A stretch of 64,000 bases of DNA, from the IMG/VR virus record IMGVR_UViG_3300033150_001293; one strand, written 5' to 3'. The notes beneath the pieces were generated by a model, which saw only the letters and a list, made by a program, of their open reading frames with translations, was not told where the DNA came from and did no database searches. The translations under genes and the position numbers were made by a program. This DNA comes from an uncultured virus (IMG/VR IMGVR_UViG_3300033150_001293) (taxonomy: Duplodnaviria; Heunggongvirae; Uroviricota; Caudoviricetes). Positions 1 through 64,000 of the stretch are shown piece after piece; positions within the stretch are counted from its first letter, which is position 1, and the number at the start of each line of letters is the position of its first letter.

Positions 1-844
1 AGGACCTCCGCTTCGATCACCATTCTCCGCCTCACCGGATGATCCGTACTCGCATTCTCAAGTACGGCCAACACTGACTCAGGGGAGAGTCCTTCTGCGG
101 TCAGATCACTTCGCACCTTCCCCCCCCAAAGGGACAGTTTTTGTCCCCCATGAATTGTCGGCTTGTGGGCTTGTTTGAACACCGATCCCCATATCTAGGG
201 GGATACTTTCGCAAATCTCCGGCGTGACCCGCCAGTGAAAACAGCTCCCGCCAATGGCAGATCCGGCTTTCCAGTTCGGAGACAGGGCCTTGGCGGCACT
301 GGCGGGCTTTACGGGATGTCGCAAACCCGCCGCCGGAGTATGGTCTTGACTTGTCCTTGTGCATGCGGTATTCTGTCGGCACTGGCTTTCCAGAGAGTCT
401 AGTTTCGGAGTTTGGGTTATGTCGCGTCGCCACTTTCTCCCTACAAAAAGAGGCGAGTCACAAATCGGCGGGCCTTCAACTCGGCCCGAGAGTCTCGGCA
501 CCCCAAAGGGGTTCTTTCCGCGTCATCGCGGTTTCTTCCCAGGCAACGGGCACAGGTTGTGTGCATTTACCCCTACGCCCTGGTCCCAATGGCTTCGCAA
601 TAAGAATCCCGTATTAAAGGGTTGTGGCTCGCCACCGCAACGGCCGTGTCTCGAACCGCGTCCACGCCGACGGAGCAGCAGCGTGGGCTGACCCCGGAGC
701 TATCGACACGTCGCGTCAGGCCCCCCATGGGGCAAGCCTATAGGGAAGGGGTACACCGATACATTCTCGACTACGCATAGTTGGGCGGAAGCGAATGCTC
801 CGGAGCACGCTTCCCCCGTGATCCTTTTCTTCTGCTCTTGGTTA

Positions 845-881
845 TGGTACCATGCAATTATGCTGAAAAGTGTGTTGCGAG
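845..881 (+). ncRNA. solitary crRNA-like unit (TG-TACCAT -10 box plus repeat 3' half), antisense to the ASCH gene end
   Basis: TGGTACCATGCAATTATGCTGAAAAGTGTGTTGCGAG; 14/15 match to the repeat 3' 15-mer at 867-881. Confidence 0.65.
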
Positions 882-1313
882 CTCTAGGATCTTTTTCTCC
901 AGCCAGTTCGGCACATCCCAAAGCCCCAACGCTCCCTTGCATTGCACGGGCTGTTTCAACTTCCGCACTTTCCCCAATACCAAGCAAAGCGGGCCTTCGG
1001 TGTGTTCGTGTGCCAAGAACTCTTCGACCGTCGGGCCTTCGGGGGCAACCAAACGGTCGAGGGTTAACGAACAGTCATTCAGTCTCCGACGAACTACGTC
1101 GGGGCGTAAACAATTCAGCAACTCCGCCACCGCGACAATCGCTCCTGTCGGATATTCTCGCAGCTCATCGCGGCTCAGGTATTGCGTACCTTTACCCGCA
1201 TGGATTGCAAGCGGTCCACGGTAGGATGGCATGCGTTGCCAGCAGCGGTTCTCTACCCACTTCTCTGTGCCGATCATTGAGGCGTATGGTTGGGATATCG
1301 TGATGGCTTTCAT
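858..1313 (-). CDS. ASCH-domain protein
   Basis: MKAITISQPYASMI..KWVENR..YRGPLAIHAGK..KGALGLW is the ASCH signature; the C-terminus (LATHFSA) is encoded by a CRISPR half-repeat. Confidence 0.85.
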   Translation of the reverse strand: MKAITISQPYASMIGTEKWVENRCWQRMPSYRGPLAIHAGKGTQYLSRDELREYPTGAIVAVAELLNCLRPDVVRRRLNDCSLTLDRLVAPEGPTVEEFLAHEHTEGPLCLVLGKVRKLKQPVQCKGALGLWDVPNWLEKKILELATHFSA

Positions 1314-1681
1314 CCGCTCGGCTCCGGAACACGCTTCTCCCGTGATCTCTTCTCGCGAAGCAGCTTCTTCGCCGCGAGCACGTGCTCGCGGAACGCCTCC
1401 CGCCCCGCCCCGAACGTCGCGTCGTTCGCCACCGCCACCAGGGCCAACAGCACGTGCGACACGGCTTCCGACAGGCACTCCCCGTAGAGGTGCCCGTACA
1501 CGCGGTCGTTGGCGAGGTGCTCGTCCAACTCCTCGGCCGTCGCACGTATCTCCCTCGCCTCCGCGGCCCACGCCGCCTGCTGTTCCACGTCACGCCGGTC
1601 CACAAACTTGGACTCGGCCTTCCGCAGCCGGCGGAGTAGGGCTTTCAGCGCTCGCCGGGCCGTCCGCTCGTCAGGCGTCAT
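1310..1681 (-). CDS. hypothetical protein
   Basis: 123-aa ORF overlapping its neighbours in the minus-strand operon. Confidence 0.6.
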   Translation of the reverse strand: MTPDERTARRALKALLRRLRKAESKFVDRRDVEQQAAWAAEAREIRATAEELDEHLANDRVYGHLYGECLSEAVSHVLLALVAVANDATFGAGREAFREHVLAAKKLLREKRSREKRVPEPSG

Positions 1682-1892
1682 CTCGCTTCCCCCTGTGCGG
1701 ATCGTTGTGGCGGAGCCCCGGCCCGCCCTCGCTCCGCGCGATCGCCTTGTAGATCTCTAGGCGGTGGACCGGTATCTCCTTGGGGGCGTTAATCCCAAGC
1801 CTCACCATGCCGTCCTTGATCTCCATGACAGTAATCGTGATGTCGTCACCGATCACGATCTTCTCGTTCTTTTTCCTCGTGAGCATCAGCAT
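1671..1892 (-). CDS. csrA: carbon storage regulator CsrA/RsmA
   Basis: MLMLTRKKNEKIVIGDDITITVMEIKDGMVRLGINAPKEIPVHRLEIY; GGAGG RBS upstream. Confidence 0.95.
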   Translation of the reverse strand: MLMLTRKKNEKIVIGDDITITVMEIKDGMVRLGINAPKEIPVHRLEIYKAIARSEGGPGLRHNDPHRGKRDDA

Positions 1893-1924
1893 AGCCGTTA
1901 CCTCCATGTTCAGAATCAGTACCC

Positions 1925-2401
1925 CTATTGTACCATTTTCCCGCAGGTTTTCCAAGCCGGCTCGCCTATCCGTCGCATGTAGCGGCGATGCCCCTCCCAG
2001 TCGACCGCCAGGTCCGGCAGAAATCGGCGACGGAGGATAGCCGAGCGCACCCAGTCCGTGTGGACCGCATCCGTTGCCCACTTGCGGAACAGCAGGAGCC
2101 CCACGTTCGCCTCGCTCTGCGGCCCGTACCGCTCGTGGCACTCCCGGCAGCACATAATTACAGCGCAGAGTTCGTCGCTTTTTCCGTGCCGGCCGGCGAA
2201 CATGTGGTGTATTTCCAGGATCGCCCCCCTCCGGCCCAAGGCGCCGCACACCTGGCACCACTGCCAGTCATAGTACATCCGCCGACCGAAGTCCCGATCT
2301 CGCACCCGGTTGGCTGGGGGAAAATTCCGGGCCAGATTCGGCAGCAGCTCTCGGTACCGGGCGAAAGGCACGCCCCGGCCGTCGACGAAGGCGTCCACCA
2401 T
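1925..2401 (-). CDS. HNH-like endonuclease
   Basis: CQVCG..LEIHH....CRECH motif. Confidence 0.7.
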   Translation of the reverse strand: MVDAFVDGRGVPFARYRELLPNLARNFPPANRVRDRDFGRRMYYDWQWCQVCGALGRRGAILEIHHMFAGRHGKSDELCAVIMCCRECHERYGPQSEANVGLLLFRKWATDAVHTDWVRSAILRRRFLPDLAVDWEGHRRYMRRIGEPAWKTCGKMVQ

Positions 2402-2415
2402 TTGTGGTCGGTCCC

Positions 2416-2712
2416 TTAGCTTTCAATCCACTTGCCGCACACTGGACACTCGCTCGGATTTTCACGTCCCGCCAGGACGAGCTGTCGCAATGCCCTGCAT
2501 CCCACACATTCCTCGACAGATTTCTTGACAGATTTTGACTTCGCCGATTGTTGTCGAATGCTCCGCCTGCCCGCTAGATACTCCTCGATGCTAGTATGGC
2601 TCCAACCGGTCTCGTGTGCAATTTGGCGCATTGTGAGACCGGCAGCCCGAAGTCGGCGGAATTCAAGAATATCCGCTTGGGTAATTTTGGTTTGGCCGGG
2701 TTGCCTGGGCAT
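2416..2712 (-). CDS. HTH plus Zn-ribbon protein
   Basis: GLTMRQIAHETGWSHTSI HTH; CVGC...CPVC. Confidence 0.7.
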   Translation of the reverse strand: MPRQPGQTKITQADILEFRRLRAAGLTMRQIAHETGWSHTSIEEYLAGRRSIRQQSAKSKSVKKSVEECVGCRALRQLVLAGRENPSECPVCGKWIES

Positions 2713-2733
2713 CCGCCTATCCTCCGCTACTAT

Positions 2734-4152
2734 CTACCACTTGGCGAACTGCTCCGCGATCTCTTCACAGGTGTCCGGGATCGCAACCATCTCGGCAGCA
2801 TCGCAGTAGGACGAAGGCCCCATCTTGTTGGCCACCGCGTCCATGTACATGCTGAATTTGCCCTCTAGCGTCGTAATACACACGTCGGGGACTACCTTTG
2901 CGAGCTGAACGGAAAACTCCTGCGCCACCACCGTGTCGATCGACACGTGTTGCAGATCGGCCTTGCGAACCCAGTCCATCCAGTCGGAATAGTCCCGGGG
3001 TTCTTTGCCCTGCGCCCGCCCCTCCGGTTTCCATCCCAGTAGCACCACGTCTAGCCCCATGCGCTCGGCATCGCGTATGCAGTATTCCGCGTACGGCGAC
3101 CCCAGAACGACATGGACCGCAAGTTTTCCCTTGGGCAGCTTCGCGTGGCAGCCTGCCTCCGCAAACTTGCAGATCTCCCAATTGCTCAGCGGCGAGAACG
3201 CCACTCTTCCGGGATGCTCCCGCAACCATAGGACTATCGGGTCTTCGGCAGTCATCCAATCCAGCGAACCTGTAGAAAAGTTGGCGACGATGCCTTGGTG
3301 GGCCGCGGACTCCAAAATGCTCACGAAATGGGGATGCAGCGTCGGTTCGCCCCCACCAATGGCAATCTCGAAGACGTGCATTTCCCCTAATCGCCGTAGC
3401 AACTGGAAAATGTTGTCAAAGTTCGCGTGCTGCCCTTCAGCCGTTGATCCCTGATAGCAGTACGGACAGCCTCGCTCGCAACGGTCCGTGATTTTCAGGT
3501 CCACCAGTTCAGGCCACGTTGCCTTCTCGTAGATGGGATAATTATCGTGTTGCGCATCCGGATACGGCACGAGGTTGATGCGAATCTTGGTCCCGGTCTT
3601 CCGATTAAACAGCACCCACCAGTCGCCATCCTTTCTCGCAACAAGACTACCCCACTGCTCCGCGAGATTGTTAAGCCCGGGCGGATCAGCACAAGATCCC
3701 ATGTCCAACAGCGGGCAGTATTCATCGACATTATCGTCGCCGCCGCATATCACGATACCGGATGTCAGGATATACTTCTCCAGATCCCGAACAAACTCGA
3801 TATTCAGCCCGCGCCCATCCCAGTTGTTCGGCAATGCCCAAGACGATTGGTGATCGACATAGGCGTTAAGGTGTCCGTGCTTGTCCAGCGGAGGCATCTT
3901 GACGCCGAACAACGATTCCACGACGCACTTCGCAGCGAACTTATCCCCAAGTATTCCCTTACACGTCATGTAGACCATTGCGGCGAGATATTTCGCCTTG
4001 GCCTCCGTTGTCGCGCAGACGAAGATGTCTCGCCCGAACGCGTATCTTCCGTCTTCGGGAGCCACGTCTTTGGTGTATCCCGGCAGCCATATTAGCGAAT
4101 GTGTGCTGCTGCTATTGGTCGCCAGGCCGACCCGAATGTTGGAAATTTGCAC
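2734..4152 (-). CDS. radical SAM protein
   Basis: CERGCPYC (CxxxCxxC) and GGGEPTLHP; N-terminal TNSSSTHS motif; GTG start at 4152 behind GGAG. Confidence 0.9.
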   Translation of the reverse strand: MQISNIRVGLATNSSSTHSLIWLPGYTKDVAPEDGRYAFGRDIFVCATTEAKAKYLAAMVYMTCKGILGDKFAAKCVVESLFGVKMPPLDKHGHLNAYVDHQSSWALPNNWDGRGLNIEFVRDLEKYILTSGIVICGGDDNVDEYCPLLDMGSCADPPGLNNLAEQWGSLVARKDGDWWVLFNRKTGTKIRINLVPYPDAQHDNYPIYEKATWPELVDLKITDRCERGCPYCYQGSTAEGQHANFDNIFQLLRRLGEMHVFEIAIGGGEPTLHPHFVSILESAAHQGIVANFSTGSLDWMTAEDPIVLWLREHPGRVAFSPLSNWEICKFAEAGCHAKLPKGKLAVHVVLGSPYAEYCIRDAERMGLDVVLLGWKPEGRAQGKEPRDYSDWMDWVRKADLQHVSIDTVVAQEFSVQLAKVVPDVCITTLEGKFSMYMDAVANKMGPSSYCDAAEMVAIPDTCEEIAEQFAKW

Positions 4153-4169
4153 AACACTCTCCTTTCCCC

Positions 4170-4226
4170 TTGCTACGTCCACCGAGGAATAGTACAATGC
4201 ATTCGTGCTAAGAAGTGTGTTGCGAG
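4170..4226 (+). ncRNA. promoter plus half-repeat unit (solitary crRNA-like gene)
   Basis: TTGCTA(4170)-17 bp-TACAAT(4193), then GAAGTGTGTTGCGAG at 4212-4226; reads antisense into ORF 4208-4495. Confidence 0.75.
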
Positions 4227-4495
4227 TATTTGGCGATAGCCCGCCAATCCCGACGACTCATCAGCCGGCAGGCAATAACCGGTGAGTGCCTTCGGTCCTC
4301 CGGCTGGCGATACAGCCGCAGCCGGGCCGTTCGGCCGCCGACGTGCACGGTCAGGTCGACGTACCAGCCGTGCTCGTCCACTCGCGTTACCATTCCCTCG
4401 ATCTGCGGGCCGCCGACCTCCTCGGCCACCGTCGCCCGGATCGTGTCGCCAGGCCGCAGGTCTACGTCGTATTGCTGATCAGTCAGCGTTAGCAC
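4208..4495 (-). CDS. hypothetical protein
   Basis: ORF in the operon; ends in repeat-encoded SQHTS. Confidence 0.55.
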   Translation of the reverse strand: MLTLTDQQYDVDLRPGDTIRATVAEEVGGPQIEGMVTRVDEHGWYVDLTVHVGGRTARLRLYRQPEDRRHSPVIACRLMSRRDWRAIAKYSQHTS

Positions 4496-4748
4496 GGCTC
4501 ACCTCCAGATCCTCGGCCTGCTCGATGGCCGTCTTGAGTGATTGCCCTAAAGACCGAGCTTGCTCAAGCGTTAGAAAATGGGATACGCCTACGTCTTCGC
4601 CCGGCGCTTCCCTAATGACTACGCCTAGTACCAGTGCTTCCCGTGTCACGTCCGCCCTAAGCCGCAGCCCATGCGTCCTGATTCTGGGCCTATTGCACCC
4701 ACTTGTGGCGCCAACCTGAAATTCCCATTTTGTCGATTCGCCCATCAT
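4479..4748 (-). CDS. hypothetical protein
   Basis: overlapping operon ORF. Confidence 0.55.
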   Translation of the reverse strand: MMGESTKWEFQVGATSGCNRPRIRTHGLRLRADVTREALVLGVVIREAPGEDVGVSHFLTLEQARSLGQSLKTAIEQAEDLEVSRANAD

Positions 4749-5110
4749 CCGCTCCTGTCAATCGCGGCCACCGGGTCGACCTCTGCCGGGAAATCAACCG
4801 GGACAGCCTGGTGTAGTTTCTCGGCCAAAGCATTGAGAGCGTCGATCGTTAAGTCTTCGCCGAACAACTCGCGAAACCGGGTCCGCACGGCGTCGCCGAC
4901 GAACAGCCTGTCGAGCTGGTGGTGCAGCATCCGGGTCACGTCCGGCGGGCAGAACAGCTCGACCCTTTGCTCGTCTGCTGCCTGGATACTGATGGCGACG
5001 AAGTCCATCCCGCTCGGCCTGTTGCGGCAGTCGATCACGTCGGTGCCGCTCACGTCGTGCACGTTGATCTTGTCCAGTCGCCCGTCGTTGTAATGCATCT
5101 CGATACTCAT
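4745..5110 (-). CDS. hypothetical protein
   Basis: MSIEMHY start coupled to the upstream stop. Confidence 0.55.
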   Translation of the reverse strand: MSIEMHYNDGRLDKINVHDVSGTDVIDCRNRPSGMDFVAISIQAADEQRVELFCPPDVTRMLHHQLDRLFVGDAVRTRFRELFGEDLTIDALNALAEKLHQAVPVDFPAEVDPVAAIDRSG

Positions 5111-5400
5111 GCGTTCGCTCCCATTGCTTCGGCCACGGTCCGCCGCCCTATCGCCCGGGGGACGCCGCCGCCTTCGCCTCGTAGATAGTCCCGCAGCCGC
5201 CCCGCGCAACATCCGGAGCAGACTGCCCACCATTCGCCCCCCTCCCGGAAGTGCTGCCGAAAATACCCCAGCGGCCGGCCGCAGCAGTCGCACGACTTGC
5301 GGCCGTCGAGATCGTGCCGCCGCCTCCGCTCCTGGTGCTCGGCCTCGATCACGTCTAGCAGCACCGACGGTGCCGCAATGCGGTGTTCTGGTCGCGTCAT
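5107..5400 (-). CDS. small Zn-finger-like protein
   Basis: CDCCG...CSGCC; first gene after the promoter/half-repeat at 5435-5485. Confidence 0.55.
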   Translation of the reverse strand: MTRPEHRIAAPSVLLDVIEAEHQERRRRHDLDGRKSCDCCGRPLGYFRQHFREGGEWWAVCSGCCAGRLRDYLRGEGGGVPRAIGRRTVAEAMGANA

Positions 5401-5434
5401 GTCCTCGCCCTCCATTTTCGTGGTTTCGCACTCA

Positions 5435-5485
5435 CTCGCAACACATTCCTAAGCCATACGATACCAGATAGACATCGTATGTCAA
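5435..5485 (-). promoter_or_regulatory. TTGACA promoter with a half-repeat in the 5' UTR
   Basis: minus strand TTGACA-16 bp-TATCGT, then GGAATGTGTTGCGAG (5435-5449). Confidence 0.65.
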
Positions 5486-5557
5486 TAGTCTATCGGGTAT
5501 TTTGCCAAAATAAATTCGGCAATCGCCGTAAGTTGTTGTCGGAGTTGAGGTTAGGAG

Positions 5558-5722
5558 TCACGACATACGCTTGCCCAGGGCCTGGATGACCAGAAAATCG
5601 GACACGCTCCGGCTCGTGGCCCGGGCACGCTGGCTCAGCTCCCTCCGCTCGCGGGCCGTGACCCGGATTAGAATCGCCTTGTTTCGCCGCTCCGCCGGCG
5701 ACTTCCGCCTATTGTCCGCCAT
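5558..5722 (-). CDS. ribbon-helix-helix (MobC/CopG-like) DNA-binding protein
   Basis: AILIRVTARERRELSQRARATSRSVSDFL. Confidence 0.7.
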   Translation of the reverse strand: MADNRRKSPAERRNKAILIRVTARERRELSQRARATSRSVSDFLVIQALGKRMS

Positions 5723-5733
5723 GTCGCCACCTC

Positions 5734-5790
5734 TTGCTACGTCTACCGGAGAATGGTGCAATACAATTATACTGAGAAGTATGTTGCGAG
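5734..5790 (+). ncRNA. promoter plus half-repeat unit
   Basis: TTGCTA-17 bp-TGCAAT, then GAAGTATGTTGCGAG at 5776-5790; near-copy of 4170-4226. Confidence 0.7.
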
Positions 5791-5818
5791 CGAGCGCTCC
5801 GCCGCGACGAACAGCCCC

Positions 5819-6394
5819 TCACCACTCCAGCGTCGGCTCGCCCCCGCCGATACCGATGGAGGTGGTCGTGTCGACGTACTCGGCAGACGCAGGCTGGTCG
5901 GCCGTCTGCGAGTTGTACGCGCCGAGCAACCACGGGATAGCGGTTCCGAGCCCGCCGCCGGCTAGCAGACCAGCCGCAACGTACGGTAGAGCTTTGGCTA
6001 CGAGGCCCTTTTCGGGGCTTGCTGTAGCGGGCTGCCCAGGTTGACCCGCGGGACCAGCCGGCTCGTGTATATGCACGTCGCGCGCAGCCATGATTCGCAT
6101 CGGGTTATCTTCCTCCGGCGGCCCAGATCCCCCGTCCTTTTTCCCGTAGAACAGATCTCGATGCAACGCCTTGGACTGCTCTCGCACCATTCGGTTTTCT
6201 TCCTCCATGCCGCCGACGATTGCGTCGAGTCCAACCATGCGAGTCAACCTTGCGAGTCCCGCTTTGCTCTCAAGTGCTTCAGTCACCGCCGCTTTCGCCG
6301 CCTCCAAGGGATTCGGCGAACTCGTCGACGAGTCGGTCGTAGTTGGTGAAGTCACCGCTAGTTGCTCCCGCGACAAAGGCTTTTCGGATGGCAT
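5819..6394 (-). CDS. hypothetical membrane protein
   Basis: hydrophobic C-terminal segment (ALPYVAAGLLAGGGLGTAIPWLLG). Confidence 0.55.
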   Translation of the reverse strand: MPSEKPLSREQLAVTSPTTTDSSTSSPNPLEAAKAAVTEALESKAGLARLTRMVGLDAIVGGMEEENRMVREQSKALHRDLFYGKKDGGSGPPEEDNPMRIMAARDVHIHEPAGPAGQPGQPATASPEKGLVAKALPYVAAGLLAGGGLGTAIPWLLGAYNSQTADQPASAEYVDTTTSIGIGGGEPTLEW

Positions 6395-6629
6395 CGGCTC
6401 GGTCCGCGATCCGCTTCCGCCGAAGCGCGCTGTCCTCCACGGTTTCTGATTCTCGCAGATAATCGACCAACTCCCCCATGATGGAAAGCATGTTGGCCGT
6501 TACCTTCGCGATCACCGCAGCCGCTTGGGCCTTGCGGTCGGTCGCAAACTCCGCCGCAGAAAACAACTTTTCGGCCGTAGCGTTGTTCTCCGCGGCGCGT
6601 TTGCGGAAATCGTCTCCCAAGCCGCTCAT
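6279..6629 (-). CDS. hypothetical protein
   Basis: 116-aa helical ORF. Confidence 0.5.
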   Translation of the reverse strand: MSGLGDDFRKRAAENNATAEKLFSAAEFATDRKAQAAAVIAKVTANMLSIMGELVDYLRESETVEDSALRRKRIADRADAIRKAFVAGATSGDFTNYDRLVDEFAESLGGGESGGD

Positions 6630-6638
6630 GTTGACCCC

Positions 6639-6830
6639 TTACGGCAAGAGGAGCACTTTGTCGATGGCCCGAGCCTCGGCCGGTCCAGGTTCATCGGCAA
6701 CTTTGATGGCCACCGCACGGAGGGTCCGGTTCGCATGGCCGATGCCGGCCCGAACCGAATTGATGTGCTTCTGATGGCTCAAGTGGGCCGACGTCTTGAT
6801 GAGTGTTTTGACGTTCTCAGGAAGTGCCAT
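6639..6830 (-). CDS. hypothetical protein
   Basis: 63-aa ORF with AGGAG RBS. Confidence 0.55.
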   Translation of the reverse strand: MALPENVKTLIKTSAHLSHQKHINSVRAGIGHANRTLRAVAIKVADEPGPAEARAIDKVLLLP

Positions 6831-6900
6831 AGTCTGTACGCTCCTATTTCAGCGAAGAAGAACTTGGTACGTTCACACGAAAGGCATGGTCGCTAGGCGA

Positions 6901-7194
6901 TCACGGCTTCTTTTTCATAATCACCTCGGCCGCCGCCGCTTCGATGGGGCCAACTTCATCGAACTTGCGCCCAGAGGCAAAGTCAACAATCTGGCCCATC
7001 GTCTCTTCGTTGGCCGCCTGGTCTTCGACAAAAGCCGTGTGCCCCTTGGCCATGTCTTCAATAATGACCTGGAGGCAATCGCCATCAATGTCGCCACTGG
7101 CGTGTTCTTCCAAAACTGTACTCACTGCGTCATCTCCTTGCCCGTCGCCGGGCGTTACGGTGTTGATGGTCGCGGGTGCCACGTCGCACCTCAC
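6901..7194 (-). CDS. hypothetical acidic protein
   Basis: ORF in the operon. Confidence 0.5.
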
Positions 7195-8534
7195 TTCAAT
7201 GCTTCGGGTTTTACAAGATCACGAACCGCTTTCGTGATTGACTCTTCGTATATCGTGAGCACGTCGGCAAGATGAACCTGCTCGATCGCGGTAATAGGAC
7301 CGTCCTTCTGGTCTCGATGTTGGACTTCGATCCCCGGCAAGCGAACATCGGAGCCGGGTTTCAGTTCAGCCTTCCAGTATTCATAGCCGCCCTTCTCGGG
7401 GCGTTCCGCAGAACGCAGAGTAATCGGCGGTATCCTCGCAATCACCTGTGTGGTTAGCTTGTCAAGATCAATCGTGGGGGCCGCGCTGATCGCTCCACCC
7501 GGCAGTCCTTGCGGCCCCGGAGGGCCTCGCTCGCCCGGCGCCCCCGGCAAGCCCATCGGCCCACGCTCGCCAGGCGGTCCTTGCGGCCCCCGGGGTCCCG
7601 GCTCGCCTTTCCCAGCAGTGCTTTCGACAGCGGCAAGTCGCTTTGCAAGGCTGTCGATCTGCGCCGCCAGTGCATGTTGGGCCTCCAAAAAATCCTTCAA
7701 CTGGGACGCCGACGGAGACGGAAGTGTCGTCGAGGGCGGAGGCTGCGAAGGCGGCACTTCCTCGGTATGGTAGCCGCCACCTTGGGGTTGCGGCACAGGA
7801 GTAGGCGTTGTCGGCCGGCGCCGAATCGTCCCGTAATTCGGCGCCGGCCGACAGATATAGCCTGGAGGGCAAGTGTAGTTCGGACTCGCCCCAGGATAGG
7901 GACGGATCTGTCGTGATCCGCTCCCGCAGCGGCGAAGGAGATTGCGTAGCCGTTCGCCAAACGTGCCGACGAAAGTTCGGCCGTCCGTGCCCCAAAACAC
8001 GGCTACCAATTCGCCCCGCTCGTTGAAAATCGGCCCGCCTGAATCGCCGTTGCGAAGCGATCCACGGACTTCGATCATTTCGCTGGTCGTAGTGCCGGTC
8101 GTGTTGACCCGCCCAATCATCGTACCCCGACACTCACGATAAGTGGAATCTGGGCCCCAGCCCGCTCCGATAAGCGTATCGCCAGGTTGTGGCGGCGTGT
8201 CGGCCAACTTCACCGTCGCGATCTTCGGCAAAAAGGCGCATTGCAGAACAGCCAGATCCCACACTAGATCACGGCCAACCAGTTGGAGACCGCGCATGGA
8301 GCCCGTTGTCCACCGTGCCTGGATCTCTACGACCCCATCGTTGAACAGGTGGGAGGCCGTCAACACGAGCCCGTCGCCAACATAGGTGCCCGAACCGTAG
8401 CTATTCGTCCCGTTGCCGTGCACTACGCCAATCCGGCAGACGGAGGGATGAGGAGTTGCGCCATGCGCTGCCGCGGCCAGAATCGCCAGCACGGCGAGCA
8501 CGTAGACGATGAGTTCTGCGGCCCAGGATTTCAT
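7191..8534 (-). CDS. secreted trypsin-like serine protease with a collagen-like GXY tract
   Basis: signal peptide; LTASH, DLAVL, GDSGGP triad motifs; [19 protein letters not shown]... Confidence 0.9.
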
Positions 8535-8938
8535 CGGTCAATCCTCTCCACGTACAACGGCATCCCCAGTTTCGCGCACACCGCCTGGCATCGCCAGACG
8601 AACCGTTCTTCGCCATCTTCGACAAGCAGTAATACGGCCGGCTGCTTCCGCAGCACCAACCCGTAGTATTGGCCTTGGCCGATTGCTTCTGCCCACTTCT
8701 TAGCACGATCTACTTCAATCGCCTCCGTCTCGGTCACGAGGTCGCACCGCGAGCGATCCCACAACATTACTTCCGTTTCGGCTCCGTACTTGTCGGCCAG
8801 CCGTTCGCACCAGTCGTGTTCGGACAGCTTTACGTCGGTGCTGGATCTTGCACTCGTGGGGCGTCCGGCGATGATCGCCAAAATGACGGCCAACCCAAAC
8901 AGACTCATCACGATGGCTTCTGTTGTTGACAGCTTCAT
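8531..8938 (-). CDS. membrane-anchored PD-(D/E)XK-like protein
   Basis: N-terminal [27 protein letters not shown]. Confidence 0.55.
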
Positions 8939-8953
8939 CGCCTTGGCCTTTCG

Positions 8954-9913
8954 CTATTCCAAACGAAATCTGAACAGTTTTCCGTTTAGGTAGCGTGGTG
9001 TATATCCTCTCGCTTCCGTCTCCGCTGGCGTAGGCGATTTCCTTTTTCCCGCCGACGCAAACCCCGCCGGATTCAATTCGAGGGGAATCTTCTCAACGAC
9101 TTCCTTTGTCGGTCGCGGTAGTTTCGGATCGAAAAGCCACTCGACTCCGATTTCCTTTGCCCAGATACGAACGCTCCGCACAGGAACAACCCAATGAAAC
9201 GAGTCGCCACCACCACGAAGACCAAGGGTAATCATCCCTACCCATCGCCCGTCGCTACGCAAAGCGACAAGGCCGCCGGACGATCCGGGCAACCCTGCAC
9301 AATCCGTCTGATCGAATATGCCATGTTGCGAGCCGCCGAAATCAGGAATGCGAACACCGAGACGACTCAGAATCCCCGAAGTGAGTGAACAAGTCCCGCC
9401 AATTTCTTTTCCGCCAGGCGCGCCAGCGTGATAAAGCGGCGTCCCCGGCGCCGGAATCGTTTCGTCCAAGTACATCTCGCCGCCGACTTTCGTAAAGTCA
9501 CCCTTGCGAACGCGCAATAGGGCGATGTCCCTCGCAGGATCAACGTTCACGACCTTTGCATCGTATTTGATTTCCCCCACGCCACGGCCGTTCTCAACCT
9601 GTTCCTGGACTATCTGGGCGTCCCGGTAGCGGATCTGCTTACGCTCTTCGCCATCCGAACCAATGACGGTTTTGATTTCCCGCAACTTCTCGACCACATG
9701 ATGAGCCGTGAGTATCCAAACTGTTGGCGTCTTCTCGATCTCGCTCAAGAAAATCGTGCCCGAACCTTGCCCATCATTCGGACAGACGACATTGACCGAG
9801 ATAGACTGCAAATATGGTCCGACTTCTTCGGGCTTGCGTTGACCCTTGGCGGGAATCGCCAGCACGACGAACATACAGACGGCGAGTTCAGCAGACTTTA
9901 GCCAGATTGCCAT
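8954..9913 (-). CDS. trypsin-like serine protease
   Basis: GSGT, LTAHHV, DIALL, PGSSGG; signal-like N-terminus. Confidence 0.85.
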   Translation of the reverse strand: MAIWLKSAELAVCMFVVLAIPAKGQRKPEEVGPYLQSISVNVVCPNDGQGSGTIFLSEIEKTPTVWILTAHHVVEKLREIKTVIGSDGEERKQIRYRDAQIVQEQVENGRGVGEIKYDAKVVNVDPARDIALLRVRKGDFTKVGGEMYLDETIPAPGTPLYHAGAPGGKEIGGTCSLTSGILSRLGVRIPDFGGSQHGIFDQTDCAGLPGSSGGLVALRSDGRWVGMITLGLRGGGDSFHWVVPVRSVRIWAKEIGVEWLFDPKLPRPTKEVVEKIPLELNPAGFASAGKRKSPTPAETEARGYTPRYLNGKLFRFRLE

Positions 9914-10383
9914 CACATCACCTCCATCTGTCCAGTATATCGCATCCGCGTGCTCGTCCCGAGCAGCCCCGGCGATGTCCGCCACGGCTCGGCGTTCACC
10001 AACGGCTCGCCAATCGACGCGCACGCCGCCTGCAATATCTCCGAGCAAAACCACCAGCCCGGCTTATCGCACCGCCTGCGGACGGCAAATCCGAGTATCC
10101 CCCAAAGGTCGTATCGCTCGCCCTCGTGCCGCTCGTAGAACGCCGTCACCGCGTCGGCCTTCGCCGGGTCCCGCTCGAAGTCGGCCTGGTACACGTCGAT
10201 CACCGTCCCGGGCGTGTGCCCCCGGGACAGCCCAGGAACGATCCTAACGCCATCCGGCCACCACGCCTCGCACACCCGGGCGTCCCCCCGCGTAAGCCAC
10301 GCAGCGTGCGAGTAGGGGCTCCAGGTACGCCACTGGATCAGGCGGGAGAGCCAAGACTTGCCGCGGTAGAGCAGGACAGCCAT
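9913..10383 (-). CDS. permuted papain-like (YiiX/YebB, NlpC/P60) enzyme
   Basis: YSHAA ... YDLWG ... FCSE order of motifs. Confidence 0.75.
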   Translation of the reverse strand: MAVLLYRGKSWLSRLIQWRTWSPYSHAAWLTRGDARVCEAWWPDGVRIVPGLSRGHTPGTVIDVYQADFERDPAKADAVTAFYERHEGERYDLWGILGFAVRRRCDKPGWWFCSEILQAACASIGEPLVNAEPWRTSPGLLGTSTRMRYTGQMEVM

Positions 10384-10384
10384 C

Positions 10385-10451
10385 CTCGCAACACACTCCG
10401 GAGAAATCTTACATTCCCATATAGTCTAGCACTGTGCTAGCACCCTGTCAA
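10385..10451 (-). promoter_or_regulatory. promoter with a half-repeat overlapping the RBS
   Basis: TTGACA-17 bp-TAGACT; GGAGTGTGTTGCGAG-G-ATG at 10381-10399. Confidence 0.7.
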
Positions 10452-10736
10452 CTCTAGAGCCCCCCCTTCCGGGGCTCTCCCTGGCCTGCCGGCTGCCGTT
10501 TGCCGTGACTCGTCCGTCCCTACTGTCGTGTGCCAGGTGTGTTGGCCTGACAGGGCTGTGGATTCGACGGGTTGTCGCATGCTGCGGGTTTCGCCCCACC
10601 GGGATGCAGGGGTTGGCAGAGCCCGGAATTATGGTTTTGCCCATCTATCCACTCCCCCCTGGGCGGCGGGGGGTTCCGGTCGCGGTCTGGCCGCTCTAGC
10701 CCTTCGGTCGATTTGGACCGATTCGACAAAATAGTC

Positions 10737-10782
10737 TTGCTACGTCCACCGAGGATATGGTACAATGCAGTTGTGCTGCGAG
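10737..10782 (+). promoter_or_regulatory. copy of the repeated promoter cassette with a decayed repeat handle
   Basis: TTGCTACGTCCACCGAGGATATGGTACAATGCAGTTGTGCTGCGAG. Confidence 0.65.
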
Positions 10783-11325
10783 TGAGTACCCGATAACGCA
10801 CCGCTTTTTTGGAGAAAGGGCACGGCCCATAACCCGCGACGGATGGATTGCCGTCGCGTCCTCTGAGTTCAGGACGAACGAGTCTGGCGGTCGGGGGATG
10901 GCACCCCGCGTACCGCCGAAGTTTGCTGGACGGCCGGTTGATCCACGAGGTTGGCCGGCCGTTCTGTTTTCCATAGGCGCTCCGTTTGGTTTGGGGGGGA
11001 AAAACAGCATCCAGACGGGGCCGGCAGCGGACGCCCCGGAGTGGGTTCGCAGTTCCGCCAGCCCCGCCGCCGGGGGTATATCCAGAAAGAGCAGGGGCCC
11101 CCGGCAGGCAATTCCTGCTGCGGGGGCCCCAAAAAACCGCAACCGACGGGAGATTCGGTTGTACTATGGGCGTTTTGTGTGGTATACTGCTAGTAGGCAT
11201 AGGTGGTGTTGCACCTTGTCTCACCGGCTCGGGGCCTCTCACCCGCGAGCCTCTTTTCTTTCCTTGGCTGGTTGATCGAACCTCATGCCGTCCATTCTAC
11301 CATAGCCGTCGGGCCATGTCTACAC

Positions 11326-11340
11326 CTCGCAACACACTTC
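11326..11340 (-). repeat. dispersed half-repeat immediately followed by a TAGACA-17-TAGAAT promoter
   Basis: CTCGCAACACACTTC exact. Confidence 0.85.
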
Positions 11341-11345
11341 AATTC

Positions 11346-11570
11346 TCATGCCGCCGAGATTTGCCTCACCGGCCGGAGAATGGCCCGACCGGCCATCGAA
11401 TACTTTCGTTCCGGTTCGGCCAGCGGCGGTAGATCTCGCCCATGCAGCCGTTCACGTTCCTCTATGATGGCAGCGAACTCGCCATCGTCTATCGTGTCCA
11501 TTGTCGCCTCGACGGCGGTCAGCAGAGCGTCCGATCCCCAGGGGGCGTGTAGCAGAATGTCGTGAGTCAT
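11346..11570 (-). CDS. hypothetical protein
   Basis: MTHDILL start coupled to the upstream stop. Confidence 0.5.
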   Translation of the reverse strand: MTHDILLHAPWGSDALLTAVEATMDTIDDGEFAAIIEERERLHGRDLPPLAEPERKYSMAGRAILRPVRQISAA

Positions 11571-11812
11571 TTGCCGCCCCCCGCGAGCTTCGCCCGCTTT
11601 TCGGCCAGTCGTTTGGCCAGCGCCCGCCGGGCCTCTATCTCCACCGTTGTTGCCGGCGCCCGTCGCCCCGGGGGCGGCGTCGCCCGGGCAATTCGCCACA
11701 CCGAGCCCGCCGGCACGCCCGTCAGCCGGGACACTTCAGCTTCACTGATTCCCAGCCTCACCAGGTCGGCCACCCGCCGCCTCACTTCGGGCCGATACTT
11801 GTGTCGTCCCAT
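11567..11812 (-). CDS. HTH DNA-binding protein
   Basis: LGISEAEVSRLTGVPAGSVWRIAR. Confidence 0.7.
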   Translation of the reverse strand: MGRHKYRPEVRRRVADLVRLGISEAEVSRLTGVPAGSVWRIARATPPPGRRAPATTVEIEARRALAKRLAEKRAKLAGGGK

Positions 11813-11944
11813 CACGGTACTCCACAATGATAGGTCCGTCGGGTATTCGATCGGGCCGAATCCGTTTGTAGCCCGACGGCCCACCGACAAATCCCCACGG
11901 GCGCCGCACGCAGACGGGCGCGTAGTATGCCGGCGGCCCCAGCG

Positions 11945-12865
11945 TCAATTCGCGTTTGCCGCCTTGCACCATCCGCTTACCCCTACTGGGTAGTTTACCC
12001 ACAGGCATTCCGTCATCCGTCTCTTCGTCTTCGCGCCCGATGCGTTGTTCGGCAGTTCAAACTCGACGCAATGCCAGCCCCGCGCTTTCGCAGTAGCATT
12101 ATACCAACGGTTATGATAACCGCTAAGCTGGAACGTGCCCTTGATTCCGGCCAGCACGTCCAGCAACTTCGCATGTTGCTCCTCCGTCATCTCGTGCTCG
12201 TAACAGCGCGTCGCCGTCCGCGTCTCGTGCAAGTAGGGGGGGTCGATATAATAGTGCGTTCGCGGCCCATCCTGTTGCCGGATCACGTCAATCGCGTCGT
12301 CATTTAGTATCACCACCCGTTTAAGCCGCTCGTGCGCCTTGGGCAAACCCTCCACGGTAGAAAGCCAGGACGCCACCTGCTCGTTCATCCCCCGCCGCGT
12401 CCGGTTGCGCGAAAGCGTGGCGAAGTCCTTGCCGAGCCCCTGGCGAGATTGGCGGTAGCGGATGAAGAAGTTGACAGCCGAAACGACGCACGGCGTCTCC
12501 CGGGGCATGTTGTCCTGGTTGTACTGGACGGCTGCTTGCCACCGCGCTTGGCTGAACGGCGTTGCCTCAACGACCCGGTAGAAGGCCGCAAACGCGTCGT
12601 CGTCCTGAAGCGTTCGCCAGAAGTTTACCAGGCCCCCGTTAATGTCGTTCACCACCTCGCTGCATCCGCGCATTTCCGCCGAGCCGTCATACTCCGGCGA
12701 ACCCTCGTACCAATCGCGGTCCGGGTCGCGGGCAAATAGCACCGCACCGCCGCCAAAATACGGCTCGACGTAGTGCAAGTGCGGGGGCATCAGGCCGACG
12801 ATCCGCTTCGCCATGTAGTGCTTTCCACCGTGGATCTTTAGGGGGAGGCTGCTCATGGCCAACAT
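11945..12865 (-). CDS. dam: Dam-like (D12 class) N6-adenine DNA methyltransferase
   Basis: GGKHY, YVEPYFGGGAV, VNDI, YIDPPY. Confidence 0.92.
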   Translation of the reverse strand: MLAMSSLPLKIHGGKHYMAKRIVGLMPPHLHYVEPYFGGGAVLFARDPDRDWYEGSPEYDGSAEMRGCSEVVNDINGGLVNFWRTLQDDDAFAAFYRVVEATPFSQARWQAAVQYNQDNMPRETPCVVSAVNFFIRYRQSRQGLGKDFATLSRNRTRRGMNEQVASWLSTVEGLPKAHERLKRVVILNDDAIDVIRQQDGPRTHYYIDPPYLHETRTATRCYEHEMTEEQHAKLLDVLAGIKGTFQLSGYHNRWYNATAKARGWHCVEFELPNNASGAKTKRRMTECLWVNYPVGVSGWCKAANAN

Positions 12866-12876
12866 AGCGCCTATTA

Positions 12877-13171
12877 TTCGCAACACACTTCTCAGATTTC
12901 AGCCGTTGTCACTAGGTGAGGAGGATACGAAACTGACCGAGAGGCTGCTCTCGCAACACACTTCTCAGACTTCAGCCGTTGTCACGCCCGGATGATGGGC
13001 GTGAGGCGGTCCTATTTCTCGCAACACACTTCTCAGATTTTAGCCGTCGTCACCACACCCGCGCGGTTGACACTGGCCCCATCTCGGCTACTCGCAACAC
13101 ACTTCTCGATTTTTAGCCGTCGTTACTAGCGACAAACGCCGGCGCGATCCCGCACTCTCGCAACACACTTC
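12877..13171 (-). CRISPR. CRISPR array A: 4 full 36-bp repeats plus a leading 15-bp half-repeat, 4 spacers (30-37 bp)
   Basis: repeats at 12877, 12950, 13018, 13091; half-repeat 13157-13171; minus-strand TATAAT at 13181-13186. Confidence 0.95.
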
Positions 13172-13285
13172 ATGCTCCCTATTATAGCAGCCTTGACGGC
13201 CGAGCGTCCATGGATTCCCGAAGGGAACCTAACTCCTACCCCCGCAACGATTTAGGGTTTCCGGCCGAAATTGCCCGGGAGAAGG

Positions 13286-13412
13286 TATAATAGGCATCGT
13301 GGACGCAAGATGACGATCGCCGAACTGCCCGATGGCGCGGCCGGGCTGCGAAAGCAGCATGGGATAGAAGTGTGTTGCGAGGTCGCTCCCTGTCCACCGG
13401 CCGCGTTTTTTT
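13286..13412 (+). promoter_or_regulatory. promoter and structured leader/terminator enclosing a half-repeat
   Basis: TATAAT at 13286; CGCGGCCGG...CCGGCCGCG then a T-run; GCTGC-GAAA-GCAGC hairpin; 15-mer at 13367-13381. Confidence 0.6.
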
Positions 13413-13427
13413 TGTGGAGGCTAGAGC

Positions 13428-14288
13428 ATGGCTGAAACCAAACGGCTATCCATCAACCTGATCCGCCGCGACAAGAGCACGCAGGGACGAGTGGGCGTCG
13501 ACACGGAAACGGTAGAACAATACCGGGAAGTCTATACGGAGCTGCCGCCCCCCAAGGTCTGCAAGGACGACGAGGGCATCTACTGGCTATATGACGGCTT
13601 CGCCACGATAGAGGCGTTTACCCTAGAGGGCCGCAAACAGATCGACTGCGAGGTCCGCAAGGGCAGCTACGAAGACGCCAGGTGGCTGGCGGCCGGCGCG
13701 AACGTTGACCACGACACCGCCGGCCGGCGGCGGACAAACGCGGACAAGCGGCGGGCCGTCGAAGTGGCCCTGTCGTGCCCGCGGTCGGACGAGAAGTCGA
13801 ACGGCGAGATCGCGGATCACTGCCGGGTCAGCCGCGACCTAGTTGCCTCGGTCCGGGCGGAAATTGGCGACACGGTACTTTTGGGGGGAAGGGTCGGCTC
13901 AGCCGACCCTTCCCTACTATCCGGGGGGGGCGCGGCGGCCGGCACTTTGGCGGCCGCCTCGAAGCGGCAGCGGGCAAAAACATCTAAGCAAAAGCCACCC
14001 AAAGCCGAGACGCCCGAGCCTACCTCGCCGCCGAACGGCTCCAGCCGCCTCTCCGCCCCCGCTTCGGCTGAGGACTGCGGGCACCACGATGACCCGAAGT
14101 ATCTCCACGGCACGCGGGCCGAGCTGAAGGATCGCCTCACGAAACGGCTCACTTCGCTACATTCATTGCTGGGCGAGATCGACAAACTGTACGATCGGAT
14201 AGGAGCAAATACGGGGCAGGTAGAGGAGCACCTGGCGGCGATCGCCAAGGCCCAGCACAGCCTGGCGGCGATCGCCAACGGTCTATAG
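13428..14288 (+). CDS. ParB-N-like domain protein with HTH
   Basis: LPPPKV..YWLYDGF (degenerate DGxHR), RTNADKRRAV, SNGEIADHCRVSRDLVASVR. Confidence 0.7.
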   Translation: MAETKRLSINLIRRDKSTQGRVGVDTETVEQYREVYTELPPPKVCKDDEGIYWLYDGFATIEAFTLEGRKQIDCEVRKGSYEDARWLAAGANVDHDTAGRRRTNADKRRAVEVALSCPRSDEKSNGEIADHCRVSRDLVASVRAEIGDTVLLGGRVGSADPSLLSGGGAAAGTLAAASKRQRAKTSKQKPPKAETPEPTSPPNGSSRLSAPASAEDCGHHDDPKYLHGTRAELKDRLTKRLTSLHSLLGEIDKLYDRIGANTGQVEEHLAAIAKAQHSLAAIANGL

Positions 14289-14329
14289 TCGATGTACGCT
14301 CGCCACTACGAACTACGGGAGCTATACTA

Positions 14330-15397
14330 ATGTGCGAGTTCTTATCCGGCGTGGTCACGATAGAACGGTGCCCTCGTGTGCTTTGTGCCGATTTATGGCA
14401 TCACGAGCGCACGGTGGAGGCGTTCGATCTCAAACCAGAAACGTACCGGGAGTGGGAATGGACTAGGGACGACGACGGCGCCAGCCTCACGGTGCGTGCC
14501 GCGCCGGGCGAAAAAAGCAGCGTGCTGAAGTCGGCTATTCTTGCGAAGTTCCCAACGCGGGAAGACGCGCTGAGGGATTGTATCGCACAAACGTTGGAGA
14601 AAGGTGGTTCGCTCTCCCTTTGCGATTGCACGCTACCCGATAATCTAACGCTACCCGAGTCGATCGGCGGCGGGCTCGACTTTAGTAGATGTACACTACC
14701 CGATGGTCTGACGCTACCCGAGTCGATCGGCGGCGGGCTCGACTTTAGTAGATGTACACTACCCGATGGTCTGACGCTACCCAAGACGATAGACGGTTGG
14801 CTCAACCTTAGTTACTGCGTGCTGCCTGCCGATTTGACGTTGCCCAAGTCGATCGGCGGTGCATTCTACTTTCGCGGTTGCACGCTGCCCGCTGGTTTGA
14901 CGCTGCCCAAAACAGTAGGCGGTTGTCTCGACCTTTGCGGTTGCACGCTGCCCGCCGATTTGAAGCTACCCGAGTCGGTCGGCGAGTGGTTCTACCTTTA
15001 CGACTGCAAACTGCCTGCCGGATTGACACTACCCAAGTCGATAGGCGGTTGGCTCGATCTTCGCGGTTGCCCATTACCTACTGGCCTGACGCTGCCCGAG
15101 TCGATCGGCGGCGGGCTTGACCTTCGCGGTTGCACGCTACCCGCCGATTTGAAGCTGCCCAAATTGGTAGGCGACTGGCTCTACCTTAGCGGTTGCTCAT
15201 TGCCTGTTGGTCTAACGCTACCCAAGATAGTCGGCGGTTCGCTCTCCCTTTGCGATTGCAAGCTACCCGCCGGATTGAAGCTACCTGAGTCGATTGGCGG
15301 TTGCCTTGACCTTCGTCGCTGCACGCTGGCTGAGGGGCTAACATTGGACCTGAGCAAATATAGTGTGGTCCGCGCTGCAAGCTGGCTGAAGGCTTAA
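14330..15397 (+). CDS. LRR-like repeat protein 1
   Basis: conserved MCEFLSG N-domain plus 22-aa LPESIGGxLxLxxCxLPxxLT repeats. Confidence 0.9.
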   Translation: MCEFLSGVVTIERCPRVLCADLWHHERTVEAFDLKPETYREWEWTRDDDGASLTVRAAPGEKSSVLKSAILAKFPTREDALRDCIAQTLEKGGSLSLCDCTLPDNLTLPESIGGGLDFSRCTLPDGLTLPESIGGGLDFSRCTLPDGLTLPKTIDGWLNLSYCVLPADLTLPKSIGGAFYFRGCTLPAGLTLPKTVGGCLDLCGCTLPADLKLPESVGEWFYLYDCKLPAGLTLPKSIGGWLDLRGCPLPTGLTLPESIGGGLDLRGCTLPADLKLPKLVGDWLYLSGCSLPVGLTLPKIVGGSLSLCDCKLPAGLKLPESIGGCLDLRRCTLAEGLTLDLSKYSVVRAASWLKA

Positions 15398-15450
15398 CAT
15401 TGGACCTGAGCAAGTACCGTATAATCCGCTAGGCAACAGGAGCCATCACA

Positions 15451-16560
15451 ATGTGCAAATTTTTATCCGGCGTGGTCACGATGGAGCGGTGCCCGCGAGT
15501 GCTCTGCGCCGACCTATGGCACCACGAGCGTACGGTGGAGGCGTTCGGCCTTAAGCCGGAGACGTACCGAGAATGGGAATGGCTCGAAGACGACGACGGC
15601 GCCAGCCTCACGGTGCGTGCTATACCCGATGAAAATCCCAACGTGTTGAAGTCGGCCATCCTAGCGAAATACCCGACGCGGGAAGAAGCGCTGAGGGCTT
15701 GTATTGCACAGGTGTTAGAGAGACATGGCAGGCTCGATTTCGGTGATTGCGTGCTGCCTGCCAACCTAACACTACCTGAGTTGATAGACGGTTGTCTCGA
15801 CTTTAGCGGATGTGCACTACCCGCCAGTCTAACACTACCCGAGACGATAGGCGAATGGCTCGATCTTAGTGGTTGTGTATTGCCTGCCGAATTAACGCTA
15901 CCCAAGTCAGTCGGCAGTTCACTCTACCTCTGCAACTGCGTGTTACCCGCTAGTTTGGAGTTACCTGAGACGATTGGTGGCTCACTTAACCTTAGTGGCT
16001 GCAAGTTGCCTGTTGGATTAACGCTACCCAATCCAATAGACGGTATACTCAACCTCAACGGCTGCACGCTACCTATTGGTTTGACGCTACCCGAGTCGAT
16101 CGGCGGCGGGCTCGACCTTCGCGGTTGCACGCTGCCCGCCGATTTGAAGCTACCCGAGTCGATCGGCGGCTCGCTTGACCTTCGCGGTTGCTCATTGCCT
16201 ATTGGTCTAACGCTACCCAAGACAGTCGGCGGTTCGCTCTCCCTTTGCGATTGCAAGCTACCCGCCGGATTGAAGCTACCCGAGTCGATTAGCGGCGGAC
16301 TCGACCTTTGTGGTTGCGTACTGCCTGCCGATCTGAAGATGCCCGAGTCGGTGGGCGATTGGCTCTACCTTAGCGGTTGCTTATTGCCCGTTGGTCTAAC
16401 GCTACCCGAGACAGTCGGCGGTTCGCTCTACCTTTGCGATTGCGAGTTACCTGCTAGGCTAACGCTACCCGAGTCGATCGGCGGCTCGCTTGACCTTCGC
16501 GGTTGCACGCCGGCTGAAGGCTTAACATTGGACCTGAGCAAGTACCGCGTGATCCGTTAA
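15451..16560 (+). CDS. LRR-like repeat protein 2
   Basis: paralogue with the same architecture. Confidence 0.9.
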   Translation: MCKFLSGVVTMERCPRVLCADLWHHERTVEAFGLKPETYREWEWLEDDDGASLTVRAIPDENPNVLKSAILAKYPTREEALRACIAQVLERHGRLDFGDCVLPANLTLPELIDGCLDFSGCALPASLTLPETIGEWLDLSGCVLPAELTLPKSVGSSLYLCNCVLPASLELPETIGGSLNLSGCKLPVGLTLPNPIDGILNLNGCTLPIGLTLPESIGGGLDLRGCTLPADLKLPESIGGSLDLRGCSLPIGLTLPKTVGGSLSLCDCKLPAGLKLPESISGGLDLCGCVLPADLKMPESVGDWLYLSGCLLPVGLTLPETVGGSLYLCDCELPARLTLPESIGGSLDLRGCTPAEGLTLDLSKYRVIR

Positions 16561-16578
16561 TCAACAGGAGCCATCACA

Positions 16579-17877
16579 ATGTGCGAGTTCTTATCCGGCG
16601 TGGTCACGATGGAGCGGTGCCCGCGAGTGCTCTGCGCTGATTTGCGGCATTGCGAATACACAGTGGCAGCGTTCGGTCTTAAGCCGGAGACGTACCGAGA
16701 ATGGGAATGGCTCGAAGACGACGACGGAGCCAGCCTCACGGTGTATGCCGCGCCCGGCGAAGAAGGCAGCGTGCTGAAGTCGGCCATCCTGGCAAAATAC
16801 CCGACGCGGGAAGACGCGCTGAGGGCTTGCGTCGCTCAGGCGTTGGAGAAACGCGGTTTGCTCGACTTTCGCAGCTGTACGCTACCCGCTGATTTGAAGC
16901 TACCCGAGTCGATGGATGACTCGCTCAATCTTCGCTATTGCACGCTACCCGACGGATTGACGCTACCCAAGTCGATCGGTGGCTGGCTCGACCTTAACAA
17001 CTCCGTGCTACCCGACGGTTTGAAGCTACCCGAATCGGTAGGCGGCTCGCTCGACCTTAGTGGCTGCAAGTTGCCTGTTGGATTGACGCTACCCAAGTCG
17101 ATCGGCGGCTCGCTCGACCTTAGCGATTGTAAGCTGCACGCTGGATTGAAATTACCCAAGTCGGTGGGCAAGTGGCTCTACCTTTGCGGCTGCACGCTAC
17201 CCAACGGGCTGACGTTGCCTAAGTCGATGAACGGTTCGCTTGACCTCAGCTACTGCACGCTACCCGCCGATCTGAAGCTACCCAAGTCGATTGGCGGCTC
17301 GCTTGACCTCTATTACTGCGTGCTACCTGCTGGCCTGACGCTGCCCGAGTCGATCGGCGGCGGGCTCGATCTTCGCGGCTGCGTATTACCCGCTGGGCTG
17401 ACGCTGCCCGAGTCGATCGGCGATGAACTCTGCCTTCGCAACTGCACGCTGCCCGACGATTTGACGCTGCCCGAGACAATAGGCGGTTGGCTTGACCTTC
17501 GCGGCTGCGTATTACCCGCTAGTCTGACACTACCCGAGTCGATCAGCGGCTCGCTCGATCTTCGCGGCTGCAAGCTACCCGCTAGTCTGTCGCTACCCGA
17601 GTCGATCGGCGGTTCGCTCTACCTTCGCGGCTGCACATTGTCTAGCGATTTGACATTACCCAAATCGGTAGGCGGTTCGTTTAACCTTTGCGATTGCGTA
17701 TTACCTGTTGGGCTGACGCTACCCGAGTCGATTGGCGGTGAACTCTACTTTTGGAATTGTAAGCTACCCGCTGGGCTAACGCTACCCAAGTCGATTGGCG
17801 GTTGGCTCGACCTTAGCGGCTGCACGTTGGCTGAAGGCTTAACGTTGGACCTGAGTAAGTACCGCGTGATCCGTTAA
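16579..17877 (+). CDS. LRR-like repeat protein 3
   Basis: paralogue with the longest repeat tract. Confidence 0.9.
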   Translation: MCEFLSGVVTMERCPRVLCADLRHCEYTVAAFGLKPETYREWEWLEDDDGASLTVYAAPGEEGSVLKSAILAKYPTREDALRACVAQALEKRGLLDFRSCTLPADLKLPESMDDSLNLRYCTLPDGLTLPKSIGGWLDLNNSVLPDGLKLPESVGGSLDLSGCKLPVGLTLPKSIGGSLDLSDCKLHAGLKLPKSVGKWLYLCGCTLPNGLTLPKSMNGSLDLSYCTLPADLKLPKSIGGSLDLYYCVLPAGLTLPESIGGGLDLRGCVLPAGLTLPESIGDELCLRNCTLPDDLTLPETIGGWLDLRGCVLPASLTLPESISGSLDLRGCKLPASLSLPESIGGSLYLRGCTLSSDLTLPKSVGGSFNLCDCVLPVGLTLPESIGGELYFWNCKLPAGLTLPKSIGGWLDLSGCTLAEGLTLDLSKYRVIR

Positions 17878-17895
17878 TCAACAGGAGCCAATATA

Positions 17896-18711
17896 ATGTG
17901 CGAATTTCTATCCGGCATAGTTACGATGGAGCGGTACCCTCGTGTGCTCTGCGCCGACCTACGGCATCACGAGCGCACGGTGGAGGCGTTCGATCTCAAG
18001 CCGGAAACGTACCGGGAGTGGGAATGGGTCGAGGACGACGACGGAGCCAGCCTCACGGTGCGTGCCGCGCCCGGCGAGAATCCCAGCGTGCTGAAGTCGG
18101 CCATCCTGGCGAAATACCCGACGCGGGGAGACGCGCTGAGGACTTGCGTTGCTCAGGCGTTGGAAAAAAGCGGTTCGCTCTACCTTCGCGATTGCAAGCT
18201 GCCTGACGGTTTGACGCTGCCCGAGACGATAGATGGTTGGCTCGACCTTCATGGTTGCGTATTGCCTGCTAGTCTAACGCTACCCAAAACAGTTGGTGGC
18301 TGGCTCAACCTCGACGGCTGCATGCTACCCGCCGGAGTGACGTTACCCGAGTCGATCGGCGGCTGGCTTGACCTCAACAACTCCGTGCTACCCGACGGAC
18401 TAACGCTACCCAAGTTGGTAGGCGATTCGCTCGACCTTCGCGGCTGCAATCTACCTGCTAGTCTGACGCTACCCAAGACAGTTGGCAGTTCACTCTACCT
18501 TTGCGATTGCGAGCTACCCAACGGATTGACATTACCCAAGTTGGTAGGCGGTTCGCTCGACCTTCGCGGTTGCAAGCTACCTGCTGGCCTGACGCTACCC
18601 GAGTCGATCGGCGGTTCGCTCGACCTTCGTCGCTGCACGCTAGCTGAGGGTCTGATATTGGACCTGAGCAAATATAGTGCGGTCCGCGCTGCACGTTGGC
18701 GAAGGGTTTAA
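17896..18711 (+). CDS. LRR-like repeat protein 4
   Basis: paralogue with the shortest repeat tract. Confidence 0.9.
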   Translation: MCEFLSGIVTMERYPRVLCADLRHHERTVEAFDLKPETYREWEWVEDDDGASLTVRAAPGENPSVLKSAILAKYPTRGDALRTCVAQALEKSGSLYLRDCKLPDGLTLPETIDGWLDLHGCVLPASLTLPKTVGGWLNLDGCMLPAGVTLPESIGGWLDLNNSVLPDGLTLPKLVGDSLDLRGCNLPASLTLPKTVGSSLYLCDCELPNGLTLPKLVGGSLDLRGCKLPAGLTLPESIGGSLDLRRCTLAEGLILDLSKYSAVRAARWRRV

Positions 18712-18788
18712 CATTGGACCTGAGCAAGTACCGCGTGATTCGCTAGGGTGTAACTACCCACTATCTAATTCGGGCAAAGGAACGCACC

Positions 18789-20450
18789 GTGAAGCGCGAC
18801 TGCGGACACGACAGTCCGTCGGGCCTGACTTGCAAGTGCGGGATGACATGGTGCCCTGACTGTTACGACAAGCACATTTGCCCCGAACCACTTCCCCCGC
18901 TGTGGCCGACGCAGGAGCGCGGCATACAGGCGATCCGCAATGCGTTCAGAGCAGGGCACCGACGAATACTCGTGACGGCTCCCTGCGGGGCCGGCAAGAC
19001 GCTTATGATGGCCATGATTGCCCGCGGCGTGCAGGAGAAGTCTCGCCGGGCGATCATCTACAGCAACCGCCGCATGCTCACAACGCAGACGAGCCGCAAG
19101 CTGCACCAAGCCGGCGTGGACCACGGCATGTTTCTCTCCGGCGAGCGGATGGCGTTCTTGCGGGACGTGCAGGTCGCCAGTATCCAGACGGTACACTCGT
19201 GGCTGAAGCGCAAGAAGATCGAGCTGCACCCGGCTGACGCTATAATGATAGACGAACCCCATGCGCAAAAAGGCGAAATGATGCGGTCGCTGATGGCCCA
19301 GCACCTAGAGCAGGGGGCCGTCATCATAGGCTTCACAGCAACGCCGGTCGACTTGGGGGGATACTACGACGTGCTGGTGGAGGCGGGCACGAAGCAGGAT
19401 CTCCGCGAGATCGGGGCGCTGGTGCCGGCCCGCACGTTCGGACCCGACGAGCCGGACCTGCGGCACGTCGGTATCGACAAGCTGGTCTATACGGTCGGCG
19501 AGCAGACGGAGGCAATCATCCGGCCGAAGGTGTTCGGCCGGATATGGGATAACTGGTCGCGGCTACAGAGGGATCTTTTTGGTGTGTTGAACCTACAGCA
19601 GGACGCCCGGCCGACGGTGCTTTTCGCCCCAGGCGTGCCGCACTCACGGTGGTTCGCGGAGCGGTTTGAACACCGTGGAGTCGCTGCCGCCCATATCGAC
19701 GCAACGACGCCCGACGACGAGCGGGCAGAGATCGAAGAGGGGTCGCGGGATGGACGCATCAAAGTCGTATGCAACCGATTCTTGCTACGGGAAGGGATTG
19801 ATTGGCCCTGGATCGAACACATGATCCTTGCATGCGTGATGGGGTCAATCCAGACATGGGTGCAGGCTACCGGCCGGGGGCTGCGCGCGTGCCCGGATGT
19901 AGGCAAGCAGTTCGTAATCGTGCAAGATCACGGCGGCCATTGGCATCGCCACGGCGACATCAACGACGACATCGACTGGGTGCTCAGCGACACGTCGGTT
20001 GACGTGCATCGCAAGCGGCGGGAGGCCGTCCAGTCCGGCGAAGTCAAAGAAGACTTCCGATGCCCGCAGTGCGGCGAGATCATCAAGCCGTACGACCTCC
20101 AGCACTTCGGCGGCTGCCCGCATTGCGGCAAGAAATTCAAGCGGTCGGTCCGCGAGGTTGTCCAGGTGGACGGCACGCTCAAGCGAATGTACGGGCCGGC
20201 GAGGCCCCGTAGGCGCAAGCACCCGGTCAAGATGGATTCGGAGAAGCTGTGGGACAAGTGTTTCTGGGGCAGCATGCGGGCAAAGCGGAAGATGACGTTG
20301 GAGCAGACGAAGATGTGGTTCTATTCGGAGCGGCACAAGCGGGGCATGGGCGACGCCCAGCCGCCCTACGGGGCGTGGAACTGCCCGGAACAGGGGAGTA
20401 TCGACTGGACGCGGTACGTGCGTGAGGTGTACGCGAAGTACGTCAAATAG
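18789..20450 (+). CDS. superfamily 2 helicase with C-terminal Zn ribbon
   Basis: GAGKT, DEPH, TATP, EGIDWP, QATGRGLR; CPQC...CPHC. Confidence 0.92.
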   Translation: MKRDCGHDSPSGLTCKCGMTWCPDCYDKHICPEPLPPLWPTQERGIQAIRNAFRAGHRRILVTAPCGAGKTLMMAMIARGVQEKSRRAIIYSNRRMLTTQTSRKLHQAGVDHGMFLSGERMAFLRDVQVASIQTVHSWLKRKKIELHPADAIMIDEPHAQKGEMMRSLMAQHLEQGAVIIGFTATPVDLGGYYDVLVEAGTKQDLREIGALVPARTFGPDEPDLRHVGIDKLVYTVGEQTEAIIRPKVFGRIWDNWSRLQRDLFGVLNLQQDARPTVLFAPGVPHSRWFAERFEHRGVAAAHIDATTPDDERAEIEEGSRDGRIKVVCNRFLLREGIDWPWIEHMILACVMGSIQTWVQATGRGLRACPDVGKQFVIVQDHGGHWHRHGDINDDIDWVLSDTSVDVHRKRREAVQSGEVKEDFRCPQCGEIIKPYDLQHFGGCPHCGKKFKRSVREVVQVDGTLKRMYGPARPRRRKHPVKMDSEKLWDKCFWGSMRAKRKMTLEQTKMWFYSERHKRGMGDAQPPYGAWNCPEQGSIDWTRYVREVYAKYVK

Positions 20451-20471
20451 AAGGTATAATGGAGAGCAGCT

Positions 20472-20690
20472 GTGAGATACACGCTGTGGTTCCTGTCGTT
20501 GTTCATTGCCAGCATAGCTAGTTTCTGCGGCCTTATTTGCGCCTGGGCAGTAGCGGCCAACCTGGGCGGCTGGTGGTTGGTGGGAGCGTTGGCATGCCCG
20601 AACATTGCTATAATTGTCTTGTTGGGTCACATGCTGCAAGCCCGGCCGAATCGGCGTTGTCCAACGGGTTGCTCCCGTGACAACGGCTGA
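20472..20690 (+). CDS. small membrane protein
   Basis: two hydrophobic segments; stop lies inside the following repeat. Confidence 0.5.
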   Translation: MRYTLWFLSLFIASIASFCGLICAWAVAANLGGWWLVGALACPNIAIIVLLGHMLQARPNRRCPTGCSRDNG

Positions 20691-20712
20691 AATTCGAGAA
20701 GTGTGTTGCGAG
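20677..20712 (+). repeat. solitary full CRISPR repeat upstream of the exonuclease gene
   Basis: GTGACAACGGCTGAAATTCGAGAAGTGTGTTGCGAG. Confidence 0.95.
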
Positions 20713-20720
20713 CGAATGAG

Positions 20721-21728
20721 ATGACAACCGAATTGCTGACAACCGATCCGCCTCCCGGCCCGGGCGTTTACCCCGGCGTGCCTATGCGGGAGTACATGGC
20801 GTGGCCGTACATGAACGCCTCGACGCTCGTCCAGGCGTTCCCCGGCGGCGACCGCGAGATGATGTCGATGGCCCGGCTCAAGGCCGCGATCGACGGCCGG
20901 CTGCCCGGGCCGAGCGCCGCGATGTTGTTGGGGCAGGCGATCCACATGCGGCTTCTTGAGCCCGACAAGTTCGCGGCCACCTACGTCGTGGCCCAGCCTT
21001 GCGGGGCGACGATCCAGTCCAAGTCGTCCAAGAACTACGGCAAGCTGTGCGGGCGTATCGGCGATACGATGTACCGCGACGGTGAAGGGACGTGGTTCTG
21101 CTCGATGCACAATCCGGGCGGGCTGGAGCCGGAGGAAGACTTCCTGGACCCGGACACGGCCGCCGCAATCGAGGAGATCGTGGCCGTGATCGCCAAACGG
21201 AAGGTGGTCCAACTCCTCAAGGCGTTCGGTGGCTGCGAGGTGAGCTACGTCTGGGACCAGGCGGTGGAGTTCGCCGTTGGCGACGAGAGGCACGAGACGG
21301 TCGTGCGGATAAAGTGCCGCGTCGACAAGGACCTGACGGATTTGCCCCAACAGTACCCGAAGCTCCGGCCGCTGTTCGTGGACCTGAAGAAGGTGGGCCG
21401 CGACAGGTGGACCGACCGCAAAGTTCTCACGGCCGTCCACGACTACTGCTACGACATCAAGGCCGCGCTCTACCTAGACGGCGCAAGGGCCGTCGACGGC
21501 ATCGAGCGGCAGTGGATATGGCTGGTCCTGGAGGACACGTATCCCTACCACACGAATGCGGTCGAGGCCCCGTCGGGAATGATCGAAACGGGTAGGGCGT
21601 GGTACAATAAGGTGCTGAGCGAATACGCGAGGTGCGTCTACCTTGCCGAGCAGGACGACTCGTTTCAATGGCCCGTGGCCTGCGAGAAGATACATTTCAG
21701 CCGTGACCCGTGGTGGGAGCCGCCGTGA
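20721..21728 (+). CDS. RecE/DUF3799-like PD-(D/E)XK exonuclease
   Basis: GQAIH, E-VSY, KCRVD, VDLK, YDIKAALY; two genes upstream of RecT. Confidence 0.85.
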   Translation: MTTELLTTDPPPGPGVYPGVPMREYMAWPYMNASTLVQAFPGGDREMMSMARLKAAIDGRLPGPSAAMLLGQAIHMRLLEPDKFAATYVVAQPCGATIQSKSSKNYGKLCGRIGDTMYRDGEGTWFCSMHNPGGLEPEEDFLDPDTAAAIEEIVAVIAKRKVVQLLKAFGGCEVSYVWDQAVEFAVGDERHETVVRIKCRVDKDLTDLPQQYPKLRPLFVDLKKVGRDRWTDRKVLTAVHDYCYDIKAALYLDGARAVDGIERQWIWLVLEDTYPYHTNAVEAPSGMIETGRAWYNKVLSEYARCVYLAEQDDSFQWPVACEKIHFSRDPWWEPP

Positions 21729-22153
21729 TGTATAAACAAGACATAAGAGACGTACTTCGCACGCTGGACAGTCTTGGTTCGGCCGACAGGATAGCAGCCG
21801 CGTTGCGGCAAGCTAGATGTTTTGGCGCGAAGTTTCCGGCGAATCATCCATTGGTCTACGCGCTAATCGAATACTATCCATGGGGGCTAGATGTATTTCC
21901 TAAGACGCGCGGGCCTTACGGCGAGTCGTCGAAACCGGACTGCGGAATACTGCTAAGTGACGGCATCGAAGGAGACGAGTGGCTGGACTGTAACGTGTGG
22001 CAGCATCTGAGCGAATTTATGGAAGTATTCGCGTCCACCGAATGCTACGACTTCCTGCTGCGAACGCCGTGCAATCATACCAAGGAATACCTGCGCACGG
22101 ATTGGCATAGCATCGTAGGTATAATGAATAGTAAGGAAATACTACATACCTGA
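21728..22153 (+). CDS. hypothetical protein
   Basis: TGATG-coupled ORF. Confidence 0.55.
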   Translation: MYKQDIRDVLRTLDSLGSADRIAAALRQARCFGAKFPANHPLVYALIEYYPWGLDVFPKTRGPYGESSKPDCGILLSDGIEGDEWLDCNVWQHLSEFMEVFASTECYDFLLRTPCNHTKEYLRTDWHSIVGIMNSKEILHT

Positions 22154-22187
22154 GCACACAAACATCTATGTTGTGGGAGCCGCCGCA

Positions 22188-23006
22188 ATGAGAACCCGAT
22201 CGAGCGGGCTGATGTTGCCCGATCCGAAGAACGACATGGCCAAGTGCGTGACGGAGAACATTGACGGAGTGCTGTCGGTGCTCCGCGACGCGACGGACCG
22301 GCAGCGGTTCGCCTCGTCTGTTGTGATCGCCGCCAACTCGCTCAAGGCGCATTCGTGCCGGCCGGAGTCCGTGGTGATCGCATCTCTGCATGCCGCGATG
22401 ATTGGGCTGGTGCCCGGCCCGGCCGTTCGGCACTGCTACTTTATCCCTCGCAAGCTGCGGAGGGCGGACACCCTGGCCACGTGCCAGCTTGAGGTGGGCT
22501 ACCAAGGCTACCTGCATCTCGTCTACGGATGCCGCTACCTCAAAGGCGTCTACTGCGATTGGGTGCTGCGGGGGGAAGAATTCCGACACGGGATGATTGG
22601 GGGCGTGCCGACCATCGAGCACGAGCCGGCCCCGGACCGGGACGACACGGCGGAGGCGCTGCGCAAGACGATGATCGGCGCGTACTGCTACTGGGAGACG
22701 ACGACGGGGTTCGGCAGCCATCGCTATCTGACGCGGAAGCAGATCGACGTGGTAGAGTCGTGCGGCGGCCCTGTCTGGAAGAGCCGCTTCTACGGCGAAA
22801 TGGTGCTCAAGACCCCGCTGCGCCGTGCGGCGAAATGGTGGAACCTCACGGAGCCGCTGTCGATGGCGCTGACGTTGGACGACCAGTTGGAGGCGGGCGA
22901 AGAGCAGAACATAGGGGCTGCGCTGCCGGCGATTTCGCCGGCCGGCGAGGAGCCTGTGGACCTTGACGACATGACCGGAGAGCCCGCCGATGCCGCCACC
23001 GAATGA
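22188..23006 (+). CDS. recT: RecT-family single-strand annealing protein
   Basis: GLVP..CYFIP, LEVGYQGY, GAYC, W..YGEMVLKT.LRR..K. Confidence 0.88.
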   Translation: MRTRSSGLMLPDPKNDMAKCVTENIDGVLSVLRDATDRQRFASSVVIAANSLKAHSCRPESVVIASLHAAMIGLVPGPAVRHCYFIPRKLRRADTLATCQLEVGYQGYLHLVYGCRYLKGVYCDWVLRGEEFRHGMIGGVPTIEHEPAPDRDDTAEALRKTMIGAYCYWETTTGFGSHRYLTRKQIDVVESCGGPVWKSRFYGEMVLKTPLRRAAKWWNLTEPLSMALTLDDQLEAGEEQNIGAALPAISPAGEEPVDLDDMTGEPADAATE

Positions 23007-23208
23007 GTGGGACGCAGACGATACCACCCTGGAGGTTATGGAGGGCCGGATAGACGGCAGGCTGATCGTCATCCTGAAGATCGTCGGGCCAGACATGCGA
23101 CACTTCCTGGTATTTGACGATGCTGCCGAGCTGGGGATGTTTGCCCAGGCGATGGGCCTCGCCGCCCGGAAGATGGCGGAGGGAAACAATGGGCAGACGA
23201 CGTATTGA
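22990..23208 (+). CDS. hypothetical protein
   Basis: 72-aa overlapping ORF. Confidence 0.5.
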   Translation: MPPPNEWDADDTTLEVMEGRIDGRLIVILKIVGPDMRHFLVFDDAAELGMFAQAMGLAARKMAEGNNGQTTY

Positions 23209-23325
23209 GATTTCAGTCGGGCAACGGAGGGGAGACCTTGTGCCTAATTGAATAGGCGGAACGCTTCGGATTGATGCAGTATAATAGGGAGAGTTGTAGA
23301 TGCGTCAACCCCGGTAGGCGTTTCT

Positions 23326-23352
23326 GCTGAGATCTGAGAAGTGTGTTGCGAG
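23326..23352 (+). repeat. partial repeat in the primase leader
   Basis: GCTGAGATCTGAGAAGTGTGTTGCGAG; TATAAT at 23280. Confidence 0.85.
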
Positions 23353-23417
23353 CGAGAGCGGCTGAATCGCGGATGGCCGATTTAGCAGGCGCTTACCAAG
23401 CCGATAGGAGAACCATT

Positions 23418-24291
23418 ATGAGCAGATCGCAATGGGTCCGCGTCAGTCGACGCGAGCCTTGTCCGGTCTGTCATCCACAAGCCGGACTGGTGCCTTGTAA
23501 CTGGTCCTGAAGGATGTCGTACGGCCGTGATATGCGCCCGCGTCGAGAGCCCCAAGCGCTGCGGCGAGGCTGGCTGGCTCCACAAGCTGCGGGATGACTG
23601 GCGGAATTCGCCCCCGCCCAGACTCGATCCGAAGCCGGAGCGGCCAGAGCCGAAGCGGGACTTCGCGGCGTTCGCGGAGCTGTGCACGACACAGTTGCAC
23701 CGAGACGCCCTGGGGGCGTTTGCCGGGAAGATGGGGCTAAGCGTCGGCTCGCTCGTGCGGCTGGGGCTCGGCTGGTCGCTGGAACATAAGGCGTTCACGT
23801 TCCCAATGCGGCGGGGCTCCGACGGCAAGGTGGTGGGCATCCGGCTGCGTCTACGCAGCGGCCGGAAGCTGGCGGTCAAAGGCGGGAGGGAGGGGCTGTT
23901 TGTGCCGTCGGACACGCCGCGGACTGGCGAGCTGTACCTGCCGGAGGGGCCGACGGACACGGCGGCGCTGCTGGACATCGGCTGCGAGGCGGTAGGGCGG
24001 CCGAGTTGCAACGGCGGCATCCAACACATACTGTCGTTCATCGCGCGGTCGAAGTACGCCGGCATCTGCGTTGTGGCGGACGCGGACGCGCCGGGCCAGC
24101 AGTGGGCGAAGGTGTTGGCGGAAAAGCTGCTACCGTACGCCCCCCGGGTGTGGATCGTCACGCCGCCTGACGGACACAAGGACGTGAGAGACTGGGTGCG
24201 GGGGGGAGCGACAAAACGCAACATTGACGGCGCAGCCGTGCCGCAAGAAACTCGCAACACACTTCTTAGCACAAATGCATTGTACCATTAG
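23418..24291 (+). CDS. Zn-finger/TOPRIM primase-like protein with a +1 frameshift near 23475
   Basis: MSRSQWVRVSRREPCPVCH | HKPDWC; EGPTD, DADAPG, KDVRDW. Confidence 0.8.
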
Positions 24292-24307
24292 AGGCAGGAT
24301 GCGGCAA
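24251..24307 (-). ncRNA. promoter plus half-repeat unit antisense to the primase 3' end
   Basis: minus strand TTGCCG-17 bp-TACAAT-GCATTTGTGCTAA-GAAGTGTGTTGCGAG. Confidence 0.75.
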
Positions 24308-24321
24308 TACAGGATAACCGA

Positions 24322-24729
24322 ATGAGCCGGCAGAAACGCATAGCGAAGGCACACCGCGAACTGTACGCCGCAATACCCGAGGTGAAAGGATGCACGCACT
24401 GCGGCGAGTGCTGCGGGCCGGTGGTATGGTCGGCGTGGGAATGGTCGCGGGTGGAGCACCGCAAGCCGACCGAGCAGGACGCCCGGCTGCTGCGGTGCCC
24501 GTACTATCGGGCGAAGATATGCGACTGCTACGAGAATCGGCCGTTTCTGTGCCGGTTGTTCGGTGCCGCGGACAACCTGCGGTGCCCGAACGGAGCGCGG
24601 CCGGATCGGCTGCTTACGGCGGCCGAATCTAATGCCCTGATGGAAAAATACCTGACGCTGTGCAAACAGTCCGACGCAGGGGATCTGGTATTGTGCAAGG
24701 GGGAGGCACAACCAAATGAGACCGCATGA
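24322..24729 (+). CDS. YkgJ-like CxxCxxCC Fe-S/Zn protein
   Basis: CTHCGECC...CPY...YENRPFLCRLFG. Confidence 0.85.
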   Translation: MSRQKRIAKAHRELYAAIPEVKGCTHCGECCGPVVWSAWEWSRVEHRKPTEQDARLLRCPYYRAKICDCYENRPFLCRLFGAADNLRCPNGARPDRLLTAAESNALMEKYLTLCKQSDAGDLVLCKGEAQPNETA

Positions 24730-24919
24730 CATACGTATGGGCGCGACGTATCGCGGTCGCGGCAAACGCAAGACGATTCGGACCGTGCTGTATATCGGCA
24801 GCTCTCCGCCGGAGCCGCCTCGCGTCATATACCGCGACTATCGCGGGCGCAGACGCGACACGTCCCTCACGTCGTTTGCGCGCTGGGCGGACGAGGAAGT
24901 TCTAGTGTACGTTGGATAA
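24716..24919 (+). CDS. small basic hypothetical protein
   Basis: 67-aa ORF with GGAGG RBS. Confidence 0.55.
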   Translation: MRPHDIRMGATYRGRGKRKTIRTVLYIGSSPPEPPRVIYRDYRGRRRDTSLTSFARWADEEVLVYVG

Positions 24920-25462
24920 CCGATTTCAGCGGAGCCGGATTTCTCTGGCGAGTCGAATAGATAGACCGACCCTCCCTGGGCATCCCCGTACATGGTAGCC
25001 GTGATGACGCTCGTTGATTCTAGAAGACGCCCGGCTGTCTGCTTCGATCGGCCGGGACCGGTTCGGGCTTCTGCGACACAGGCTGGCAAGGCCCGTGTAG
25101 ACCTACTGACGGCGTTCTGTTTGCCGGATGCCTTTTGGACCGGGACGCGGTCGGCGCGGTTGGATCGACTACCAGCTCGTTGCCCGGGAGAAGCCGCGAT
25201 GTGCGGCACAGAATACCTTTCGGCTGCATCGGCCCTCGGGCGGAGATATGCGCCCGCCGATTTGTATTCCGGCTCTTTTTGTGGGGTGAAAGTGCCGGCA
25301 CGACGTAACCCCTCTTCGAGAATCGGTCTCCGCCGAACTATTCGGCTGAATGTAGTATAATATGGGCTAGTGAACGTGTCAACCCCGGCAGGCGAGTCGG
25401 TCTCCGCCTTTGAGTCCCCCAATCGGCCGTAACCCCCGTGCGGGGGGCGAGCCGGGTTTTTC

Positions 25463-25498
25463 ATGGCAACGGCTGAAATCCAAGAAGTGTATAGCGAG
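25463..25498 (+). repeat. degenerate full repeat after a terminator
   Basis: ATGGCAACGGCTGAAATCCAAGAAGTGTATAGCGAG. Confidence 0.8.
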
Positions 25499-25519
25499 CA
25501 AAAGCGAAAGGACAATCGA

Positions 25520-25963
25520 ATGGCCGAAAAAGCACCTGAAGAGCGTTTGTGGGGCTGCATAGTACAAATCATGCTGATGGCGTTTTTCATCTATATCATA
25601 GGCGTTCTTCTTGCGGCCCTGTTTAAGTCCGCGTCTATGCCGGACGTTACGCCGTCGTACAGGCCGCCTGCCACGCCGTCTTGGGACGACATGTATTCGT
25701 CGCCGGGGCCGTCGCGCAGCAGCGGTGCGACGACTGTCTCGACGTGTACTCTGGCCCCGTCGGCCTCGGCCTACAGGCAGGCCACCGACGCGGCGGCACA
25801 CGGCAACGGGCTCGGCGTGGCGGCGACCGGCACGGTGATCCTGGAGAGCGGCACGCGGGTCAGGGTGCTCGGCTCGGGCGGGTTCATGCTGAAGCGGGTG
25901 GCCGTGCTGAGCGGACCCTATGCCGGAAAGACGGGCGTGGTTGCGTCGGAAAAAATCCGCTGA
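25520..25963 (+). CDS. membrane-anchored protein with SH3-like C-terminus
   Basis: TM segment; GTRVRVL..RVAVLSGPYAGKTGVV. Confidence 0.6.
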   Translation: MAEKAPEERLWGCIVQIMLMAFFIYIIGVLLAALFKSASMPDVTPSYRPPATPSWDDMYSSPGPSRSSGATTVSTCTLAPSASAYRQATDAAAHGNGLGVAATGTVILESGTRVRVLGSGGFMLKRVAVLSGPYAGKTGVVASEKIR

Positions 25964-25982
25964 GATATGGTATAATAGAAAT

Positions 25983-26208
25983 CAACGGGGTCCTCGCAGC
26001 CCCAATGAGAGGCGAGAAGTACCATGACACCCAAACGGCAATCACGGCGCATCCGTCCCCGATCATGTGCAAGCATGACGGGTGACGGTCGCCGGCTGAG
26101 CGGGTCCGGGCAACTCTCGCTGAAGGCTCCTGAAACAGGCCGGATATGCCGTGAGCCCGGCCGACACACTTCGCCTGGTGCGGTGATTCATCGCCGCACC
26201 AGGTTTTT
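25983..26208 (+). ncRNA. predicted tracrRNA of the Cas12f-like system
   Basis: TGG-TATAAT at 25968-25976; anti-repeat CGACACACTTC at 26162-26172; CTCGCA at 25993-25998; terminator hairpin plus T5. Confidence 0.75.
26174..26208 (+). terminator. intrinsic terminator
   Basis: CCTGGTGCGGTGA-TTCA-TCGCCGCACCAGG-TTTTT. Confidence 0.85.
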
Positions 26209-26213
26209 ATTCT

Positions 26214-26382
26214 GGCTGAAATTCAAGAAGTGTGTTGCGAGGCACGGGGCGACCTGGACACGTCACACCTCGTGACGACGGCTGAAATCTGAGAAGTGTG
26301 TTGCGAGACCGAATCTCACCGTAGAGAAGAGCCTCTTTATAGGGTGGCGACAACGGCTGAAATCTGAGAAGTGTGTTGCGAG
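26214..26382 (+). CRISPR. CRISPR array B: 3 repeats (first 5'-truncated), 2 spacers
   Basis: repeats at 26214, 26272, 26347. Confidence 0.92.
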
Positions 26383-26417
26383 CGAGCAAACAAAAACGAA
26401 AGGGAAAGGAGAACGAC

Positions 26418-26960
26418 ATGGCGACTACAAGACAAGCGTTGTTGGAGCTGAAGAGGCTGGCGGCATCGGCCGCCGACAACCTGTACCGCCGCATCGAGCT
26501 GTCGGCGCAGGTGATGAGCGACCTGGACTGGATTGCCCGCGAGCACGGCGGTTCCGACTTGAAGGCCCAAGACACGTTGCAGGATCAGTTCTTCAGGGAC
26601 CTTGGCGGGTTCATCTCCCTCGGCAAGCTGATTGCGATGTTTCGCAACGTGCCGCAGGAGACGTGGGCCGAGCTGAAGTACGACGTGGCGGCCGTCGAAG
26701 TCGTCTACGACGACCAGGCCATCGAGAAGACGGAGAAGGGGACCAAGACCGCCTGGAAGCCCATTGCGGAGGAGAGGGGCGAAAAGATCGAACGCCTTCA
26801 GCGGCAGATGTCTCAGGTCAACGAGCTGGCCGATAAGCAGCGTTCGGAAATCGACGTGCTGCGGGCGAAGGTTGAAGAGCTGACCCGCGAGAACGAGCGT
26901 CTTCGGGGGCGCGTCGAGGAGCTTCAACGACTGCTCGATAGGCAGGTCGTGCAAGTGTGA
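26418..26960 (+). CDS. coiled-coil protein embedded between arrays B and C
   Basis: AAGGAG RBS; C-terminal heptads (LRAKVEELTRENERLRGRVEELQRLL). Confidence 0.8.
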   Translation: MATTRQALLELKRLAASAADNLYRRIELSAQVMSDLDWIAREHGGSDLKAQDTLQDQFFRDLGGFISLGKLIAMFRNVPQETWAELKYDVAAVEVVYDDQAIEKTEKGTKTAWKPIAEERGEKIERLQRQMSQVNELADKQRSEIDVLRAKVEELTRENERLRGRVEELQRLLDRQVVQV

Positions 26961-27875
26961 CGGGAAGTGTGTTGCGAGGGCGAGAACCGGCTTCAGCACG
27001 TGGTCCCCGCAAGAGGTGACAACGGCTGAAAGCGGAGAAGTGTGTTGTGAGGACGGGGCGATTGCGGGTTGTGACGACGGCTGAAATTGGAGAAGTGTGT
27101 TGCGAGCCGAGTCTGTCCCCGAGGGTGACAACGGCTGAAAATCGAGAAGTGTGTTGCGAGACACGGCGCCCGCGCCCGTCTCGACGCCGCGAGCGACGTG
27201 ACAATGGCTGAAAATCGAGAAGTGTGTTGCGAGCACCCGGCTCACGTCCACGCCGCCCGGGCCGGCCCGGTGACAATGGCTGAAATCCGAGAAGTGTGTT
27301 GTGAGAAGGTCACCCACCCTCCGAGTGGTGACAACGGCTGAAATCGGAGAAGTGTGTTGCGAGACCTCCCAGCGCCGCCCGCCGGGGTCGGACAGCTCGC
27401 CCGTGACAACGGCTGAAAATCGAGAAGTGTGTTGCGAGCCGAATAGGTCGGTAAGCTTGGTTGGGTGGTGCTCTCGTGACGATGGCTGAAATTCGAGAAG
27501 TGTGTTGCGAGCAGACCCCAATCGTGCAAGACCGCGACACTAAGGCACGTGACGACGGCTAAAATCTGAGAAGTGTGTTGCGAGCCGACGAAGAATCCCG
27601 CCGTCGCGAGGGAGATGGCCGTGACAACGGCTGAAATCTGAGAAGTGTGTTGCGAGCTGCCATCGTTACCCTTTCAGTCTGGTTATGTTACCCGTGACGA
27701 CGGCTGAAATCCGAGAAGTGTGTTGCGAGGCTTCGGAGTAGGCCAGCCGCCCGTCCAGGTCCGGGGTGATGACGGCTGAAAGTCGAGAAGTGTGTTGCGA
27801 GTGTCCATGATGCAATCGCAGGGGACGCTGCTGGAGGCGCTGACGACGGCTGAAATCGGAGAAGTGTGTAACGAG
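26957..27875 (+). CRISPR. CRISPR array C: 14 repeats (first internally deleted, last degenerate), 13 spacers of 18-39 bp
   Basis: repeats at 26957, 27016, 27071, 27125, 27198, 27270, 27328, 27403, 27476, 27549, 27621, 27694, 27766, 27840. Confidence 0.97.
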
Positions 27876-27900
27876 CAAACAAGCGAGGGAGCGAGGCAAA

Positions 27901-29184
27901 ATGGCCATCGGAATTCTAGAAGTCAAGCTGGGGCGTCCGATCCAAATGCCAACGAAGCGGTTCCACCAGCTACTCAGGCAGGCCCGCCGCGATTGCTGCA
28001 AAGCACGCAACGCGGCCATGCTCCACTGGTATGTCTGGCGGCGAGAGCACGCGGATTGGGAGCCGGGAAAACCATACGAGGCGCCGAAAGCCAAGATTAT
28101 GCGAACTCGCAAACCGGCAGGCGAAGGGAAGAAGCCACCGAAGGACTCGCCGATTGCCCCTCGCCTATTTCTTAGCCGCGAACTCTACCACGCGGCAACC
28201 GCGGCGGCGCGGAACCTGTCGGCGTCGCTCGCCTCGTCGTGTGTACAGGAGGTGATCGCCCGACTCAAGGCCAACACCCCTTACGACCACGACGGCGAAG
28301 CGAGGTGGGTATGGCAAGCAATCCTTGCGTCCGAAGTCAATCTGCCCACCTGGCGCGGCGGGCGCATCCCGATGCCCAAGCGGTGCTCGTCGCTCGGATA
28401 CGACGGGGCCGTCAGCCAACCGTCGGCTGACGTGGCGAGGGCCTGCAAAAGCGGGTGCGTTTTGAAGTTTCAACTGCTGTCTAGGCTGAGCGGCTATAGG
28501 ACGCTATCGCCCATCGTCCGACTGGACGCCGCCGACCTGACGCGGGGCAACCGGCGATTGCTGAGGCGTCTGGCGTCTGGCGAGGTACGTCTGGCAGACA
28601 GCCAGATCGTCGAGAAAAAGGGCAAGTGGTTCGCCCAATTCTGCTACGAGGTGGCGGCCAACGCGATCGGCCTGCCAACGGATCAGGTGTTGACGCTACT
28701 GCCGGCGGAGCCGGACGACAAGTGGCCGTTCGCGCTCGCATGGACCAAGGAGGATGGGAATGGGCGGGTGTGGAAGATTGGCAACGGGCGGCCGCTCGTG
28801 GCCGAATACCGCCGGGTAGTAGCCCGGCGCCGGGCGATCCGCTACCGCTACCAGGACGGGACGGGCAGCGGGCACGGGCGCCAGCGGTGGTACAAGGCGA
28901 TTCGTCCGATGGCTCACGCCGTGCGGGACATGCAGAACCGCTTTGAGAAGCAGACGATTGCGGACATCATCAAGCTGGCGATTCGTGAGCGGTGCGGCAC
29001 GGTCCTGTACCGCGAGCCGACGATGCCGGTCCGCAACTATTCGTGGTTTGCGGCCAAGGACGTGCCGTTTGACTGGACGAGTTTCGAGGCGAGGCTGCGG
29101 TTCAAGACGGAGACGCGCGGCCTGGCCTACGAGAAGGCGCGTATCGGGATGAAGGAATGGCGTCCAAGAAAAATCGCAAACTGA
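27901..29184 (+). CDS. cas12f: Cas12f-like type V effector, predicted nuclease-dead
   Basis: collinear with AsCas12f1 as recalled: ILASEVNLPTWR/ILRGDMSIPSYK, SQIVEKKGKWF/SQIIHDDRKNKWY, GHGRQR/GHGRDKR, AIRERCGTV/AIKEGCGTI; RuvC-I is VLTLLPA (no D), RuvC-II is VLYREPT, Zn finger and RuvC-III absent; flanked by arrays. Confidence 0.85.
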   Translation: MAIGILEVKLGRPIQMPTKRFHQLLRQARRDCCKARNAAMLHWYVWRREHADWEPGKPYEAPKAKIMRTRKPAGEGKKPPKDSPIAPRLFLSRELYHAATAAARNLSASLASSCVQEVIARLKANTPYDHDGEARWVWQAILASEVNLPTWRGGRIPMPKRCSSLGYDGAVSQPSADVARACKSGCVLKFQLLSRLSGYRTLSPIVRLDAADLTRGNRRLLRRLASGEVRLADSQIVEKKGKWFAQFCYEVAANAIGLPTDQVLTLLPAEPDDKWPFALAWTKEDGNGRVWKIGNGRPLVAEYRRVVARRRAIRYRYQDGTGSGHGRQRWYKAIRPMAHAVRDMQNRFEKQTIADIIKLAIRERCGTVLYREPTMPVRNYSWFAAKDVPFDWTSFEARLRFKTETRGLAYEKARIGMKEWRPRKIAN

Positions 29185-29477
29185 TCCTCGACTGCGAGAT
29201 ATGCGGGGAGCCGGTAGTGCTGTCGCCGTCGCGGTACGTCGCGCTCGTGCGGGCTGGCGAGCGGCCGCGGTGCCGGAAGAACGGGTGCGAGAGGTTGTGC
29301 GGTGCGAAAAGTGCGGGGACCTCTCGCGGCACGCAAGTACTTGCCGGGGCGAGGGTTTCGCCGCTGGTAGTGCAATGGCCCCACACGAAGAGGGGCAACA
29401 AGAATGGAGCCCTCGCAAAGCTGGCCGTAAAGCGAGACGGCGCATGGCGTTACGAGGGGTGCCGTGACGATGGCTGA
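29157..29477 (+). CDS. small Cys-rich Zn-finger protein overlapping the cas12f stop
   Basis: CEICG...CRKNGC. Confidence 0.55.
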   Translation: MASKKNRKLILDCEICGEPVVLSPSRYVALVRAGERPRCRKNGCERLCGAKSAGTSRGTQVLAGARVSPLVVQWPHTKRGNKNGALAKLAVKRDGAWRYEGCRDDG

Positions 29478-31145
29478 AATCGGAGAAGTGTGTTGCGAGA
29501 CACGAGTTCAGGCGATGTATATACTGGTATGAGCAAGTGACGATGGCTGAAATCGGAGAAGTGTGTTGCGAGGGTCCGACGCCTCCGCAATCTGCTTGGC
29601 GTAGCCGAGTGACAACGGCTGAAATCGGAGAAGTGTGTTGCGAGTGCGAGCGTCCTCCACCCCGAGGCTCGGGTACCTCCCGTGACGACGGCTGAAATCG
29701 GAGAAGTGTGTTGCGAGGCACGTCTCTGGCCTCGCCAATCGCCGCGTTCTTGCCGTGACGATGGCTGAAAATCGAGAAGTGTGTTGCGAGAGAACCGTCA
29801 AGTCCGGGTCGCCACCGTGCGACGACGGCTGAAAGCGGAGAAGTGTGTTGCGAGGCGAATACGAGAGACGTGGGCGCCGACCGTTGGCCGCGTGATGACG
29901 GCTGAAAGCGGAGAAGTGTGTTGCGAGCTGGTAGCGGCAGGCGTGTATCGCCCGAAAGACGGGCGTGACGCGGCTGAAATCCAAGAAGTGTGTTGCGAGT
30001 AGAGTCTGCATAGGCTCAGCGTGTGACAACGGCTGAAAGTCAAGAAGTGTGTTGCGAGCCTGCCGATCGCCCATTGCGTCTCACTCCTTTCGGGTCGTGA
30101 CGATGGCTAAAATCCGAGAAGTGTGTTGCGAGAAGGTCGCCCACCCTCCGAGTGGTGACGACGGCTGAAATTCGAGAAGTGTGTTGCGAGAATGAAGAGG
30201 GAAGGCAGGGGTTACGATCCCATCCGGCGTGATGATGGCTGAAATCTGAGAAGTGTGTTGCGAGGGGTGGACGTGCCGGCGGCGACGATCACGGTGGACG
30301 GCGTGACGATGGCTGAAATCGGAGAAGTGTGTTGCGAGTCGAGTAGCTGCCCGGGGGCTTGTAGGCACCGGCCCGCGTGACGATGGCTGAAAATCGAGAA
30401 GTGTGTTGCGAGAACCACGCAATCAGGGAGCTGGCCTGGGAGGGTGTCAAGTGACGACGGCTGAAATCGGAGAAGTGTGTTGCGAGGCCGAAAACCGAAG
30501 ACGATCAGCGTGCGATAGCTGGTCGTGACGATGGCTGAAATCTGAGAAGTGTGTTGCGAGAGCACGTACGGGCTCACACCCGGCGGTTGACTCCAGCGGT
30601 GACGACGGCTGAAATCTGAGAAGTGTGTTGCGAGCCCTCCCGTGTGACGAGCCGGATGACCTATACGCAGGTGACGACGGCTGAAAATCAAGAAGTGTGT
30701 TGCGAGTCGCCAACCCGGGGATACGTTCAACGGACAGCTACGGACGTGACGATGGCTGAAATTCGAGAAGTGTGTTGCGAGTTGATCGAGAAGATGTTGG
30801 TGGCTGGCCAGCCGGCGTGTGACGATGGCTGAAATTCGAGAAGTGTGTTGCGAGTCGCGGGCCTTCAGGAGGGCAGTTAGCCGTGATTGCAGTGATGACG
30901 GCTGAAATCTGAGAAGTGTGTTGCGAGGCGTCGATCAGCGCCAGCGGGGCCGGCCCGTGGAATGCGTGACGATGGCTGAAATCTGAGAAGTGTGTTGCGA
31001 GAAGCCAAGAGGCAATGCGAGCACGGCGAATGGGGGCGTGACAACGGCTGAAAGCGGAGAAGTGTGTTGCGAGGCTGCCCAATGTGCCCTTGTATTTGGC
31101 GAGAGAACGCGTGCCAACGGCTGAATCCAAGAAGTGTGTCGCGAG
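29464..31145 (+). CRISPR. CRISPR array D: 24 repeats, 23 spacers of 22-39 bp
   Basis: 36-bp repeats from 29464 to a degenerate terminal copy at 31111-31145. Confidence 0.98.
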
Positions 31146-31488
31146 CGAAAAGAAGCCGCACAAGTACAGGGCCCGCCCCGTTGTGGTAGACGGCATCCGG
31201 TTCGCAAGCAAGCGGGAAGCCGCCCGCTACGGCGAGCTGCGATTGCTGGAGCGCGGCGGCCGGATCAAGAATCTCCAGGTCCATCCGCCTTTTATATTGC
31301 AAGAAAAGTTCATCCGGCCGGACGGAAGGAAGGTGCCGGCAATCCGATACATAGGGGATTTCTCCTATTGGGAGGCCGGCGTGTTCGTTGTGGAAGATGT
31401 GAAGGGCGTCGAGACCGTAGTGTGGAAGCTGAAGCAGAAAATGTTTTGGAAGCGGTACCCCGAGATCGATCTGAGGATAGTAAAATGA
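31111..31488 (+). CDS. DUF1064-like phage endonuclease
   Basis: KYRARPVVVDGIRFASKREA...YIGDF...VVEDVKG; probable GTG start inside the terminal repeat. Confidence 0.8.
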   Translation: MPTAESKKCVASEKKPHKYRARPVVVDGIRFASKREAARYGELRLLERGGRIKNLQVHPPFILQEKFIRPDGRKVPAIRYIGDFSYWEAGVFVVEDVKGVETVVWKLKQKMFWKRYPEIDLRIVK

Positions 31489-31823
31489 ACACGCTGATCT
31501 TCCTGGCCGCGTGGCTGGCGATGGGCCTGGCTGGCGTCGCCCTTGGGGCGATTGCACGGCGGCGTATCGGCTTGCCGCAGAACGACCGCCTAACGCAGGT
31601 CACAGCTTCGTTTGCTGGGCCGATGGTCCTGATAGGCGGGATCGTGATGCTGATCTACTCTCGCAACATACTTCGCAGCACAACTGCATGGTACCATTCC
31701 TCGGCGGACGCAGGGAGGACGACTCGCAATTTGCCCTGTCGCAAGACGCCCCCCCCGGACAGTAGGGAAGGGTCGGCCGAGCCGACCCTTCCCCCCAAAA
31801 GTACCGTGTCGCCGGAGAAATAG
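31485..31823 (+). CDS. small membrane protein (C-terminus runs through inserted elements)
   Basis: MNTLIFLAAWL.. two TM segments. Confidence 0.5.
   Translation: MNTLIFLAAWLAMGLAGVALGAIARRRIGLPQNDRLTQVTASFAGPMVLIGGIVMLIYSRNILRSTTAWYHSSADAGRTTRNLPCRKTPPPDSREGSAEPTLPPKSTVSPEK
31660..31715 (-). ncRNA. promoter plus half-repeat unit
   Basis: minus strand CGTCCGCCGAGGAATGGTACCATGCAGTTGTGCTGC-GAAGTATGTTGCGAG. Confidence 0.7.
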
Positions 31824-31825
31824 CG

Positions 31826-32512
31826 ATGAAATGTTCGGCCGTAGTCCTATCCTTCAATCGCGTGCCCAACCTGGGCCGTATCGTCGAGAACCTCCGGCGG
31901 CACGACTGGATAGACGACATCGTGATATGGCACCAAGGCGAGCGGCTGCCGCCCGACTTCGAAGTGTGTTGCGAGCCTATCTGGTATGGCGTCCGCGAAA
32001 TCCACGCGCACAACCGCCTGCGCATGGGGCGATTCGACGCGATGGACCATTGCGCCCACGACGCGGTGCTCGTCCAGGACGACGACACGCTGCCCCGCAA
32101 CCTCGACGCGGCGTGGCAAGCCTGGCGCGAGGAGCAGTCCCGGATCGTTGCCCTGCTCGACCGTGGGCACCTGATGACGGACCGCTGGCGGCACTGGGGC
32201 GATTGCCATGAGGTGCTGCTCGGCTGGGGCGCAATCCTCGATCGGCGGTGGCGGAACGTGTTCAGGCTATGGGAGCACAGCTACGGCGTTGACGAGTTGC
32301 TAGAGCGGAAGGCCGACCGTATCTTCTCAATCCTCCAGCGGCGGCACCACACCGTCCTGCTGGCTGACTACGAGAAGCTACCCGGGGCGGACTCGAACGA
32401 CGCGGCGTGGAAGCAGCCGGACCATGACGCGACGACGAGAGAGGCGAGAGAGCGGTGCCTGAACGGCATATGTGGAATGGGATTGCAGCGCCACGAGTAC
32501 CGGATACGATAA
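31826..32512 (+). CDS. GT-A fold glycosyltransferase
   Basis: SFNRVPNL, IVIW, VQDDD; exact half-repeat at 31961-31975 inside the CDS. Confidence 0.75.
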   Translation: MKCSAVVLSFNRVPNLGRIVENLRRHDWIDDIVIWHQGERLPPDFEVCCEPIWYGVREIHAHNRLRMGRFDAMDHCAHDAVLVQDDDTLPRNLDAAWQAWREEQSRIVALLDRGHLMTDRWRHWGDCHEVLLGWGAILDRRWRNVFRLWEHSYGVDELLERKADRIFSILQRRHHTVLLADYEKLPGADSNDAAWKQPDHDATTREARERCLNGICGMGLQRHEYRIR

Positions 32513-33237
32513 TGCATTTGCCCCTGTACCCCGTGCCGAGCGACACTTGGCAGGACGAATACGAGGCGTGTTTGGCGGACCCGTACCTGCAAAAGAAATA
32601 CGACCGGGAGAAGAGCATCCGGGAGCACGTCGACTACTTCGGCCGATACTGCCCGGAACTCGTGCCCGTAACCAAACCGCCCGGGCTGGTCGTCGACATC
32701 GGCCCCGGCTTCGGCGTTGGGCTAGAGGTCGCCCGCCAGCTCGGATACGACACGATCGGCGTCGAGTCCCCGTCCGGCGATGGCGGGATGGGGGACGCCT
32801 ACCACCGGCTGAGTCGCCTACTGCATGCGCGGCAGAAGCTAGCCGTAACCTACGTCGGCTGGCAGGAGTGGGTTGAGGCGGCCGAGATTCCCGAGGACAG
32901 CGTGTTTCTGTTCAACTCGCGCGGATCGTGGGAGCAGTGCTACGCGGAACTTCTGAGCGGCCCGCCTCACGACCGGCACCACGACTGCAAACAGCAGACG
33001 TGGGATCAGATCGTGACGTGCGTTATCCGGTGGCGGCGGGCGTTCGCGTTCATGGCGTCCCGGCTCGTGCCTGGCGGGCTCGTGCTGATCCACGCCAACG
33101 GGACCGGCTCGTCGACCAGCGACCGATGGTACAGCGCGGCGATAGCCGCCGCTGGGGAGTTTGCCGGACTCGAATTGGCGCTGAAGGAGGGCAATAAATT
33201 GCACAAGTGGAAGAAACCACAACTGATGGAGACATAG
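32512..33237 (+). CDS. SAM-dependent methyltransferase
   Basis: VVDIGPGFG, IGVE, LVPGG. Confidence 0.75.
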   Translation: MHLPLYPVPSDTWQDEYEACLADPYLQKKYDREKSIREHVDYFGRYCPELVPVTKPPGLVVDIGPGFGVGLEVARQLGYDTIGVESPSGDGGMGDAYHRLSRLLHARQKLAVTYVGWQEWVEAAEIPEDSVFLFNSRGSWEQCYAELLSGPPHDRHHDCKQQTWDQIVTCVIRWRRAFAFMASRLVPGGLVLIHANGTGSSTSDRWYSAAIAAAGEFAGLELALKEGNKLHKWKKPQLMET

Positions 33238-33240
33238 CCG

Positions 33241-33825
33241 ATGCCAGGCTCGCAACACACTTCAACTTCCCATCATAGCGGAAAGACGGTTGCCGACAAG
33301 TCATCCGAGGGAAACGGCGAAGAAATCGACCGGCTGAAATCGGAAATCGCCGCACACAAGGAAAGCCTGAAAACATGCCGCAAGACGATTGCGTCGCTCG
33401 AACAGTCTCTGGAAACGGCCAACGCTGCGATTTGGCGAATCGTAGATGAGGTCTGGTCGGTGCGAACTTGCAAGGAAAACGTCGAGCTGGGCGAGACAGT
33501 CGAGGCATTGGTTGAAAACCACAAAGCGTATCTCGCGTTGATCAGGTCGAGGAGGCAAGAGGCTGCAAGAATATGCAAGGAAGCACGCGAGATTCAATCC
33601 GCGTTGCGGTTCGTCGGGCGTGCTGCCAGTTCAGGGTCGAGCGGTATGATGTTCGGATCAGCAGAGCACTTGGTACTCAGCATCGACGCAATCATGCGCC
33701 AGGCGTGTCGAGATATTGACGGTTTGATTGCCAGTTCGACTGGCGTCGTAAACGGCAGCCAAGATCGCTTGATGCGGGACGCGGTGGCAGAACTCCCGCA
33801 ACACCACTCGCAACACACTTCATAA
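33241..33825 (+). CDS. coiled-coil hypothetical protein bracketed by half-repeats
   Basis: starts and ends with repeat-encoded SQHTS; true start uncertain. Confidence 0.45.
   Translation: MPGSQHTSTSHHSGKTVADKSSEGNGEEIDRLKSEIAAHKESLKTCRKTIASLEQSLETANAAIWRIVDEVWSVRTCKENVELGETVEALVENHKAYLALIRSRRQEAARICKEAREIQSALRFVGRAASSGSSGMMFGSAEHLVLSIDAIMRQACRDIDGLIASSTGVVNGSQDRLMRDAVAELPQHHSQHTS
33249..33300 (-). ncRNA. promoter plus half-repeat unit
   Basis: TTGTCG...TATGAT-GGGAAGTT-GAAGTGTGTTGCGAG; promoter sequence shared with 36942-37000. Confidence 0.65.
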
Positions 33826-33859
33826 CTGTATTATACCATGTCCTCAGCGGACGCAGCAA
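33807..33859 (-). ncRNA. promoter plus half-repeat unit
   Basis: TTGCTG-18 bp-TATAAT-ACAGTTAT-GAAGTGTGTTGCGAG. Confidence 0.75.
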
Positions 33860-33884
33860 GGAGTCTTGACATGAAGGACGCGGG

Positions 33885-34799
33885 ATGCGGGCAATAATAA
33901 TATACGACGTGGACGGTTTCGCGTACCACCGGCGGGCGGTAGCATTGAAAAAGTACGCGCCGCCCGACGCGGACGTGCGGCTTGTCAGGACGCCCGACTA
34001 CTGCGGCCCCGGCGACGCGGACGTAGTGGTGCTTTTGGACTATATCTGTCTGGGCATGGTTCAGGGCATGACGCCGGCCCGAGTGCCGCTCGTTTGCACA
34101 TTTTCGGCGGACCACCGGCGGCGGGAGAAACAGTGGCGGCACACCTGCGAGCACGCCGACTGGGTGATAGCGTTGAGCCGGGAGCGGTACGAGGCGGAGC
34201 CGCGATTCGGCAACACCTGCTGCATTGCCAACGGCGTGGACCTCGACGATTTTGGTGCAGACGTACCGATCGAGGGCCGGCCAGACAAGGCGCTGTGGAT
34301 CGGCCAGGACGGGCGAGGGGACAACAAGGGGCTGATCTCCGTCCTGTCGCCGCTGCGCAAGCTGGCCGAGCGGAGCGGGTTCGCCTGCGACTTCCGGGCG
34401 GTGGGCCCTCGCGGATTTTCTACGGATCGCCTGCGGAGTTGGTATAATAGCGGGAGTTACATCGTGTGCGCTAGCCGCTCGGAGGCGACGGCAAACACGG
34501 TGATGGAGGCAGCCGCTTGCGGCTGCGTGCCGGTGAGCACGCCGGTTGGTACCCTGACGGATTGGGGCCAGGATGGCGAGAACTGCGTGCTCGTGAAGGA
34601 TCGGTCGCCGGAGGCGTTCCTGAAAGGACTGCAACGGGCGAAGGACGCACGCCTCCGGCTGGCCGCCGGCACGATGGAGGCCGTGGCGAGGTATGACTAC
34701 CGCCGCGTGGCGGAGCTGTACTGGGAGGATGTAATTCGGCCAATCGCCGAAGGGCGCCGGCCGGAACAATTCTGCTACCTCTCGCAACACACTTCCTGA
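33885..34799 (+). CDS. GT-B (GT4-like) glycosyltransferase
   Basis: ANGVD, KG, SRSEATANTVMEAAACG. Confidence 0.85.
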   Translation: MRAIIIYDVDGFAYHRRAVALKKYAPPDADVRLVRTPDYCGPGDADVVVLLDYICLGMVQGMTPARVPLVCTFSADHRRREKQWRHTCEHADWVIALSRERYEAEPRFGNTCCIANGVDLDDFGADVPIEGRPDKALWIGQDGRGDNKGLISVLSPLRKLAERSGFACDFRAVGPRGFSTDRLRSWYNSGSYIVCASRSEATANTVMEAAACGCVPVSTPVGTLTDWGQDGENCVLVKDRSPEAFLKGLQRAKDARLRLAAGTMEAVARYDYRRVAELYWEDVIRPIAEGRRPEQFCYLSQHTS

Positions 34800-34938
34800 C
34801 TATATTATACTATATCCACCGAGGAAATTTTGTAGGAGAAAGAGCCGTGGAGCCAGAATTGAGTTCGGAAGCCTGAAACCACCTTAAGAACTCGGCCGTT
34901 AAGGCTGCTATAATGGGGAGTATGAAGTGTGTTGCGAG
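34781..34938. ncRNA. divergent pair of TATAAT plus half-repeat units
   Basis: 15-mers at 34781-34795 (-) and 34924-34938 (+); the + promoter resembles the array A leader (CGGCCGTYAAGGCTGCTATAATRGGGAGYATGAAG). Confidence 0.7.
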
Positions 34939-35220
34939 AGTAAAGACAAGACCTCGGACGCAACCACAGTGATAAGCGGGTGCGCCTTGTTGGCGTGGCG
35001 AGTGTTCGTAGTGTTGCCTCTGTGGTATGTGTTGCTGGCGTCGCTGCTTTTGGCTACAGATGCCGAAGGGTGGCAATGGGTTCTGTACATCCTGTATGTT
35101 CCCGCGGGGGTATTCGGCTCCATAATGGTGTATGGATTCAATCTCCTACGCAAGGCAAATAGCATAAGCCCTTCCGAGAAGTGTATTGCGAACGAGTGAG
35201 CGGGCGAAAGGAGAAGCGGT

Positions 35221-35637
35221 ATGTGGTCAATCGTGGTATGGTTTGTCGTCCCGGGCATTGTAATGGGGCTTGGCCTGTTCATGGCATGGCGGGCTAACAA
35301 AATGCCTATCAAATGCACAGGTCTTGTAATGCTGGTCCTCATAGGGATGGCTCTGGGGACCTGCTTAGCTATTCTGCCGTTGTTTCGCATTGAAATACAC
35401 GCCCAAATCGCACGATTTCATTCCGTTCGGCAATCCGTGGAAGCTGCGCGTAACGGCAACACCGCCGAAGATATCGAGCGTGCCGCCATGTTGGACAAAA
35501 TCGTCGAGCGGGCCGCCCTGTCGCACAAAACCGTCGAGGCCAACGAATGGCTGGCACGATCTCGCTACTACGCGAGTCGATGGTATCTGGACGTATTCTG
35601 GCCTGACGAGGTGCTGATGTTGGAACCGATACGGTGA
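35221..35637 (+). CDS. membrane protein
   Basis: two TM segments; AAGGAG RBS after a degenerate half-repeat (35178-35192). Confidence 0.6.
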   Translation: MWSIVVWFVVPGIVMGLGLFMAWRANKMPIKCTGLVMLVLIGMALGTCLAILPLFRIEIHAQIARFHSVRQSVEAARNGNTAEDIERAAMLDKIVERAALSHKTVEANEWLARSRYYASRWYLDVFWPDEVLMLEPIR

Positions 35638-36338
35638 CTGCTGCTATCCCCAAGGTAACGGCCGTCCTGCTTAACTGGAGGCGGCCGGACAACATCCCGC
35701 TGATCCTGGAACGGCTGGCCGAGCAGCCGTTTGTCGATGAAATAGTGCTGTGGAACAACGACGACAGCATTTGCGAGCACAAGGACCACTCGGACTGGTT
35801 CTGGGCGACGGGCGACGTAAGGCTGCGTCTTCTGTTTCGGTTCGCCAACCTCGGCACTTGGGCGAGATTCCTCGCGTGCCGAGAGGCGTCTTGCGACTGG
35901 ATTATCACGCAGGACGACGACTGCCTCTGCGACAACTGGCCCGAACTCTACCGCGAGGCTCTGGCCCATCCCGACGCGATTACGGCCAACATGCACCGCA
36001 ACGAGGACGACACCCACGACGGGCTGATCTACGTCGACGGCAAGTGCTGGGATGTATGGCTTGGCTGGGGCTCGATGTTCCGACGGGAGCTGATAGGAGA
36101 CATATTCGAGCGGTACGTGGCCAAGTGGGGCGAGGACGAGTGCCTGCTACGGGACGCGGACCGAGTGTTTGCGGTGGCACTGGGGCGTAGGCACCACGCG
36201 ATCCAAGCCAGAACCGAAAACTTGCCGGGGATCGACGGGCCGATGGCGATCCACAAGGATGGGAGGAAACACCTCACATGGCTTGCGCGGCGGCGAGGAG
36301 TCCAGTTGGCGGAGAAATGCGAAAGGGAGGGACGATGA
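35634..36338 (+). CDS. GT-A fold glycosyltransferase (paralogue of 31826)
   Basis: LNWRRPDNI, IVLWNN, TQDDD, LGWG, RDADR. Confidence 0.8.
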   Translation: MTAAIPKVTAVLLNWRRPDNIPLILERLAEQPFVDEIVLWNNDDSICEHKDHSDWFWATGDVRLRLLFRFANLGTWARFLACREASCDWIITQDDDCLCDNWPELYREALAHPDAITANMHRNEDDTHDGLIYVDGKCWDVWLGWGSMFRRELIGDIFERYVAKWGEDECLLRDADRVFAVALGRRHHAIQARTENLPGIDGPMAIHKDGRKHLTWLARRRGVQLAEKCEREGR

Positions 36339-36532
36339 GCAGATCTGATTTGCGGTACGCCGTGATTGTTGCGGTGACTCATGCGCTCTACAGCGGAGAT
36401 ACATGGAGAGCGTCAGCAGTAGAGTCAGGACCGGTATATCGTCGTGCTGCCGAAATCGCGGTAAAGCAGGCTGACGCAATCCTGGCATGTCTTGAGTCAG
36501 AAGACCAAGAAACCGCTGAATAGGATGAAAAA

Positions 36533-36736
36533 ATGAGTGAGTGGAAAAGGTATCGGAAACGAGGCACAACCGAGATGCGCCCATACGTGCCGGGCGAAGA
36601 TCTGTCGGACATATCCGTCAACAAGGAAGACACGCCAGAGGAGGGCGGCATGATTGCCCGCAACTCGGACAACCACGAGGACCAATGGTACGTCGCCAAG
36701 GCGTATTTTGCAGCCCATTACGAGGCGGCGCAATGA
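36533..36736 (+). CDS. small hypothetical protein
   Basis: MSEWKRYRKRGTTEMRPYVPGE..DQWYVAKAYF. Confidence 0.6.
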   Translation: MSEWKRYRKRGTTEMRPYVPGEDLSDISVNKEDTPEEGGMIARNSDNHEDQWYVAKAYFAAHYEAAQ

Positions 36737-36941
36737 GCCGCACCATCATCGCCGGCAACGGCCACAAGATCGGCTACGTCCATATTCCTTGCACCGGCGG
36801 GCGGAGCGTAATGCACGCACTGGGGCTTTTGCCGAGCCACGCAACCGCGGCGGAATTGAGGCGTCGGCACCCGGACCTGACGCATGTCGTTGCCATAGTC
36901 CGCTCCCCGTTTACGCTGCTCGTCTCGTGGTACAATCGGAT
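36733..36941 (+). pseudogene. truncated sulfotransferase-family gene
   Basis: YVHIPCTGGRS and VRSPFTLLVSWY motifs; similarity stops at the half-repeat at 36942. Confidence 0.6.
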
Positions 36942-37081
36942 CTCGCAACACACTTCAGCATCTTATCATAGCGAAAAAGACGGTCGAGGACAAGTCATCC
37001 GAGAAGTGTGTTGCGAGCGGGCGAGCTCGTCGAAGGTCACGCGGCGTGGCAACGGCTAAAATTCGAGAAATGTGTTGCGAG
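36942..37081. CRISPR. minus-strand promoter/half-repeat unit back-to-back with a plus-strand mini-array (half-repeat, 28-bp spacer, degenerate repeat)
   Basis: 36942-36956 (-), 37003-37017 (+), 37046-37081 (+). Confidence 0.8.
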
Positions 37082-37096
37082 CGAGTGAGCGAGCGA

Positions 37097-37717
37097 ATGA
37101 GGGCGTGGGGCCAACTACAAGGACGTTATCCGTGGCCGGATCGGCAGCCAAGCGACCAAGGGGTCAAGCGGCCGTTTGGCTGGCTGCACAACAAGACGCA
37201 AGCGGCCCTGCGCCAGCATCTTGGCGAACACACGCGATACGTCGTGGAGTTGGGGACGTGGCTTGGCAGGTCGGCCCGGTTCATTTTGTCGTGCGCGCCG
37301 AACGCGAAAATAGTCTGCGTCGATCACTGGCAGGGCTCGCCGGAGTTGGGCGAGGACCACGGGCACCTGTTTGGCGAACCGGTGTATCAGGCGTTTCTAC
37401 ACCACAACTGGGACCTGAGAGAGCGGATCGTGGCCGTACAGGACCGAACCGAGGCCGGCATAACCGAGGTCGTGATGGCCGGCCTGACGCCTGACCTGGT
37501 GTACATCGACGCCGCGCACGACGCGGAGAGCGTGCGGCTAGACGTATACGCATCAGCGATGGCGTTTCCCGACGCGATATTGGTCGGGGACGACTGGGAT
37601 GTGGACGCCGATCACTACGGCGTGGCGTCCGGCGTAGCGGATGGGTTGAGCCAGGCGTTCGCCAGCTACGACCTACGCAACAACGGCAAAGCGTGGTGGG
37701 CGAAAAGAGTGCCATGA
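37097..37717 (+). CDS. class I methyltransferase (Methyltransf_24-like)
   Basis: VELGTWLGRS, VDHW, YIDAAHD, GDDW. Confidence 0.85.
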   Translation: MRAWGQLQGRYPWPDRQPSDQGVKRPFGWLHNKTQAALRQHLGEHTRYVVELGTWLGRSARFILSCAPNAKIVCVDHWQGSPELGEDHGHLFGEPVYQAFLHHNWDLRERIVAVQDRTEAGITEVVMAGLTPDLVYIDAAHDAESVRLDVYASAMAFPDAILVGDDWDVDADHYGVASGVADGLSQAFASYDLRNNGKAWWAKRVP

Positions 37718-38487
37718 GAACCGATCTTCCCCCGTGTTACCGCTGCCACAAACAGCCCTGCAAGTGCAAGGACGGGGTGGCATTGTACCACGGCGACTGC
37801 CTTGACGTGATGCTCGCGATAGAGCCGGAGAGCGTGGACTTAGTGTTAACGGACCCGCCGTACGGCATATCACAAATAGGGGTATCGCACACACGAAGAC
37901 CAGGCAAGGGAAGTCGTAATTTCGATTTCTTCAACAACGATACTCCGCAAGAGGCCGTATCATTGATGTTGAAGGCGGCGGGGTTGTGCAATCGCCTTGT
38001 AACGGAGAAAGCGTCAGCCTACTGGTGGGTTGGCCATTACGGATTCGGTCCGCTCATCAGCTGGTATGAAGGGCAGTCGTGGAAAACGCGATTCCTCGTG
38101 TGGAACAAGGCCGCTCCCTGCCCACCTCCACCGGGTAGCGGATGGCCGAGTGCTGCGGAACTATGCGTCTACGCTTGGCGGCTTGGTCGGACATGGACAC
38201 ACGACGGGAAGAACTATCCACAGTCAAACGTAATAACCGCCGATAGCTATAGGCATGGTATGCCGGGGAAGGTGAACCATCCCACACAAAAGCCACTGAC
38301 GGTCATTCGGCCGTTAATTCAGGCGTCTTCGTGCAAAGGACATACTATTCTCGATCCGTTTGCCGGCAGCGGCACAACCGGCCTCGCCTGCAAGGAACTG
38401 GGGCGAAAAGCCATTTTGATAGAGATCGAAGAGAAATACTGCGAAATCGCCGCACGGCGGCTTGAGCAGGGAATGCTGTTTGGCTAA
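37714..38487 (+). CDS. N4-C/N6-A DNA methyltransferase (beta class)
   Basis: TDPPY, HPTQKP, LDPFAGSGTT. Confidence 0.92.
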   Translation: MRTDLPPCYRCHKQPCKCKDGVALYHGDCLDVMLAIEPESVDLVLTDPPYGISQIGVSHTRRPGKGSRNFDFFNNDTPQEAVSLMLKAAGLCNRLVTEKASAYWWVGHYGFGPLISWYEGQSWKTRFLVWNKAAPCPPPPGSGWPSAAELCVYAWRLGRTWTHDGKNYPQSNVITADSYRHGMPGKVNHPTQKPLTVIRPLIQASSCKGHTILDPFAGSGTTGLACKELGRKAILIEIEEKYCEIAARRLEQGMLFG

Positions 38488-38500
38488 AGAGGCGTATCCT

Positions 38501-39166
38501 GTGTTCGTAACCGATTCGCACCTGTTCATTGGGATGCACCGCACGGGCACCACCTGGGTCTGCCGCGTGCTGGAGGCCGCGTTCGGCCCCAGCCAGATGC
38601 CCGTGCAGCACACGCCGATATCGGACGTGCCCGCCGAGTTCAAAGCCGGCCGCACTGTCGTCGGCGTCGTGTGCAATCCGCTGGAGTGGTATGTCTCCCG
38701 CTGGGCGTATTCGTACCAGACCACGAAGGACAAGTCGAAGCGGCTGGGCTTCTGCGATTATCTGGACCGGCACATGGGCAACCCGCAAGGGCCGATTGGC
38801 AAGGCGTGCGAAGACTTCCCCCAAACCGACATGCGGATCGGGGCGTACAGCTATCTCTACGTGTGCTACTTCTTCGAGCGGGCCCGCGAGTTGCTGCCGG
38901 GACTGGGCCCGGACCGGCTGCAAGAGTTGCACGACGAGGGGTGCTCAGTTAACCTGATGATGCGAAGGGACAACCTGACCCGCGACCTGATCGAGGTCTT
39001 CGGCGAGAGGGTGCGGCCACACCTTGGCGAGTGGCGCAACGCCACGATCCACGATCCGTGGCAGGACTATTACCGCGACGCCCGGGGCAAATGGTGGGAG
39101 CGCAGAATCCTTAGTCTCGACGCGGCAATTTTTCGGCGGTGGGGTATTGAAACCATAAGAGGATAG
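38501..39166 (+). CDS. sulfotransferase-family protein
   Basis: MHRTGTT, NPLEWYVS, WQDYY. Confidence 0.65.
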   Translation: MFVTDSHLFIGMHRTGTTWVCRVLEAAFGPSQMPVQHTPISDVPAEFKAGRTVVGVVCNPLEWYVSRWAYSYQTTKDKSKRLGFCDYLDRHMGNPQGPIGKACEDFPQTDMRIGAYSYLYVCYFFERARELLPGLGPDRLQELHDEGCSVNLMMRRDNLTRDLIEVFGERVRPHLGEWRNATIHDPWQDYYRDARGKWWERRILSLDAAIFRRWGIETIRG

Positions 39167-39348
39167 CATGGCTAAAATTACGATTACACTTACAGATACG
39201 CGAGAAGGTGAAATTTGCATTCAAGTGGTCACCACTCCGCCGGTGAAACCAGGCGACAAAAGTACGCCTGCCCAAAAAATAGCGGCAGCATGCCTGGCAG
39301 CAATCGCAGTGCGACACGATAGCGGGAGCCCAAACTAGGGGAAGTCGG

Positions 39349-40386
39349 ATGGCGAAGATCATAGTCGACCCTTATGTCCCCGGCAACGACAACCGGAAAT
39401 GCCGCAAGATGCGCCGGCTGGTTTACCTGGCGTGGATCGCACGCGACCTGGGGCACGAGGTGGCCGTCCACTACGACCGGGACGAGATCGACGCCCTACG
39501 GCAGCGCACCGCCTACAATGGCAGGACGGACTTCAGCTACCTCGACCTGCTCGGATCGTTCCGCAAGTGTGTTGCGAGCGAGGACGCCGACCTGCTGATC
39601 TGCTCGGAGGAGACGGCCCTGGGGCAGCAGCGGCCGGACTGCAAAGTGGCGGCATGGCGGTCGGTACTCGGTGGCGGACACAGGGCCGTCGAGCACCACG
39701 ACAAGTTTGACCTGCTCTGCGGCTATGCGTTTTCGCAGCAGGACTGGACGAGGAAGACAACCATAGAGGGAAAGCTGCGGCACGATACGCCCGTGCGGAA
39801 TAGGCTGGGCGACAAGTGGTTTTCAGTCCCGTGGCTGCCCTTTGAGTGCACGCTGCATCAGCTTCACAAGGACGGCCTATGGAAGGCGTATCTGCGGGAC
39901 GACCTGGACGCGATCCGTGAGCGATATGGGAGCGCCAAGAAGAGACGAGTGTTCGGGTTCGCGGGATACCCATGGCCATGGCGGACGCGGATTGCCGGCA
40001 TTTTCGACGGCGACGAGCGGTTCGTCTTCAGGTGGGCGGACTGCGCCGAGAAGGCCATGCCGCCCGCCGAATATCTGCGGTGGCTCAGCGAGTGCGAGGT
40101 GTCCATGTGCCTGCCGGGCGACACCTGGAAATGCAGCCGGTTCGCCGAGTCGGTGATGATGGGCGTCCCCGTAGTGCATCCCCGCGGCGTGGTCGACCTG
40201 ACGCCGCCGTTGTCTAGCCTGAACGCGATACTGGTTGGGGAGTGGGAGGAGTTGGCAGACATGCGGGTGGCTGATCTCGACCTGATCGTTGCCAACGCTG
40301 ACAAGGCGTACCGCGAGGGATGGGGACTTCGCGGGCAGTTCTCGCAACACACTTCTATGACTGCATTATACCATAAAAGAGCCTAG
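39349..40386 (+). CDS. exostosin-like/GT-B glycosyltransferase
   Basis: EYLRWLSECEVSMCLPG...SRFAESVMMGVPV. Confidence 0.65.
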   Translation: MAKIIVDPYVPGNDNRKCRKMRRLVYLAWIARDLGHEVAVHYDRDEIDALRQRTAYNGRTDFSYLDLLGSFRKCVASEDADLLICSEETALGQQRPDCKVAAWRSVLGGGHRAVEHHDKFDLLCGYAFSQQDWTRKTTIEGKLRHDTPVRNRLGDKWFSVPWLPFECTLHQLHKDGLWKAYLRDDLDAIRERYGSAKKRRVFGFAGYPWPWRTRIAGIFDGDERFVFRWADCAEKAMPPAEYLRWLSECEVSMCLPGDTWKCSRFAESVMMGVPVVHPRGVVDLTPPLSSLNAILVGEWEELADMRVADLDLIVANADKAYREGWGLRGQFSQHTSMTALYHKRA

Positions 40387-40566
40387 CGGGTGGCCACCGC
40401 GTGCCGATGCCAAAGTACGACCGGCACATGGACTTTGCGGCCCCGCAATCGCGGTAGCTCGCCGTAGACTTCCTCGGGGAGCAGGAGCGGCTCGACTACG
40501 TGTCCCGGCAGAAGCCGAAGACGAGCCGCTTTATGGTATAATGCAGTCATAGAAGTGTGTTGCGAG
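40341..40566. repeat. perfect 37-bp inverted repeat made of two outward-facing TATAAT plus half-repeat units
   Basis: TTTATGGTATAATGCAGTCATAGAAGTGTGTTGCGAG at 40530-40566 and its reverse complement at 40341-40377. Confidence 0.92.
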
Positions 40567-40635
40567 GTAAACAATATGCCAACATGAGGCACACCAACCT
40601 CGGACAGAAACAAGATCAGGGAGGTGATGCCTCGC

Positions 40636-41631
40636 ATGTCGTCTGCTAAAATACTGTTAGTCTATGACGTGCCGAACTGGGCATGGGGTTTTCGCGCCCA
40701 AGACATCCAGCGATTCGCCCCCGACGGCTTCGATGTCGAGACGGTGGACTACACGAGTCTCCCGAAGCGATACCCGCCGGAGCGGATACGCGACTACTGC
40801 GTGCTCAACTTTTCCTGGACCATGTGTCCGATGGGCTTGGTGATGCACGCCAAGCGGAACGTCGCGCTCGTCACTTGCGGCGGGCTGATCTACGACCGGC
40901 AGAGGGAGGGCGACTGGCGGAGCCGCGTTGTCACCGCGTCCCGAAACACGACGCGGGCGAGGCTACGGCTGCCGAACTTCGACGGCTGCATCGCCGTCAA
41001 CCGCGAAATCTGCGAGGCGGCCAAACAGCACAACGTGAACACCGTCCTAATACCGTCGGGCGTCAACACGGACTTCTGGTATCACAGGCCCATGCGGGGG
41101 TACGACGGACGGCTTCGCGTCGGCTGGTCCGCCCAGCGGCGGTGCAACGTCAAGGGGCTGCACGAGGTGCTAGAGCCGCTTGTGGCCCGATGCCCGCAGT
41201 ACGACTGGCGGGTAAACGACCGCAACTTCAACGAGGCCATGAGCCGCGAAGAAATGCGGGACTGGTATCACGACCTGGACGTGTTTGTGAGCACGTCGAT
41301 CATCGAAGGCACGCCCTCGCCGCCGTTCGAGGCCGCGAGCTGCGGCCGAGTCGTCCTGTCAACCGACGTGGGCGTCGTGTCCGACTGGGACTACCTAGGG
41401 CAACGGGAGTTGCGCGCCCCGGCGTACAGGAATCAATCAGAGGCAAACGCAACGGTCGACTGGTTTGTCGCCAAGTTGGCAGAGATGGAGCGATACGCGA
41501 AGGCGGGCAGGCTGCCGAAGATCGGCGAGCTGCTTCGCCTGTCGGTGATCGCCAACTATTCGTACGACTCGCTCGCGGGCATTGCCCGCAAGTACCTGGA
41601 GTTTATCGCAGGGGAGAATGATGAAGCGTAA
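40636..41631 (+). CDS. GT4-like glycosyltransferase
   Basis: PSGVN, KG, EGTPSPPFEAASCG. Confidence 0.85.
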   Translation: MSSAKILLVYDVPNWAWGFRAQDIQRFAPDGFDVETVDYTSLPKRYPPERIRDYCVLNFSWTMCPMGLVMHAKRNVALVTCGGLIYDRQREGDWRSRVVTASRNTTRARLRLPNFDGCIAVNREICEAAKQHNVNTVLIPSGVNTDFWYHRPMRGYDGRLRVGWSAQRRCNVKGLHEVLEPLVARCPQYDWRVNDRNFNEAMSREEMRDWYHDLDVFVSTSIIEGTPSPPFEAASCGRVVLSTDVGVVSDWDYLGQRELRAPAYRNQSEANATVDWFVAKLAEMERYAKAGRLPKIGELLRLSVIANYSYDSLAGIARKYLEFIAGENDEA

Positions 41632-42814
41632 CAACCAGTGTAAATTGCTGATCGTGTACGACGTGGGGCCGCCTCATTGCTCCGGCTGGGCCCAGTACAG
41701 ACACGCCGAGGGACTGAGTCGTTACTCGCCGAAGAACGTGACCGTCCACATCGTACCGCTCGGTACCTACTTGCAGCAGCAGGAAACGTGGCTTTCGCAG
41801 TACGCGGCCGTGTACGTCATTTCGCTATACCACGCCCAGCCGCGAAAGGGTATTGGACGTCTTGCGGCATGCGTCGCCTCCCACGCCTGGACGCATAAGC
41901 GGCTAGACAAATCCGACTGGCGCACCTACGGCGTCAACAAGGACCGCTGCCATTCGGTTGGGGCGCAGCGGCTCCGCGGACTATATGCCGCCGTGTGCCG
42001 CAACGAGGCGCTAGGCAAGTGGGCTCGCTCACTCGGCGCGAACGTGGCCGTCATCCCGGCCGGCGTCGACTGCGAGATATTCAAGCCCGGTGAGTTCCGT
42101 CACGACACGAAGCGGCTCCGCGTGGGGTGGTGCGGCCAGCTTGGCGGGATCACGAGCTTCAAGGGCTATGACGAAGTGCTCCAGCCGTTGCGGCACCTGT
42201 TCCAGCAGTACGATTGGCGCGTCAACACCAGGACGCACGAGAACGCCTACTCTGCGGAGCGCATGGCCGACTGGTATCGCAGCCTGGACGTGTTCGTTTG
42301 CACGAGCAGTGCCGAAGGAACGCCCAATCCGGCGATGGAAGCCGCGGCGTGCGGCGTTCCCGTCGTCGCGACCGACGTGGGGCAGCTGGCCGACTGGGAC
42401 GACTTGCGGGAGACGGGCATGATCGTGCCGGACTGGGGCAACCAAAGGGAAGCCCAGATTGTTGTCAACAAGATAGCTGGACGGCTGACCCTACTGGAGG
42501 AGCCGGCGGTAAGGCGGGAGTGCCGGGAGCGGCTGCTGCAATCCGTCGCGGACCGATACGATTATCGTGTCGTGACCCCGGAGACGCTGAATTTCTTGCT
42601 GGCGGGCATCAAAAAGCCGGTGGCGCCTGTGGCCCAGACCACCCTCCAGGCCGACGCGGCGAGGTGGGACTACATGCGGCGGCGGCTAACCACGAAGCGA
42701 CGCGACGCGAAGGGCGGCAAGCTGTGGCGGTTCGAGCCTCTCCGCAACTACCACGGGGACACGGTTGACGAGGCCATGGACAAAGCGATTGCCGACGAGC
42801 AGGAGGGCGGGTGA
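41618..42814 (+). CDS. GT4-like glycosyltransferase
   Basis: PAGVD, FKG, EGTPNPAMEAAACG. Confidence 0.85.
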   Translation: MMKRNNQCKLLIVYDVGPPHCSGWAQYRHAEGLSRYSPKNVTVHIVPLGTYLQQQETWLSQYAAVYVISLYHAQPRKGIGRLAACVASHAWTHKRLDKSDWRTYGVNKDRCHSVGAQRLRGLYAAVCRNEALGKWARSLGANVAVIPAGVDCEIFKPGEFRHDTKRLRVGWCGQLGGITSFKGYDEVLQPLRHLFQQYDWRVNTRTHENAYSAERMADWYRSLDVFVCTSSAEGTPNPAMEAAACGVPVVATDVGQLADWDDLRETGMIVPDWGNQREAQIVVNKIAGRLTLLEEPAVRRECRERLLQSVADRYDYRVVTPETLNFLLAGIKKPVAPVAQTTLQADAARWDYMRRRLTTKRRDAKGGKLWRFEPLRNYHGDTVDEAMDKAIADEQEGG

Positions 42815-43827
42815 TGCCGAGCGTCCTTGTGCGTTACGACGTGGAAAACTGGGCCTTTCACCGCCGTGCCCTCGGCCTGCAACGGTATCGCCGGCCCGGC
42901 GACCAAGTGACGATCGCCAGCGACTACGCCTACGGCATGGGCGTAGCCGACGGCGAGTACGACGCCGTGCTCCTGTGCGACATGACATCCAGCTTCCCCG
43001 GTTCGCGGCCCCACTGCCGGGCCGGGAGAATAGTGCGGCTCGTCGGGTCGCACGGGTGGTTGTACCCCGAATACGATCCCGACGACTGGCGGACGAAGGG
43101 AGTGAACGGCCGCAACTCCAACCAAGCCGCGTCGATCGTGGAAGACTGCGACACGGTGGTCGTCTATAGCGCGGAGCAAAAGCGGTTCTTCGACTCGATC
43201 CACAGCGACGTGCGGCTCATGCCGTACTCGATCGACACAAATGTGTTCAGACCGCGTAGGATAACGGCCGAATTCGAGAAGTGTGTACGGAGGCTCCGCG
43301 TGGGTTGGTGCGGCCAGCTTGGCGGCGGCGAAGGGAGCTTCAAGGGATTCGTCGAGGTCATGGTGCCCGTGATCGCCAGGCTCGGCGAGCAATTCGAGTG
43401 GTCGATCAATCACCGGGACTTCCGTACGGCGCTGAGCGGGCCGGACCTGGCCAAGTGGTATCAGTCGCTCGACGTGTTCCTTTGCACCAGCGTGGCGGAG
43501 GGGGGGCCGCAGACGGTATTCGAGGCCGCGGCGTGCGGATGCGTGCCCCTGTCGACGGCGGTCGGGCAGGTGGCGGACTGGCGGTGGATGCGCGACAAGA
43601 GCCTGACGACGCCCCCGCCGGCGAACGCGGAGGACGCGGCTCGCGTGGTAGGCTGGTTCGTCGAGAGCCTTCGCTACATGGACGCCAACAGGCAGATGCG
43701 CGACCGGTGGAGCCAGGACGCCGTCCGCGCCGTCCGACGCGACTACGACGCGGCGGAGTTAGTGCCCCAGCACCTGGCAATTATCACGGGGCCCGCTTGC
43801 TCGCTTGCAACACACTTCTCAGCATAA
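42814..43827 (+). CDS. GT4-like glycosyltransferase
   Basis: FKG, EGGPQTVFEAAACG; ends in repeat-encoded LATHFSA. Confidence 0.85.
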   Translation: MPSVLVRYDVENWAFHRRALGLQRYRRPGDQVTIASDYAYGMGVADGEYDAVLLCDMTSSFPGSRPHCRAGRIVRLVGSHGWLYPEYDPDDWRTKGVNGRNSNQAASIVEDCDTVVVYSAEQKRFFDSIHSDVRLMPYSIDTNVFRPRRITAEFEKCVRRLRVGWCGQLGGGEGSFKGFVEVMVPVIARLGEQFEWSINHRDFRTALSGPDLAKWYQSLDVFLCTSVAEGGPQTVFEAAACGCVPLSTAVGQVADWRWMRDKSLTTPPPANAEDAARVVGWFVESLRYMDANRQMRDRWSQDAVRAVRRDYDAAELVPQHLAIITGPACSLATHFSA

Positions 43828-43840
43828 CTGTATTGTACCG
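43804..43840 (-). ncRNA. TACAAT plus half-repeat unit antisense to the GT 3' end
   Basis: GGTACAATACAGTTATGCTGAGAAGTGTGTTGCAAG. Confidence 0.7.
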
Positions 43841-44135
43841 TATCCTTGGAGGGAAGGATAATGTTTACTCGCTGGACAGCCCTATTGTGGCGGTGGTTCC
43901 GTATGCAGATTACATTTCGCTGGCCGATTCGCTCCCCAGTTTCGATCGACCTGCGAAATTTCATCTACATGTGCCGGCGGCTTCGGCGGCGGACTAACTG
44001 GTATCGGTGCGTCGACTGCGGGCGGTGGGCGCACACGGACCTCGGCGTTGGCGGTTGCCACTGGGCCGAGCGGGTCGACGGCAAGGCAAGGATCGTCGGC
44101 TGGTGCGAAAAATGTGGCCGAAAGAGGACGATAAC

Positions 44136-45083
44136 ATGAACGTCGTCTTTCTGATTAGTCGCCGATTACACGAGATGAAGGTCGATAGACACAGACCTTC
44201 CCTGGCTGCGGCGCTGACTCGTCGTGATGACTGCCGCGTCATCACGACCGGCCACGGCTGGCCGGGCTACGACAGCGGCAGGACGGTCTCGCAGAACTTG
44301 GCAAACATGGGGCTTTCGCCCGACGTGCTATGGGTATACCAGACGGCGGCCGACCATATTCACGAGGGTGTCCGCTCGGTCGAGGCCGTGAGGTGTCTCT
44401 TGATATACGACGCCTACGAAACCAAAAAGCGGAAGGCCGAGGTGGAGGCCGTCGAGCCGCAGGTCATCGTTCACACGCACGCCAACGACGCCAAACGCCT
44501 GGCCAAGATCGCCCCTCGCGCCAGGCGCGTCCACGTGCCGTTCGGCGTCGACAAGGCCACGTTCTACCGGCCGGACTACGGCGAGCGGCCGATCGACTGC
44601 CTGGTGGTCGGCCAGACGGACCCGGACACGTACCCCCTGCGTGCCCGGTGGCGGAGGCTCGTGGAGTCCGGGGCGATCCCCGGCGAGGTCCGGCGGATGC
44701 CGTCCTACCGGCTGGAGCCCGCCCAGTGCGTCCGCCAGTACGTGGAGTGGGGCGAGCACATGCGGCGGGCGAAGATCGTGCTCACCGGCGGCTCGAAGTA
44801 CCGCTACGCGCTCCAGGTCTACTACGCCGCGGCGATGTGCGGCTGTGTGGTGGTCGCGGACATGCCGGACGACTTGGTCTACCGCGAGACGCTGGGCGTG
44901 CACCAAGTGGCAGTCGACGCGGGAGCCATTCACGATTCGCTGGCGAACACCGTCAAGCGACTTCTCCGAGATGACCTGGCGATCCGCCAGCGCGGCCTCG
45001 CGGCCCGCAACACATGCCTGGAACTCTACACGACGGATATCGTCGCGGAGCGGTTCGTCGAGGAGTGCAGTGACAACGGCTGA
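44136..45083 (+). CDS. CgeB-like glycosyltransferase
   Basis: YPLRARW, RAKIVL, KYRYAL..YAAAMCG; stop lies within the repeat at 45070. Confidence 0.7.
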   Translation: MNVVFLISRRLHEMKVDRHRPSLAAALTRRDDCRVITTGHGWPGYDSGRTVSQNLANMGLSPDVLWVYQTAADHIHEGVRSVEAVRCLLIYDAYETKKRKAEVEAVEPQVIVHTHANDAKRLAKIAPRARRVHVPFGVDKATFYRPDYGERPIDCLVVGQTDPDTYPLRARWRRLVESGAIPGEVRRMPSYRLEPAQCVRQYVEWGEHMRRAKIVLTGGSKYRYALQVYYAAAMCGCVVVADMPDDLVYRETLGVHQVAVDAGAIHDSLANTVKRLLRDDLAIRQRGLAARNTCLELYTTDIVAERFVEECSDNG

Positions 45084-45105
45084 AAGTCAAGAAGTGTGTT
45101 GCGAG
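45070..45105 (+). repeat. solitary full repeat between convergent GT genes
   Basis: GTGACAACGGCTGAAAGTCAAGAAGTGTGTTGCGAG. Confidence 0.95.
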
Positions 45106-45107
45106 GC

Positions 45108-46124
45108 TCACAGGCACCTCTCCACGGCCGCGACGAACCGCTCCGCGAAATGCTCCTGCGTGTACGCCTCCCGCCACAGCCGCCACGCCGCTTCGCTCCG
45201 CTCCTCCAGCCCGCCGTCGTCCTCCATCGCGGTACGCACCGCCCCGACCAGTTCGGCGTCGTTGGCCTCCGGATCGACCTCGACAATGTGCTTCCCCAGC
45301 CCATCCCTGAACACGTCGTCGTCCGGCATGTCCGAGACGTGCACGGCCCCGGCGGCGGCGGCTTCGGGGAACCTGGCGAGGGCGTAGCGGTAGCGGCTGG
45401 AACACCCCAGCACGACCTTCGCCCGCCCCAGAAGGTCCGCGTACTCCTGGACGTATTGGTTGGCCTCCGCCAGGTTCTTGGCCAGGTGCGGCGGACGGGC
45501 GTGACAGTGCACCGGCGTCCCGATTGCTACGGATACCTTGCCCTGTAGGTCCCGCCACCGGGCCCGCAGCGGGTAGTGCTCCCGCCCGATAGTCCCTGTC
45601 AGCACGACGGGTATGTCCCGGCCACGCCATGAGCGCCTCGCTGCCCCGAACACTGCCGACTCCGCACAGTGGTGGATCACCTCGACGGCGATGCCCCGCT
45701 TCTCCGCCTCCTCCAGACGCGGGCGGTCGTTCGCGTGCGACAGGACGCAAAGGCCGACGCGGCGGTCGACCATCTGCTGCCAGAAGGGTATTCCGGGAAG
45801 CCCGCCAATTCCATGCCACGCTTCTTGAAGCTTCTCCACTAATAGGTAATTGCTGCCAATGGATCGGTAATCCCTGACGGCCGGAATTCGCACGCCGCCA
45901 ATCCGTGTTCCTTCGATCTTGTAGCCAATCACGGCGTCGATGTTCGGCATGAGTCGCTTGATGTTCTGTACGCCTGTCAGCTTGTTGTCCCAGTCCGGCC
46001 AACCCACACCCGAATAGTGGAACTCGACACCGCCGTGATTGGCCACCGCCTCCATATCGTGGCGGCGGGACGCGGAGACGCGGCGCAACCACATGAGATA
46101 CGGGCAGATATAGAGCAGTCGCAT
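45108..46124 (-). CDS. CgeB-like glycosyltransferase (paralogue of 44136)
   Basis: YPLRARW, RAKVVL, RYRYALARFPEAAAAG. Confidence 0.75.
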   Translation of the reverse strand: MRLLYICPYLMWLRRVSASRRHDMEAVANHGGVEFHYSGVGWPDWDNKLTGVQNIKRLMPNIDAVIGYKIEGTRIGGVRIPAVRDYRSIGSNYLLVEKLQEAWHGIGGLPGIPFWQQMVDRRVGLCVLSHANDRPRLEEAEKRGIAVEVIHHCAESAVFGAARRSWRGRDIPVVLTGTIGREHYPLRARWRDLQGKVSVAIGTPVHCHARPPHLAKNLAEANQYVQEYADLLGRAKVVLGCSSRYRYALARFPEAAAAGAVHVSDMPDDDVFRDGLGKHIVEVDPEANDAELVGAVRTAMEDDGGLEERSEAAWRLWREAYTQEHFAERFVAAVERCL

Positions 46125-46389
46125 CAGTCTTCGTCCTCCTGGTCCTCCGGACAGCACACATGCCAATGGTGGGCGGGGACTTTGTCCGGAATCGGCCCAT
46201 CATAGTAGAGCACCCCATGCACGAGTGGCTTCTGGCAGTCGAGCCGCACCGTGCAGACGCCGCCATTATTATCGTCGCAGATACACTTCAGACACTCTCG
46301 CAACACAACTTCGCCGGGAAATTCGCCGGCTCTGAACAGCGTCCTGAGGACCACGCGCTGACCAATGTGCAGTGGCATGGCAATTTCTC

Positions 46390-47103
46390 TTATCGCTTCC
46401 GCGTCTCGCAACACACTTCTCGATTTTCAGCTAACTCCCGGCAGTCCTCCACGAACTCACCCTCGTGCCTGTACTGCATCCACTTTCGGTTGCCCCGCCT
46501 GGTGTACACCGCCGATACCACCCCAACGTGTCGCACCAGCGACGGGCTGTGATGCGCCCACCGCAGCCCCCGATCCTTGCACCAGCAGGCCACGTGGTAG
46601 TCCGTCTTTGTGCGACCGTCCGGCCTCGGGAACAGCTTCGCCAGATCCTCAGCCCTACCCCTCATTATAGCAATCGCTACCGCCCCGTACGCTTTGCGGG
46701 GCATCGACTTCTCCGGCAGGCAGAACCAGCCCCGCGACGGACCAAAGTTCTTTGCTATTTGTTCAGAGGTGTAGAGCGAGACCACCCCGGTGTCCGGCCA
46801 GGGCCACTGGGCCAGCTCCGCCTCCAACCACTCGCGGCAGCCACGGGCCACCAAGCAGTCGTCCTGGAATACGGCCACGGCGTCGCACGGCGATTCTAGG
46901 CACCCTCGCAGGGCGCGCTGGAACTGGGGCCACGGGCCGACGCTCCGCTCCGCGTAGTCCATCGGCCAGCGGCAGTCGGGCGTGCCCGGGTCCGCGTAGA
47001 CCACGCCGTCGGGCCAGCCGGCGGCGGCGATGCTCTCGATCGCATCGGCTAGATAGAATGTCCCTTTGCGAGGGGCCGCTGTCACGGCGGCGGACCAGTT
47101 CAC
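46390..47103 (-). CDS. GT-A-like glycosyltransferase
   Basis: TAAPRK..YL, VFQDD, PSLVRHVG. Confidence 0.65.
   Translation of the reverse strand: MNWSAAVTAAPRKGTFYLADAIESIAAAGWPDGVVYADPGTPDCRWPMDYAERSVGPWPQFQRALRGCLESPCDAVAVFQDDCLVARGCREWLEAELAQWPWPDTGVVSLYTSEQIAKNFGPSRGWFCLPEKSMPRKAYGAVAIAIMRGRAEDLAKLFPRPDGRTKTDYHVACWCKDRGLRWAHHSPSLVRHVGVVSAVYTRRGNRKWMQYRHEGEFVEDCRELAENREVCCETRKR
46405..46431 (-). repeat. 27-bp partial repeat at a gene junction
   Basis: GCTGAAAATCGAGAAGTGTGTTGCGAG on the minus strand. Confidence 0.9.
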
Positions 47104-47230
47104 GGCTCATCCCCCCGGGATTCCCGGCCTGTTTCGGGAAAATAGTAGATAGCCCCTTGATACACAACCGATATATGCGATAATAAGGGTGTCGTGAGAA
47201 TAGTCTCACCAACACGAAGGGAGCGAGACC

Positions 47231-47545
47231 ATGAAGAAGCACTGGCATCAAATAATTGTTGCGATTTTGCTTATCGGCATTGGCATCGGTTTCTGGATGT
47301 TCTGGTTGTCCGGAGATCAGCCATCTGGAAATCTTCCGACTCGCGTCATGCCGCGCGAATGGGCCTGGAACATCAAGGCACTACGGGATGAATTGAACCA
47401 TGCCGGACAAGCCTTGGATGCAGGGGACCAAACCGAAGTCGCCGCAGCGATAGCCAGAATGCGCAAACAGTGTACGACGATTGAGCGAAACGTCCAGACT
47501 GATAATGCGGCATGGGTGGCATGGACGGCGAAATTTAACTACTGA
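47231..47545 (+). CDS. membrane-anchored hypothetical protein
   Basis: N-terminal TM; own TTGATA/GATAAT-like promoter. Confidence 0.55.
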   Translation: MKKHWHQIIVAILLIGIGIGFWMFWLSGDQPSGNLPTRVMPREWAWNIKALRDELNHAGQALDAGDQTEVAAAIARMRKQCTTIERNVQTDNAAWVAWTAKFNY

Positions 47546-47783
47546 GATTTTCTGTCCAATTCCGTCCATATCTCGCACCAGTTCCCCCGGTCGCACAACC
47601 ACTCTGCGAACTTCCCGCCGCTGAGTCCGAGCCGGCGGCACCCGTCGCCCGACCATTCAGAACACCGCTGGCAGAGTCCGAGGTAGAGACCTGCCATCGC
47701 CCACTGCCTGGTCGCTAGTCCGTTCGATTCAAGCTCGTCAATCGCACGGGTGATCTCAGGACAAGCCATTTCGTTCCTTGCCG

Positions 47784-49175
47784 TTATGGTATTTTGCTCT
47801 GCATCCTGGCCTTCCTATGCCGTTTAATCTCTAGCCACGGTGTGCGATGTCTGTAGCCGCGGGGATACGGGATACCTGCAAGACAGTATACTACACCGGA
47901 TGCCCAAAGGGCGTACGAAAGGCTCAACTGGTCTCGTATTGGGCCGGAGCAGTATTCATTCCACCATATTTGGTTGAATAGCTCGCAACCAGGACGTCTT
48001 AGGATACATCCGCCCCAGGCCAAACACTTTGCGGCGTCAATTAGGTCGTCGTAACGTGTTATGTACTGGCGCACGATCTTCGGATCGTCCAGCCCCATGC
48101 GTACTACGGCGGCGGCCTCCTGGGCCACGGTTTTCCGTAGATTGTGCCGCAGTAAGAACAGTTGTGCCTCCGGCCTCGTTTCTACCATCGCCAAGGCGAG
48201 GCCCCGGGGATCGGTCAGTCTAACATTGGCGTCGACGTACAACGTGGTCGCGTCCGGAGGAAAGAACTCGTGAGCCAGGATTTTTGGCCGCCGGCTGGCT
48301 CTCCGCGGACTGCCGTTCGCCCATTCGATAGGGATTCTGTTCCATGGCTCAACTACATTGCCGTCCGTTATCGCCACGTAGGAGACGCCGTCCTGCCGGG
48401 GCTGCGCCTGCAGCTGGTCATAACCACCGATGCAAACCGTATAGACATGGAGCTCGGGAAGCCGAATCTCCGACATGCCTAGGTAGGGCAGGTAATACTC
48501 GTGATCAAGCCCGAGCCATGTCCGAAGCTGACTCAAGTCGCGGTCGTCGCTCATCGTCCAGTTCGGCGACACTCTGTGGGTGACGCCCGCTCGCCCCGGC
48601 ATCCCCTTCATGCTGACGGAAATTGCACGATCCCCGTTGCTGGAATTGCGGGACAGATACTTCGATCCTTCCCACTGCGACCACGCTTTCAGGTCCAATC
48701 GCCAGTCATTGCCGCTCGACAATTTTTGCATCAGAGGCAAGACGGACCGGCGAAGTCCAGACCGGCATAGACTGGCGTGTTCATGCTCGGTAAATACGCG
48801 AAACTGCTGGCTCCGGACAAAGTAGTATTTCGCACCGACCTCACCGACCAGTTCGGCCTCTTGCAACCACGACAGCATGGTCTCGATGTAGTTGGGGGCG
48901 TAGTAGTCGTCGTCCTCGATGATCAGGATGTTGTCGTACCTGACCTGCTTCCACGCCAGACGGAGATTCGCGCACATCGTATGCTTGGGATCGGCTTTGC
49001 GGGGCTCCCGCCGGATGTACTGCTGGCCGCGTCTCACCTTGACCGGCATCTGGCCGTCATCCACCACAATCCACTGGAGCGGCCCGCTATAGCTCTGCCG
49101 GCTCATCCAGAATTCACAGAGTCGAAAAGCTTCTGGCCGGTCGCCGGTTGCGGTGATCAACGTAACTCCGTCCAT
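47784..49175 (-). CDS. two-domain glycosyltransferase (GT2 plus DUF616-like)
   Basis: WIVVDDG, IEDDDYY; YTVCIGGYD, PKIL, YVDAN, RDQLSL. Confidence 0.8.
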   Translation of the reverse strand: MDGVTLITATGDRPEAFRLCEFWMSRQSYSGPLQWIVVDDGQMPVKVRRGQQYIRREPRKADPKHTMCANLRLAWKQVRYDNILIIEDDDYYAPNYIETMLSWLQEAELVGEVGAKYYFVRSQQFRVFTEHEHASLCRSGLRRSVLPLMQKLSSGNDWRLDLKAWSQWEGSKYLSRNSSNGDRAISVSMKGMPGRAGVTHRVSPNWTMSDDRDLSQLRTWLGLDHEYYLPYLGMSEIRLPELHVYTVCIGGYDQLQAQPRQDGVSYVAITDGNVVEPWNRIPIEWANGSPRRASRRPKILAHEFFPPDATTLYVDANVRLTDPRGLALAMVETRPEAQLFLLRHNLRKTVAQEAAAVVRMGLDDPKIVRQYITRYDDLIDAAKCLAWGGCILRRPGCELFNQIWWNEYCSGPIRDQLSLSYALWASGVVYCLAGIPYPRGYRHRTPWLEIKRHRKARMQSKIP

Positions 49176-50599
49176 CAAAGCCCCCGCTCCTCTTTCCACC
49201 GCCGCCACTGAGGCAGAACGGCTCTCTCCCAATACTGCGAGTCGTACATGCTCTTCGTGTCGTCGATTAGCAGACACCTCGTCTCCTGCTTCGTAAACAA
49301 CCGCGCCGGCCAGCTCTCGCAGCCCCAGCGGGGGTTGTCCACACTCTGCCAATCCCGCGAATACACGTAGCAGTTGCGGAACCAATAAAACGACCCGCTG
49401 TAGGTTGGCTTGCCTACTGGCGGTCGCTTGCGAAATTGATCGAACTTCCGGCACGCGCCAGTCATCGCGGCTTCTTCGAGGTCTTTTCGCACCTGATCCC
49501 AATCGGCTAGGTTGGCTGTGTATAGTAACTTCGTCCATTCCCGAAGATGATCCCGAAGGTCGCGCTCGAACCGGCTTGTACCCTTTGCATGGGCACGGAA
49601 GGTGGCCACGTTAGGATCGTCCGTCTGCACCTGCGCGAGAAGGGGTAAAAATGAAACCATCTCGCCGGCCTTCTTGTTATTTCGGAAGACCATGAATTCC
49701 AACACGGCTCCGCCGAAGGCATCCTTCACCTTGTCGGCTTCGACAGTCGATTCGTCCACAGCAATCGCGACAATGCGGCGCCCGTTGAATAGGGGCAGGT
49801 ATGGTAGCAGCAAATCGACGTTCCACTTCCAGATGTCGTTTCGCTTCGGATAGATGTGATAAAGCAGGTGACGGATCGGCTCCGCTGCTAGGGGCAGCTT
49901 TTCGACATAGGGGTGAGTTCCCTTGATCCACGCTGCCGGCTTGATCAAGGTTGACTCAAGCAGGTTGCTCACGTCCTCGGCACGATGGGTAGACGCCCGG
50001 CTGGAGATCCTGGTGGCAGGTCGCTCCTCAGCCAACTTGATCGCCTCATTGACTTTGTGCTGAATTGCCATCCGGAGAGCGGTTTCCTCAAAGTGGGCGA
50101 TCGACAAGAATCGGTGCATGATAGGCTTGTCAGACGCAAGCCACTTCTTCGCTCTCGGCAGGATGTCGTTTACGATGCTCTTCATGCGATGGCGGCAACC
50201 GACTTTCCCCCACCGGTCCATTTTCCCGGCCATCTCAACACATGCAGGACAGTGGGGGATGCCGGCCTTGTCCATTAACTCCATTAACTTGCTACCAGGA
50301 CCATAGCCATTTGGCTTGAATATCCTGGATTTCCTTTGTCCGCCGCAGCTACGACAACCGCCGCTTGTCCGCCGAGCGACAGACTGCCCGGGGCGAATTA
50401 CGCGGATCGAGGGTGGCTGCCTACGCCGCATCCTTACTTTCGCGGACACAGGAGATACGCCGTCGATTTCGCGCAAAGGCCCGAGCCCCCACCGCTCGCG
50501 GTAGGCGTTGATCTTGCTGAGAGGCAGGTCGGCCTTCCCCTCGCAGATTGCACGTATACGGCTATTGGCCGGCAATTCAGCACAAGAGTGTAATCGCAT
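49175..50599 (-). CDS. Cys-rich N-domain fused to a GT-like domain
   Basis: CPAC...MDRWG..GC; AHAKG, YSGSFYW, CESW. Confidence 0.55.
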   Translation of the reverse strand: MRLHSCAELPANSRIRAICEGKADLPLSKINAYRERWGLGPLREIDGVSPVSAKVRMRRRQPPSIRVIRPGQSVARRTSGGCRSCGGQRKSRIFKPNGYGPGSKLMELMDKAGIPHCPACVEMAGKMDRWGKVGCRHRMKSIVNDILPRAKKWLASDKPIMHRFLSIAHFEETALRMAIQHKVNEAIKLAEERPATRISSRASTHRAEDVSNLLESTLIKPAAWIKGTHPYVEKLPLAAEPIRHLLYHIYPKRNDIWKWNVDLLLPYLPLFNGRRIVAIAVDESTVEADKVKDAFGGAVLEFMVFRNNKKAGEMVSFLPLLAQVQTDDPNVATFRAHAKGTSRFERDLRDHLREWTKLLYTANLADWDQVRKDLEEAAMTGACRKFDQFRKRPPVGKPTYSGSFYWFRNCYVYSRDWQSVDNPRWGCESWPARLFTKQETRCLLIDDTKSMYDSQYWERAVLPQWRRWKEERGL

Positions 50600-52554
50600 T
50601 ATTCCGTAGCCGTAATTTGGTATCGCTGTGTCTGTTCTGGGCATCCCCATCCACAATCGACAATCCCAGTCACGATCACCCCGGTATCTGCGTAGTATGG
50701 GTCACAAGTTTCAGTCTCCCACATGACGGTCAGGGTCGTAGTCCATCCACCACCCCCGGTGCTCTGATAAACCGTAATTCCTCCACGTTTAATTTCTACT
50801 TGGGTAACGACAAACCTAGGACCGGATATCGGGTCATCGCACATCCTTGAATCAAATCCGATGTATCCACATTCAGGCTCGGGTGCTTCGACCCAAGACC
50901 AGCTCTCCCAGTAGTATGCCTCGATCTCTACGTCACATTCACCTTCGATGCCCGGCTCGTCCTCATAGGGATCATTCCATGCGTGCAAGCGGACTGTCAC
51001 GGAAGCCGGATGCCCTCCACACTCTGCGTTGCACGGCGTGGCGTCGAGGCAAGGCCCGACGACGCAATCGGCGATCAGGCTAGAGGCAAACACCCAGATG
51101 TAGCTGTCTTCATCATGCTTCTCGAAGGTGGCGGTGATTATGTCATTGGCAGGCTGGAACCTTCTCTCTGTCATCTCATCGCCACAACTCCACGGCACGG
51201 CGTCTACCTCTACCCCGTCGATTTCAAGGATCAGGGCACATTCTCCGTCGCTGTCGCTGCCGAGAAGGATTCGCACCTCTTTGCCGTATCCATAGTCGTC
51301 TTCGTATTCGGCGGCACTCTCCCAGGCCCGCGCGTCGCGGTCCCAATCAAGTATCCTGCGTGGAACAAACTCCCCGTCGATGAAGGTCATCACACACAAC
51401 TGCGTCGGCACGCACCGGCACGTGCCGCAGAAGAACGTCCAGCAGCTACAGAACCCGCAACGGACGGTGAACGCAACGGTTTCGTCCTTGTCGTTCTCCA
51501 TCCAGAACAGCTCGTTGAGTCGGCAGCTGCAGCCCCGGTCCATGTCGATCACAACCGACGGCAGTCCCTCCTCCATGTTGTCGGGCCTGATTATGCACTG
51601 GCCTGCGTCATTCTCCTCCAGTAGCAGGTACTCTACGATCTCCGTGTCCGGATTGGTCCTCCGCCAACCTCTCGTCCCGCTCTGCTCATCCTCGAACCAA
51701 GAAAACTCCACACGCTCGTGAGCGCCGCCATAGAATCGGTGGCCATGCACGCAGACTCGGGAACACACCTGCTCGCAACTGTTCTCGTAGCCGTCGTAGC
51801 CGTCGCCGCACACCGGGTCGAGATCGATGAATTTAGTATCAGGATACCCTTCGTAGCCGAAGTCAAAAACGCTCTCGCGCTCTAGGTAGGGCAGTTGATC
51901 CTTGCCGAAATCGCCGAGCACGAGCGTGCCCATGCAGCCGGCAGGGCCCTCAACCGGGCCCGCTGAGATGTTCGGCACGCCGAGACACGTCGTCTCGTCG
52001 TCGTCGATCTCCACCACCTCCTCCATGTCAACGTACTCGCCATCGGTGATTTGTATGCGCCAGGCACAAACCGTGGAGTCCTCCTCGTACTCGCCGGAGC
52101 CGTATTCGTCGAGCAGCAGCCTGCCAAGCTCGACGCGGATCGTGTATCCATACAGCGAGCCCTCGTAGATAGACTTGATCTCATGCGTCTCTGCGTTGCC
52201 AGTAACATCCTGATGAAACAAAGGCACCGCCGACTCAACGCAGCAGAGATCGTCCGGATTATCGGGGACAAAGCGTGCGTAGATCGCCCGGGGCACGCAT
52301 CGGCAGCAATGGTCGAACTGAATGAGGATATCTCTTCTGGGGCTTATCCCGCCCCCGTCGCCCATAGTGTCCGGTCTTATGAAGTGGCAAGGGTTGCAGC
52401 AACAGCAGTTGTACGTGGAGCCGGTGAGAGAGCCGGGAGTCATAGGGTGATCGTGGTACGTTTTGCATCGCAACGTACCGCGACAGCGGTCGGGGCCTTC
52501 CGATTCCCGCTGAGGAAGTGAAACCCCCTCGAAAGGATCGTGCTCAAACACCAT
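50599..52554 (-). CDS. Cys/acidic-rich putative virion (tail tip) protein
   Basis: 651 aa, many Cys clusters (CCCC, CCRCVP, CRCVP); downstream of the tape measure gene. Confidence 0.55.
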   Translation of the reverse strand: MVFEHDPFEGVSLPQRESEGPDRCRGTLRCKTYHDHPMTPGSLTGSTYNCCCCNPCHFIRPDTMGDGGGISPRRDILIQFDHCCRCVPRAIYARFVPDNPDDLCCVESAVPLFHQDVTGNAETHEIKSIYEGSLYGYTIRVELGRLLLDEYGSGEYEEDSTVCAWRIQITDGEYVDMEEVVEIDDDETTCLGVPNISAGPVEGPAGCMGTLVLGDFGKDQLPYLERESVFDFGYEGYPDTKFIDLDPVCGDGYDGYENSCEQVCSRVCVHGHRFYGGAHERVEFSWFEDEQSGTRGWRRTNPDTEIVEYLLLEENDAGQCIIRPDNMEEGLPSVVIDMDRGCSCRLNELFWMENDKDETVAFTVRCGFCSCWTFFCGTCRCVPTQLCVMTFIDGEFVPRRILDWDRDARAWESAAEYEDDYGYGKEVRILLGSDSDGECALILEIDGVEVDAVPWSCGDEMTERRFQPANDIITATFEKHDEDSYIWVFASSLIADCVVGPCLDATPCNAECGGHPASVTVRLHAWNDPYEDEPGIEGECDVEIEAYYWESWSWVEAPEPECGYIGFDSRMCDDPISGPRFVVTQVEIKRGGITVYQSTGGGGWTTTLTVMWETETCDPYYADTGVIVTGIVDCGWGCPEQTQRYQITATE

Positions 52555-53257
52555 ATACGTCCTCGATGCAGCACAAGGACTGGACCACCCAGAGGCACTC
52601 CCCCTCCTCTTTGAGCGCGTCGTAGCAGTCTACGATCCCCTCTAGGTCGTTCTCCACCTGCACGGCCGTGCCGTGCGCCCCTAAGAGCATTTCAACCGGG
52701 ATGTTGAAATGGCACCGGCTCGGATCCCAGACGCTCACCTCGTCGCCGACGTTAACGCCCGCCCCGCCACACGACACGTCCAGGACCTCAGCCCTCACGC
52801 TGTCACACTCGACCGCCATCTCGCCGAGGAATGGCCCGGCAGCAAGGATCTCAAACCGGATGACGCGGGCCCCGGCCGTGCCGCCGACCAGCTCCCACTC
52901 GCCGCGATCCGGCATGAACACGGCGTAGCACTTGTCGCCCTCCGCCGCCGTCAGGCCGGTCGCGTCATGTACCTCCACCAACGTCCCGGCATCCTGCTTG
53001 CAGCCATCGCCGGCCCATTCCAGAAGGTTCGCGGTAGCTGATTCGCCTACTGCGAGGTCTTCCGTGAACTGGACGCGGCGGAACAGCATCCGGGAGACAA
53101 GGCGGGCCAGTTGCCCCAGCGGCCCGGAGAAGCCGGACGGCGAAAAGCTGCTGGAGCCCTCCGCCGCGGCCCGAATGAGCTGGTTGACCGTCTGGGCCTG
53201 GAGACGCTGCCCCTTGTCGTACTTCGCCGGCTCGAAGTGCTCCCGCTTGAACGGCAT
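52544..53257 (-). CDS. putative tail protein
   Basis: position in the tail operon. Confidence 0.5.
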   Translation of the reverse strand: MPFKREHFEPAKYDKGQRLQAQTVNQLIRAAAEGSSSFSPSGFSGPLGQLARLVSRMLFRRVQFTEDLAVGESATANLLEWAGDGCKQDAGTLVEVHDATGLTAAEGDKCYAVFMPDRGEWELVGGTAGARVIRFEILAAGPFLGEMAVECDSVRAEVLDVSCGGAGVNVGDEVSVWDPSRCHFNIPVEMLLGAHGTAVQVENDLEGIVDCYDALKEEGECLWVVQSLCCIEDVYGV

Positions 53258-53258
53258 G

Positions 53259-54182
53259 TCACGGCCCCTCGACGAACAGCTTTGCGAAGTCGAACGTGTC
53301 GTAAACGCCCTCATACGGGTCGATAGGCTCGCCGCTAGTCGTACCCTTCCGGGCGATCTTGCACCAGCCGGCGTCCCGGCTGTTCTCCGGCGTGTCCTCG
53401 TCGACGATGGCCTTGCGGTAGAAGTGGTTCCACGTAACGTCCACGTCCTGCGGCGGGACCTGGGTGTCCTTGCCCCGCAGATACCGCTCGGCGAACGTGT
53501 AAGTCAGGCTATACTGCTTTGTGCCGTTCAGGTCGAACACTCGCTCGTCGCTGACGCCGATAAACAGGCACGTCTCCGCCTTGAGACCGAACTGGTCCGT
53601 CTCGTTCACCTTGCCAGCCGCGTCACGAATGTCATCCCACGGCGGATAGGTCACGCCCCGCCACGTGAACGTGTGCGTGATGACCGGCAGGAGTACTCCC
53701 GGGGACACGTCTCCGGCGAGATGTCGGGGGAGCGTCTCCGTGCTGTCCTCCCAGAGAAACCCCGCGTCCGGCAGCGTCATCATCTCCGCCGACATGGTCT
53801 TTCTGTGCGTCAAGTACGTCCCGCTCGGCGGCGTCGGGTCGTCCGGCGACACGTTGAAGATGAGCAGGTCGCCCCTGTACTTGACGTGTACCAGGATCAG
53901 CGGCGAGTAGTCGACGCCTGGATCGTGCGGCGGGTCGCCCTCGGGATGCGATCCCGCCCGCCCGATCGACACCCCGTACATCCACGTGTATCGCGGGTGC
54001 TGCGGGCGGGCCGAGTACGTGAAACCCCAGCCGGGCACGAAGACGGTCCCGAACATCTCCTGGGAAAGCGCCGTCAGGTCCTCGCCCGCAATTACCAGCC
54101 GCCGCGTGCACTCGCCCGTGCCCGCGTCGAGGTCGATGGACGGGCCGATCTCATCGAGTTCAGCTACGATCGTCACGCCCAT
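53259..54182 (-). CDS. putative distal tail protein
   Basis: immediately follows the tape measure gene; beta-rich. Confidence 0.55.
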   Translation of the reverse strand: MGVTIVAELDEIGPSIDLDAGTGECTRRLVIAGEDLTALSQEMFGTVFVPGWGFTYSARPQHPRYTWMYGVSIGRAGSHPEGDPPHDPGVDYSPLILVHVKYRGDLLIFNVSPDDPTPPSGTYLTHRKTMSAEMMTLPDAGFLWEDSTETLPRHLAGDVSPGVLLPVITHTFTWRGVTYPPWDDIRDAAGKVNETDQFGLKAETCLFIGVSDERVFDLNGTKQYSLTYTFAERYLRGKDTQVPPQDVDVTWNHFYRKAIVDEDTPENSRDAGWCKIARKGTTSGEPIDPYEGVYDTFDFAKLFVEGP

Positions 54183-54183
54183 G

Positions 54184-56679
54184 TCAGGCTAGCCCCCCAA
54201 GTCGTTCGATGGCTTTTCTCGTCTGCTTCTCTTCGGCCTCCAGCCGCTTCAGGATGGCGTTGCGCTCCTTGCCAAGCTCGTCCGCGTATAGCGACTGCTG
54301 AATCTGCCGCCACAGGTCCATGGCGCCGGTGAACCCGATGCCCTCCCGCGGCTTCATGGCCTCCTCGCGTCGTCTCTCTATGTCGGCAAGCCGGCCCTTT
54401 TGCGTCGCCAACGCGTCCCGCTTCAATGCCAACGCGTCCCGCTTCTGTTGCGACAACAGCGCTGCGCCAGGCCCGCCAGTAACGAGAAAACCCCCGCCCG
54501 GCAGGCGTTTCATGTCCAGCATGCCCTGCTTGAAGAAAGCGTCGGCAGCCTTCTCAGCGGCGATGACCCAGGGATTCACCAGTTGCTCCGGCTCGGCCTT
54601 TCCGGTGATCATCTCCTGATACTGCCGCATCCATGGCGTCATCACTGGCGGCCCCTTAGGTGGCAAGCCTTGCGCCGCAAGTTGGCGGCTCCGCTCTGCC
54701 ATGGCGGCAGCGGTGGCGCCCCCCTCGGCGATGAACGCCTGGCCCCTGATCTGAGCTATTTTTCTGTCTCGTTCTTCACGCAATTGCTCTAGTGCTGCCT
54801 TGGCACGTTCCACTTCCCGCTCGCGCTGGTCCAACAGCTTCTTAGCGCGTGTGATCTCAGGATGATACGGTCGTTCGCCCCCCCGATATTCTTCCACCGT
54901 CATTCCTGGCACAACGGGCATTTCCATCTCTTGCTTGAAACGCATAGCACCAGTCGGCCCCTTGCCACGCATTAGCCGCGTCTCCTCCTTGCGGGCAGCC
55001 TCACTTCGCAGCTGGATGTATTTGCCGCGTTGGGCTTCGCGTGCTTGGACCGCCTCGACAATCGCTTTTTCCTGTTCGGCGATAGCCGCCTCGTAAGCGC
55101 CGAGCGCCGGCTCCTCAACGTCCCCTGATTCGGCCTGCGCCTCCTTGCGGTCCTCTATGGCCTTTTTCAGCTTGCGCTCCAATTCGACGGCCTTCTCCCG
55201 AGCGACATTCATCGCGTCCTCGGCAGTCAACGCCTGCCTAGCTGCTGTCGCCGCCGCTACTTGCGCATCGGAAACCAAACCGACACTCTTGCCATATTCG
55301 GTGAGCACGTCCGAGAAACTACGGCCGGCTACCTTTGACTCGGCGAAGGCCACGCCGAGCACGCCCAGCGCCGTCGCAACGGCCATCAACGCCGCAACCA
55401 AAATAGCGGCCCATCCGCCGCCGACAACGGCTCCAATGCCAAGACCGAGCGTAGTTAATCCGGAAAACATTTTCATCACAACCGGGGCGATCACCGCAAC
55501 GGCAGCGATTCGCGCGGCGAGCTTAGCCCACTTAATCGCCCCGTCAATAGCCTCCGTGTTCCCCTTCGCCACCGCCGACGCGAGCTTCGTCAAGTGATCC
55601 GCGGTCTTGCGGATCTCGGGGATGAGCCTGTCCGCAAACGCGACAGCGACGCCCTCGACCGCCGACCACAGCAGCTTGAGCGACCCGATCAGCGTGTCCA
55701 ACTGGATATCCGCGATCCGCTTGGCCGTCCCCGCCGCGCCCTGGAGCCTCGACTCCATCTCCCGGATCGCGTCCCCTCCCTCCTCCAGCATGACGGTGAA
55801 CGCCGCAACCGCCCGCGTTCCCGCCAGCATGGCAGTTATGGCCTGCCGCTCCATCGGAGTGAACCGCTGCATCGCGGTCTTCACTTCGTCGACAATCGTC
55901 GCCAGGTGCTTCATCTTGCCGGAGCTGTCGCCAATCTCCACGCCGAGCAGGGCGAGAGCCTTCTTCACCTCGGACGGCTGGGCCGTGAGGCGGATCAGGA
56001 TATTCCGCAGCGCAGTTCCTGCCATCTGCCCCTGGACGCCCGCGTTCGACATGGCCATGATCGCGGCGGTGATCTCCTCGATCGCCTTCCCGCTCGATTT
56101 GGCCACCGGCCCGACATACTTGAACGCATCCCCCAGCATCAGCAGGTCGGTGTTGCTGGACGTGAACGCCTTCGTGAGCACGTCCATCGTGTGCTCAAGC
56201 TCCGTGGCCTCCAGCCCCATCCCGGCCATCACCTTGGCCGCGATATCCGCCGCCTGGGCCACGTCGATCTGTCCCGCCGCCGCCACGTTCAGTGTGGCCG
56301 GCATCGCCTGCATGATCTTCGTGGCGTCGAATCCGGCTAGGGCGAAATAGCTCATCGCCTCGGCCGACTGCCGGGCGGTGAACACCGTCGTGCGGCCCAG
56401 CGTCAGCGCCTGCGTCTTGAGCGCATCGAAGCTCTCGCCCGTCGCCCCCGTGAGGGCCTTGACCCTGGCCATGCCCTGCTCGAAGCCGCCCCCGATCTTG
56501 AGAGCCCCCGCCGTCGCGGCGCCGGCAAGCAGCAGGCCGAACTTCGCCTGCCGTGCCACCGCGTCCATCTTGTGGATCGACGCGGTGAGCTGCTGGTGGG
56601 CGGACGCCAGCCCCGCCCTGAAGCCGGCCATGCCGGTCAGGTAGATCGGGACGTAGCCCTCGCCGAACTTTAGTGCCAC
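54184..56679 (-). CDS. tail tape measure protein (TP901-like)
   Basis: FEQGMARVKALTGA, TTVFTARQSAEAM, LGDAFKYVGPVA, AGTALRN. Confidence 0.95.
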   Translation of the reverse strand: MALKFGEGYVPIYLTGMAGFRAGLASAHQQLTASIHKMDAVARQAKFGLLLAGAATAGALKIGGGFEQGMARVKALTGATGESFDALKTQALTLGRTTVFTARQSAEAMSYFALAGFDATKIMQAMPATLNVAAAGQIDVAQAADIAAKVMAGMGLEATELEHTMDVLTKAFTSSNTDLLMLGDAFKYVGPVAKSSGKAIEEITAAIMAMSNAGVQGQMAGTALRNILIRLTAQPSEVKKALALLGVEIGDSSGKMKHLATIVDEVKTAMQRFTPMERQAITAMLAGTRAVAAFTVMLEEGGDAIREMESRLQGAAGTAKRIADIQLDTLIGSLKLLWSAVEGVAVAFADRLIPEIRKTADHLTKLASAVAKGNTEAIDGAIKWAKLAARIAAVAVIAPVVMKMFSGLTTLGLGIGAVVGGGWAAILVAALMAVATALGVLGVAFAESKVAGRSFSDVLTEYGKSVGLVSDAQVAAATAARQALTAEDAMNVAREKAVELERKLKKAIEDRKEAQAESGDVEEPALGAYEAAIAEQEKAIVEAVQAREAQRGKYIQLRSEAARKEETRLMRGKGPTGAMRFKQEMEMPVVPGMTVEEYRGGERPYHPEITRAKKLLDQREREVERAKAALEQLREERDRKIAQIRGQAFIAEGGATAAAMAERSRQLAAQGLPPKGPPVMTPWMRQYQEMITGKAEPEQLVNPWVIAAEKAADAFFKQGMLDMKRLPGGGFLVTGGPGAALLSQQKRDALALKRDALATQKGRLADIERRREEAMKPREGIGFTGAMDLWRQIQQSLYADELGKERNAILKRLEAEEKQTRKAIERLGGLA

Positions 56680-56683
56680 CGGC

Positions 56684-57495
56684 TCACTCCTCGTTGCGTG
56701 GGCGCAGCAGGCCGCGCTGGCGCATCAGGTCCTTGATGGACGCAGCCCGCTTGTCCGCCGCCTCGGTCTCCCGGCGCATCTTCTGATCGGCCGGCCGCAT
56801 CCAGCAGTCCAACTGGTAGTCGGTCATCTTGCGAACCTCGTCCGGCGTGATGCCGTGCTCCATCTTCATGTAGCGAAACACCCGGGGCCAGGGGATTTCC
56901 CACGGCGTCAGCCCGCCGCCTTCCCCGTCTCCGTCGACGGCGGGCCAGTCCCTTTTCCCAGCAGGTCCGTTCCGCTCGCCGCGTTGACCGCCTGGTGGAA
57001 CGCCATGATTGCCGCGTTTTCCGCCTCGGCCGACAGTTGCTCCATGCTCTCGGCCTTCTCGATGTTGCGGCGGATCATGTCGGCGATGTGCTCGGCGAAC
57101 AAATCCGAGACTTCGCTCTCCGTCAAGAACGGCAGGTCCTCCGCCTTCTCGCCGTCCTTGGGAGGCCACTTCAGCGTGCGGGTGCCATACCAGATCGTCC
57201 CGGCCCGCGTGCCGATCCAGTCCAGCACCTCCGACGGCAGCTTGTCCTGGTTCTCGGTGTCCTTGTCAACGCAAAACTTGAGAAAATCCTTCCGCTCCTC
57301 GGGGCGTTCCGCGAAGTAGGCGGACCCCGCCTTCGACTCGTACAGGTCCATGGCCTTCGGATGGCGGCGGATGTACTCCGTCTCCGCCTCGGGGTAGAAC
57401 TCCTGTATTCGCCCGTAGACGATCACTTCCTTGCCGCCGTAGGTGAACGGCATGGGCGTGCCGAACGCCCTCGCTGTCGGTCCGAGCATCGTCAT
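56684..57495 (-). CDS. tail assembly chaperone G (56908-57495) and -1 frameshift product GT (to 56684)
   Basis: G GGA AAA slippery heptamer at 56953-56959; open -1 frame GKRDWP...PDEVRKMTDYQL; directly upstream of the tape measure gene. Confidence 0.8.
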
Positions 57496-57522
57496 TCCCT
57501 CCTCAACCGACGGGAAATCCGG

Positions 57523-57573
57523 TTGTATAAGGGCGTTTCATGTGGTATATAGTACCGAGAAGTGTGTTGCGAG
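57523..57573 (+). ncRNA. promoter plus half-repeat unit abutting the tail tube stop codon (antisense)
   Basis: TTGTAT-17 bp-TATATA; GAAGTGTGTTGCGAG at 57559-57573. Confidence 0.7.
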
Positions 57574-57978
57574 CTACGCCCGCGTCGGCAAGGTCCACTC
57601 GCCGTCGCTCTGCCAGTTGACCGTCACCTCCGTCGGTGGCCCGCTCCGGGCGCTCGGGTTCTCCGCGAGGCTGACGATCTTCGCCGGCACCTCGTAGTAG
57701 GCGCCCGGGTCGAGCGTGTAGTCGTCGTACAGCTTCAGCGTCACTTGCGTGTTACTCACCGGGGCCCTCGCCTCAGGCGGGCTGTCCCGGTCTAGCTTGA
57801 GCGTGACCGAGCCGTTGAGCTGCTGCTGCCCGACCCACGTGTTTTTCGCGCCGCCCCCGCCAAACACGCCCTCCTGGTGGGCGTCGCCCTCCCAGGTGAA
57901 ACTCCACTCGCAGCCGTAGGCTTCAAGCCCACTGCCAAGGTCGATGTGGGCGTCTTTACCCATTACTATCCGAGCCAT
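57574..57978 (-). CDS. major tail (tube) protein
   Basis: size, beta-rich sequence, position before the chaperone. Confidence 0.7.
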   Translation of the reverse strand: MARIVMGKDAHIDLGSGLEAYGCEWSFTWEGDAHQEGVFGGGGAKNTWVGQQQLNGSVTLKLDRDSPPEARAPVSNTQVTLKLYDDYTLDPGAYYEVPAKIVSLAENPSARSGPPTEVTVNWQSDGEWTLPTRA

Positions 57979-58035
57979 CGCGTATTCCTCCACTTGCGGA
58001 AAGGTAGTCAGAACCGTTCCGCCTTTCCCTCTCGC

Positions 58036-58611
58036 TTACTGGACGCCGGCAATGCCGATGTCGTAGCTGATGTCGCCGCCGCTCGCCTCCGAGCCGCCGT
58101 GCTCAATCTGGAGAATGTCCTCCGTGCCCGGCGACACGCTGTAGCCGTCCCGCGGAGCGCACACGCCGAATATCCCGTCCGTCCGCAGCGTGATCTGGGC
58201 GTCCTGGTCCCCGTTAAACAGGGCCGCCCAGGCGTTGCCGCCCGCCCCGCCGATCAGCAGGTCCTCGCCGGCCGTCGGGGTCGCCGTCTCGTCGTCCGCG
58301 TCGCCCGCCACCACGCCGCGGTTGTGGACCGTGAGGATCTTCAGCTCCTTCAGCGTGATCGTGTTGCCGTACTGGTCCGTTAACCCCGCCGCCAAGTCGA
58401 GCGAGTCGATCGGCGACGCCAGCGACAGCGTTCGCCTCGCAACCCACATGCAGTTGCACTGGTTGTCGCCGGTTCCGCTCGTGAACGTCGCCAGGAACCG
58501 CTGGTACGAGTTCCACTTTTGACCCTCGGTCGCGCCCTCTACGCTGTTTGGGTAGCTCCAGTCGAACTTCGTCAGGAACGTACCCGTGAATGTAACGGCC
58601 ATATCACACAC
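58036..58611 (-). CDS. structural protein
   Basis: acidic, Gly/Thr-rich; within the neck/tail operon. Confidence 0.5.
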   Translation of the reverse strand: MCDMAVTFTGTFLTKFDWSYPNSVEGATEGQKWNSYQRFLATFTSGTGDNQCNCMWVARRTLSLASPIDSLDLAAGLTDQYGNTITLKELKILTVHNRGVVAGDADDETATPTAGEDLLIGGAGGNAWAALFNGDQDAQITLRTDGIFGVCAPRDGYSVSPGTEDILQIEHGGSEASGGDISYDIGIAGVQ

Positions 58612-58648
58612 CTCCTCGAATAGGGTTGTTTAACCAGTCCGGCCCCTG

Positions 58649-59071
58649 TCACGACGGCCGTTGTCTCCAGTACGTGGCCTGATAGTCGATCGAGCACAGC
58701 CAGCAGTCCTCGTCGGCCTGCTCCTCGGTTTGGCCCGTCTTCTTCATCGTGATGGCGTCAATCCCGTCGGCCGACAGCGACAGGCTGCGGCTGTTGAATA
58801 CCGCGTTTACCAGTTTCGCGTGGGCCCGGCACAGCTCCCGCGTCTTGTCCACAACGTGGAACGCGAACGTCTCCTCGACGAAATCCCTCCCGCCGAAACA
58901 CTCGTCCAGGATGTTTTCCTGCGGCACGGTCATCGAGCAGTACGGCATCGCCACGTCCGTCGGGGAGCCCACCTCGCCGGCGTGCAGCTTGTCGAACGGG
59001 CTGCTCACCAGCGTGTCCTCCGCATCGAACGCTGCCTTGATCGCGTCGTACAAATCAGCCAAAGCGAACAC
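58649..59071 (-). CDS. tail terminator-like protein
   Basis: AIKAAF..PY..; size and synteny. Confidence 0.6.
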   Translation of the reverse strand: MFALADLYDAIKAAFDAEDTLVSSPFDKLHAGEVGSPTDVAMPYCSMTVPQENILDECFGGRDFVEETFAFHVVDKTRELCRAHAKLVNAVFNSRSLSLSADGIDAITMKKTGQTEEQADEDCWLCSIDYQATYWRQRPS

Positions 59072-59654
59072 CTCCCCTGGCAGAAAACGCCCTCGCTTCG
59101 CTAAACACCAGTATCTCGATCCGCCGCTTTTTGCTCACGAGCGTGCTCTCGATATACGGCCGGGGCGCCAGGTGGAAGCCCTTGGCTTCCTTGGCAAACA
59201 CCCACCAGCCCTTGCCGGCTTTGAATCGTCCTCTGATATCACGGCCTACGCCCCCGCCCTCCTTGGCGCCCCACACCATGTACTTCTTCCGCTTCGGCGA
59301 CCGGCTCGGGATCACGGCCCCCTTCTCCAGGTACACGCCGTACTTCAGTTTTGTCCCCACCGTCGCCGCCAGCATCTGCCGGTCCGCCGACCAGAAGATC
59401 GACTGTGCCAGCTTCCCCGTGTCCCTCCGCGGCGGCTGCCCCGGCCTGGACCGCTTGAACTGCATCGGACGGCCCTTGCGTTTCCCCTTCCCCGGCCTTC
59501 GCCTCCCGCCGCCTCCCGCCCTGGCCGACTTGCTGATCGCCCGCACGATCGACGTCCGGCCGTAGGCCGCAGCTTTCTTCAGTCCGCGGAACAGCGACGC
59601 CTCAAGCCCCCTGGCTTGCTGGTCGCCGTACCATTTGGCCCTACCCCCCGCCAT
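59055..59654 (-). CDS. HK97 gp10-like neck protein
   Basis: PPRRDTGKLAQSI, YGVYLEKG, PRPYI. Confidence 0.75.
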   Translation of the reverse strand: MAGGRAKWYGDQQARGLEASLFRGLKKAAAYGRTSIVRAISKSARAGGGGRRRPGKGKRKGRPMQFKRSRPGQPPRRDTGKLAQSIFWSADRQMLAATVGTKLKYGVYLEKGAVIPSRSPKRKKYMVWGAKEGGGVGRDIRGRFKAGKGWWVFAKEAKGFHLAPRPYIESTLVSKKRRIEILVFSEARAFSARGGVRFG

Positions 59655-59907
59655 CGGACTCCTCCGTCAGCGGGTACTCGACGTCCGGCCACTCGCGGGC
59701 GTCGTCGGGCAGCGCCTCCCCGAGCGTCGCCGGCACCACGAAGTACACGGGGCCTCGGCACGCCGCCACCGCCGAGTCCCTGTCGGGGAACACGCCCCGG
59801 AAATCCCAGATAGCGCCCGCCGGCGTCTGCTCGCGGAACTGGCCGACGATCCACAGCGTCGTGTCGCTCACTGATTTCTCTCTCTCTCTTCGCAGTCCAC
59901 CCGCCAT
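59641..59907 (-). CDS. hypothetical protein
   Basis: WDFRGVF..AVAAC; inserted in the neck operon. Confidence 0.5.
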   Translation of the reverse strand: MAGGLRREREKSVSDTTLWIVGQFREQTPAGAIWDFRGVFPDRDSAVAACRGPVYFVVPATLGEALPDDAREWPDVEYPLTEESDGGG

Positions 59908-60221
59908 AGCCTTCCAACCCCGGCCTGGTCCACCGGCTTTCCGATCTGCTCAAGCACCCTGCCGGCCCACTCGGTCGGGACCACGACCACCAAGTGGTCG
60001 CCGTGCGAACTCCCTGGGTCGTCCGCGAAATACACTACGTGCGTGATCACGTACTCCCGCTGGTCCAGCACGAGCGAGTCGTAGCTGGTCCGCGGCTGGA
60101 TAAAGCACCGCTTCTGCGTTGTCCCCGAATATGTGAACGCCTGGCTGCCCGCCGAGCCGACCGACGCCGAGCGCGGCTGGTGCGTCACAAGATGCCGGCT
60201 GCATTGCGATCGGATACTCAT
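59868..60221 (-). CDS. head-closure protein
   Basis: RCFIQP, ITHVVYF; synteny. Confidence 0.6.
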   Translation of the reverse strand: MSIRSQCSRHLVTHQPRSASVGSAGSQAFTYSGTTQKRCFIQPRTSYDSLVLDQREYVITHVVYFADDPGSSHGDHLVVVVPTEWAGRVLEQIGKPVDQAGVGRLWRVDCEERERNQ

Positions 60222-60949
60222 AATTTACGACCATAGTGTAGATAAGGGACTAGCAGCTTGCGGCTCTGCTTCGGCAGTCTCGACGCCGCGTCCTCCACGG
60301 CGTAAGTTACCGCGTAGTCCCCGATCTTCTCCGACTTCACGTTGGCCCCTTCGCCCCACGCCGCGAAGGCCCGTTTCACCGCGATCAGCACCGCCAGCTT
60401 GACCGGCGAAGCGACCCCCGTCGCCAACTGGTCCGCCGTCCAGCCCGCCGTGTACTGGACCTTCACGGTCCCTGGCCTGCTGGGCCACGGCCCGCCGCGC
60501 CGCACCACGATCCCGCTCCGGCACATGCCGCTTTCCCACTGCCATAGCCAGTAGTCGTCCCCCGCCGTTAGCTCCGACGACGCAGGGAAGTCCCCGCTCT
60601 GCTGGCCCCCGTAGGCGTCCGAGTCCTCGTACACCGCCGACACGGCCGTCACGGGCACCTCCGGCAGAATCAGCCGGTTGCCGGCCCCGGTCGACGCGGC
60701 CGATATCTCGACCGCCTTGTCGCCGCGCCTCTCCCACCACGTGCCGAACTCCGTGGCGAACATCCCGCCCGTGTCGACCATCGGCAGATAGTGCGTATAC
60801 GTCGCCTGCTCGATCGACGTGCCGGTGAAGTCCTTGACGGCCTGCTCGATGGGCCCGAGGATCGCGTTCAGGAAGCCCAGCTCCTGGTCCGTTGCGGACC
60901 CGCCCTTGCCCAGGAACGGCAGCACGTCGGCAAAGAGGCTAGTTATCAT
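60218..60949 (-). CDS. head-tail connector (gp6-like)
   Basis: VKVQYTAGW, VKLAVL, KSEKIGDYAVTY. Confidence 0.75.
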   Translation of the reverse strand: MITSLFADVLPFLGKGGSATDQELGFLNAILGPIEQAVKDFTGTSIEQATYTHYLPMVDTGGMFATEFGTWWERRGDKAVEISAASTGAGNRLILPEVPVTAVSAVYEDSDAYGGQQSGDFPASSELTAGDDYWLWQWESGMCRSGIVVRRGGPWPSRPGTVKVQYTAGWTADQLATGVASPVKLAVLIAVKRAFAAWGEGANVKSEKIGDYAVTYAVEDAASRLPKQSRKLLVPYLHYGRKL

Positions 60950-61239
60950 CCCCCACCCCCTCTTGGACGCATCAGCAGCAGCTCCCTCTGGCTCTGCCGG
61001 ATCTCGCGCATGTCGTCCTTGATCTGAGACAGCATCTCGTTCAAGTGGCTCTTCTGCGCCTCCAGCTCGATCTGGATGCCGCGGCTCCTTGACGACGCCG
61101 AGTACGACTGCTGCGCCGCCCCGAACATCAACCCGGATAGCAGGACCATCAGCCACGTCAGCATCTTGAGCCAGCGCTTCGTGCTGTCGTGGATCTCGTC
61201 GCAGCGGGCGACGGTCTGGTAGAGCGATTGGTCAGGCAT
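60946..61239 (-). CDS. single-TM coiled-coil protein (holin-like?)
   Basis: TM followed by a heptad C-terminus. Confidence 0.45.
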   Translation of the reverse strand: MPDQSLYQTVARCDEIHDSTKRWLKMLTWLMVLLSGLMFGAAQQSYSASSRSRGIQIELEAQKSHLNEMLSQIKDDMREIRQSQRELLLMRPRGGGG

Positions 61240-61258
61240 CGCGTGTTGTCCTTTCGTG

Positions 61259-61657
61259 TCAAGTCAGTCCGACATCGCCGTTCATCGTTCGCATAAAGTG
61301 AACGCACCCCTGCTCGCACGTCTTGATCGCGTCCGCCGGATCGGTCTCGGAGCTGTCCACCACCGTCACCTCGGCTTCGTACGGCCCGAACAGATCGTCC
61401 GTGTCCCCCTGGGCCAGCCGCACCGTGGCGCTCGCGTGCGTCGCCGATCCGTCGCCCAGCTCCTCGACCGTCACCACCGAGCCGTCGGCCGTCGCCGCCA
61501 CGGAGTCCAGATCCAGGTCCGGCGTGCTGGCGCCCCTGCCGATTTTGCACCGCACCACGTCCGACGCCTGGAGTTGCAGGTAGCCCCCGCTCGCCGTCTT
61601 CAGCGTGACGGTGAAGTCGACCGTTCGCCCCGCCTCTGCGACAATTTCAAACGCCAT
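61259..61657 (-). CDS. putative virion protein (Ig/BppU-like)
   Basis: beta-rich; AAGGAG RBS. Confidence 0.5.
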   Translation of the reverse strand: MAFEIVAEAGRTVDFTVTLKTASGGYLQLQASDVVRCKIGRGASTPDLDLDSVAATADGSVVTVEELGDGSATHASATVRLAQGDTDDLFGPYEAEVTVVDSSETDPADAIKTCEQGCVHFMRTMNGDVGLT

Positions 61658-61658
61658 G

Positions 61659-61856
61659 TCAGGACTCCTTTCGGGTCCAGGTCGTGTCGCCCGGCCCCGC
61701 CCTCGCCACCGTCGTGTCGCCCGGCCCCGCCCGGCTCACGTCCACGCTGCCGGGGAACGACTGGGCCAGCGAACTCACTATATAGGCCGCGACGTGGCCG
61801 TGCGCTAGCACCGTCGGAAGCTGCCCGCCGTATCCACTTGTCTGGTCGATGATCAT
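61659..61856 (-). CDS. small protein with RAGPGDTT repeats
   Basis: MIIDQTSGYGG...SRAGPGDTTVARAGPGDTTWTRKES. Confidence 0.6.
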   Translation of the reverse strand: MIIDQTSGYGGQLPTVLAHGHVAAYIVSSLAQSFPGSVDVSRAGPGDTTVARAGPGDTTWTRKES

Positions 61857-61861
61857 TTCAC

Positions 61862-62740
61862 TTACGTCGGTTGCGTCACTATCACTATGAGCCGGTCGTC
61901 CGCGCCGCTGGCCGTGAACCGCAGCACCACCGTGTCCCCGTTCATGTCCGCCGCCGCCAAATTGATCTTGTAGACGCCGCTGCCTATCTCGACTGCCGAG
62001 TTGGCGCACGACGCGAAGGCCGCCCCGTCCAACGATCTCTGGGCCGTCACCGTGAGCCCGGTCTTCGCGCTGACGTGATCCGTCGCGTCCACCATGATGA
62101 AGGCGAAGTTGTCTAGCGCGACGTTCTTCGCCGGCTTCGCAGGCAGGTCCGCCGCAATGGCGTCCAGGATCTCGTCCAGCCGGCCGCCGTCGATCCAGTC
62201 CGTCAGTGCTCCGGCCCTCGCGGCGGTCCACACGGACGCCAGCGCCGCGTTGTCCGTCCCCCGCATCGCGTCCGACGCAACAAGTAGTGGCGTGGCGACA
62301 TCGAAGAGCTTTATGACCGCCGCCGCCAAGTAGCCGGCGGAAGTTTCGGTCAGCGCCGTGCCAAGTATTGACGCGGCATCGGCACGAATGTCGCCGGTTT
62401 CCTCCGGAAATAACACCACCAAGTAAGTCAGCGCGTTGGTATTCGTGACCGTGACTTTGAGGACCACGGCGTCGTAGTTCATCTCGGCCGCCGTCAAGTC
62501 GATGTACCCAATGCCGCTGCTGCCAATCTCCACTGCCTCATTGTCGGCATCCCCAAACGCCGCGCCATCCTTGGACAGCTTGCTGTCCTGCCCGGCCCAG
62601 CTCGTCACCAACTCCCCCACACTGTCGCGAATAGCGAAGTAATGGCGGTACGCCGTGTTTTTCTTCGGGACAGGTCTTGCGTCCGAACTCGCCATGTCAA
62701 CACTCCTGTACTCCGATTCGGCCGGAACTTGCTTGGACAA
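61862..62740 (-). CDS. putative virion protein with a duplicated domain
   Basis: DGAAF..AVEIGS.G...I.L.AA.MN.D.VVL occurs twice. Confidence 0.65.
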   Translation of the reverse strand: MSKQVPAESEYRSVDMASSDARPVPKKNTAYRHYFAIRDSVGELVTSWAGQDSKLSKDGAAFGDADNEAVEIGSSGIGYIDLTAAEMNYDAVVLKVTVTNTNALTYLVVLFPEETGDIRADAASILGTALTETSAGYLAAAVIKLFDVATPLLVASDAMRGTDNAALASVWTAARAGALTDWIDGGRLDEILDAIAADLPAKPAKNVALDNFAFIMVDATDHVSAKTGLTVTAQRSLDGAAFASCANSAVEIGSGVYKINLAAADMNGDTVVLRFTASGADDRLIVIVTQPT

Positions 62741-64000
62741 ACCCGCCGGGCATTATGTCCGGATCGGCCCACCAATACATCGTCCCCGAGGCGTTCGCAC
62801 CACGCACGCGCAACCAGACCTCCTTGTCGTAGTCGGCCGTGTACGTGACGTTGACCGTCTGCCAATCGGTGGTGTCGGCAATCTGGTCGTCGTCGAGCTT
62901 GGAGGCGGCGGAGTCCCACGGCTCGTTCGGGTCGATGATCTGGACTCGCGGATGCTCGGACATGCCGCTTGGCGTCTGCGAGCATTTGATGTAGACGGGG
63001 ATCATGACGGCCTGGCCGGCCTTGAGGCGGATCGCCATCACGTCGACCCAGACGGGATGATCGGCCGACTCGAACGTGTACTTATGGCACCAGTCGAGCG
63101 CGATGGGGGGATCGGCGGGAACGCTGGCTTCTTCGCTCGTGCAGTAGCCGCCGCTCGTCCAGCCGAGGATGCGTCCTTTCTGGAGCACGTCGCTGCCGTC
63201 AACCGGGTCGTAGATGAATTGCCCTACGTCGTCTTTGTAGTTCAGCAGGTATTCGTAGTTTTGCGTGGCAGAACGGAGGGAGCAGCCGTAGCCGATGAGC
63301 GGACCGACTTGGCGGAGGTCGTACGTGTTTTCGCTGAAAATAGTGGCCTGGAGTCGATGGGAGCCGGAGCGGATGCCGTAGGTGCACCCGGTGATCGTCG
63401 TGACCGTGTGACCCGAGCCGTAGTCGATGCCGTAGCCGCACCCGGCGATTGTCGTGGCCGTGCAGCCCGAGCCGTAGTCGATGCCGTAGCCGCACCCGGC
63501 GATTGTCGTGGCCGTGCAGCCCGAGCCGTAATAGATGCCGTAGGTGCACCCGGTGATCGTCGTGACCGTGTGACCCGAGCCGTAGATGATGCCGTAGCCG
63601 CACCCGGTGATCGTCGTGGCCGTGCAGCCCGAGCCGTAGTCGATGCCGTAGGTGCACCCGGCGATTGTCGTGGCCGTGCAGCCCGAGCCGTGGATGATGC
63701 CGTCGCCGCACCCGGTGATTACGGCTATCTCGACATTGCCGCCATATTGCACCCCGCGCCCATAAAACGTCGTCCCCGATCCGGCCGTGTTGGTGATTTC
63801 CCCAAACGTGCCGCCGTGCGTGTCGCCATTCACAAACAGCACCACTGCCTGACCGCTACTCGTGCCTGCCGACCGAATCGACACGTTGCGGGACGAAAGC
63901 ACCACGAGGGCAAACGGATATTGCGCCGAGTCAACCGCCTCGCCGAGCACCAGCGTCCCTGCGTTGATCGTATCGACCGTCGTCCGCTGCTGATCGTAAT
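62697..64000 (-). CDS. beta-helix repeat protein (tail fibre/spike-like), 5'-truncated by the window edge
   Basis: about six 18-aa repeats GSG[CH]T[AV]TTI[AT]GC[TG]YGI.Y at about 63376-63718. Confidence 0.7.
   Translation of the reverse strand, partial: YDQQRTTVDTINAGTLVLGEAVDSAQYPFALVVLSSRNVSIRSAGTSSGQAVVLFVNGDTHGGTFGEITNTAGSGTTFYGRGVQYGGNVEIAVITGCGDGIIHGSGCTATTIAGCTYGIDYGSGCTATTITGCGYGIIYGSGHTVTTITGCTYGIYYGSGCTATTIAGCGYGIDYGSGCTATTIAGCGYGIDYGSGHTVTTITGCTYGIRSGSHRLQATIFSENTYDLRQVGPLIGYGCSLRSATQNYEYLLNYKDDVGQFIYDPVDGSDVLQKGRILGWTSGGYCTSEEASVPADPPIALDWCHKYTFESADHPVWVDVMAIRLKAGQAVMIPVYIKCSQTPSGMSEHPRVQIIDPNEPWDSAASKLDDDQIADTTDWQTVNVTYTADYDKEVWLRVRGANASGTMYWWADPDIMPGGFVQASSGRIGVQEC

What the first reader, a model, noticed from the sequence alone, without database searches (positions are those of the whole stretch)
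845..57573. About 25 dispersed repeat copies forming a genome-wide network of solitary crRNA-like genes
Seen: the repeat 3' 15-mer (GAAGTGTGTTGCGAG, mostly 0-2 mismatches) or a longer piece recurs outside the arrays. Copies start at 867, 4212, 5435, 5776, 10385, 11326, 13367, 20677, 23326, 24251, 25463, 31660, 31961, 33249, 33807, 34781, 34924, 35178, 36942, 37003, 37046, 39564, 40341, 40552, 43804, 45070, 46405 and 57559. At least 12 lie 7-14 bp downstream of a TATAAT/TACAAT-type -10 box, so transcription would start just before the handle and give a crRNA needing no 5' processing. Array A begins with the same architecture. Inference: the phage turns arbitrary pieces of its own genome into guides for dCas12f. 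Alternatives are decoy RNAs (like Racr anti-CRISPR RNAs) or a DNA operator. I know of no described system distributed like this.
Basis: partly seen in the sequence, partly recalled or inferred. Interest (0 to 1): 0.95.

Follow-up and report, generated by a model that had tools for sequence, protein, structure and literature searches.

The report
Scattered guide-RNA handles across a phage
A roughly 77-kb phage that carries its own non-cutting Cas12f-like protein and four CRISPR arrays also has about 30 lone copies of the last 15 bases of its CRISPR repeat spread over its genome, half of them placed right behind their own promoters, which looks like a built-in network of minimal guide-RNA genes whose targets and purpose remain untested.

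Summary

- **Promoters.** 15 of 28 solitary copies sit 5-14 nt behind a strong -10 box, against 1.8% of random positions.
- **Orientation rule.** All 12 copies antisense to the local genes have such a promoter. Only 3 of 16 sense copies do. The motif is therefore always placed to be transcribed in the handle sense, which argues against a DNA operator.
- **Array A** starts with the same promoter-plus-handle unit.
- **Relatives.** Solitary copies carry each phage's own handle variant. One relative has arrays made of bare 12-nt handles.
- **Effector.** The adjacent 427-aa protein has a Cas12f fold and lacks RuvC motifs I and III.
- **Targets.** No "guide" or array spacer matches a second site in the 76.8-kb phage.

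The copies are best read as handle-tagged RNAs for the phage's own dead Cas12f. Guide function and self-locus binding are inferred, not shown. No RNA data exist. I rate it a new variant of crRNA-like regulators. This scan noted similar units before in another phage.

The parts
12877..13210 (-). Array A: promoter (13210-13181), then a bare 15-mer as first unit, 4 spacers and 4 further repeats; runs into the Dam-type methylase gene 11945-12865
26206..26382 (+). Array B, 3 repeats; the last repeat is 35 nt before the start codon at 26418
26418..26960 (+). Conserved 180-aa coiled-coil protein, found next to the Cas12f-like gene in 27 of 38 related loci; function unknown
26964..27875 (+). Array C, 14 units. 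The first is a bare 15-mer right after the stop codon of the preceding gene. The last is degenerate (2 mismatches) and lies 25 nt before the Cas12f-like start codon
27901..29184 (+). Cas12f-like protein P0001, 427 aa, probably nuclease-dead (dCas12f-like)
29157..29477 (+). ORF2, 106 aa, four-cysteine zinc-ribbon-like protein. Its start overlaps the end of the Cas12f-like gene in another frame and its stop lies inside the first repeat of array D. tblastn hits in 30 of 38 related loci
29287..29327 (+). Hairpin inside ORF2 (arms 29287-29294 and 29320-29327) with compensatory changes among 14 loci. The 3' arm is complementary to the end of the handle, so it is a candidate part of a scaffold or tracrRNA
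29464..31145 (+). Array D, 24 repeats; the last repeat (1 mismatch) abuts or overlaps the start of a Holliday-junction-resolvase-like gene
867..881 (+). Solitary handle, own promoter (-10 ends 13 nt upstream), antisense; lies in the last codons of gene 858-1313(-)
4212..4226 (+). Solitary handle, own promoter (two-hexamer hit 4170-4198), antisense; lies in the last codons of gene 4208-4495(-)
5435..5449 (-). Solitary handle, own promoter (5485-5458), sense; 5' leader of gene 5107-5415(-)
5776..5790 (+). Solitary handle, own promoter, antisense; following sequence runs into the 3' end of gene 5819-6238(-); divergent partner of 5435
10385..10399 (-). Solitary handle, sense, promoter-like site 10451-10423; start codon of gene 9913-10383(-) is 1 nt after it
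11326..11340 (-). Bare solitary handle, sense; the sequence right after it is itself a promoter-like site (11322-11294)
13367..13381 (+). Bare solitary handle, sense, 46 nt before start codon 13428; divergent partner of the array A leader
20677..20712 (+). Solitary full 36-nt repeat, sense; in-frame ATG 8 nt after it; strong -10 site about 60 nt upstream (20606)
23326..23352 (+). Solitary partial repeat, sense; strong -10 site 52 nt upstream (23277)
24251..24265 (-). Solitary handle, own promoter (extended -10, 13 nt upstream), antisense; in the 3' end of primase-like gene 23527-24291(+)
25463..25498 (+). Solitary full repeat (15-mer with 2 mismatches), sense; 21 nt before ATG 25520
31660..31674 (-). 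Solitary handle, own promoter (extended -10), antisense; inside weakly called gene 31485-31823(+)
31961..31975 (+). Bare solitary handle inside glycosyltransferase gene 31826-32512(+), sense
33249..33263 (-). Solitary handle, own promoter (33299-33272), antisense; following sequence runs into the 3' end of gene 32512-33237(+)
33807..33821 (-). Solitary handle, own extended -10 promoter 8 nt upstream, antisense; last codons of ORF 33241-33825(+)
34781..34795 (-). Solitary handle, own promoter 8 nt upstream, antisense; last codons of glycosyltransferase gene 33885-34799(+)
34924..34938 (+). Solitary handle, own extended -10 promoter 9 nt upstream, sense; about 55 nt alike to the array A leader; divergent partner of 34781
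35178..35192 (+). Bare solitary handle (2 mismatches), sense; 28 nt before ATG 35221
36942..36956 (-). Solitary handle, own promoter (36993-36965), antisense; forms a perfect 15-nt inverted pair with 37003, 46 nt apart
37003..37017 (+). Bare solitary handle, sense
37046..37081 (+). Solitary full repeat (1 mismatch in the 15-mer), sense; in-frame ATG 15 nt after it (methyltransferase gene)
39564..39578 (+). Bare solitary handle (1 mismatch) inside gene 39349-40386(+), sense
40341..40355 (-). Solitary handle, own extended -10 promoter 9 nt upstream, antisense; 3' end of gene 39349-40386(+)
40552..40566 (+). Solitary handle, same promoter as 40341, sense; 69 nt before ATG 40636; divergent partner of 40341
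43804..43818 (-). Solitary handle (1 mismatch), own promoter 13 nt upstream, antisense; last codons of glycosyltransferase gene 42811-43827(+)
45070..45105 (+). Solitary full repeat at the end of the rightward gene block; following sequence is antisense to the 3' end of the convergent gene 45108-46124(-)
46405..46419 (-). Solitary partial repeat, sense, at the junction of genes 46390-47103(-) and 46124-46414(-)
57559..57573 (+). Solitary handle, own -10-like box, antisense, in the tail-gene block; following sequence starts exactly at the stop codon of gene 57574-57993(-)

Best explanation
The solitary copies are transcribed parts of the phage's own dead-Cas12f CRISPR system. They are not chance matches and not a protein operator.

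The last 15 nt of the 36-nt repeat is the minimal handle of the guide RNA. About 16 copies are minimal guide-RNA genes that need no processing: a -10 or extended -10 promoter is placed so that the transcript starts at, or 1-6 nt before, the handle, and whatever phage sequence follows becomes the 3' part of the RNA. The other copies lie in the sense direction inside operons, often in 5' leaders just before start codons. They are made by read-through, and six of them keep part or all of the repeat's 5' half.

These RNAs would be bound by the dCas12f-like protein, probably together with a scaffold RNA that I could not identify. Because the only match of each adjacent sequence in the 76.8-kb phage is its own locus, I think the complexes most likely act there. 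They would bind the phage's own DNA, including sister copies, at about 30 gene junctions and modulate transcription, as an RNA-guided counterpart of phage stoperators.

What the sequence shows directly: the motif, its promoters, its orientation rule, its co-variation with the arrays, and the dead-nuclease features. What is inferred: transcription, loading, guide use and binding to the unit's own locus.

My odds are about 0.75 that the copies are handle-bearing RNAs tied to dCas12f, and about 0.4 for the whole chain including action at their own loci.
For: 1. Enrichment: 74 matches against 0.22 expected.
2. Promoter linkage at fixed distance: 15 of 28 solitary copies against 1.77% of random positions. 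Alignments show a conserved extended -10 box 8-9 nt (11 units aligned) or 13 nt (6 units) upstream. Five units were found independently by the two-hexamer scan.
3. Orientation rule: 12 of 12 antisense copies have their own promoter against 3 of 16 sense copies (Fisher p 1.5e-5). Every copy can therefore be transcribed in the handle sense.
4. A true array (A) starts with exactly such a promoter-plus-handle unit followed by a spacer and normal repeats. A solitary unit (34924) shares about 55 nt with that leader.
5. In relatives of the Cas12f-like gene, solitary copies carry that phage's own handle variant: L008 3 copies, L017 at least 3, L019 1 copy behind a -35/-10 pair, L001 1 copy. L034 has arrays made of bare 12-nt handles only.
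6. The effector: phmmer to AsCas12f gave 1.8e-9. The AF2 model had pLDDT 88.5. Foldseek gave AsCas12f 5.5e-19 and dCas12f 9n9c 1.5e-13. The RuvC-I Asp position is variable (L/E/R/M/G), and all 47 aligned homologues end before any zinc ribbon or RuvC-III.
7. The repeat has no internal structure in 16 variants, as in scaffold-dependent systems.
8. The handle read backwards is translated in three different frames at gene ends (my reading), so the constraint is on the nucleotides, not on a peptide.
9. Precedent from papers: repeat-like units upstream of cas12a in about half of V-A loci, implicated in autoregulation (10.1101/2023.03.03.530964, passages). One dCas12f needs only a single 5'-G as target-adjacent motif (PMC13472631, passage). 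The handle here ends in G, so self-locus binding is not excluded.
Against: - No RNA data: no RNA run holds this phage, so transcription, 5' ends and loading are unproven.
- The target-adjacent motif of this protein is unknown. In ordinary CRISPR systems the repeat end is not a valid motif, which would forbid binding at the unit's own locus.
- No terminator follows the units. Terminator-like sites are not enriched: 11 and 10 found against 11.2 and 12.1 expected. Discrete small RNAs are therefore not evident.
- A scaffold or tracrRNA was not identified. The candidate pairing of the ORF2 region with the handle shows no covariation and has 4 uncompensated changes.
- Two copies lie deep inside genes without promoter or repeat 5' half (31961, 39564), and it is unclear how they would yield an RNA 5' end.
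- For sense transcription, an R-loop made by an antisense unit would be met from the side far from the motif. In Cas9 and Cas12a work (recalled, no call) that is the weaker roadblock direction.
- Gene calls behind the sense/antisense labels are my own heuristic, checked by Pfam and PHROG hits for only part of the genes.
Confidence: 0.4

Rival explanations
1. Docking tag without guide function. The handle only recruits the dead Cas12f, or its RNA partner, to the 5' end of phage transcripts. It would stabilise them, mask or expose the nearby ribosome-binding site, or titrate the protein as a sponge. The adjacent sequence is irrelevant as a guide.
For: - At least 8 of 16 sense copies and 3 of 4 array-terminal repeats lie 1-70 nt before a predicted start codon, including the Cas12f-like gene itself.
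- Many of these are followed by a recurring short purine-rich extension that no array spacer starts with (0 of 42 spacers).
- No second target site exists in the phage.
- An earlier scan note (e1-5844618) reached the same docking idea on another phage. That is a lead only.
Against: - It does not explain the 12 antisense units, which tag RNAs with no coding potential opposite real genes. For example, gene 858-1313 has a PHROG hit of 5e-26.
- Array A shows that a promoter-plus-handle unit is used to start a real spacer.
Confidence: 0.25
2. Guides against DNA outside the phage. As with TnpB, whose guide is whatever flanks the element, pieces of the phage's own genome serve as guides against closely related co-infecting phages that carry the same sequence behind a valid motif, or against host sites. 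This would silence competitors or host genes.
For: - There is no second site inside the phage, so any trans target must be elsewhere.
- Array spacers also have no match in the phage, in 38 related loci or in INPHARED, so the system as a whole looks outward.
- Viral mini-arrays aimed at related viruses are known (cited in 10.1101/2023.03.03.530964, passage).
Against: - No target was found anywhere.
- The effector is nuclease-dead, so exclusion would rest on binding alone.
- Guides that lie antisense to the last codons of ordinary genes are odd choices for silencing.
- The host is unknown: no relative of the protein and no copy of the repeat in 185,579 species genomes.
Confidence: 0.15
3. Mobile or recombination-spread promoter cassette. 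Promoter-plus-handle modules multiplied within the genome by recombination, and the handle hitch-hikes without a present function.
For: - The units fall into sub-families with long shared upstream sequence: six units of one type; 13157/34924; 40341/40552; 33249/36942.
- Six pairs are divergent and inverted.
- Several unrelated genes end with the same handle-encoded tail followed at once by a stop codon (my reading), as expected after insertion at gene ends.
- One promoter of the six-member type (10758) has lost most of the handle.
- Earlier scan note e1-5824728 favoured this reading for another phage.
Against: - The 15-mer is perfect in 19 of 28 copies, while the flanks differ between sub-families.
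- It is kept in copies without any promoter.
- It tracks the array repeat in relatives.
- In IMG/VR the exact 15-mer occurs in 41 contigs. One is this phage; the other 40 are single copies without the promoter context, about the number expected by chance by my estimate. The cassette therefore does not roam among unrelated phages.
Confidence: 0.1
4. RNA decoys (Racr-like). The units soak up a host Cas12f that uses the same repeat.
For: Solitary repeat units with promoters in viral genomes are the hallmark of Racrs (PMC10651486, abstract). Phage crRNA-like RNAs that hijack host Cas proteins are described (10.1101/2024.10.29.618823, abstract).
Against: - The phage encodes its own matching protein and 42 spacers.
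- All 48 homologues found have the truncated length.
- None was found in 185,579 species genomes by the pattern-based scan.
- The repeat pattern has 0 hits there.
- The units keep only the 3' 15 nt, not a whole repeat.
Confidence: 0.05
5. DNA operator or stoperator for a protein repressor. The 15-mer is bound as double-stranded DNA.
For: About 30 asymmetric sites, 25 of 28 at gene junctions, resemble the spread of stoperators (PMC9283540, abstract). Six inverted pairs flank promoters.
Against: - The sites occur in both orientations relative to transcription. Stoperators have one; this point is recalled, not read here.
- Orientation is tied to a private promoter at a fixed distance.
- The same 15 nt is the end of 46 array repeats and co-varies with them in relatives.
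- No repressor-type DNA-binding family was found among 64 ORFs by Pfam.
Confidence: 0.05

Closest known systems
crRNA-like regulatory RNAs from stand-alone repeats and mini-arrays (CreA/CreR, crlRNAs; repeat-like units upstream of cas12a). Shmakov et al. 2023, 10.1101/2023.03.03.530964 (abstract and passages read)
   Same: - A repeat-derived handle outside the array gives an RNA that loads on the system's own effector for regulation instead of cleavage.
- One such unit sits directly upstream of the effector gene here too, in the window and in every relative with enough upstream sequence.
   Different: - Known cases are one or two units inside the CRISPR-cas locus of a cell, with a partial match to a nearby promoter.
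- Here there are about 30 units spread over a whole phage genome, half with private promoters.
- The effector is constitutively dead.
- No separate target match was found.
Nuclease-dead Cas12f and TnpB-derived RNA-guided transcription factors (dCas12f-sigmaE, TldR). Hoffmann et al. 2026, PMC13472631 (passages read); Wiegand et al. 2023, 10.1101/2023.11.30.569447 (search listing only)
   Same: - Cas12f fold with a C-terminal truncation that removes part of RuvC.
- The paper also mentions dCas12f clusters next to CRISPR arrays that may repress transcription.
   Different: - No sigma factor was found among 64 ORFs.
- The system is phage-borne.
- It has two other conserved partner genes.
- It has large arrays and many dispersed handles rather than one or a few single guides.
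Viral solitary repeat units: RNA anti-CRISPRs (Racr, PMC10651486, abstract) and phage Cracr RNAs (10.1101/2024.10.29.618823, abstract)
   Same: Promoter-driven repeat-derived units in a viral genome.
   Different: - Those mimic the host's repeat and exploit the host's Cas proteins.
- Here the repeat belongs to the phage's own arrays and protein.
- No host counterpart was found.
Stoperators of Cluster A mycobacteriophages (PMC9283540, abstract)
   Same: Tens of copies of one short asymmetric motif at gene junctions across a phage genome. In the known system they stop transcription elongation.
   Different: - Stoperators are bound by a protein repressor as DNA.
- The motif here is tied to RNA production and to a CRISPR repeat, and it occurs in both orientations.
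TnpB omega-RNA logic (recalled knowledge, no call)
   Same: The guide is simply whatever DNA follows the conserved RNA end.
   Different: No transposase was found among 64 ORFs, there are no transposon ends, and the effector is dead.

Membership tests
Type V-F CRISPR-Cas (Cas12f) | Effector with the Cas12f fold | tested here: met
   Foldseek top hits AsCas12f, E 5.5e-19, TM 0.58-0.62; phmmer 1.8e-9
Type V-F CRISPR-Cas (Cas12f) | Intact RuvC triad and zinc-ribbon (TNB) domain, giving DNA cleavage | tested here: not met
   The motif I Asp position is variable in 47 homologues and followed by Pro in 40 of 47. The motif II Glu is kept in 44 of 47. The protein ends before any zinc ribbon or motif III. 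The numbering of the AsCas12f catalytic residues is recalled.
Type V-F CRISPR-Cas (Cas12f) | Adjacent CRISPR array | tested here: met
   Arrays C and D flank the gene, and arrays with related repeats occur in most related loci that extend far enough beyond the gene
Type V-F CRISPR-Cas (Cas12f) | tracrRNA with an anti-repeat | tested here: inconclusive
   The repeat is unstructured. There is a covarying hairpin and two handle-complementary motifs inside ORF2, but the handle pairing shows no covariation and relative L034 lacks ORF2.
dCas12f / TldR-type RNA-guided transcription factors | Nuclease-dead TnpB/Cas12f-fold protein with a C-terminal truncation | tested here: met
dCas12f / TldR-type RNA-guided transcription factors | Guide matching a promoter or other regulatory site of a target gene | tested here: inconclusive
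   No second site for 28 adjacent sequences or 42 spacers in 76.8 kb. One unit (11326) is followed by a promoter-like site at its own locus.
dCas12f / TldR-type RNA-guided transcription factors | Association with a sigma-E gene (dCas12f-sigmaE subgroup only) | tested here: not met
   No sigma-factor family among 64 ORFs or 27 ORFs in PHROGs
crRNA-like regulatory RNAs (stand-alone repeats, mini-arrays) | Repeat-like sequence outside the array, kept in related loci | tested here: met
   28 copies here; solitary copies with each phage's own handle variant in L001, L008, L017, L019, L034
crRNA-like regulatory RNAs (stand-alone repeats, mini-arrays) | Spacer-like part partly complementary to a promoter of a cas or cargo gene | tested here: not met
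   No partial match beyond chance in the phage
RNA anti-CRISPRs (Racr) | Mimics the repeat of a host CRISPR-Cas system | tested here: not met
   Repeat pattern 0 hits and protein 0 hits in 185,579 species genomes. The host itself is unknown, so this is a limited test.
Stoperators | Many copies of one asymmetric site at gene junctions | tested here: met
   25 of 28 copies at junctions by my gene calls
Stoperators | Single orientation relative to transcription; bound by a protein repressor as DNA | tested here: not met
   16 sense and 12 antisense copies. Protein binding is not testable with these tools.

The most novel reading that the evidence does not exclude
An RNA-guided stoperator network. 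Each of about 30 units encodes, next to its handle, the guide for its own site, so a single dead Cas12f can be posted at gene junctions all over the phage genome and on every sister or closely related genome in the cell. This would set the timing of phage transcription, insulate operons, or give immunity against superinfecting relatives. The phage would re-wire the network simply by moving a 40-nt promoter-plus-handle module.
Probability: 0.25. Interest if true: 0.9.

Novelty: new variant of a known kind. Interest (0 to 1): 0.78.

Why it matters
- **Wider role for crRNA-like regulators.** If the units are loaded guides, this phage uses a CRISPR-derived, non-cutting effector as a genome-wide regulator of itself, with dozens of one-promoter, one-handle guide genes. 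That would extend crRNA-like regulation from single autoregulatory units in cellular loci to a whole viral transcription programme.
- **Minimal handle.** It would show that a 15-nt, unstructured handle is enough to tag an RNA for a Cas12f-type protein.
- **Small natural parts.** It would supply a promoter-plus-handle cassette of about 40 nt for multiplexed dCas12f targeting.
- **Not a one-off.** At least 48 metagenomic relatives share a conserved three-gene module. Earlier notes of this scan describe similar units in another phage.
- **If the guide idea fails,** the strict rule that every copy is placed to be transcribed still needs an RNA-level explanation.

Tried and rejected
- **RNA evidence.** No RNA holder is listed for a 10-kb stretch with 14 units; only one DNA run with a 0.05 share.
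- **Whole genome.** Not held. The near-identical record G001 was used instead.
- **Protospacers.**
  - 42 array spacers against the window.
  - 171 spacer-like intervals from the window and loci against all loci.
  - Array D against INPHARED in distant mode: only 4 weak chance-like hits.
  - Spacers and solitary "guides" against the extra 12.8 kb: best was 17 of 18 nt, not at the seed end.
  - Two spacers scanned exactly in IMG/VR: 0 hits. A third scan was not run.
- **Second sites of the 28 adjacent sequences**: nothing beyond 11-16-nt chance matches.
- **tracrRNA.** Duplex scans were dominated by the trivial antisense of the arrays. The alifold pairing lacked covariation.
- **Rfam and tRNA scans.** 0 families at the gathering score and 0 tRNAs.
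- **Terminators behind the units.** Not enriched.
- **Structure.** The single-sequence AF2 model was useless, pLDDT 34.5. It was replaced by the alignment-based model.
- **ORF2 against PDB and Pfam.** Nothing significant, so its kinship to the Cas12f zinc ribbon is only a guess.
- **Complex prediction, Cas12f-like protein with ORF2.** No verdict, score 0.01. This is no evidence either way.
- **ESM Atlas for the 180-aa neighbour.** No hit of 0.9 or more.
- **Ideas considered and dropped.**
  - Invertible promoter switch (inverted 15-mers flanking promoters): the best pairs are symmetric, so inversion would change nothing, and no recombinase family was found among 64 ORFs.
  - IS200/IS605-type element ends: no transposase was found.
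  - The array repeat as its own promoter: its -10-like part lies only 4 nt from the handle, not at the 8-9-nt spacing of the units.

Full report
**Observation**

The 15-mer named in the finding occurs 74 times in the 64-kb window with up to 2 mismatches. Shuffles gave 0.22 on average and at most 3. 46 copies form four arrays of a 36-nt repeat (21 nt plus the 15-mer): A on the minus strand, and B, C and D on the plus strand. 28 copies are solitary. A near-identical record of the same phage (G001) has every copy offset by +12,801. It extends the genome 12.8 kb to the left and adds four more copies, two of them a two-unit mini-array followed by a hairpin. The phage therefore holds about 32 solitary copies in 76.8 kb.

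**The element is a phage**

Pfam and PHROG scans find a tape-measure protein, RecT, a PD-(D/E)XK nuclease, a helicase, a primase-like protein, a Holliday-junction resolvase, a ParB-like protein, three DNA methylases and more than ten glycosyltransferases. There are no tRNAs and no Rfam families at the gathering score. Genes run leftward in 1-13 kb, rightward in 13.4-45 kb, and leftward again in 45-64 kb. These are my codon-usage gene calls, supported by composition skew.

**The effector**

- The 427-aa ORF between arrays C and D has no Pfam hit.
- It matches AsCas12f by sequence (1.8e-9, residues 212-408).
- An AF2 model built on 47 homologues (pLDDT 88.5) matches AsCas12f by fold (Foldseek 5.5e-19, TM about 0.6). 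The dCas12f of the sigma-E system scores 1.5e-13.
- The position aligned to the RuvC-I aspartate is variable (L/E/R/M/G) and followed by a conserved proline. The RuvC-II glutamate is kept in 44 of 47. All 47 proteins stop 5-15 residues after a conserved Glu-Trp pair, before any zinc ribbon or RuvC-III motif.
- I conclude it is very probably nuclease-dead. That matches the description of dCas12f as C-terminally truncated (PMC13472631, passage).
- No Cas1, Cas2 or Cas4 family was found among 64 ORFs.

**Anatomy of the solitary copies**

- *Promoter-led units.* 15 of 28 copies have a -10 score of 6 or more with the hexamer ending 5-14 nt upstream, against 1.77% of random positions (p 1.6e-19).
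  - Alignments show two spacings. In eleven units aligned together (array A's leader among them) an extended -10 box ends 8-9 nt before the 15-mer in most. In six units a shared module of about 45 nt carries -35-like and extended -10 boxes ending 13 nt before it.
  - The tool's two-hexamer scan independently hit five of them.
  - With the usual spacing of about 7 nt between box and start site (established knowledge), transcripts would begin 0-3 or about 6 nt before the handle.
- *Read-through copies with repeat 5' half.* Six sense copies keep part or all of the repeat's 5' 21 nt: 20698, 23338, 25484, 37067, 45091 and 46405. Three of them (20698, 23338, 25484) have a strong -10 site 50-120 nt upstream. 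They would need processing like array repeats.
- *Bare copies.* Six copies have neither a promoter nor the repeat's 5' half: 11326, 13367, 31961, 35178, 37003 and 39564. Two of these lie deep inside genes.

**The orientation rule**

By my gene calls, 12 copies are antisense to the surrounding genes and 16 are sense. All 12 antisense copies have their own promoter; only 3 of 16 sense copies reach the same score, and 10385 has a promoter-like site 23 nt upstream (Fisher p 1.5e-5). Every copy is thus placed so that it can be transcribed in the handle sense. A duplex-DNA operator would not need this.

- 10 of the 12 antisense units sit at or within about 30 nt of the stop codon of the upstream gene, so the RNA after the handle is antisense to that gene's last codons. 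The exceptions are 31660 and 36942.
- At least 8 sense copies and 3 of 4 array-terminal repeats lie 1-70 nt before a start codon, including that of the Cas12f-like gene.
- Six minus/plus pairs are divergent, 46-330 nt apart: 5435/5776, array A leader/13367, 31660/31961, 34781/34924, 36942/37003 and 40341/40552.
- Read backwards, the handle is translated in three different frames at gene ends. Four unrelated ORFs share the same five-residue handle-encoded stretch at or near their C-terminus: in three the stop codon follows it at once, and in the fourth (at 40341) nine more residues follow. Two more share another handle-encoded tail (my reading). This points to constraint on the nucleotides and to insertion or spread of the modules at gene ends.

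**Link to the CRISPR system**

- Array A begins with a promoter-plus-bare-handle unit, followed by a spacer and normal repeats. Unit 34924 shares about 55 nt with that leader.
- The protein has 48 metagenomic homologues at 40-77% identity. One IMG/VR locus and 37 metagenome loci were fetched.
- Wherever flanks are long enough, these loci carry arrays with related repeats whose last 8-10 nt are the most conserved part.
- Their solitary copies carry their own variant of the handle, not this phage's: L008, 3 copies; L017, several; L001, 1; L019, 1 copy behind a -35/17-nt/-10 promoter. The 29%-identical L034 has runs of bare 12-nt handles 26-50 nt apart.
- The handle, not the whole repeat, is therefore the unit that matters, and the solitary copies evolve in step with the arrays.
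- The repeat has no conserved internal pairing in 16 variants, as in scaffold-dependent systems. I could not pin down the scaffold. The region after the gene (ORF2) holds a hairpin with compensatory changes and two short handle-complementary motifs. The predicted pairing to the handle shows no covariation and has four uncompensated changes.

**Targets**

- None of the 42 array spacers and none of the 28 sequences following a solitary handle has a second site in the window or in the extra 12.8 kb.
- Spacers also find nothing in 38 related loci or in INPHARED. Two spacers scanned exactly against IMG/VR gave nothing.
- The host is unknown. No relative of the protein and no copy of the repeat was found in one genome each of 185,579 species.
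- No RNA run holds the phage.

**Reading**

The pattern is best explained by RNA: handle-tagged transcripts for the phage's own dead Cas12f. Whether the adjacent sequence guides the complex is open. If it does, the only phage target is the unit's own locus. That is possible only if the handle's 3' end is tolerated as the target-adjacent motif. One dCas12f needs just a 5'-G (PMC13472631, passage), and the handle here ends in G. This is an analogy, not a test.

Self-locus binding would give an RNA-guided analogue of stoperators (PMC9283540, abstract). It would also explain the unit in front of the effector gene as autoregulation, as proposed for repeat-like units upstream of cas12a (10.1101/2023.03.03.530964, passages).

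The rivals and my odds for them: a docking tag without guide use (0.25), guides aimed at relatives or the host (0.15), a spreading promoter cassette (0.10), Racr-like decoys (0.05) and a DNA operator (0.05).

In IMG/VR the exact 15-mer occurs in 41 contigs. One is this phage. The other 40 are single copies without the promoter context, about the number expected by chance by my estimate.

**Novelty**

Four literature searches found crRNA-like regulators, Racrs, phage Cracr RNAs and dCas12f/TldR factors. None described a phage with its own dead Cas12f and a genome-wide set of promoter-led handles. Two earlier notes of this scan (e1-5824728, e1-5844618; AI notes, unchecked) describe promoter-plus-13-nt-handle units in another, huge phage with a dead Cas12f. 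Its protein shares no detectable words with this one. The phenomenon therefore seems recurrent. I class it as a new variant of a known kind, with high interest.

Noticed in passing
window 29157-29477 (+): Small ORF (106 aa, four conserved cysteines). Its start codon lies inside the last codons of the Cas12f-like gene in another frame, and its stop lies inside the first repeat of array D. tblastn finds it in 30 of 38 related loci, including relatives of about 30% identity. It has no significant PDB or Pfam match. It may be a split-off zinc ribbon of the ancestral Cas12f, but that is a guess.
   Followed up: partly
window 26418-26960 (+): A 180-aa protein with a C-terminal coiled coil lies directly upstream of the Cas12f-like gene in 27 of 38 related loci, with an array on either side here. 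The family is unknown. Together with ORF2 it forms a conserved three-gene module.
   Followed up: partly
window 29287-29327 (+): Hairpin inside the ORF2 coding sequence with compensatory base changes among 14 loci (at one pair, C-G in 6 and A-U in 5). Its 3' arm is complementary to the end of the crRNA handle.
   Followed up: partly
window arrays A-D (12877-13171, 26227-31145): Spacer lengths vary from 18 to 39 nt, and one 22-nt spacer occurs in both array C and array D with one difference. Relatives show the same irregular periods. This is unusual for spacers added by Cas1-Cas2, and no adaptation genes are present.
   Followed up: partly
window 10758-10790 (+): A seventh copy of the six-member promoter module in which most of the handle is missing and only its last few bases remain. 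This looks like a decayed unit.
   Followed up: no
window 14330-18711 (+): Four consecutive genes made of diverged 63-bp (21-aa) tandem units with weak leucine-rich-repeat hits.
   Followed up: no
window 31826-49538: More than ten glycosyltransferase genes plus methyltransferases in one phage. Most of the solitary handles are concentrated in this block.
   Followed up: no
window 7191-10054 (-): Two trypsin-like peptidase genes, one with a collagen-like repeat.
   Followed up: no
window 63361-63719: A 54-bp tandem repeat (6.6 copies, 85% matches) inside the last gene of the window, which has a weak carbohydrate-binding-module hit.
   Followed up: no
L082 (G001:C1) 2534-2592 (-): In the part of the phage left of the window, two handles 29 nt apart each have the same 10-nt lead-in, followed by a stem-loop. 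This is a third repeat variant, shared with the lead-in of the six-member promoter module.
   Followed up: no

Follow-up and report, generated by a model that had tools for sequence, protein, structure and literature searches.

Promoter-linked CRISPR repeat handles facing the 3' ends of genes in a siphovirus-like phage with a putatively nuclease-dead Cas12f homologue

The effector locus and its arrays

The 64,000 nt of DNA analysed here (IMG/VR IMGVR_UViG_3300033150_001293, an uncultured virus; hereafter the window) are part of the genome of a siphovirus-like phage of at least about 77 kb. Its CRISPR-type components are:

26417..26960, + strand: conserved coiled-coil partner protein of about 180 aa
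26965..27875, + strand: CRISPR-like array 1, with 36-nt repeats and 18-39 nt spacers, 14 handle copies
27901..29184, + strand: dCas12f homologue P0001 (427 aa), predicted nuclease-dead, C-terminally truncated and RuvC-degenerate
29157..29477, + strand: conserved 106-aa CxxC...CxxxxC protein, overlapping the dCas12f stop in the -1 frame
29464..31145, + strand: CRISPR-like array 2, 24 handle copies
12877..13216, - strand: mini-array of five handle copies, with a promoter-handle unit (TGCTATAAT) at its head

The last repeat of array 1 is 25 nt upstream of the dCas12f ATG, and arrays lie on both sides of the effector in the window and in those relatives with repeats listed. The effector's conserved neighbours are the coiled-coil protein and a zinc-ribbon protein, and the conserved gap of about 300 nt on its 3' side is protein-coding. 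The mini-array reads into a methyltransferase gene (11945-12886, minus strand).

The best protein matches of P0001 are to Cas12f and not to TnpB. It is related to AsCas12f by phmmer (E 1.8e-9) and to Cas12u3 (1.3e-13) and Cas12f (3.4e-12) by PADLOC, while its AF2 model (pLDDT 84) gave AsCas12f (E 8e-19, TM 0.52) and dCas12f 9n9c (E 6.8e-13) as the best Foldseek matches. From sequence and model together the protein is predicted to have the Cas12f fold, with WED, REC and RuvC core. The aligned RuvC-I and RuvC-II positions are non-acidic or non-conserved and the protein ends upstream of RuvC-III; it appears to possess no intact RuvC D-E-D triad, zinc finger or RuvC-III segment and is in all probability nuclease-dead. 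Below E 0.001 there were 49 proteins (query counted), and the 20 of them that were aligned are 409-479 aa long, so that truncation is the norm in the family. dCas12f proteins located beside CRISPR arrays are described, in the account cited, as a separate cluster of proposed repressors (Hoffmann et al. 2026, PMC13472631).

No tracrRNA was found, Rfam giving no match and the search for an anti-repeat extending only to the inverted handle copies. None of the 82 ORFs of the window had a Pfam match to the cas1, cas2 or cas4 genes of adaptation. The seeds of the array spacers matched the phage five times, exactly as often as the reversed controls, and it was not possible to derive a TAM for dCas12f.

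Dispersed handles

The handle, AAGTGTGTTGCGAG (14 nt), forms the 3' end of the 36-nt CRISPR repeat. When AAGTGTGTTGCGAGC was sought with at most 3 mismatches the window contained 76 copies (shuffled sequences: mean 1.78, maximum 6, n=100), and the 14-mer with at most 2 mismatches also gave 76, of which 42 are in the three arrays and 34 are solo. Type V crRNAs carry a 5' handle at the position where the last 14-17 nt of the repeat sit. The first-pass annotation was correct in calling the handle CRISPR-type, since an array repeat beside a predicted Cas12f-fold protein has the handle as its 3' part; this establishes the link between the solo copies and the dCas12f system. Relative to the local genes 12 of the 34 solo handles are antisense and 22 are sense, and handle-to-ATG distances are 1-35 nt. 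Of the 12 antisense copies, 11 depart from the 14-nt core in no more than one base, and the copy at 868 is an exact match over a 15-mer. Intragenic handles at 31962 and 39565 are in frame.

A -10-like box lies 8-20 nt upstream of 11/12 antisense, 6/22 sense and 3/42 array copies (Fisher p 8e-4), counted as matches to a sigma-70-type consensus. That the antisense copies carry predicted promoters of their own, as had been proposed, is borne out by this coupling. Eighteen promoter-handle units were recognised by sequence. Type A, about 60 nt long, is a conserved module whose copies, intact or decayed, are all antisense; both type D units were recovered as full promoters in the consensus scan.

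Handle RNAs might be directed at the host, the solo copies being RNA anti-CRISPRs or viral crRNA-like RNAs which load a host Cas12 effector. Phages are described as carrying lone repeat units and RNAs resembling crRNA, which bind the Cas proteins of the host (10.1101/2024.10.29.618823), and numerous promoter-driven handle RNAs would titrate an effector. However, the phage has arrays on either side of a dCas12f of its own, and it is with the repeat of these arrays that the handle is identical; no relative of the effector was found in bacterial genomes (0 of 185,579 species); and, among the matches listed (at least 120), the 15-mer handle occurs in genome contigs once per locus and without arrays. 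We regard such decoys or hijackers as extremely unlikely.

Antisense units at gene ends

The antisense units, together with one complete repeat, are as follows; the peptide tails given run to the stop codon.

822..881, + strand: type A unit, guide entering the 3' end of ORF 858-1571(-), tail LATHFSA
4167..4226, + strand: type A unit (TTGCTA-N17-TACAAT-N14-handle), covering the end of ORF 4208-4495(-), tail SQHTS
5731..5790, + strand: type A unit (handle 5777+), handle stopping outside ORF 5819-6394(-), 29 nt from its stop
10736..10782, + strand: degenerate type A unit, promoter intact, middle of handle deleted, then about 22 nt and a T6 run
24251..24310, - strand: type A unit, covering the end of primase-like ORF 23527-24291(+), tail RNTLLSTNALYH
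31660..31719, - strand: type A unit, where the coding signal of small membrane-protein ORF 31485-31823(+) stops
33249..33308, - strand: type D unit (TTGTCG-16-TATGAT), handle 12 nt beyond the stop of ORF 32512-33237(+)
33807..33866, - strand: unit (TGGTATAAT), covering the end of ORF 33241-33825(+), tail SQHTS
34781..34840, - strand: unit (TATAAT), covering the end of glycosyltransferase ORF 33885-34799(+), tail SQHTS
36942..37001, - strand: type D unit (TTGTCC-17-TATGAT), cutting short ORF 36733-37059(+)
40341..40400, - strand: unit (TGGTATAAT), covering the end of ORF 39349-40386(+), native QQMLRRLGI becoming SQHTSMTALYHKRA
43804..43863, - strand: type A unit, covering the end of glycosyltransferase ORF 42811-43827(+), native ...GKK becoming ...PACSLATHFSA
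45070..45105, + strand: full 36-nt repeat between convergent genes, encoding the tail SDNG of ORF 44103-45083(+)
57514..57573, + strand: unit (TGTGGTATATAGT), abutting the stop of ORF 57574-57993(-), at the tail-tube position

Antisense copies 5777+, 31660-, 33249- and 36942-, the degenerate unit 10736-10782(+) and the repeat 45070-45105(+) are additional to those listed in the first-pass annotation. Translation of the ORFs reproduced all seven (7/7) of the peptide tails reported there (LATHFSA, SQHTS, SQHTSMTALYHKRA and RNTLLSTNALYH). At the tail-tube junction the handle (57560-57573, plus strand) does abut the stop codon (57574-57576), but the tail-tube identity of the gene is one of position only: no HMM names the product of ORF 57574-57993(-), which lies upstream of two chaperone-like ORFs and a tape-measure gene (PF10145). 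Unit 57514-57573 is contained within an insert of about 95 nt missing from a related phage.

On a gene map drawn from a codon-usage score and extended by hand, the handle ends within -50 to +35 nt of an opposite-strand stop in 10 of the 18 promoter-handle units. Random placement (20,000 simulations) gave a mean of 0.99/18 and a maximum of 6, the value of 10 being reached in none, and placement relative to gene ends is, as had been suspected, non-random. Two more units, 31660- and 36942-, are situated where coding signal or homology stops though the ORF continues; the GC3 of ORF 31485-31823(+) is 0.81 upstream of the former and 0.49 downstream.

The guide position had also been held to be complementary to the end of the facing gene. 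This applies to the coding sequence in 10 units; in two of these, 33249- and 5777+, the guide starts 12 and 29 nt, respectively, outside the stop. The repeat 45070-45105(+) has as its guide the antisense of the end of ORF 45108-46124(-), and this ORF is shorter by 5 aa than its counterpart in the relative. Such self-complementarity is limited to the solo units and is not a property of the array spacers, and no trans matches of the unit guides were found within the phage. A terminator made up of hairpin and T-run is absent from the 130 nt after the handle in all 12 antisense units, three having a bare run of 4-5 T; the unit RNAs would consequently have undefined 3' ends.

Sense and stand-alone units

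Units of the same architecture occur in other settings:

5435..5494, - strand: sense promoter-handle unit (TTGACA-17-TATCGT), gene 5107-5415(-) following after 20 nt
13322..13413, + strand: stand-alone unit, handle (13368+), 24-nt guide and T8 run
34879..34938, + strand: sense promoter-handle unit (TGCTATAAT), upstream of ORF 34927-35199(+)
40507..40566, + strand: sense promoter-handle unit (TGGTATAAT), upstream of gene 40636-41631(+) and divergent from unit 40341-40400

The promoter-handle arrangement is common to the head of the mini-array (13157-) and the stand-alone unit (13368+), the latter looking, from its layout, like a terminated mini crRNA gene. Unit 34781-34840(-) is back to back with sense unit 34879-34938(+). 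Sense-oriented repeats have overwritten C-termini too; rewriting is thus a by-product of insertion at tight gene boundaries and not a property of the antisense copies. Given this, and the 22/34 handles in sense orientation, the antisense placement at 3' ends may in part reflect tolerance of insertion.

Comparison with related phages

A related phage, G002, has 25 of 81 proteins in common with the window and contains no exact handle. At all of the antisense junctions which could be compared with this unit-free relative (4/4) the native tail has been replaced or the gene truncated, in agreement with the earlier proposal that the units rewrite C-termini. The tails of G002 and the window are, respectively, ...LPTRAIV and ...LPTRA; ...RGQFQQMLRRLGI and ...RGQF followed by SQHTSMTALYHKRA; and ...AGGKK and ...TGPACSLATHFSA. 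In the fourth case ORF 36733-37059(+) is cut after ...WYNRI, where SQHTS follows, and the G002 orthologue runs on for at least 100 aa. Since G002 is without units and has native C-termini at the shared junctions, the units are lineage-specific insertions, which have overwritten 2-9 codons or truncated the gene. One junction consists of a truncated gene and then new methyltransferase genes. The same units as in the window are found in G001 and in the 12.8-kb contig behind locus L001. G003, a 95%-complete relative possessing the same system, has no dispersed handles; the units are dispensable for the core function.

These comparisons bear on the view that the units are recombination-prone, mobile-like modules which have spread selfishly or neutrally to the boundaries of a packed genome, where they mark mosaic junctions and give rise to antisense RNA without selected function. 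Lineage-specific insertion in both orientations, the junction with truncation and new methyltransferase genes, the decayed copy at 10736-10782, the conserved N17 spacer of type A (suggesting duplication of one module), the in-frame intragenic handles and the lack of dispersed handles in G003 all speak for it. It would not lead one to expect scars to be coupled to antisense promoters (11/12 vs 6/22), nor the antisense copies to be so well preserved (11/12 at most one base off the core, with that at 868 exact over the 15-mer), and neither terminal inverted repeats nor target-site duplications were seen in the alignment of the units. We judge selfish or neutral spread distinctly unlikely.

Alternatively, the guides might steer dCas12f in trans to the same genes in co-infecting relatives or alleles that are free of units and have the native flank at the TAM position; the competitor would be silenced, or stalling would favour recombination toward the unit-bearing allele. 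Cas12f descends from TnpB, the guide of which comes from the flank, and this ancestry is in keeping with the layout of the units, in which, as in transposon omega-RNA, the guide is the native sequence beside the insertion; the unit-free allele does exist in a relative. Phage arrays are, moreover, often aimed at other mobile elements, according to the account cited (10.64898/2026.04.20.719267). Against this, G002 is too diverged, its best guide matches being 28/32 and 18/19 and away from the seed, with several seed mismatches by eye and no common flank motif; a nearer strain free of units was not found, since both G001 and the 12.8-kb contig carry them; and the effector would be unable to cut. 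Trans-targeting is in our opinion very unlikely.

Possible function of the units

The reading we favour, to which we would give a probability of about 0.45, is that the units specify promoter-driven, self-encoded crRNA-like antisense RNAs of the phage's dCas12f system, through which the phage would act on its genes at their 3' ends. The CRISPR system on the phage is compact and type V-F-like, with a dead, truncated Cas12f as effector. Outside the arrays the last 14-17 nt of its repeat are present in 34 copies, and 12 intact copies and one decayed copy have been joined to their own predicted sigma-70-type promoter and inserted against genes at or near their stops. From the order of promoter, handle and gene end, the RNA expected of a unit begins with the handle and runs on into sequence complementary to the facing gene's last codons. 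These RNAs are presumably made and bound by dCas12f, and would tune phage expression at 3' gene boundaries, most probably in that transcription is convergent and the antisense RNA pairs with the mRNA at its 3' end, with dCas12f holding and trimming the guide. To our knowledge, RNA binding by Cas12f-type proteins has not been established. A roadblock at the DNA level, at the same site, would be the second option.

Such a roadblock or insulator requires that the unit RNA lead dCas12f to the unit's own DNA, with the end of the repeat (..GAG) as TAM, so that polymerase is blocked. Read-through into the next gene could be terminated in this manner, or, because it is the TAM-proximal face that meets the unit's own polymerase, the antisense promoter could be turned off as dCas12f accumulates and the unit would act as a timer. 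Many phages lower the expression of downstream tail genes after the tail-tube position, and unit 57514-57573 sits at that step. Three divergent pairs (34781-/34925+, 36942-/37004+ and 40341-/40553+) resemble the borders of insulated cassettes, and the effector, as a dead protein of predicted Cas12f fold, is like known RNA-guided repressors. TldR proteins are reported as elongation roadblocks (PMC13622181) and a dCas12f with a minimal 5'-G TAM is reported to exist (PMC13472631); the handle ends in G. One difficulty lies in the arrays: were the repeat end a TAM, dCas12f would also occupy every spacer of the 14- and 24-copy arrays, and their transcription would show strong polarity. Long arrays thus make the repeat end an unlikely permissive TAM and weaken the step of binding to self DNA. 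With dCas12a, efficient roadblocks require that polymerase arrive at the PAM-proximal face, and here the sense polymerase meets the distal one. The placing of GAG at the PAM position in the first-pass annotation is a matter of geometry alone, and no TAM could be derived. We consider self-directed blocking doubtful.

Relation to known systems

With the antisense reading in mind, one parallel is the OOP RNA of lambda, a single terminated 77-nt cis-antisense RNA which acts against cII via RNase III. In the phage units, too, a promoter at a gene's 3' end is convergent with that gene, but they are 12 in number, share a CRISPR handle, are without terminators and have a putative cognate RNA-binding protein. 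The omega-RNA of IS200/IS605 TnpB takes its guide from flanking DNA, without an array, and the active nuclease cleaves the empty site. The promoter-handle units also take their guide from the DNA beside the scaffold; the omega-RNA scaffold, however, is of more than 100 nt and resides in the transposon end, whereas the phage handle is 14-17 nt, there is no transposase and the effector is probably dead.

As described in the cited account, dCas12f-sigmaE (PMC13472631) is, like P0001, a C-terminally truncated Cas12f from which part of RuvC is gone, and it is RNA-guided, non-cutting and regulatory, as the phage system would be. Its operon includes an ECF sigma factor, extended at the C-terminus, of which the phage system has no counterpart (no match to a sigma-E/HTH partner or to sigma-70 r2 or r4 among the 82 ORFs of the window). 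In that account its gRNAs are single and 85-105 nt long, not arrays of 36-nt repeats, and between its targets and the transcript start downstream there are 46 bp or more, which the phage handles, 1-35 nt from ATGs, do not fit. The phage-borne system further differs in its two other conserved partners and in its dozens of solo handles throughout the genome.

The crlRNA, Cracr, tracr-L and scaRNA group (10.1101/2024.10.29.618823) resembles the phage units in that a solitary part of a repeat has its own promoter and a regulatory guide, and crRNA-like RNAs are stand-alone repeat units which reprogram a Cas protein to repress transcription. The known examples have a single unit or a few, whose short spacers match in part and are directed in trans, with a PAM, at cas or toxin promoters; the phage has 34 copies whose guide is the adjacent DNA, 12 of them at gene 3' ends, and an effector which is in itself apparently dead. 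TldR proteins (10.1101/2023.11.30.569447; PMC13622181) are akin in being phage or host dead proteins of the TnpB/Cas12 lineage that block RNA polymerase at promoters or in transcribed regions. As characterised in those sources they employ a scaffold gene resembling omega-RNA, whose single fixed guide is aimed at genes of the host, flagellin or oppA for example, and, unlike the phage system, no arrays or dispersed handles. The phage units would be a variant of the CRISPR-derived regulatory RNAs.

Significance

The natural RNA-guided regulators known to us (TldR, dCas12f-sigmaE, Cas12m and crRNA-like RNAs) work with a single guide or a small number of them, aimed at a few host or cas promoters. 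This virus seems to have coupled a dead Cas12f to dozens of the virus's genes by planting the handle, often with a promoter, beside the sequence that serves as guide. A wider conception, which we think improbable, is that CRISPR logic has been inverted, promoter and handle being brought to the target, and that with dCas12f and two partners they constitute a genome-wide RNA-guided programme of at least 34 sites which sets transcription boundaries and timing or biases recombination toward unit-bearing alleles. If that were true, any adjacent stretch of the phage genome would become a guide, as in transposon omega-RNA, and antisense promoters switched off as dCas12f accumulates would be an example of timing.

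The effector family (about 410-480 aa, two conserved partners, no tracrRNA found) is a candidate compact DNA-binding platform. Should the units be active, they would provide a natural design for a single-promoter, processing-free guide unit and a case of CRISPR repeats reshaping protein C-termini, and this would be the first phage with CRISPR parts for its own transcription programme. The arrangement as a whole suggests a virus that controls itself with parts of CRISPR.

Genome and gene map

Genes were called on codon usage with manual extension in the window, which has a G+C content of 61%. Genes point leftward between 1 and 12.9 kb, rightward between 13.4 and 45.1 kb and leftward again from 45.1 to 64 kb. 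Pfam searches identified the tape-measure protein, RecT, a PDDEXK exonuclease, a helicase and many glycosyl- and methyltransferases; the head and tail genes were assigned by position, and Rfam and tRNA scans gave no match. A related IMG/VR record (G001; 61,344 bp) has 80% of the window's sampled words in common, carries its handle copies at identical offsets and adds 12.8 kb at the left, so that the phage genome must be at least ~77 kb. The phage also encodes a CsrA homologue (PF02599, E 6e-24; 1671-1892, - strand) and a radical-SAM protein (2734-4197, - strand), and at 14330-18711 (+ strand) four tandem paralogues composed of leucine-rich repeats, whose 63-nt (21-aa) unit is present in at least 39 copies.

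Principal features
12877-13170, - strand: mini-array
13368, + strand: stand-alone unit (promoter-handle, 24-nt guide, T8 run)
26417-26960, + strand: coiled-coil partner, ~180 aa, adjoining the dCas12f gene or its array on the upstream side at 23/27 related loci
26965-27875, + strand: array 1
27901-29184, + strand: dCas12f effector, 427 aa
29157-29477, + strand: 106-aa CxxC...CxxxxC ORF, overlapping the effector stop in the -1 frame
29464-31145, + strand: array 2
54187-56679, - strand: tape-measure protein

Repeat, arrays and solo handles

The handle is the 3' end of the 36-nt CRISPR-type repeat GTGACGACGGCTGAAATCnGAGAAGTGTGTTGCGAG. At ≤2 mismatches AAGTGTGTTGCGAG has 76 copies in the window, and the 15-mer handle at ≤3 mismatches gives 76 matches against 1.78 expected; 42 of the copies lie in arrays and 34 are solo. 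The arrays repeat every 54-75 nt, and their unique spacers measure 18-39 nt, several being just 18-23 nt long; the two large arrays share a near-identical short spacer, AAGGTC[A/G]CCCACCCTCCGAGTG (27306-27327 and 30133-30154). A weak 8-bp stem is predicted between the 5' and 3' halves of the repeat, and folding of the unit and repeat RNAs yielded no z-score beyond -2. Among relatives the 5' half of the repeat is divergent while the end, ..TGCGAG or ..TGCAAG, is kept. One relative (L011:3373-3537) has a downstream array ending in handle-only copies ~30 nt apart, with two short "spacers" alternating.

Twelve solo handles are antisense and 22 sense to the local genes. A module of ~60 nt, TTGCTA-N17-TACAAT-N14-handle, with its spacer sequence conserved, occurs at 4213+, 5777+, 24251-, 31660- and 43804- (position and strand), and a decayed copy at 10736-10782 belongs to it as well; 868+ and 33807- can be aligned to it, their promoter halves having diverged. 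Two antisense copies carry TTGTCN-16/17-TATGAT, which was picked up by a consensus promoter scan, and the remaining ones (TG)nTATAAT. When a -10 box was defined as a hexamer having A2, T6 and ≥4/6 matches situated 8-20 nt upstream of the handle, it was present at 11/12 antisense, 6/22 sense and 3/42 array copies (p 8e-4, Fisher test); the one antisense exception, 57560+, is preceded by TATAGT at a distance of 6 nt. Such a linkage between antisense copies and promoters is expected if the handle needs transcription in its own orientation: an operon transcript can carry the sense copies, but not the antisense ones. The same promoter-handle design heads the mini-array (at 13157-). A hairpin and T-run terminator followed none of the 12 antisense units (promoter plus handle).

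The guide of the stand-alone unit (13382-13398) agrees at 15/17 positions with 38110-38126 inside a DNA methylase gene (BLAST E 0.32), a match which may be due to chance; the 5' flank there, ..ACAAG, resembles the handle end. The 5' UTRs past gene-proximal sense handles (e.g. 26383, 35193, 37082 and 20713) have in common a purine-rich CGAG/TGAG-repeat pattern, CGAGTGAGCGAGCGAA..., which is mostly missing from the antisense-unit guides. A 67-nt inverted duplicate (13866-13932 and 31747-31813) is 97% complementary and contains a strong G+C hairpin, GGGAAGGGTCGGCCGAGCCGACCCTTCCCC. One of its copies sits just upstream of unit 31660-, and in the G001 extension (L041, ~2480-2530) a handle is followed by a similar sequence.

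Placement at gene ends and altered C-termini

The first-pass annotation had proposed that antisense units sit at gene 3' ends and rewrite protein C-termini. The placement proved to be non-random: 10 of 18 promoter-handle units end between -50 and +35 nt from an antisense stop codon, against a random mean of 0.99, and none of 20,000 simulations reached 10. All seven peptide tails that it had listed are also as described. The reverse complement of the handle is stop-free in every frame, reading LATHF, SQHT or RNTL, and an ORF entering it consequently continues into the promoter part. At 31660- the coding signal ends at the unit, GC3 being 0.81 before and 0.49 after it.

A second related record (G002; 57,378 bp, 62% complete) has 25 of 81 window proteins in common (31-83% identity). 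It contains no exact handle, and at 1-2 mismatches there are 7 matches versus 2 for the control.

Protein ends at corresponding positions in G002 and the window (slash, junction; each tail ends at a stop codon unless stated)
Tail-tube position: G002 ...LPTRAIV, 14 nt to the next ATG; window ...LPTRA, ~95 nt including the unit
ORF 39349-40386: G002 ...LRGQFQQMLRRLGI; window ...LRGQF/SQHTSMTALYHKRA
ORF 42811-43827: G002 ...LAMIAGGKK; window ...LAIITGPACSLATHFSA
ORF 36733-37059: G002 goes on for at least 100 aa (no stop given); window cut at ...WYNRI/SQHTS (no stop given), then two sense handles and methyltransferase genes
Sense repeat 45070-45105: G002 ...ACRDML; window ...EEC/SDNG, convergent gene 5 aa shorter
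Sense repeat 46405-: G002 ...EDCQHLPRG; window ...EDCR/ELAENREVCCETRKR

Since the G002 junctions keep other tails, the units are lineage-specific insertions at tight gene boundaries, and the sense repeats likewise. The rewriting of C-termini is real, but sense repeats bring it about too: it stems from the insertion, antisense orientation as such not being the cause. Neutral spread of the units is a possible account of such insertions. The tails of homologues of ORF 858-1571 vary too much for a verdict on its C-terminus, and the primase-like gene has only one partial relative. Exact handles also occur in frame within coding regions at 31962-31975 and 39565-39578 (both + strand), encoding EVCCE and KCVAS, respectively; at 39565 G002 has an unrelated stretch of equal length.

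The effector and its partners

The 427-aa effector (P0001) gave no match in Pfam or PHROGs. In a phmmer search of the PDB it matched AsCas12f (E 1.8e-9) and, weakly, "nuclease-deactivated Cas12f", and in PADLOC Cas12u3 (1.3e-13) and Cas12f (3.4e-12). Its AF2 model (pLDDT 84) was aligned by Foldseek to AsCas12f (E 8e-19, TM 0.52) and dCas12f 9n9c (E 6.8e-13). In the HMMER alignment GIDLG and MEDL of AsCas12f correspond to LLPAEPDD and YREP; the acidic positions vary within the family, and the protein stops short of a zinc finger or RuvC-III. The family comprises 49 proteins including the query at E 0.001 (identity 40-77%), and because the 20 of these that were aligned are 409-479 aa long, the C-terminal truncation is native to it. 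Relatives were absent from GenBank phages (tblastn) and from the genomes of 185,579 species; in viral contigs the single protein as query found 0 and the alignment 4.

By tblastn the coiled-coil partner and the 106-aa ORF each occur at 23/27 related loci. The former could not be placed in a family (Pfam coiled-coil noise; ESM Atlas scores ≤0.82). The latter belongs to a ~100-aa ORF (LDCxICGEPV...CRKNGCERLCGAK...KRGxxNGALAKL..WRYEGC) conserved in the window and nine related loci, with the -1 frame used for the overlap in every case. The ORF may represent a split-off zinc-ribbon and RuvC-III-like Cas12f C-terminus, or a frameshift product; sequence and profile searches of the PDB gave no match, and its model has a pLDDT of just 66.6.

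Guides and targets

By construction, the RNA predicted from an antisense unit has complementarity both to the 3' end of the facing gene's mRNA and to that gene's coding strand. Seeds of the array spacers gave 5 matches to the phage versus 5 for reversed controls, and on this comparison the phage itself is not targeted by them. The single notable match in the window is between spacer 27234-27269 and 61728-61755 (BLAST E 2e-5 over 18 contiguous bases; 24/28 by eye). The latter lies in the phage's own head-gene region, with CCCGGCCC as its 5' flank, and a crRNA from this spacer would run antisense to that region's mRNA. No array-spacer targets were found in the 12.8-kb extension, the related loci or G002, and none that were significant in GenBank phages (two matches at E 0.4). 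Because G002, the related loci and GenBank phages offered no targets, no target-adjacent motif (TAM) could be derived. Trans-targeting of relatives which have no units is a possible function.

Distribution among relatives and in the literature

Two relatives (L008:745 and L027:6442) each have one unit of a sigma-70 promoter and a handle only. In G003, a phage record 95% complete with an effector 40% identical, all 15 handles are within its one array, and no solo handle occurs in the longer L003, L011 and L012 flanks; dispersal of the handle is therefore an elaboration of this phage lineage. Among the matches listed from bacterial genome contigs, the 15-mer handle occurs once per locus, with no arrays. 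It is possible that the units serve as decoys of host Cas.

Promoter-handle units that are scattered over a phage genome, or that lie antisense at the ends of genes, are undescribed in the literature found by full-text search. That literature covers dCas12f-sigmaE, TldR, viral crRNA-like RNAs and the Cas12m and Cas12r phage systems. The Cas12m system (10.64898/2026.09.14.751636) differs in its active RuvC and 610-aa length, and the Cas12r system (10.64898/2026.04.20.719267) in its active RuvC, 564-aa length and 29-bp repeats. A CRISPR-associated dCas12f cluster is mentioned in PMC13472631, and our effector family may already be among those proteins.

Proposed role of the units

RNA-guided transcription of the dCas12f-sigmaE type was rejected: a search of 82 ORFs detected no sigma factor, and handles lie 1-35 nt from ATGs and not ≥46, transcription starting 46 bp from the TAM in that system (PMC13472631). 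The second option is that dCas12f acts at the units themselves as a DNA roadblock or timer, which suits a dead Cas12f and agrees with reports that TldRs block elongation (PMC13622181) and that another dCas12f has a minimal 5'-G TAM (PMC13472631). However, the protein would then bind at every spacer of the long arrays. A dCas12a roadblock is weak when polymerase arrives at the PAM-distal face, and by analogy the sense polymerase would here meet the weak TAM-distal face.

The most likely mode, given the facing promoters and the complementarity, would be convergent transcription combined with antisense pairing: crRNA-like RNAs made from the units' own promoters would pair with the facing mRNA while dCas12f holds the handle. 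We put the probability at roughly 45%, a little short of even, that the units are self-encoded, promoter-driven, crRNA-like antisense RNAs of a dCas12f system, by which the phage would regulate its own genes at their 3' boundaries.

What the first reader, a model, noticed from the sequence alone, without database searches (positions are those of the whole stretch)
4170..34830. The promoter-handle cassette is copied as a unit, in at least three sequence families
Seen: family 1 (approximately TTGCTRCGTCCRCCGAGGA-TGGTAYAATRCARTTRTGCT) at 4170, 5734, 10737, 31660(-) and 33807(-), with partial copies at 845, 24251(-), 34781(-) and 43804(-). Family 2 (GGCCGTYAAGGCTGCTATAATRGGGAGYAT) at the array A leader and 34894. 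Family 3 (CTCGGATGACTTGTC..ACCGTCTTTYCGCTATGAT) at 33249(-) and 36942(-). Conservation of the -35/-10 spacer sequence implies duplication rather than convergence. Inference: a ~55-bp mini-element spread by recombination (the phage has RecE/RecT), which would create new guides without Cas1.
Basis: partly seen in the sequence, partly recalled or inferred. Interest (0 to 1): 0.75.

Follow-up and report, generated by a model that had tools for sequence, protein, structure and literature searches.

The report
Promoter-fused guide handles in phage
A phage that carries a non-cutting Cas12f-like protein and large CRISPR-like arrays has also scattered about eighteen copies of a short 'promoter plus guide-RNA handle' module through its genome, mostly firing backwards into the ends of its own genes, which looks like a way to make guide RNAs out of its own DNA without the usual spacer-capture machinery.

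Summary
Formal alignment gives four sequence families plus singletons, and similarity runs through the -35/-10 spacer and the transcribed leader. Every unit ends exactly at the last base of a 15-nt 'handle', GAAGTGTGTTGCGAG. This handle is the near-invariant 3' end of a 36-nt repeat that forms arrays with 42 spacers.

The arrays flank a 427-aa Cas12f-like protein. It lacks the RuvC-II glutamate context and the whole Zn-ribbon/RuvC-III end. It belongs to a conserved clade of 49 such short proteins, and all 18 relatives with enough flanking DNA also have arrays.

Of 17 promoter-handle units, 12 point antisense into the 3' ends of phage genes and 5 lead genes or an array.

Best reading: these are duplicated leader-plus-handle modules acting as stand-alone guide-RNA genes whose guide is the adjacent phage DNA. 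Duplication as a unit is well supported. Transposon-like mobility is not: there are no target-site duplications, and no close relative exists for an empty-site test. Transcription, loading onto the protein, the targets and the TAM remain untested.

The parts
4170..4226 (+). Family 1 promoter-handle unit (TTGCTA-17-TACAAT, 13-nt leader, handle). It runs antisense into the 3' end of ORF 4208-4495(-).
5734..5790 (+). Family 1 unit, antisense to the minus-strand genes.
10737..10782 (+). Family 1 promoter with most of the handle deleted. It is followed by a structured, terminator-ended RNA candidate at 10772-10985.
31660..31716 (-). Family 1 unit (the -35 box has degenerated to TCCCTG), antisense to a small plus-strand membrane-protein ORF.
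33807..33859 (-). Family 1 unit with a shorter leader (8 nt), antisense into ORF 33241-33825(+).
845..881 (+). Partial family 1 unit (extended -10, leader and handle, with a different upstream part), antisense into ORF 858-1571(-).
24251..24307 (-). Partial family 1 unit, antisense into the primase-like gene 23527-24291(+).
43804..43855 (-). Partial family 1 unit (the handle has one change, GCAAG), antisense into glycosyltransferase gene 42811-43827(+).
13157..13204 (-). Family 2 unit. It is the leader of array A (extended -10 TGCTATAAT, 9-nt leader, handle) and is followed by 4 full repeats reaching down to 12877.
34891..34938 (+). Family 2 unit, sense, upstream of ORFs 34927-35199 and 35221-35637. 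It is divergent from the unit at 34781-34830(-).
33249..33311 (-). Family 3 unit (TTGTCG-16-TATGAT, 8-nt leader), antisense into ORF 32455-33237(+).
36942..37005 (-). Family 3 unit. Its upstream end abuts an oppositely oriented handle at 37003-37017(+).
40341..40380 (-). Family 4 unit (TGGTATAAT, 9-nt leader), antisense into ORF 39349-40386(+).
40527..40566 (+). Family 4 unit, the inverted twin of 40341-40380, sense, upstream of glycosyltransferase gene 40624-41631.
34781..34830 (-). Unit weakly related to family 1 (TAGTATAAT, 8-nt leader), antisense into glycosyltransferase gene 33885-34799(+).
57528..57573 (+). Singleton unit (TTGTAT-17-TATATA), antisense. The handle ends one base before the stop of ORF 57574-57993(-).
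5435..5492 (-). Singleton sense unit (TTGACA...TATCGT; handle GGAATGTGTTGCGAG), followed by an RBS and gene 5107-5415(-).
10385..10450 (-). Singleton sense unit (TTGACA-17-TAGACT, 23-nt leader). The handle abuts the ATG of gene 9913-10383(-).
26227..26382 (+). Mini-array of one partial and two full repeats. The last repeat abuts the RBS of gene 26373-26960.
26964..27875 (+). Array upstream of the effector gene: one handle-only first unit and 13 full repeats. The last repeat precedes the effector's RBS.
27901..29184 (+). Cas12f-like effector, 427 aa, apparently nuclease-dead.
29157..29477 (+). Small CxxC...C ORF overlapping a region conserved in length and sequence. The region holds a covarying hairpin and runs directly into the first repeat, so it is a candidate scaffold/tracr-like RNA.
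29464..31145 (+). Main array downstream of the effector (24 repeats).
37003..37081 (+). Two-unit mini-array (handle, 28-nt spacer, full repeat) ahead of methyltransferase gene about 37097-37717.
45070..45105 (+). Solitary full repeat at the end of the plus-strand gene block. Its 'guide' runs antisense into the convergent gene 45108-46166(-).

Best explanation
The cassettes are duplicated 'leader plus handle' modules of a phage-borne, nuclease-dead Cas12f-like CRISPR system. They act as stand-alone guide-RNA genes that need no processing.

Each unit is an extended -10 or -35/-10 promoter placed so that transcription should start 0-6 nt before the handle. The handle is the conserved 3' end of the array repeat, which in a Cas12f-type crRNA sits directly 5' of the guide. 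Whatever phage DNA lies downstream is then read as the guide.

The same module heads array A, so the solo units are in effect one-guide arrays. New copies arose by copying the module (about 40-64 bp, always ending at the last handle base) into gene junctions, often into the last codons of a gene.

Because the guides are the phage's own sequence, the RNPs can only recognise the phage itself or kin phages that share those genes. The protein lacks a RuvC site, so the outcome would be binding, meaning regulation or exclusion, and not cutting.

Shown here: the sequence families, the sharp boundaries, the geometry, the orientation, the effector fold and the loss of catalytic parts, and the conservation of handle and arrays in relatives.

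Inferred: transcription, loading of these short-handled RNAs onto the protein, the mode of copying, and the biological effect.
For: 1. The handle is the near-invariant part of the repeat. Positions 21-36 are identical in 43-46 of 46 full repeats, while positions 6, 8, 13 and 17-20 vary. It is exact in 20 of the 28 non-array units.

2. 17 of those 28 have a -10-like box. Its spacing to the handle is 8-9 nt in 10, 13 nt in 4, 5 nt in 2 and 23 nt in 1.

3. A family 2 unit sits where array A begins.

4. Family structure goes beyond the promoter boxes. Local scores are 16-33 within the family 1 core, and 27, 28 and 22 for families 2-4, against a null 99th percentile of 11. Alignments end at the handle's last base and the flanks are unrelated.

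5. The effector is Cas12f-like:
- PADLOC Cas12u3 at 1.3e-13 and Cas12f at 3.4e-12.
- AsCas12f chains at about 2e-9 by sequence and 1e-18 to 3e-19 by fold, with the natural dCas12f 9n9c at 2e-12 (model pLDDT 83.9).
- 'CGTIQMEDLT' of AsCas12f aligns with 'CGTVLYREPT'.
- The protein stops where AsCas12f still has about 54 residues.
- 49 homologues (40-77% identical) were found, and the 20 aligned (409-479 aa) end at the same place, with Y370, R371 and P373 invariant.

6. Relatives were fetched as 28 locus rows. Of these, 18 show arrays whose repeats differ in the 5' half but share the handle end RYGWTGCRAG. L050 and L070 carry a TTGACG-17-TAAATT promoter 7 nt before the handle (whose output was cut for L050-L053; one search shows arrays in L050, L051 and L053). 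The other 10 rows are short contigs with too little flanking DNA, or showed no array.

7. Copying of repeat units to new sites is seen in relatives: L055, L056 and L057 have one and L058 and L059 do not.

8. 12 of the 17 units are antisense at gene junctions. In 8 of the 11 with an opposite ORF of at least 60 codons, that ORF ends inside the cassette. The handle complement is translated as SQHTS in 4 ORFs, LATHFSA in 2 and RNTLL in 1, as expected for secondary insertions.
Against: - There is no expression data. No RNA run holds the stretch, so promoters and start sites are motif-based only.
- The generic sigma-70 scan of 24001-44000 found 8 sites against 4.2 +/- 2.3 in shuffles, and only 3 of the 8 are cassettes. 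Most units rest on a TG-extended -10.
- Solo RNAs would lack the 5' half of the repeat. In the arrays that half can pair with the handle (96% of cells paired, with wobble-only variation). If that hairpin is what the protein binds, solo RNAs may not load.
- The candidate anti-repeat CTCGCA in the conserved downstream region shows no compensating change in the two loci whose handle ends GCAAG.
- No target or TAM is known. Array spacers hit nothing in the phage beyond one 19/20 match, nothing in GenBank phages, nothing in the held relatives and nothing in three exact scans.
- At a unit's own locus the TAM position is occupied by the handle, so self-binding is not assured.
- A near-complete relative phage (G002, 95% complete) has 15 handles, all in its single array, so solos are not a necessary part of the system.
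- Other strong TGGTAYAAT promoters in the window carry no handle: 19 of 25 candidates.
Confidence: 0.5

Rival explanations
1. The units are a regulon of ordinary phage promoters (a mobile or duplicated promoter module). The handle is a shared 5' leader that works on the RNA itself and not as a guide adaptor: a docking, stabilising or processing tag for the dCas12f-like protein or another factor. Shared spacer sequence would then reflect an operator for a common regulator or simple duplication.
For: - Five units, and many full repeats, sit directly in front of genes, so that the mRNAs would start with the handle: 5449-, 10399-, 34924+, 40552+, and the repeats before 20721, 25520, 26419, 27901 and 37097.
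- The sequences that follow are purine-rich RBS regions.
- Repeated promoter cassettes that shuffle genes are known in T4-type phages as PeSL (PMC2839356, PMC4122927; search listing only).
- Earlier notes of this scan reached a similar reading in another phage.
Against: - 12 of the 17 units drive no gene. They point into the 3' end of the preceding gene.
- The tagged part is exactly the guide-adjacent part of the repeat of a Cas12f-type system.
- The reverse strand of the cassettes forms no terminator-like fold, with z from -0.02 to -0.62, unlike PeSL.
Confidence: 0.18
2. The units are cis-antisense RNA genes of the lambda OOP type (recalled). Each junction promoter makes an RNA that pairs with the 3' end of the upstream gene's mRNA and lowers its level. 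The handle is a hitch-hiking or accessory part of the promoter module.
For: - 12 of the 17 units are antisense, sit at gene junctions and overlap the last codons of the upstream gene.
- They cluster in the accessory glycosyl/methyltransferase block at 31.6-44 kb.
Against: - It does not explain why the exact 15-nt handle is kept in 20 of 28 non-array units across four unrelated promoter families.
- It does not explain the fixed -10-to-handle spacing.
- No consistent terminators follow the units, so no discrete small RNA is predicted.
Confidence: 0.12
3. The units are RNA decoys (RNA anti-CRISPRs, or viral crRNA-like RNAs). Promoter-driven partial repeats would soak up or re-programme a host Cas12f-type effector that uses a similar repeat.
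For: - Viral solitary repeat units just downstream of predicted promoters are a described class, and one was shown to inhibit type I-F (PMC10651486, passages read).
- Viral crRNA-like RNAs that re-programme host Cas proteins are described (10.1101/2024.10.29.618823, abstract).
Against: - The phage brings its own cognate protein and arrays with 42 spacers, whereas solitary repeat units are described as not associated with cas genes.
- No relative of the effector was found in one genome of each of 185,579 species, so no host system with this repeat is in sight.
- About 17 copies, with orientation tied to gene ends, is not what a decoy needs.
Confidence: 0.07
4. The units are non-functional debris: fragments of arrays and leaders scattered by illegitimate recombination, now decaying.
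For: - Decayed copies exist: 10737 has lost its handle; 867, 24265 and 43818 have lost the -35 part; exact handles lie inside coding regions without promoters at 31961 and 39564.
Against: - The handle is exact in 20 of 28 non-array units.
- The -10 boxes are kept at constrained spacing across families.
- Orientation is biased, 12 antisense to 5 sense.
Confidence: 0.05

Closest known systems
Viral solitary repeat units / RNA anti-CRISPRs (Racr; PMC10651486, passages read) and viral crRNA-like RNAs (Cracr; 10.1101/2024.10.29.618823, abstract read)
   Same: [quoted passage not shown]
   Different: - Only the 15-17-nt guide-adjacent end of the repeat is kept.
- There are about 17 copies in four promoter families.
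- The cognate (dead) effector and large arrays are in the same phage.
- The 'guide' is the phage's own coding sequence, mostly antisense to gene ends.
- No host Cas partner is known.
Nuclease-dead Cas12f / TnpB derivatives: dCas12f-sigmaE and a CRISPR-associated dCas12f cluster (PMC13472631, passages read); TldR repressors (10.1101/2023.11.30.569447, search listing only)
   Same: Cas12f fold, C-terminal truncation removing part of the RuvC site, and guide at the 3' end of the RNA. The paper notes an uncharacterised dCas12f cluster next to CRISPR arrays.
   Different: - No sigma-factor partner was found here.
- The system is phage-borne, with 42 array spacers plus dispersed promoter-driven guides.
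- The targets are unknown.
- Whether this protein belongs to the cluster mentioned in that paper was not tested.
TnpB omega-RNA logic (established knowledge of IS200/IS605; recalled)
   Same: The guide is simply the DNA that flanks the 3' end of the element, so each new insertion creates a new guide without an adaptation machine.
   Different: - No transposase, no element ends and no target-site duplication.
- The scaffold is not carried in the unit.
- The effector is nuclease-dead, so there is no homing by cleavage.
Repeat-embedded promoters giving processing-independent crRNAs in Neisseria meningitidis type II-C
   Same: crRNA 5' ends are set by transcription initiation and not by cleavage.
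   Different: There, the promoter lies inside every array repeat of a Cas9 system. Here, separate promoter families are fused to a partial repeat outside the arrays.
PeSL promoter cassettes of T4-type phages (PMC2839356, PMC4122927; search listing only)
   Same: Short repeated promoter-containing cassettes at gene junctions of a phage, thought to spread or shuffle by recombination.
   Different: PeSLs face the gene they drive and include a stem-loop. Most units here face backwards, carry a crRNA handle and show no stem-loop.

Membership tests
CRISPR guide-RNA gene (type V-F-like crRNA) | A repeat-derived handle directly 5' of the guide, in the orientation used by the arrays | tested here: met
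   The handle is the 3' end of the 36-nt repeat. Arrays, solos and the effector gene share this orientation logic.
CRISPR guide-RNA gene (type V-F-like crRNA) | Cognate effector encoded in the same genome | tested here: met
   The 427-aa Cas12f-like protein lies between two arrays.
CRISPR guide-RNA gene (type V-F-like crRNA) | The RNA is made and bound by the effector | not testable with these tools
   No RNA run is listed. Promoters are inferred from motifs only.
CRISPR guide-RNA gene (type V-F-like crRNA) | A matching target flanked by a PAM/TAM | tested here: inconclusive
   Solo guides match only their own locus. Array spacers gave one 19/20 self match and no outside match. The TAM is unknown.
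Viral solitary repeat unit / Racr | A solitary CRISPR-repeat-like sequence in a virus, downstream of a predicted promoter | tested here: met
   17 units have a -10-like box 5-23 nt upstream, although only the 3' part of the repeat is present.
Viral solitary repeat unit / Racr | Not associated with cas genes, and acts on a host CRISPR-Cas system | tested here: not met
   The effector and arrays are in the same phage. No host system was found. Inhibition itself cannot be tested here.
crRNA-like regulators (CreA/CreR/Cracr type) | A short or partial spacer match to a promoter that is thereby repressed | tested here: inconclusive
   No partial match above chance was found for the solo guides elsewhere in 76.8 kb of the phage.
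Transposable mini-element (MITE/IS-like) | Target-site duplications and/or terminal inverted repeats | tested here: not met
   The longest word shared by the two 14-nt flanks of 10 units is 0-5 nt and is not at the boundaries.
Transposable mini-element (MITE/IS-like) | Empty sites in relatives | tested here: inconclusive
   G001 is identical at all handles. The read laying gave only 151-268-nt pieces and no joints. A single-protein search for syntenic relatives found nothing usable. A presence/absence case exists for a promoter-less repeat unit in relatives.
Nuclease-dead Cas12f / TldR-like effector | Cas12f/TnpB fold | tested here: met
   Foldseek gives AsCas12f at E 2.7e-19 and dCas12f 9n9c at 2e-12.
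Nuclease-dead Cas12f / TldR-like effector | Loss of RuvC catalytic residues or truncation of RuvC-III and the Zn ribbon | tested here: met
   The alignment to AsCas12f shows YREP in place of MEDL, and the protein ends about 54 residues early. This is conserved in the 20 aligned homologues. The position of the RuvC-I Asp could not be placed with confidence.
Nuclease-dead Cas12f / TldR-like effector | RNA-guided DNA binding that changes transcription | not testable with these tools
   It needs ChIP-seq or reporter assays.

The most novel reading that the evidence does not exclude
Handle-tagged promoters are self-programming. Every transcript that starts with the handle is loaded onto the dead Cas12f-like protein and guides it back to the DNA it came from. 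The RNP would pair with the template strand just downstream of its own start site, with the handle side facing the incoming polymerase. As the protein accumulates, the whole set of tagged promoters (sense and antisense) would then be shut off together.

This would be a genome-wide timer that needs no separately evolved guide-target pairs and that extends itself whenever the roughly 50-bp module is copied. It requires that the DNA copy of the handle's end serves as the TAM.

A sister version: the flank-derived guides work like TnpB guides against kin phages that share the gene but lack the cassette, giving silencing-based exclusion of relatives.
Probability: 0.12. Interest if true: 0.9.

Novelty: new variant of a known kind. 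Interest (0 to 1): 0.74.

Why it matters
Promoter-linked solitary repeats in viruses and nuclease-dead Cas12f/TnpB derivatives are each known. Four searches and passages or abstracts of three papers turned up no description of a phage that combines the following:
- a dead Cas12f-like effector;
- large arrays;
- about seventeen stand-alone promoter-driven units whose guide is the phage's own gene sequence.

If the units are functional, they show a route to new guides that needs no Cas1-Cas2: copy a 40-64-bp module and the neighbouring DNA becomes the guide. That is the TnpB principle re-appearing inside a CRISPR-like system, and it bears on how arrays and guide genes evolve from omega-RNA-like ancestors.

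It would also be a natural, multiplexed, compact CRISPRi-type circuit: a 427-aa protein, a 15-17-nt handle, and promoters that define the RNA 5' end. Such a circuit is of practical interest.

Two earlier notes of this scan describe similar units in another phage with a dead Cas12f, so the phenomenon may be wider than one genome.

Tried and rejected
- Rfam at gathering threshold and a tRNA scan of the window: nothing.
- Megablast of 40000-64000 and blastn of both arrays against GenBank phages: no meaningful match.
- The exact 15-nt handle in IMG/VR: 41 single matches in unrelated contigs, as expected by chance, and no second phage with this handle.
- Effector relatives in species-representative genomes: none.
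- Single-protein scans for close relatives in IMG/VR, using the effector and the primase: nothing usable.
- Sequencing runs: one DNA holder with 5% of the words and no RNA holder listed. Laying it gave 15 short pieces from a relative, 9 of them at least 95% alike and 5 below 90%, with no joints and no information on empty sites.
- Search for an anti-repeat by duplex energy: dominated by the reverse strands of the repeats themselves and not informative.
- Folding of a single repeat, and of solo RNAs: no significant stability, with z from -0.59 to +1.03.
- Terminators after the solo units: none consistent.
- Cross-targeting among the 176 spacers of all held loci: none.
- Three exact spacer scans (two viral, one genomes): no hit.
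- Protein atlas for the 195-aa coiled-coil neighbour: all scores were under 0.9, so no lead.
- The PeSL-like 'promoter plus terminator' reading was rejected, because the reverse strand of the cassettes does not fold better than shuffles.
- A transposon reading was rejected for lack of target-site duplications and inverted ends.

Full report
**What is in the window.**

The window is a tailed-phage genome segment of about 60% G+C. My crude gene calls place genes on the minus strand at 1-12886, on the plus strand at 13428-45083, and on the minus strand at 45108-63950.

Pfam and PHROGs identify:
- a tape-measure protein (54184-56679);
- head-tail parts;
- a RecE-like exonuclease (20703-21728) and RecT (22173-23006);
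- a helicase, a primase-like protein and a DUF1064 resolvase;
- many glycosyl- and methyltransferases (31.8-49.5 kb);
- four LRR paralogues.

A virus record, G001, overlaps the window. All handle positions are shifted by exactly 12801 bases, so it is the same phage. It adds 12.8 kb with a portal gene. No Cas1, Cas2 or Cas4 family was hit among the 83 ORFs scanned (68, 15).

**The repeat, the arrays and the handle.**

A 36-nt repeat (consensus GTGACGACGGCTGAAATCGGAGAAGTGTGTTGCGAG) forms arrays with a period of about 73. With up to 2 mismatches in its last 15 nt there are 74 units: 46 full repeats and 28 that lack the 5' half.

The arrays lie at:
- 26227-26382;
- 26964-27875;
- 29464-31145;
- 37003-37081;
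- 13171-12877 on the minus strand.

The 42 array spacers are mostly 36-39 nt; ten are 18-32 nt. Positions 21-36 of the repeat are almost invariant, while positions 6, 8, 13 and 17-20 vary. The variable 5' positions 4, 5, 6 and 8 toggle between bases that keep pairing with the handle. 96% of cells are paired, against 21-58% when the partner is shifted. This is one-sided support only, because the structure came from one of these sequences.

The arrays run in the same direction as the flanking genes. The last repeat of each abuts the ribosome-binding site of the next gene.

**The effector.**

ORF 27901-29184 lies between two arrays and encodes 427 aa. The evidence that it is Cas12f-like:
- PADLOC Cas12u3 at 1.3e-13 and Cas12f at 3.4e-12.
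- AsCas12f chains at about 2e-9 by sequence.
- An AlphaFold model (pLDDT 83.9) that matches AsCas12f at E 1e-18 to 3e-19 and the natural dCas12f 9n9c at 2e-12.

In the HMMER alignment, AsCas12f 'CGTIQMEDLT' faces 'CGTVLYREPT', and the phage protein ends where AsCas12f has about 54 residues left. From recalled knowledge, those residues hold the Zn ribbon and RuvC-III.

Forty-nine homologues of 40-77% identity exist. The 20 that I aligned (409-479 aa) stop at the same place, with Y370, R371 and P373 invariant and no conserved DxG. This is therefore a conserved clade of apparently nuclease-dead Cas12f-like proteins.

A paper on dCas12f-sigmaE mentions, without characterising it, a cluster of dCas12f next to CRISPR arrays (PMC13472631, passages). 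I did not test whether this clade is that cluster.

**Relatives.**

Profile scans returned 4 IMG/VR rows and 24 metagenome rows that encode relatives. Eighteen of these 28 rows show arrays next to the gene. Their repeats differ in the 5' half, even within one locus, but share the end RYGWTGCRAG (whose output was cut for L050-L053; one search shows arrays in L050, L051 and L053). The other 10 rows are short contigs with too little flanking DNA, or showed no array.

Downstream of the effector lies a small CxxC ORF. It overlaps a region whose length from the CxxC codons to the first handle is exactly 313 nt in 7 of 11 loci. The region contains a hairpin with compensatory changes in 5 sequences (pairs 124/154 and 125/153).

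RNAalifold pairs a conserved CTCGCA with the handle's TGCGAG. However, the two loci whose handle ends GCAAG show a C-A mismatch and no compensation. A scaffold or tracr-like RNA there is plausible but unproven.

**The finding itself.**

I took the 60 nt upstream of each handle for 18 units with a recognisable -10 box and scored all pairs by local alignment. The null from shuffles had mean 6.8 and a 99th percentile of 11.

| Group | Members | Scores |
|---|---|---|
| Family 1 core | 4212+, 5776+, 10737+, 31674-, 33821- | 16-33 |
| Family 1 partials | 867+, 24265-, 43818- | 10-22 against the core |
| Family 2 | 13171-, 34924+ | 27 |
| Family 3 | 33263-, 36956- | 28 |
| Family 4 | 40355-, 40552+ | 22; 9-15 against family 1 |
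| Weakly linked | 34795- | 6-15 against family 1 |
| Singletons | 5449-, 10399-, 57559+ | not linked |

The multiple alignments show identity running from the -35 region through the 17-nt spacer, the -10 box and the leader, up to the last handle base. Upstream and downstream flanks are unrelated.

The shared TGGTAYAAT is probably just the local promoter consensus. In one search, 19 of 25 strong candidates with that kind of box have no handle.

**Geometry and orientation.**

Of the 28 non-array units, 17 have a -10-like box. Its distance to the handle is 8-9 nt in 10, 13 nt in 4, 5 nt in 2 and 23 nt in 1. Transcripts should therefore begin at or a few bases before the handle. In family 1 the extra bases (GCUGA) match those that precede the handle in array repeats. 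One such unit (family 2) is the leader of array A.

Twelve of the 17 are antisense to the local genes and sit at junctions between co-directional genes. Five are sense: three lead genes at 5449-, 10399- and 40552+, one leads ORFs at 34924+, and one leads array A.

For 11 antisense units an opposite-strand ORF of at least 60 codons ends nearby. In 8 of these, the stop lies inside the cassette, upstream of the handle. The handle's complement is then translated as ...SQHTS in 4 ORFs...LATHFSA* in 2 and ...RNTLL... in 1. This is what one expects if cassettes landed in or at the last codons of existing genes.

Three places hold divergent, outward-facing pairs: 34781/34924, 36942/37003 and 40341/40552.

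**Mobility.**

No target-site duplications or inverted ends were found. No close relative is available for an empty-site test.

A near-complete relative phage with a 40%-identical effector has its 15 handles all in one array. L066 and L067 show no solos in about 8-10 kb on either side, while L050 and L070 have one promoter-handle unit. The expansion therefore appears specific to this lineage.

In the L055-L058 group a 34-nt repeat unit sits about 90 nt upstream of its identical copy in three contigs. It is absent from L058 and L059, and it turns conserved local sequence into a 'spacer'. This is a presence/absence case for a repeat unit in this family, though one without a promoter.

**Targets.**

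Solo guides match nothing but their own locus in 76.8 kb. Array spacers have one notable self match: 19 of 20 for spacer 27234-27253 at 61728-61747. Shuffled seeds gave 0-3 hits at up to 3 mismatches. No other matches were found anywhere I could search. The TAM is therefore unknown.

**Reading.**

Most likely (about 0.5), the units are duplicated leader-plus-handle modules that work as stand-alone guide genes for the dead Cas12f-like protein. Because the guides are phage sequence, the effect must fall on the phage itself or on kin phages, by binding and not by cutting.

The rivals are:
- a promoter regulon with a leader tag;
- OOP-like antisense RNAs;
- decoys;
- debris.

They are set out with their evidence in the Rival explanations section. 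The main weaknesses are the lack of any expression data (reported only as tried), reliance on motif-level promoters, and doubt whether RNAs without the repeat's 5' half can load.

**Comparison and novelty.**

The closest known kinds are:
- viral solitary repeat units and Racrs (PMC10651486);
- viral crRNA-like RNAs (preprint abstract);
- dCas12f and TldR;
- the TnpB rule that the flank is the guide (recalled);
- repeat-embedded promoters of Neisseria type II-C (recalled);
- PeSL cassettes (listing only).

None combines a phage-borne dead effector, large arrays and many promoter-driven partial repeats that read the phage's own genes. My four literature searches found no description of such a system.

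Two earlier notes of this scan report similar units in another phage. They are leads, not independent evidence.

I rate it a new variant of a known kind, of high interest.

Noticed in passing
window 27234-27269 and 61728-61757: One array spacer matches the phage's own DNA at 19 of its first 20 bases (18 consecutive). The site lies in the region upstream of minus-strand ORF 61259-61657, next to two copies of a 22-nt direct repeat. It is a possible self-regulatory target of the dead effector. The 5' flank there (…GGCCC) differs from the handle end.
   Followed up: partly
window 10772-10985 (+): The family 1 promoter that lost its handle is followed by a strongly folding 214-nt stretch (-95.4 kcal/mol, z -2.63), ending in a long GC hairpin and a T run. 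This is a candidate structured small RNA in a region without confident genes.
   Followed up: partly
window 36931-37017 (+): An extended -10 box (GTGGTACAAT) on the plus strand would start an RNA that begins with the exact complement of the handle and reaches the plus-strand handle 46 nt later. This gives a perfect 15-bp hairpin (z -2.11) ahead of a mini-array and a methyltransferase gene.
   Followed up: partly
window 31961-31975 and 39564-39578 (+): Copies of the 15-nt handle (exact at 31961, one mismatch at 39564) lie inside coding regions (a glycosyltransferase-like ORF and ORF 39349-40386) without any promoter box upstream.
   Followed up: no
window 29157-29477 (+) and relatives: A roughly 106-aa ORF with a CxxC...C motif overlaps the end of the effector gene and runs into the first repeat. 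Its codons vary at third positions among relatives, while the same DNA holds a covarying hairpin. It may be a detached remnant of the Cas12f zinc ribbon overlapping a scaffold RNA.
   Followed up: partly
L055-L059 (metagenome relatives): Presence/absence polymorphism of a 34-nt repeat unit inside the conserved region downstream of the effector. There are graded deletions (0, 30 and 44 nt) right after the inserted handle in three close contigs.
   Followed up: partly
window 14330-18711 (+): Four tandem paralogous genes (271-432 aa) are built of 63-nt (21-aa) leucine-rich-repeat units, each preceded by a conserved stretch of about 300 nt.
   Followed up: no
window 63361-63719: A 54-nt tandem repeat (6.6 copies, 85% matches) lies inside a minus-strand ORF at the right end of the window, which has a weak carbohydrate-binding-module hit.
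   Followed up: no
window 27306-27327 and 30133-30154: The same short 22-nt spacer, differing at one base, occurs once in each of the two large arrays. Its 5' end can pair with the start of the following repeat.
   Followed up: no
L001 3045-6188 (-): The portal-like ORF of the same phage is 1047 aa. It carries a Mu F-like domain and a weak intein-splicing hit (below the Pfam cut-off).
   Followed up: no
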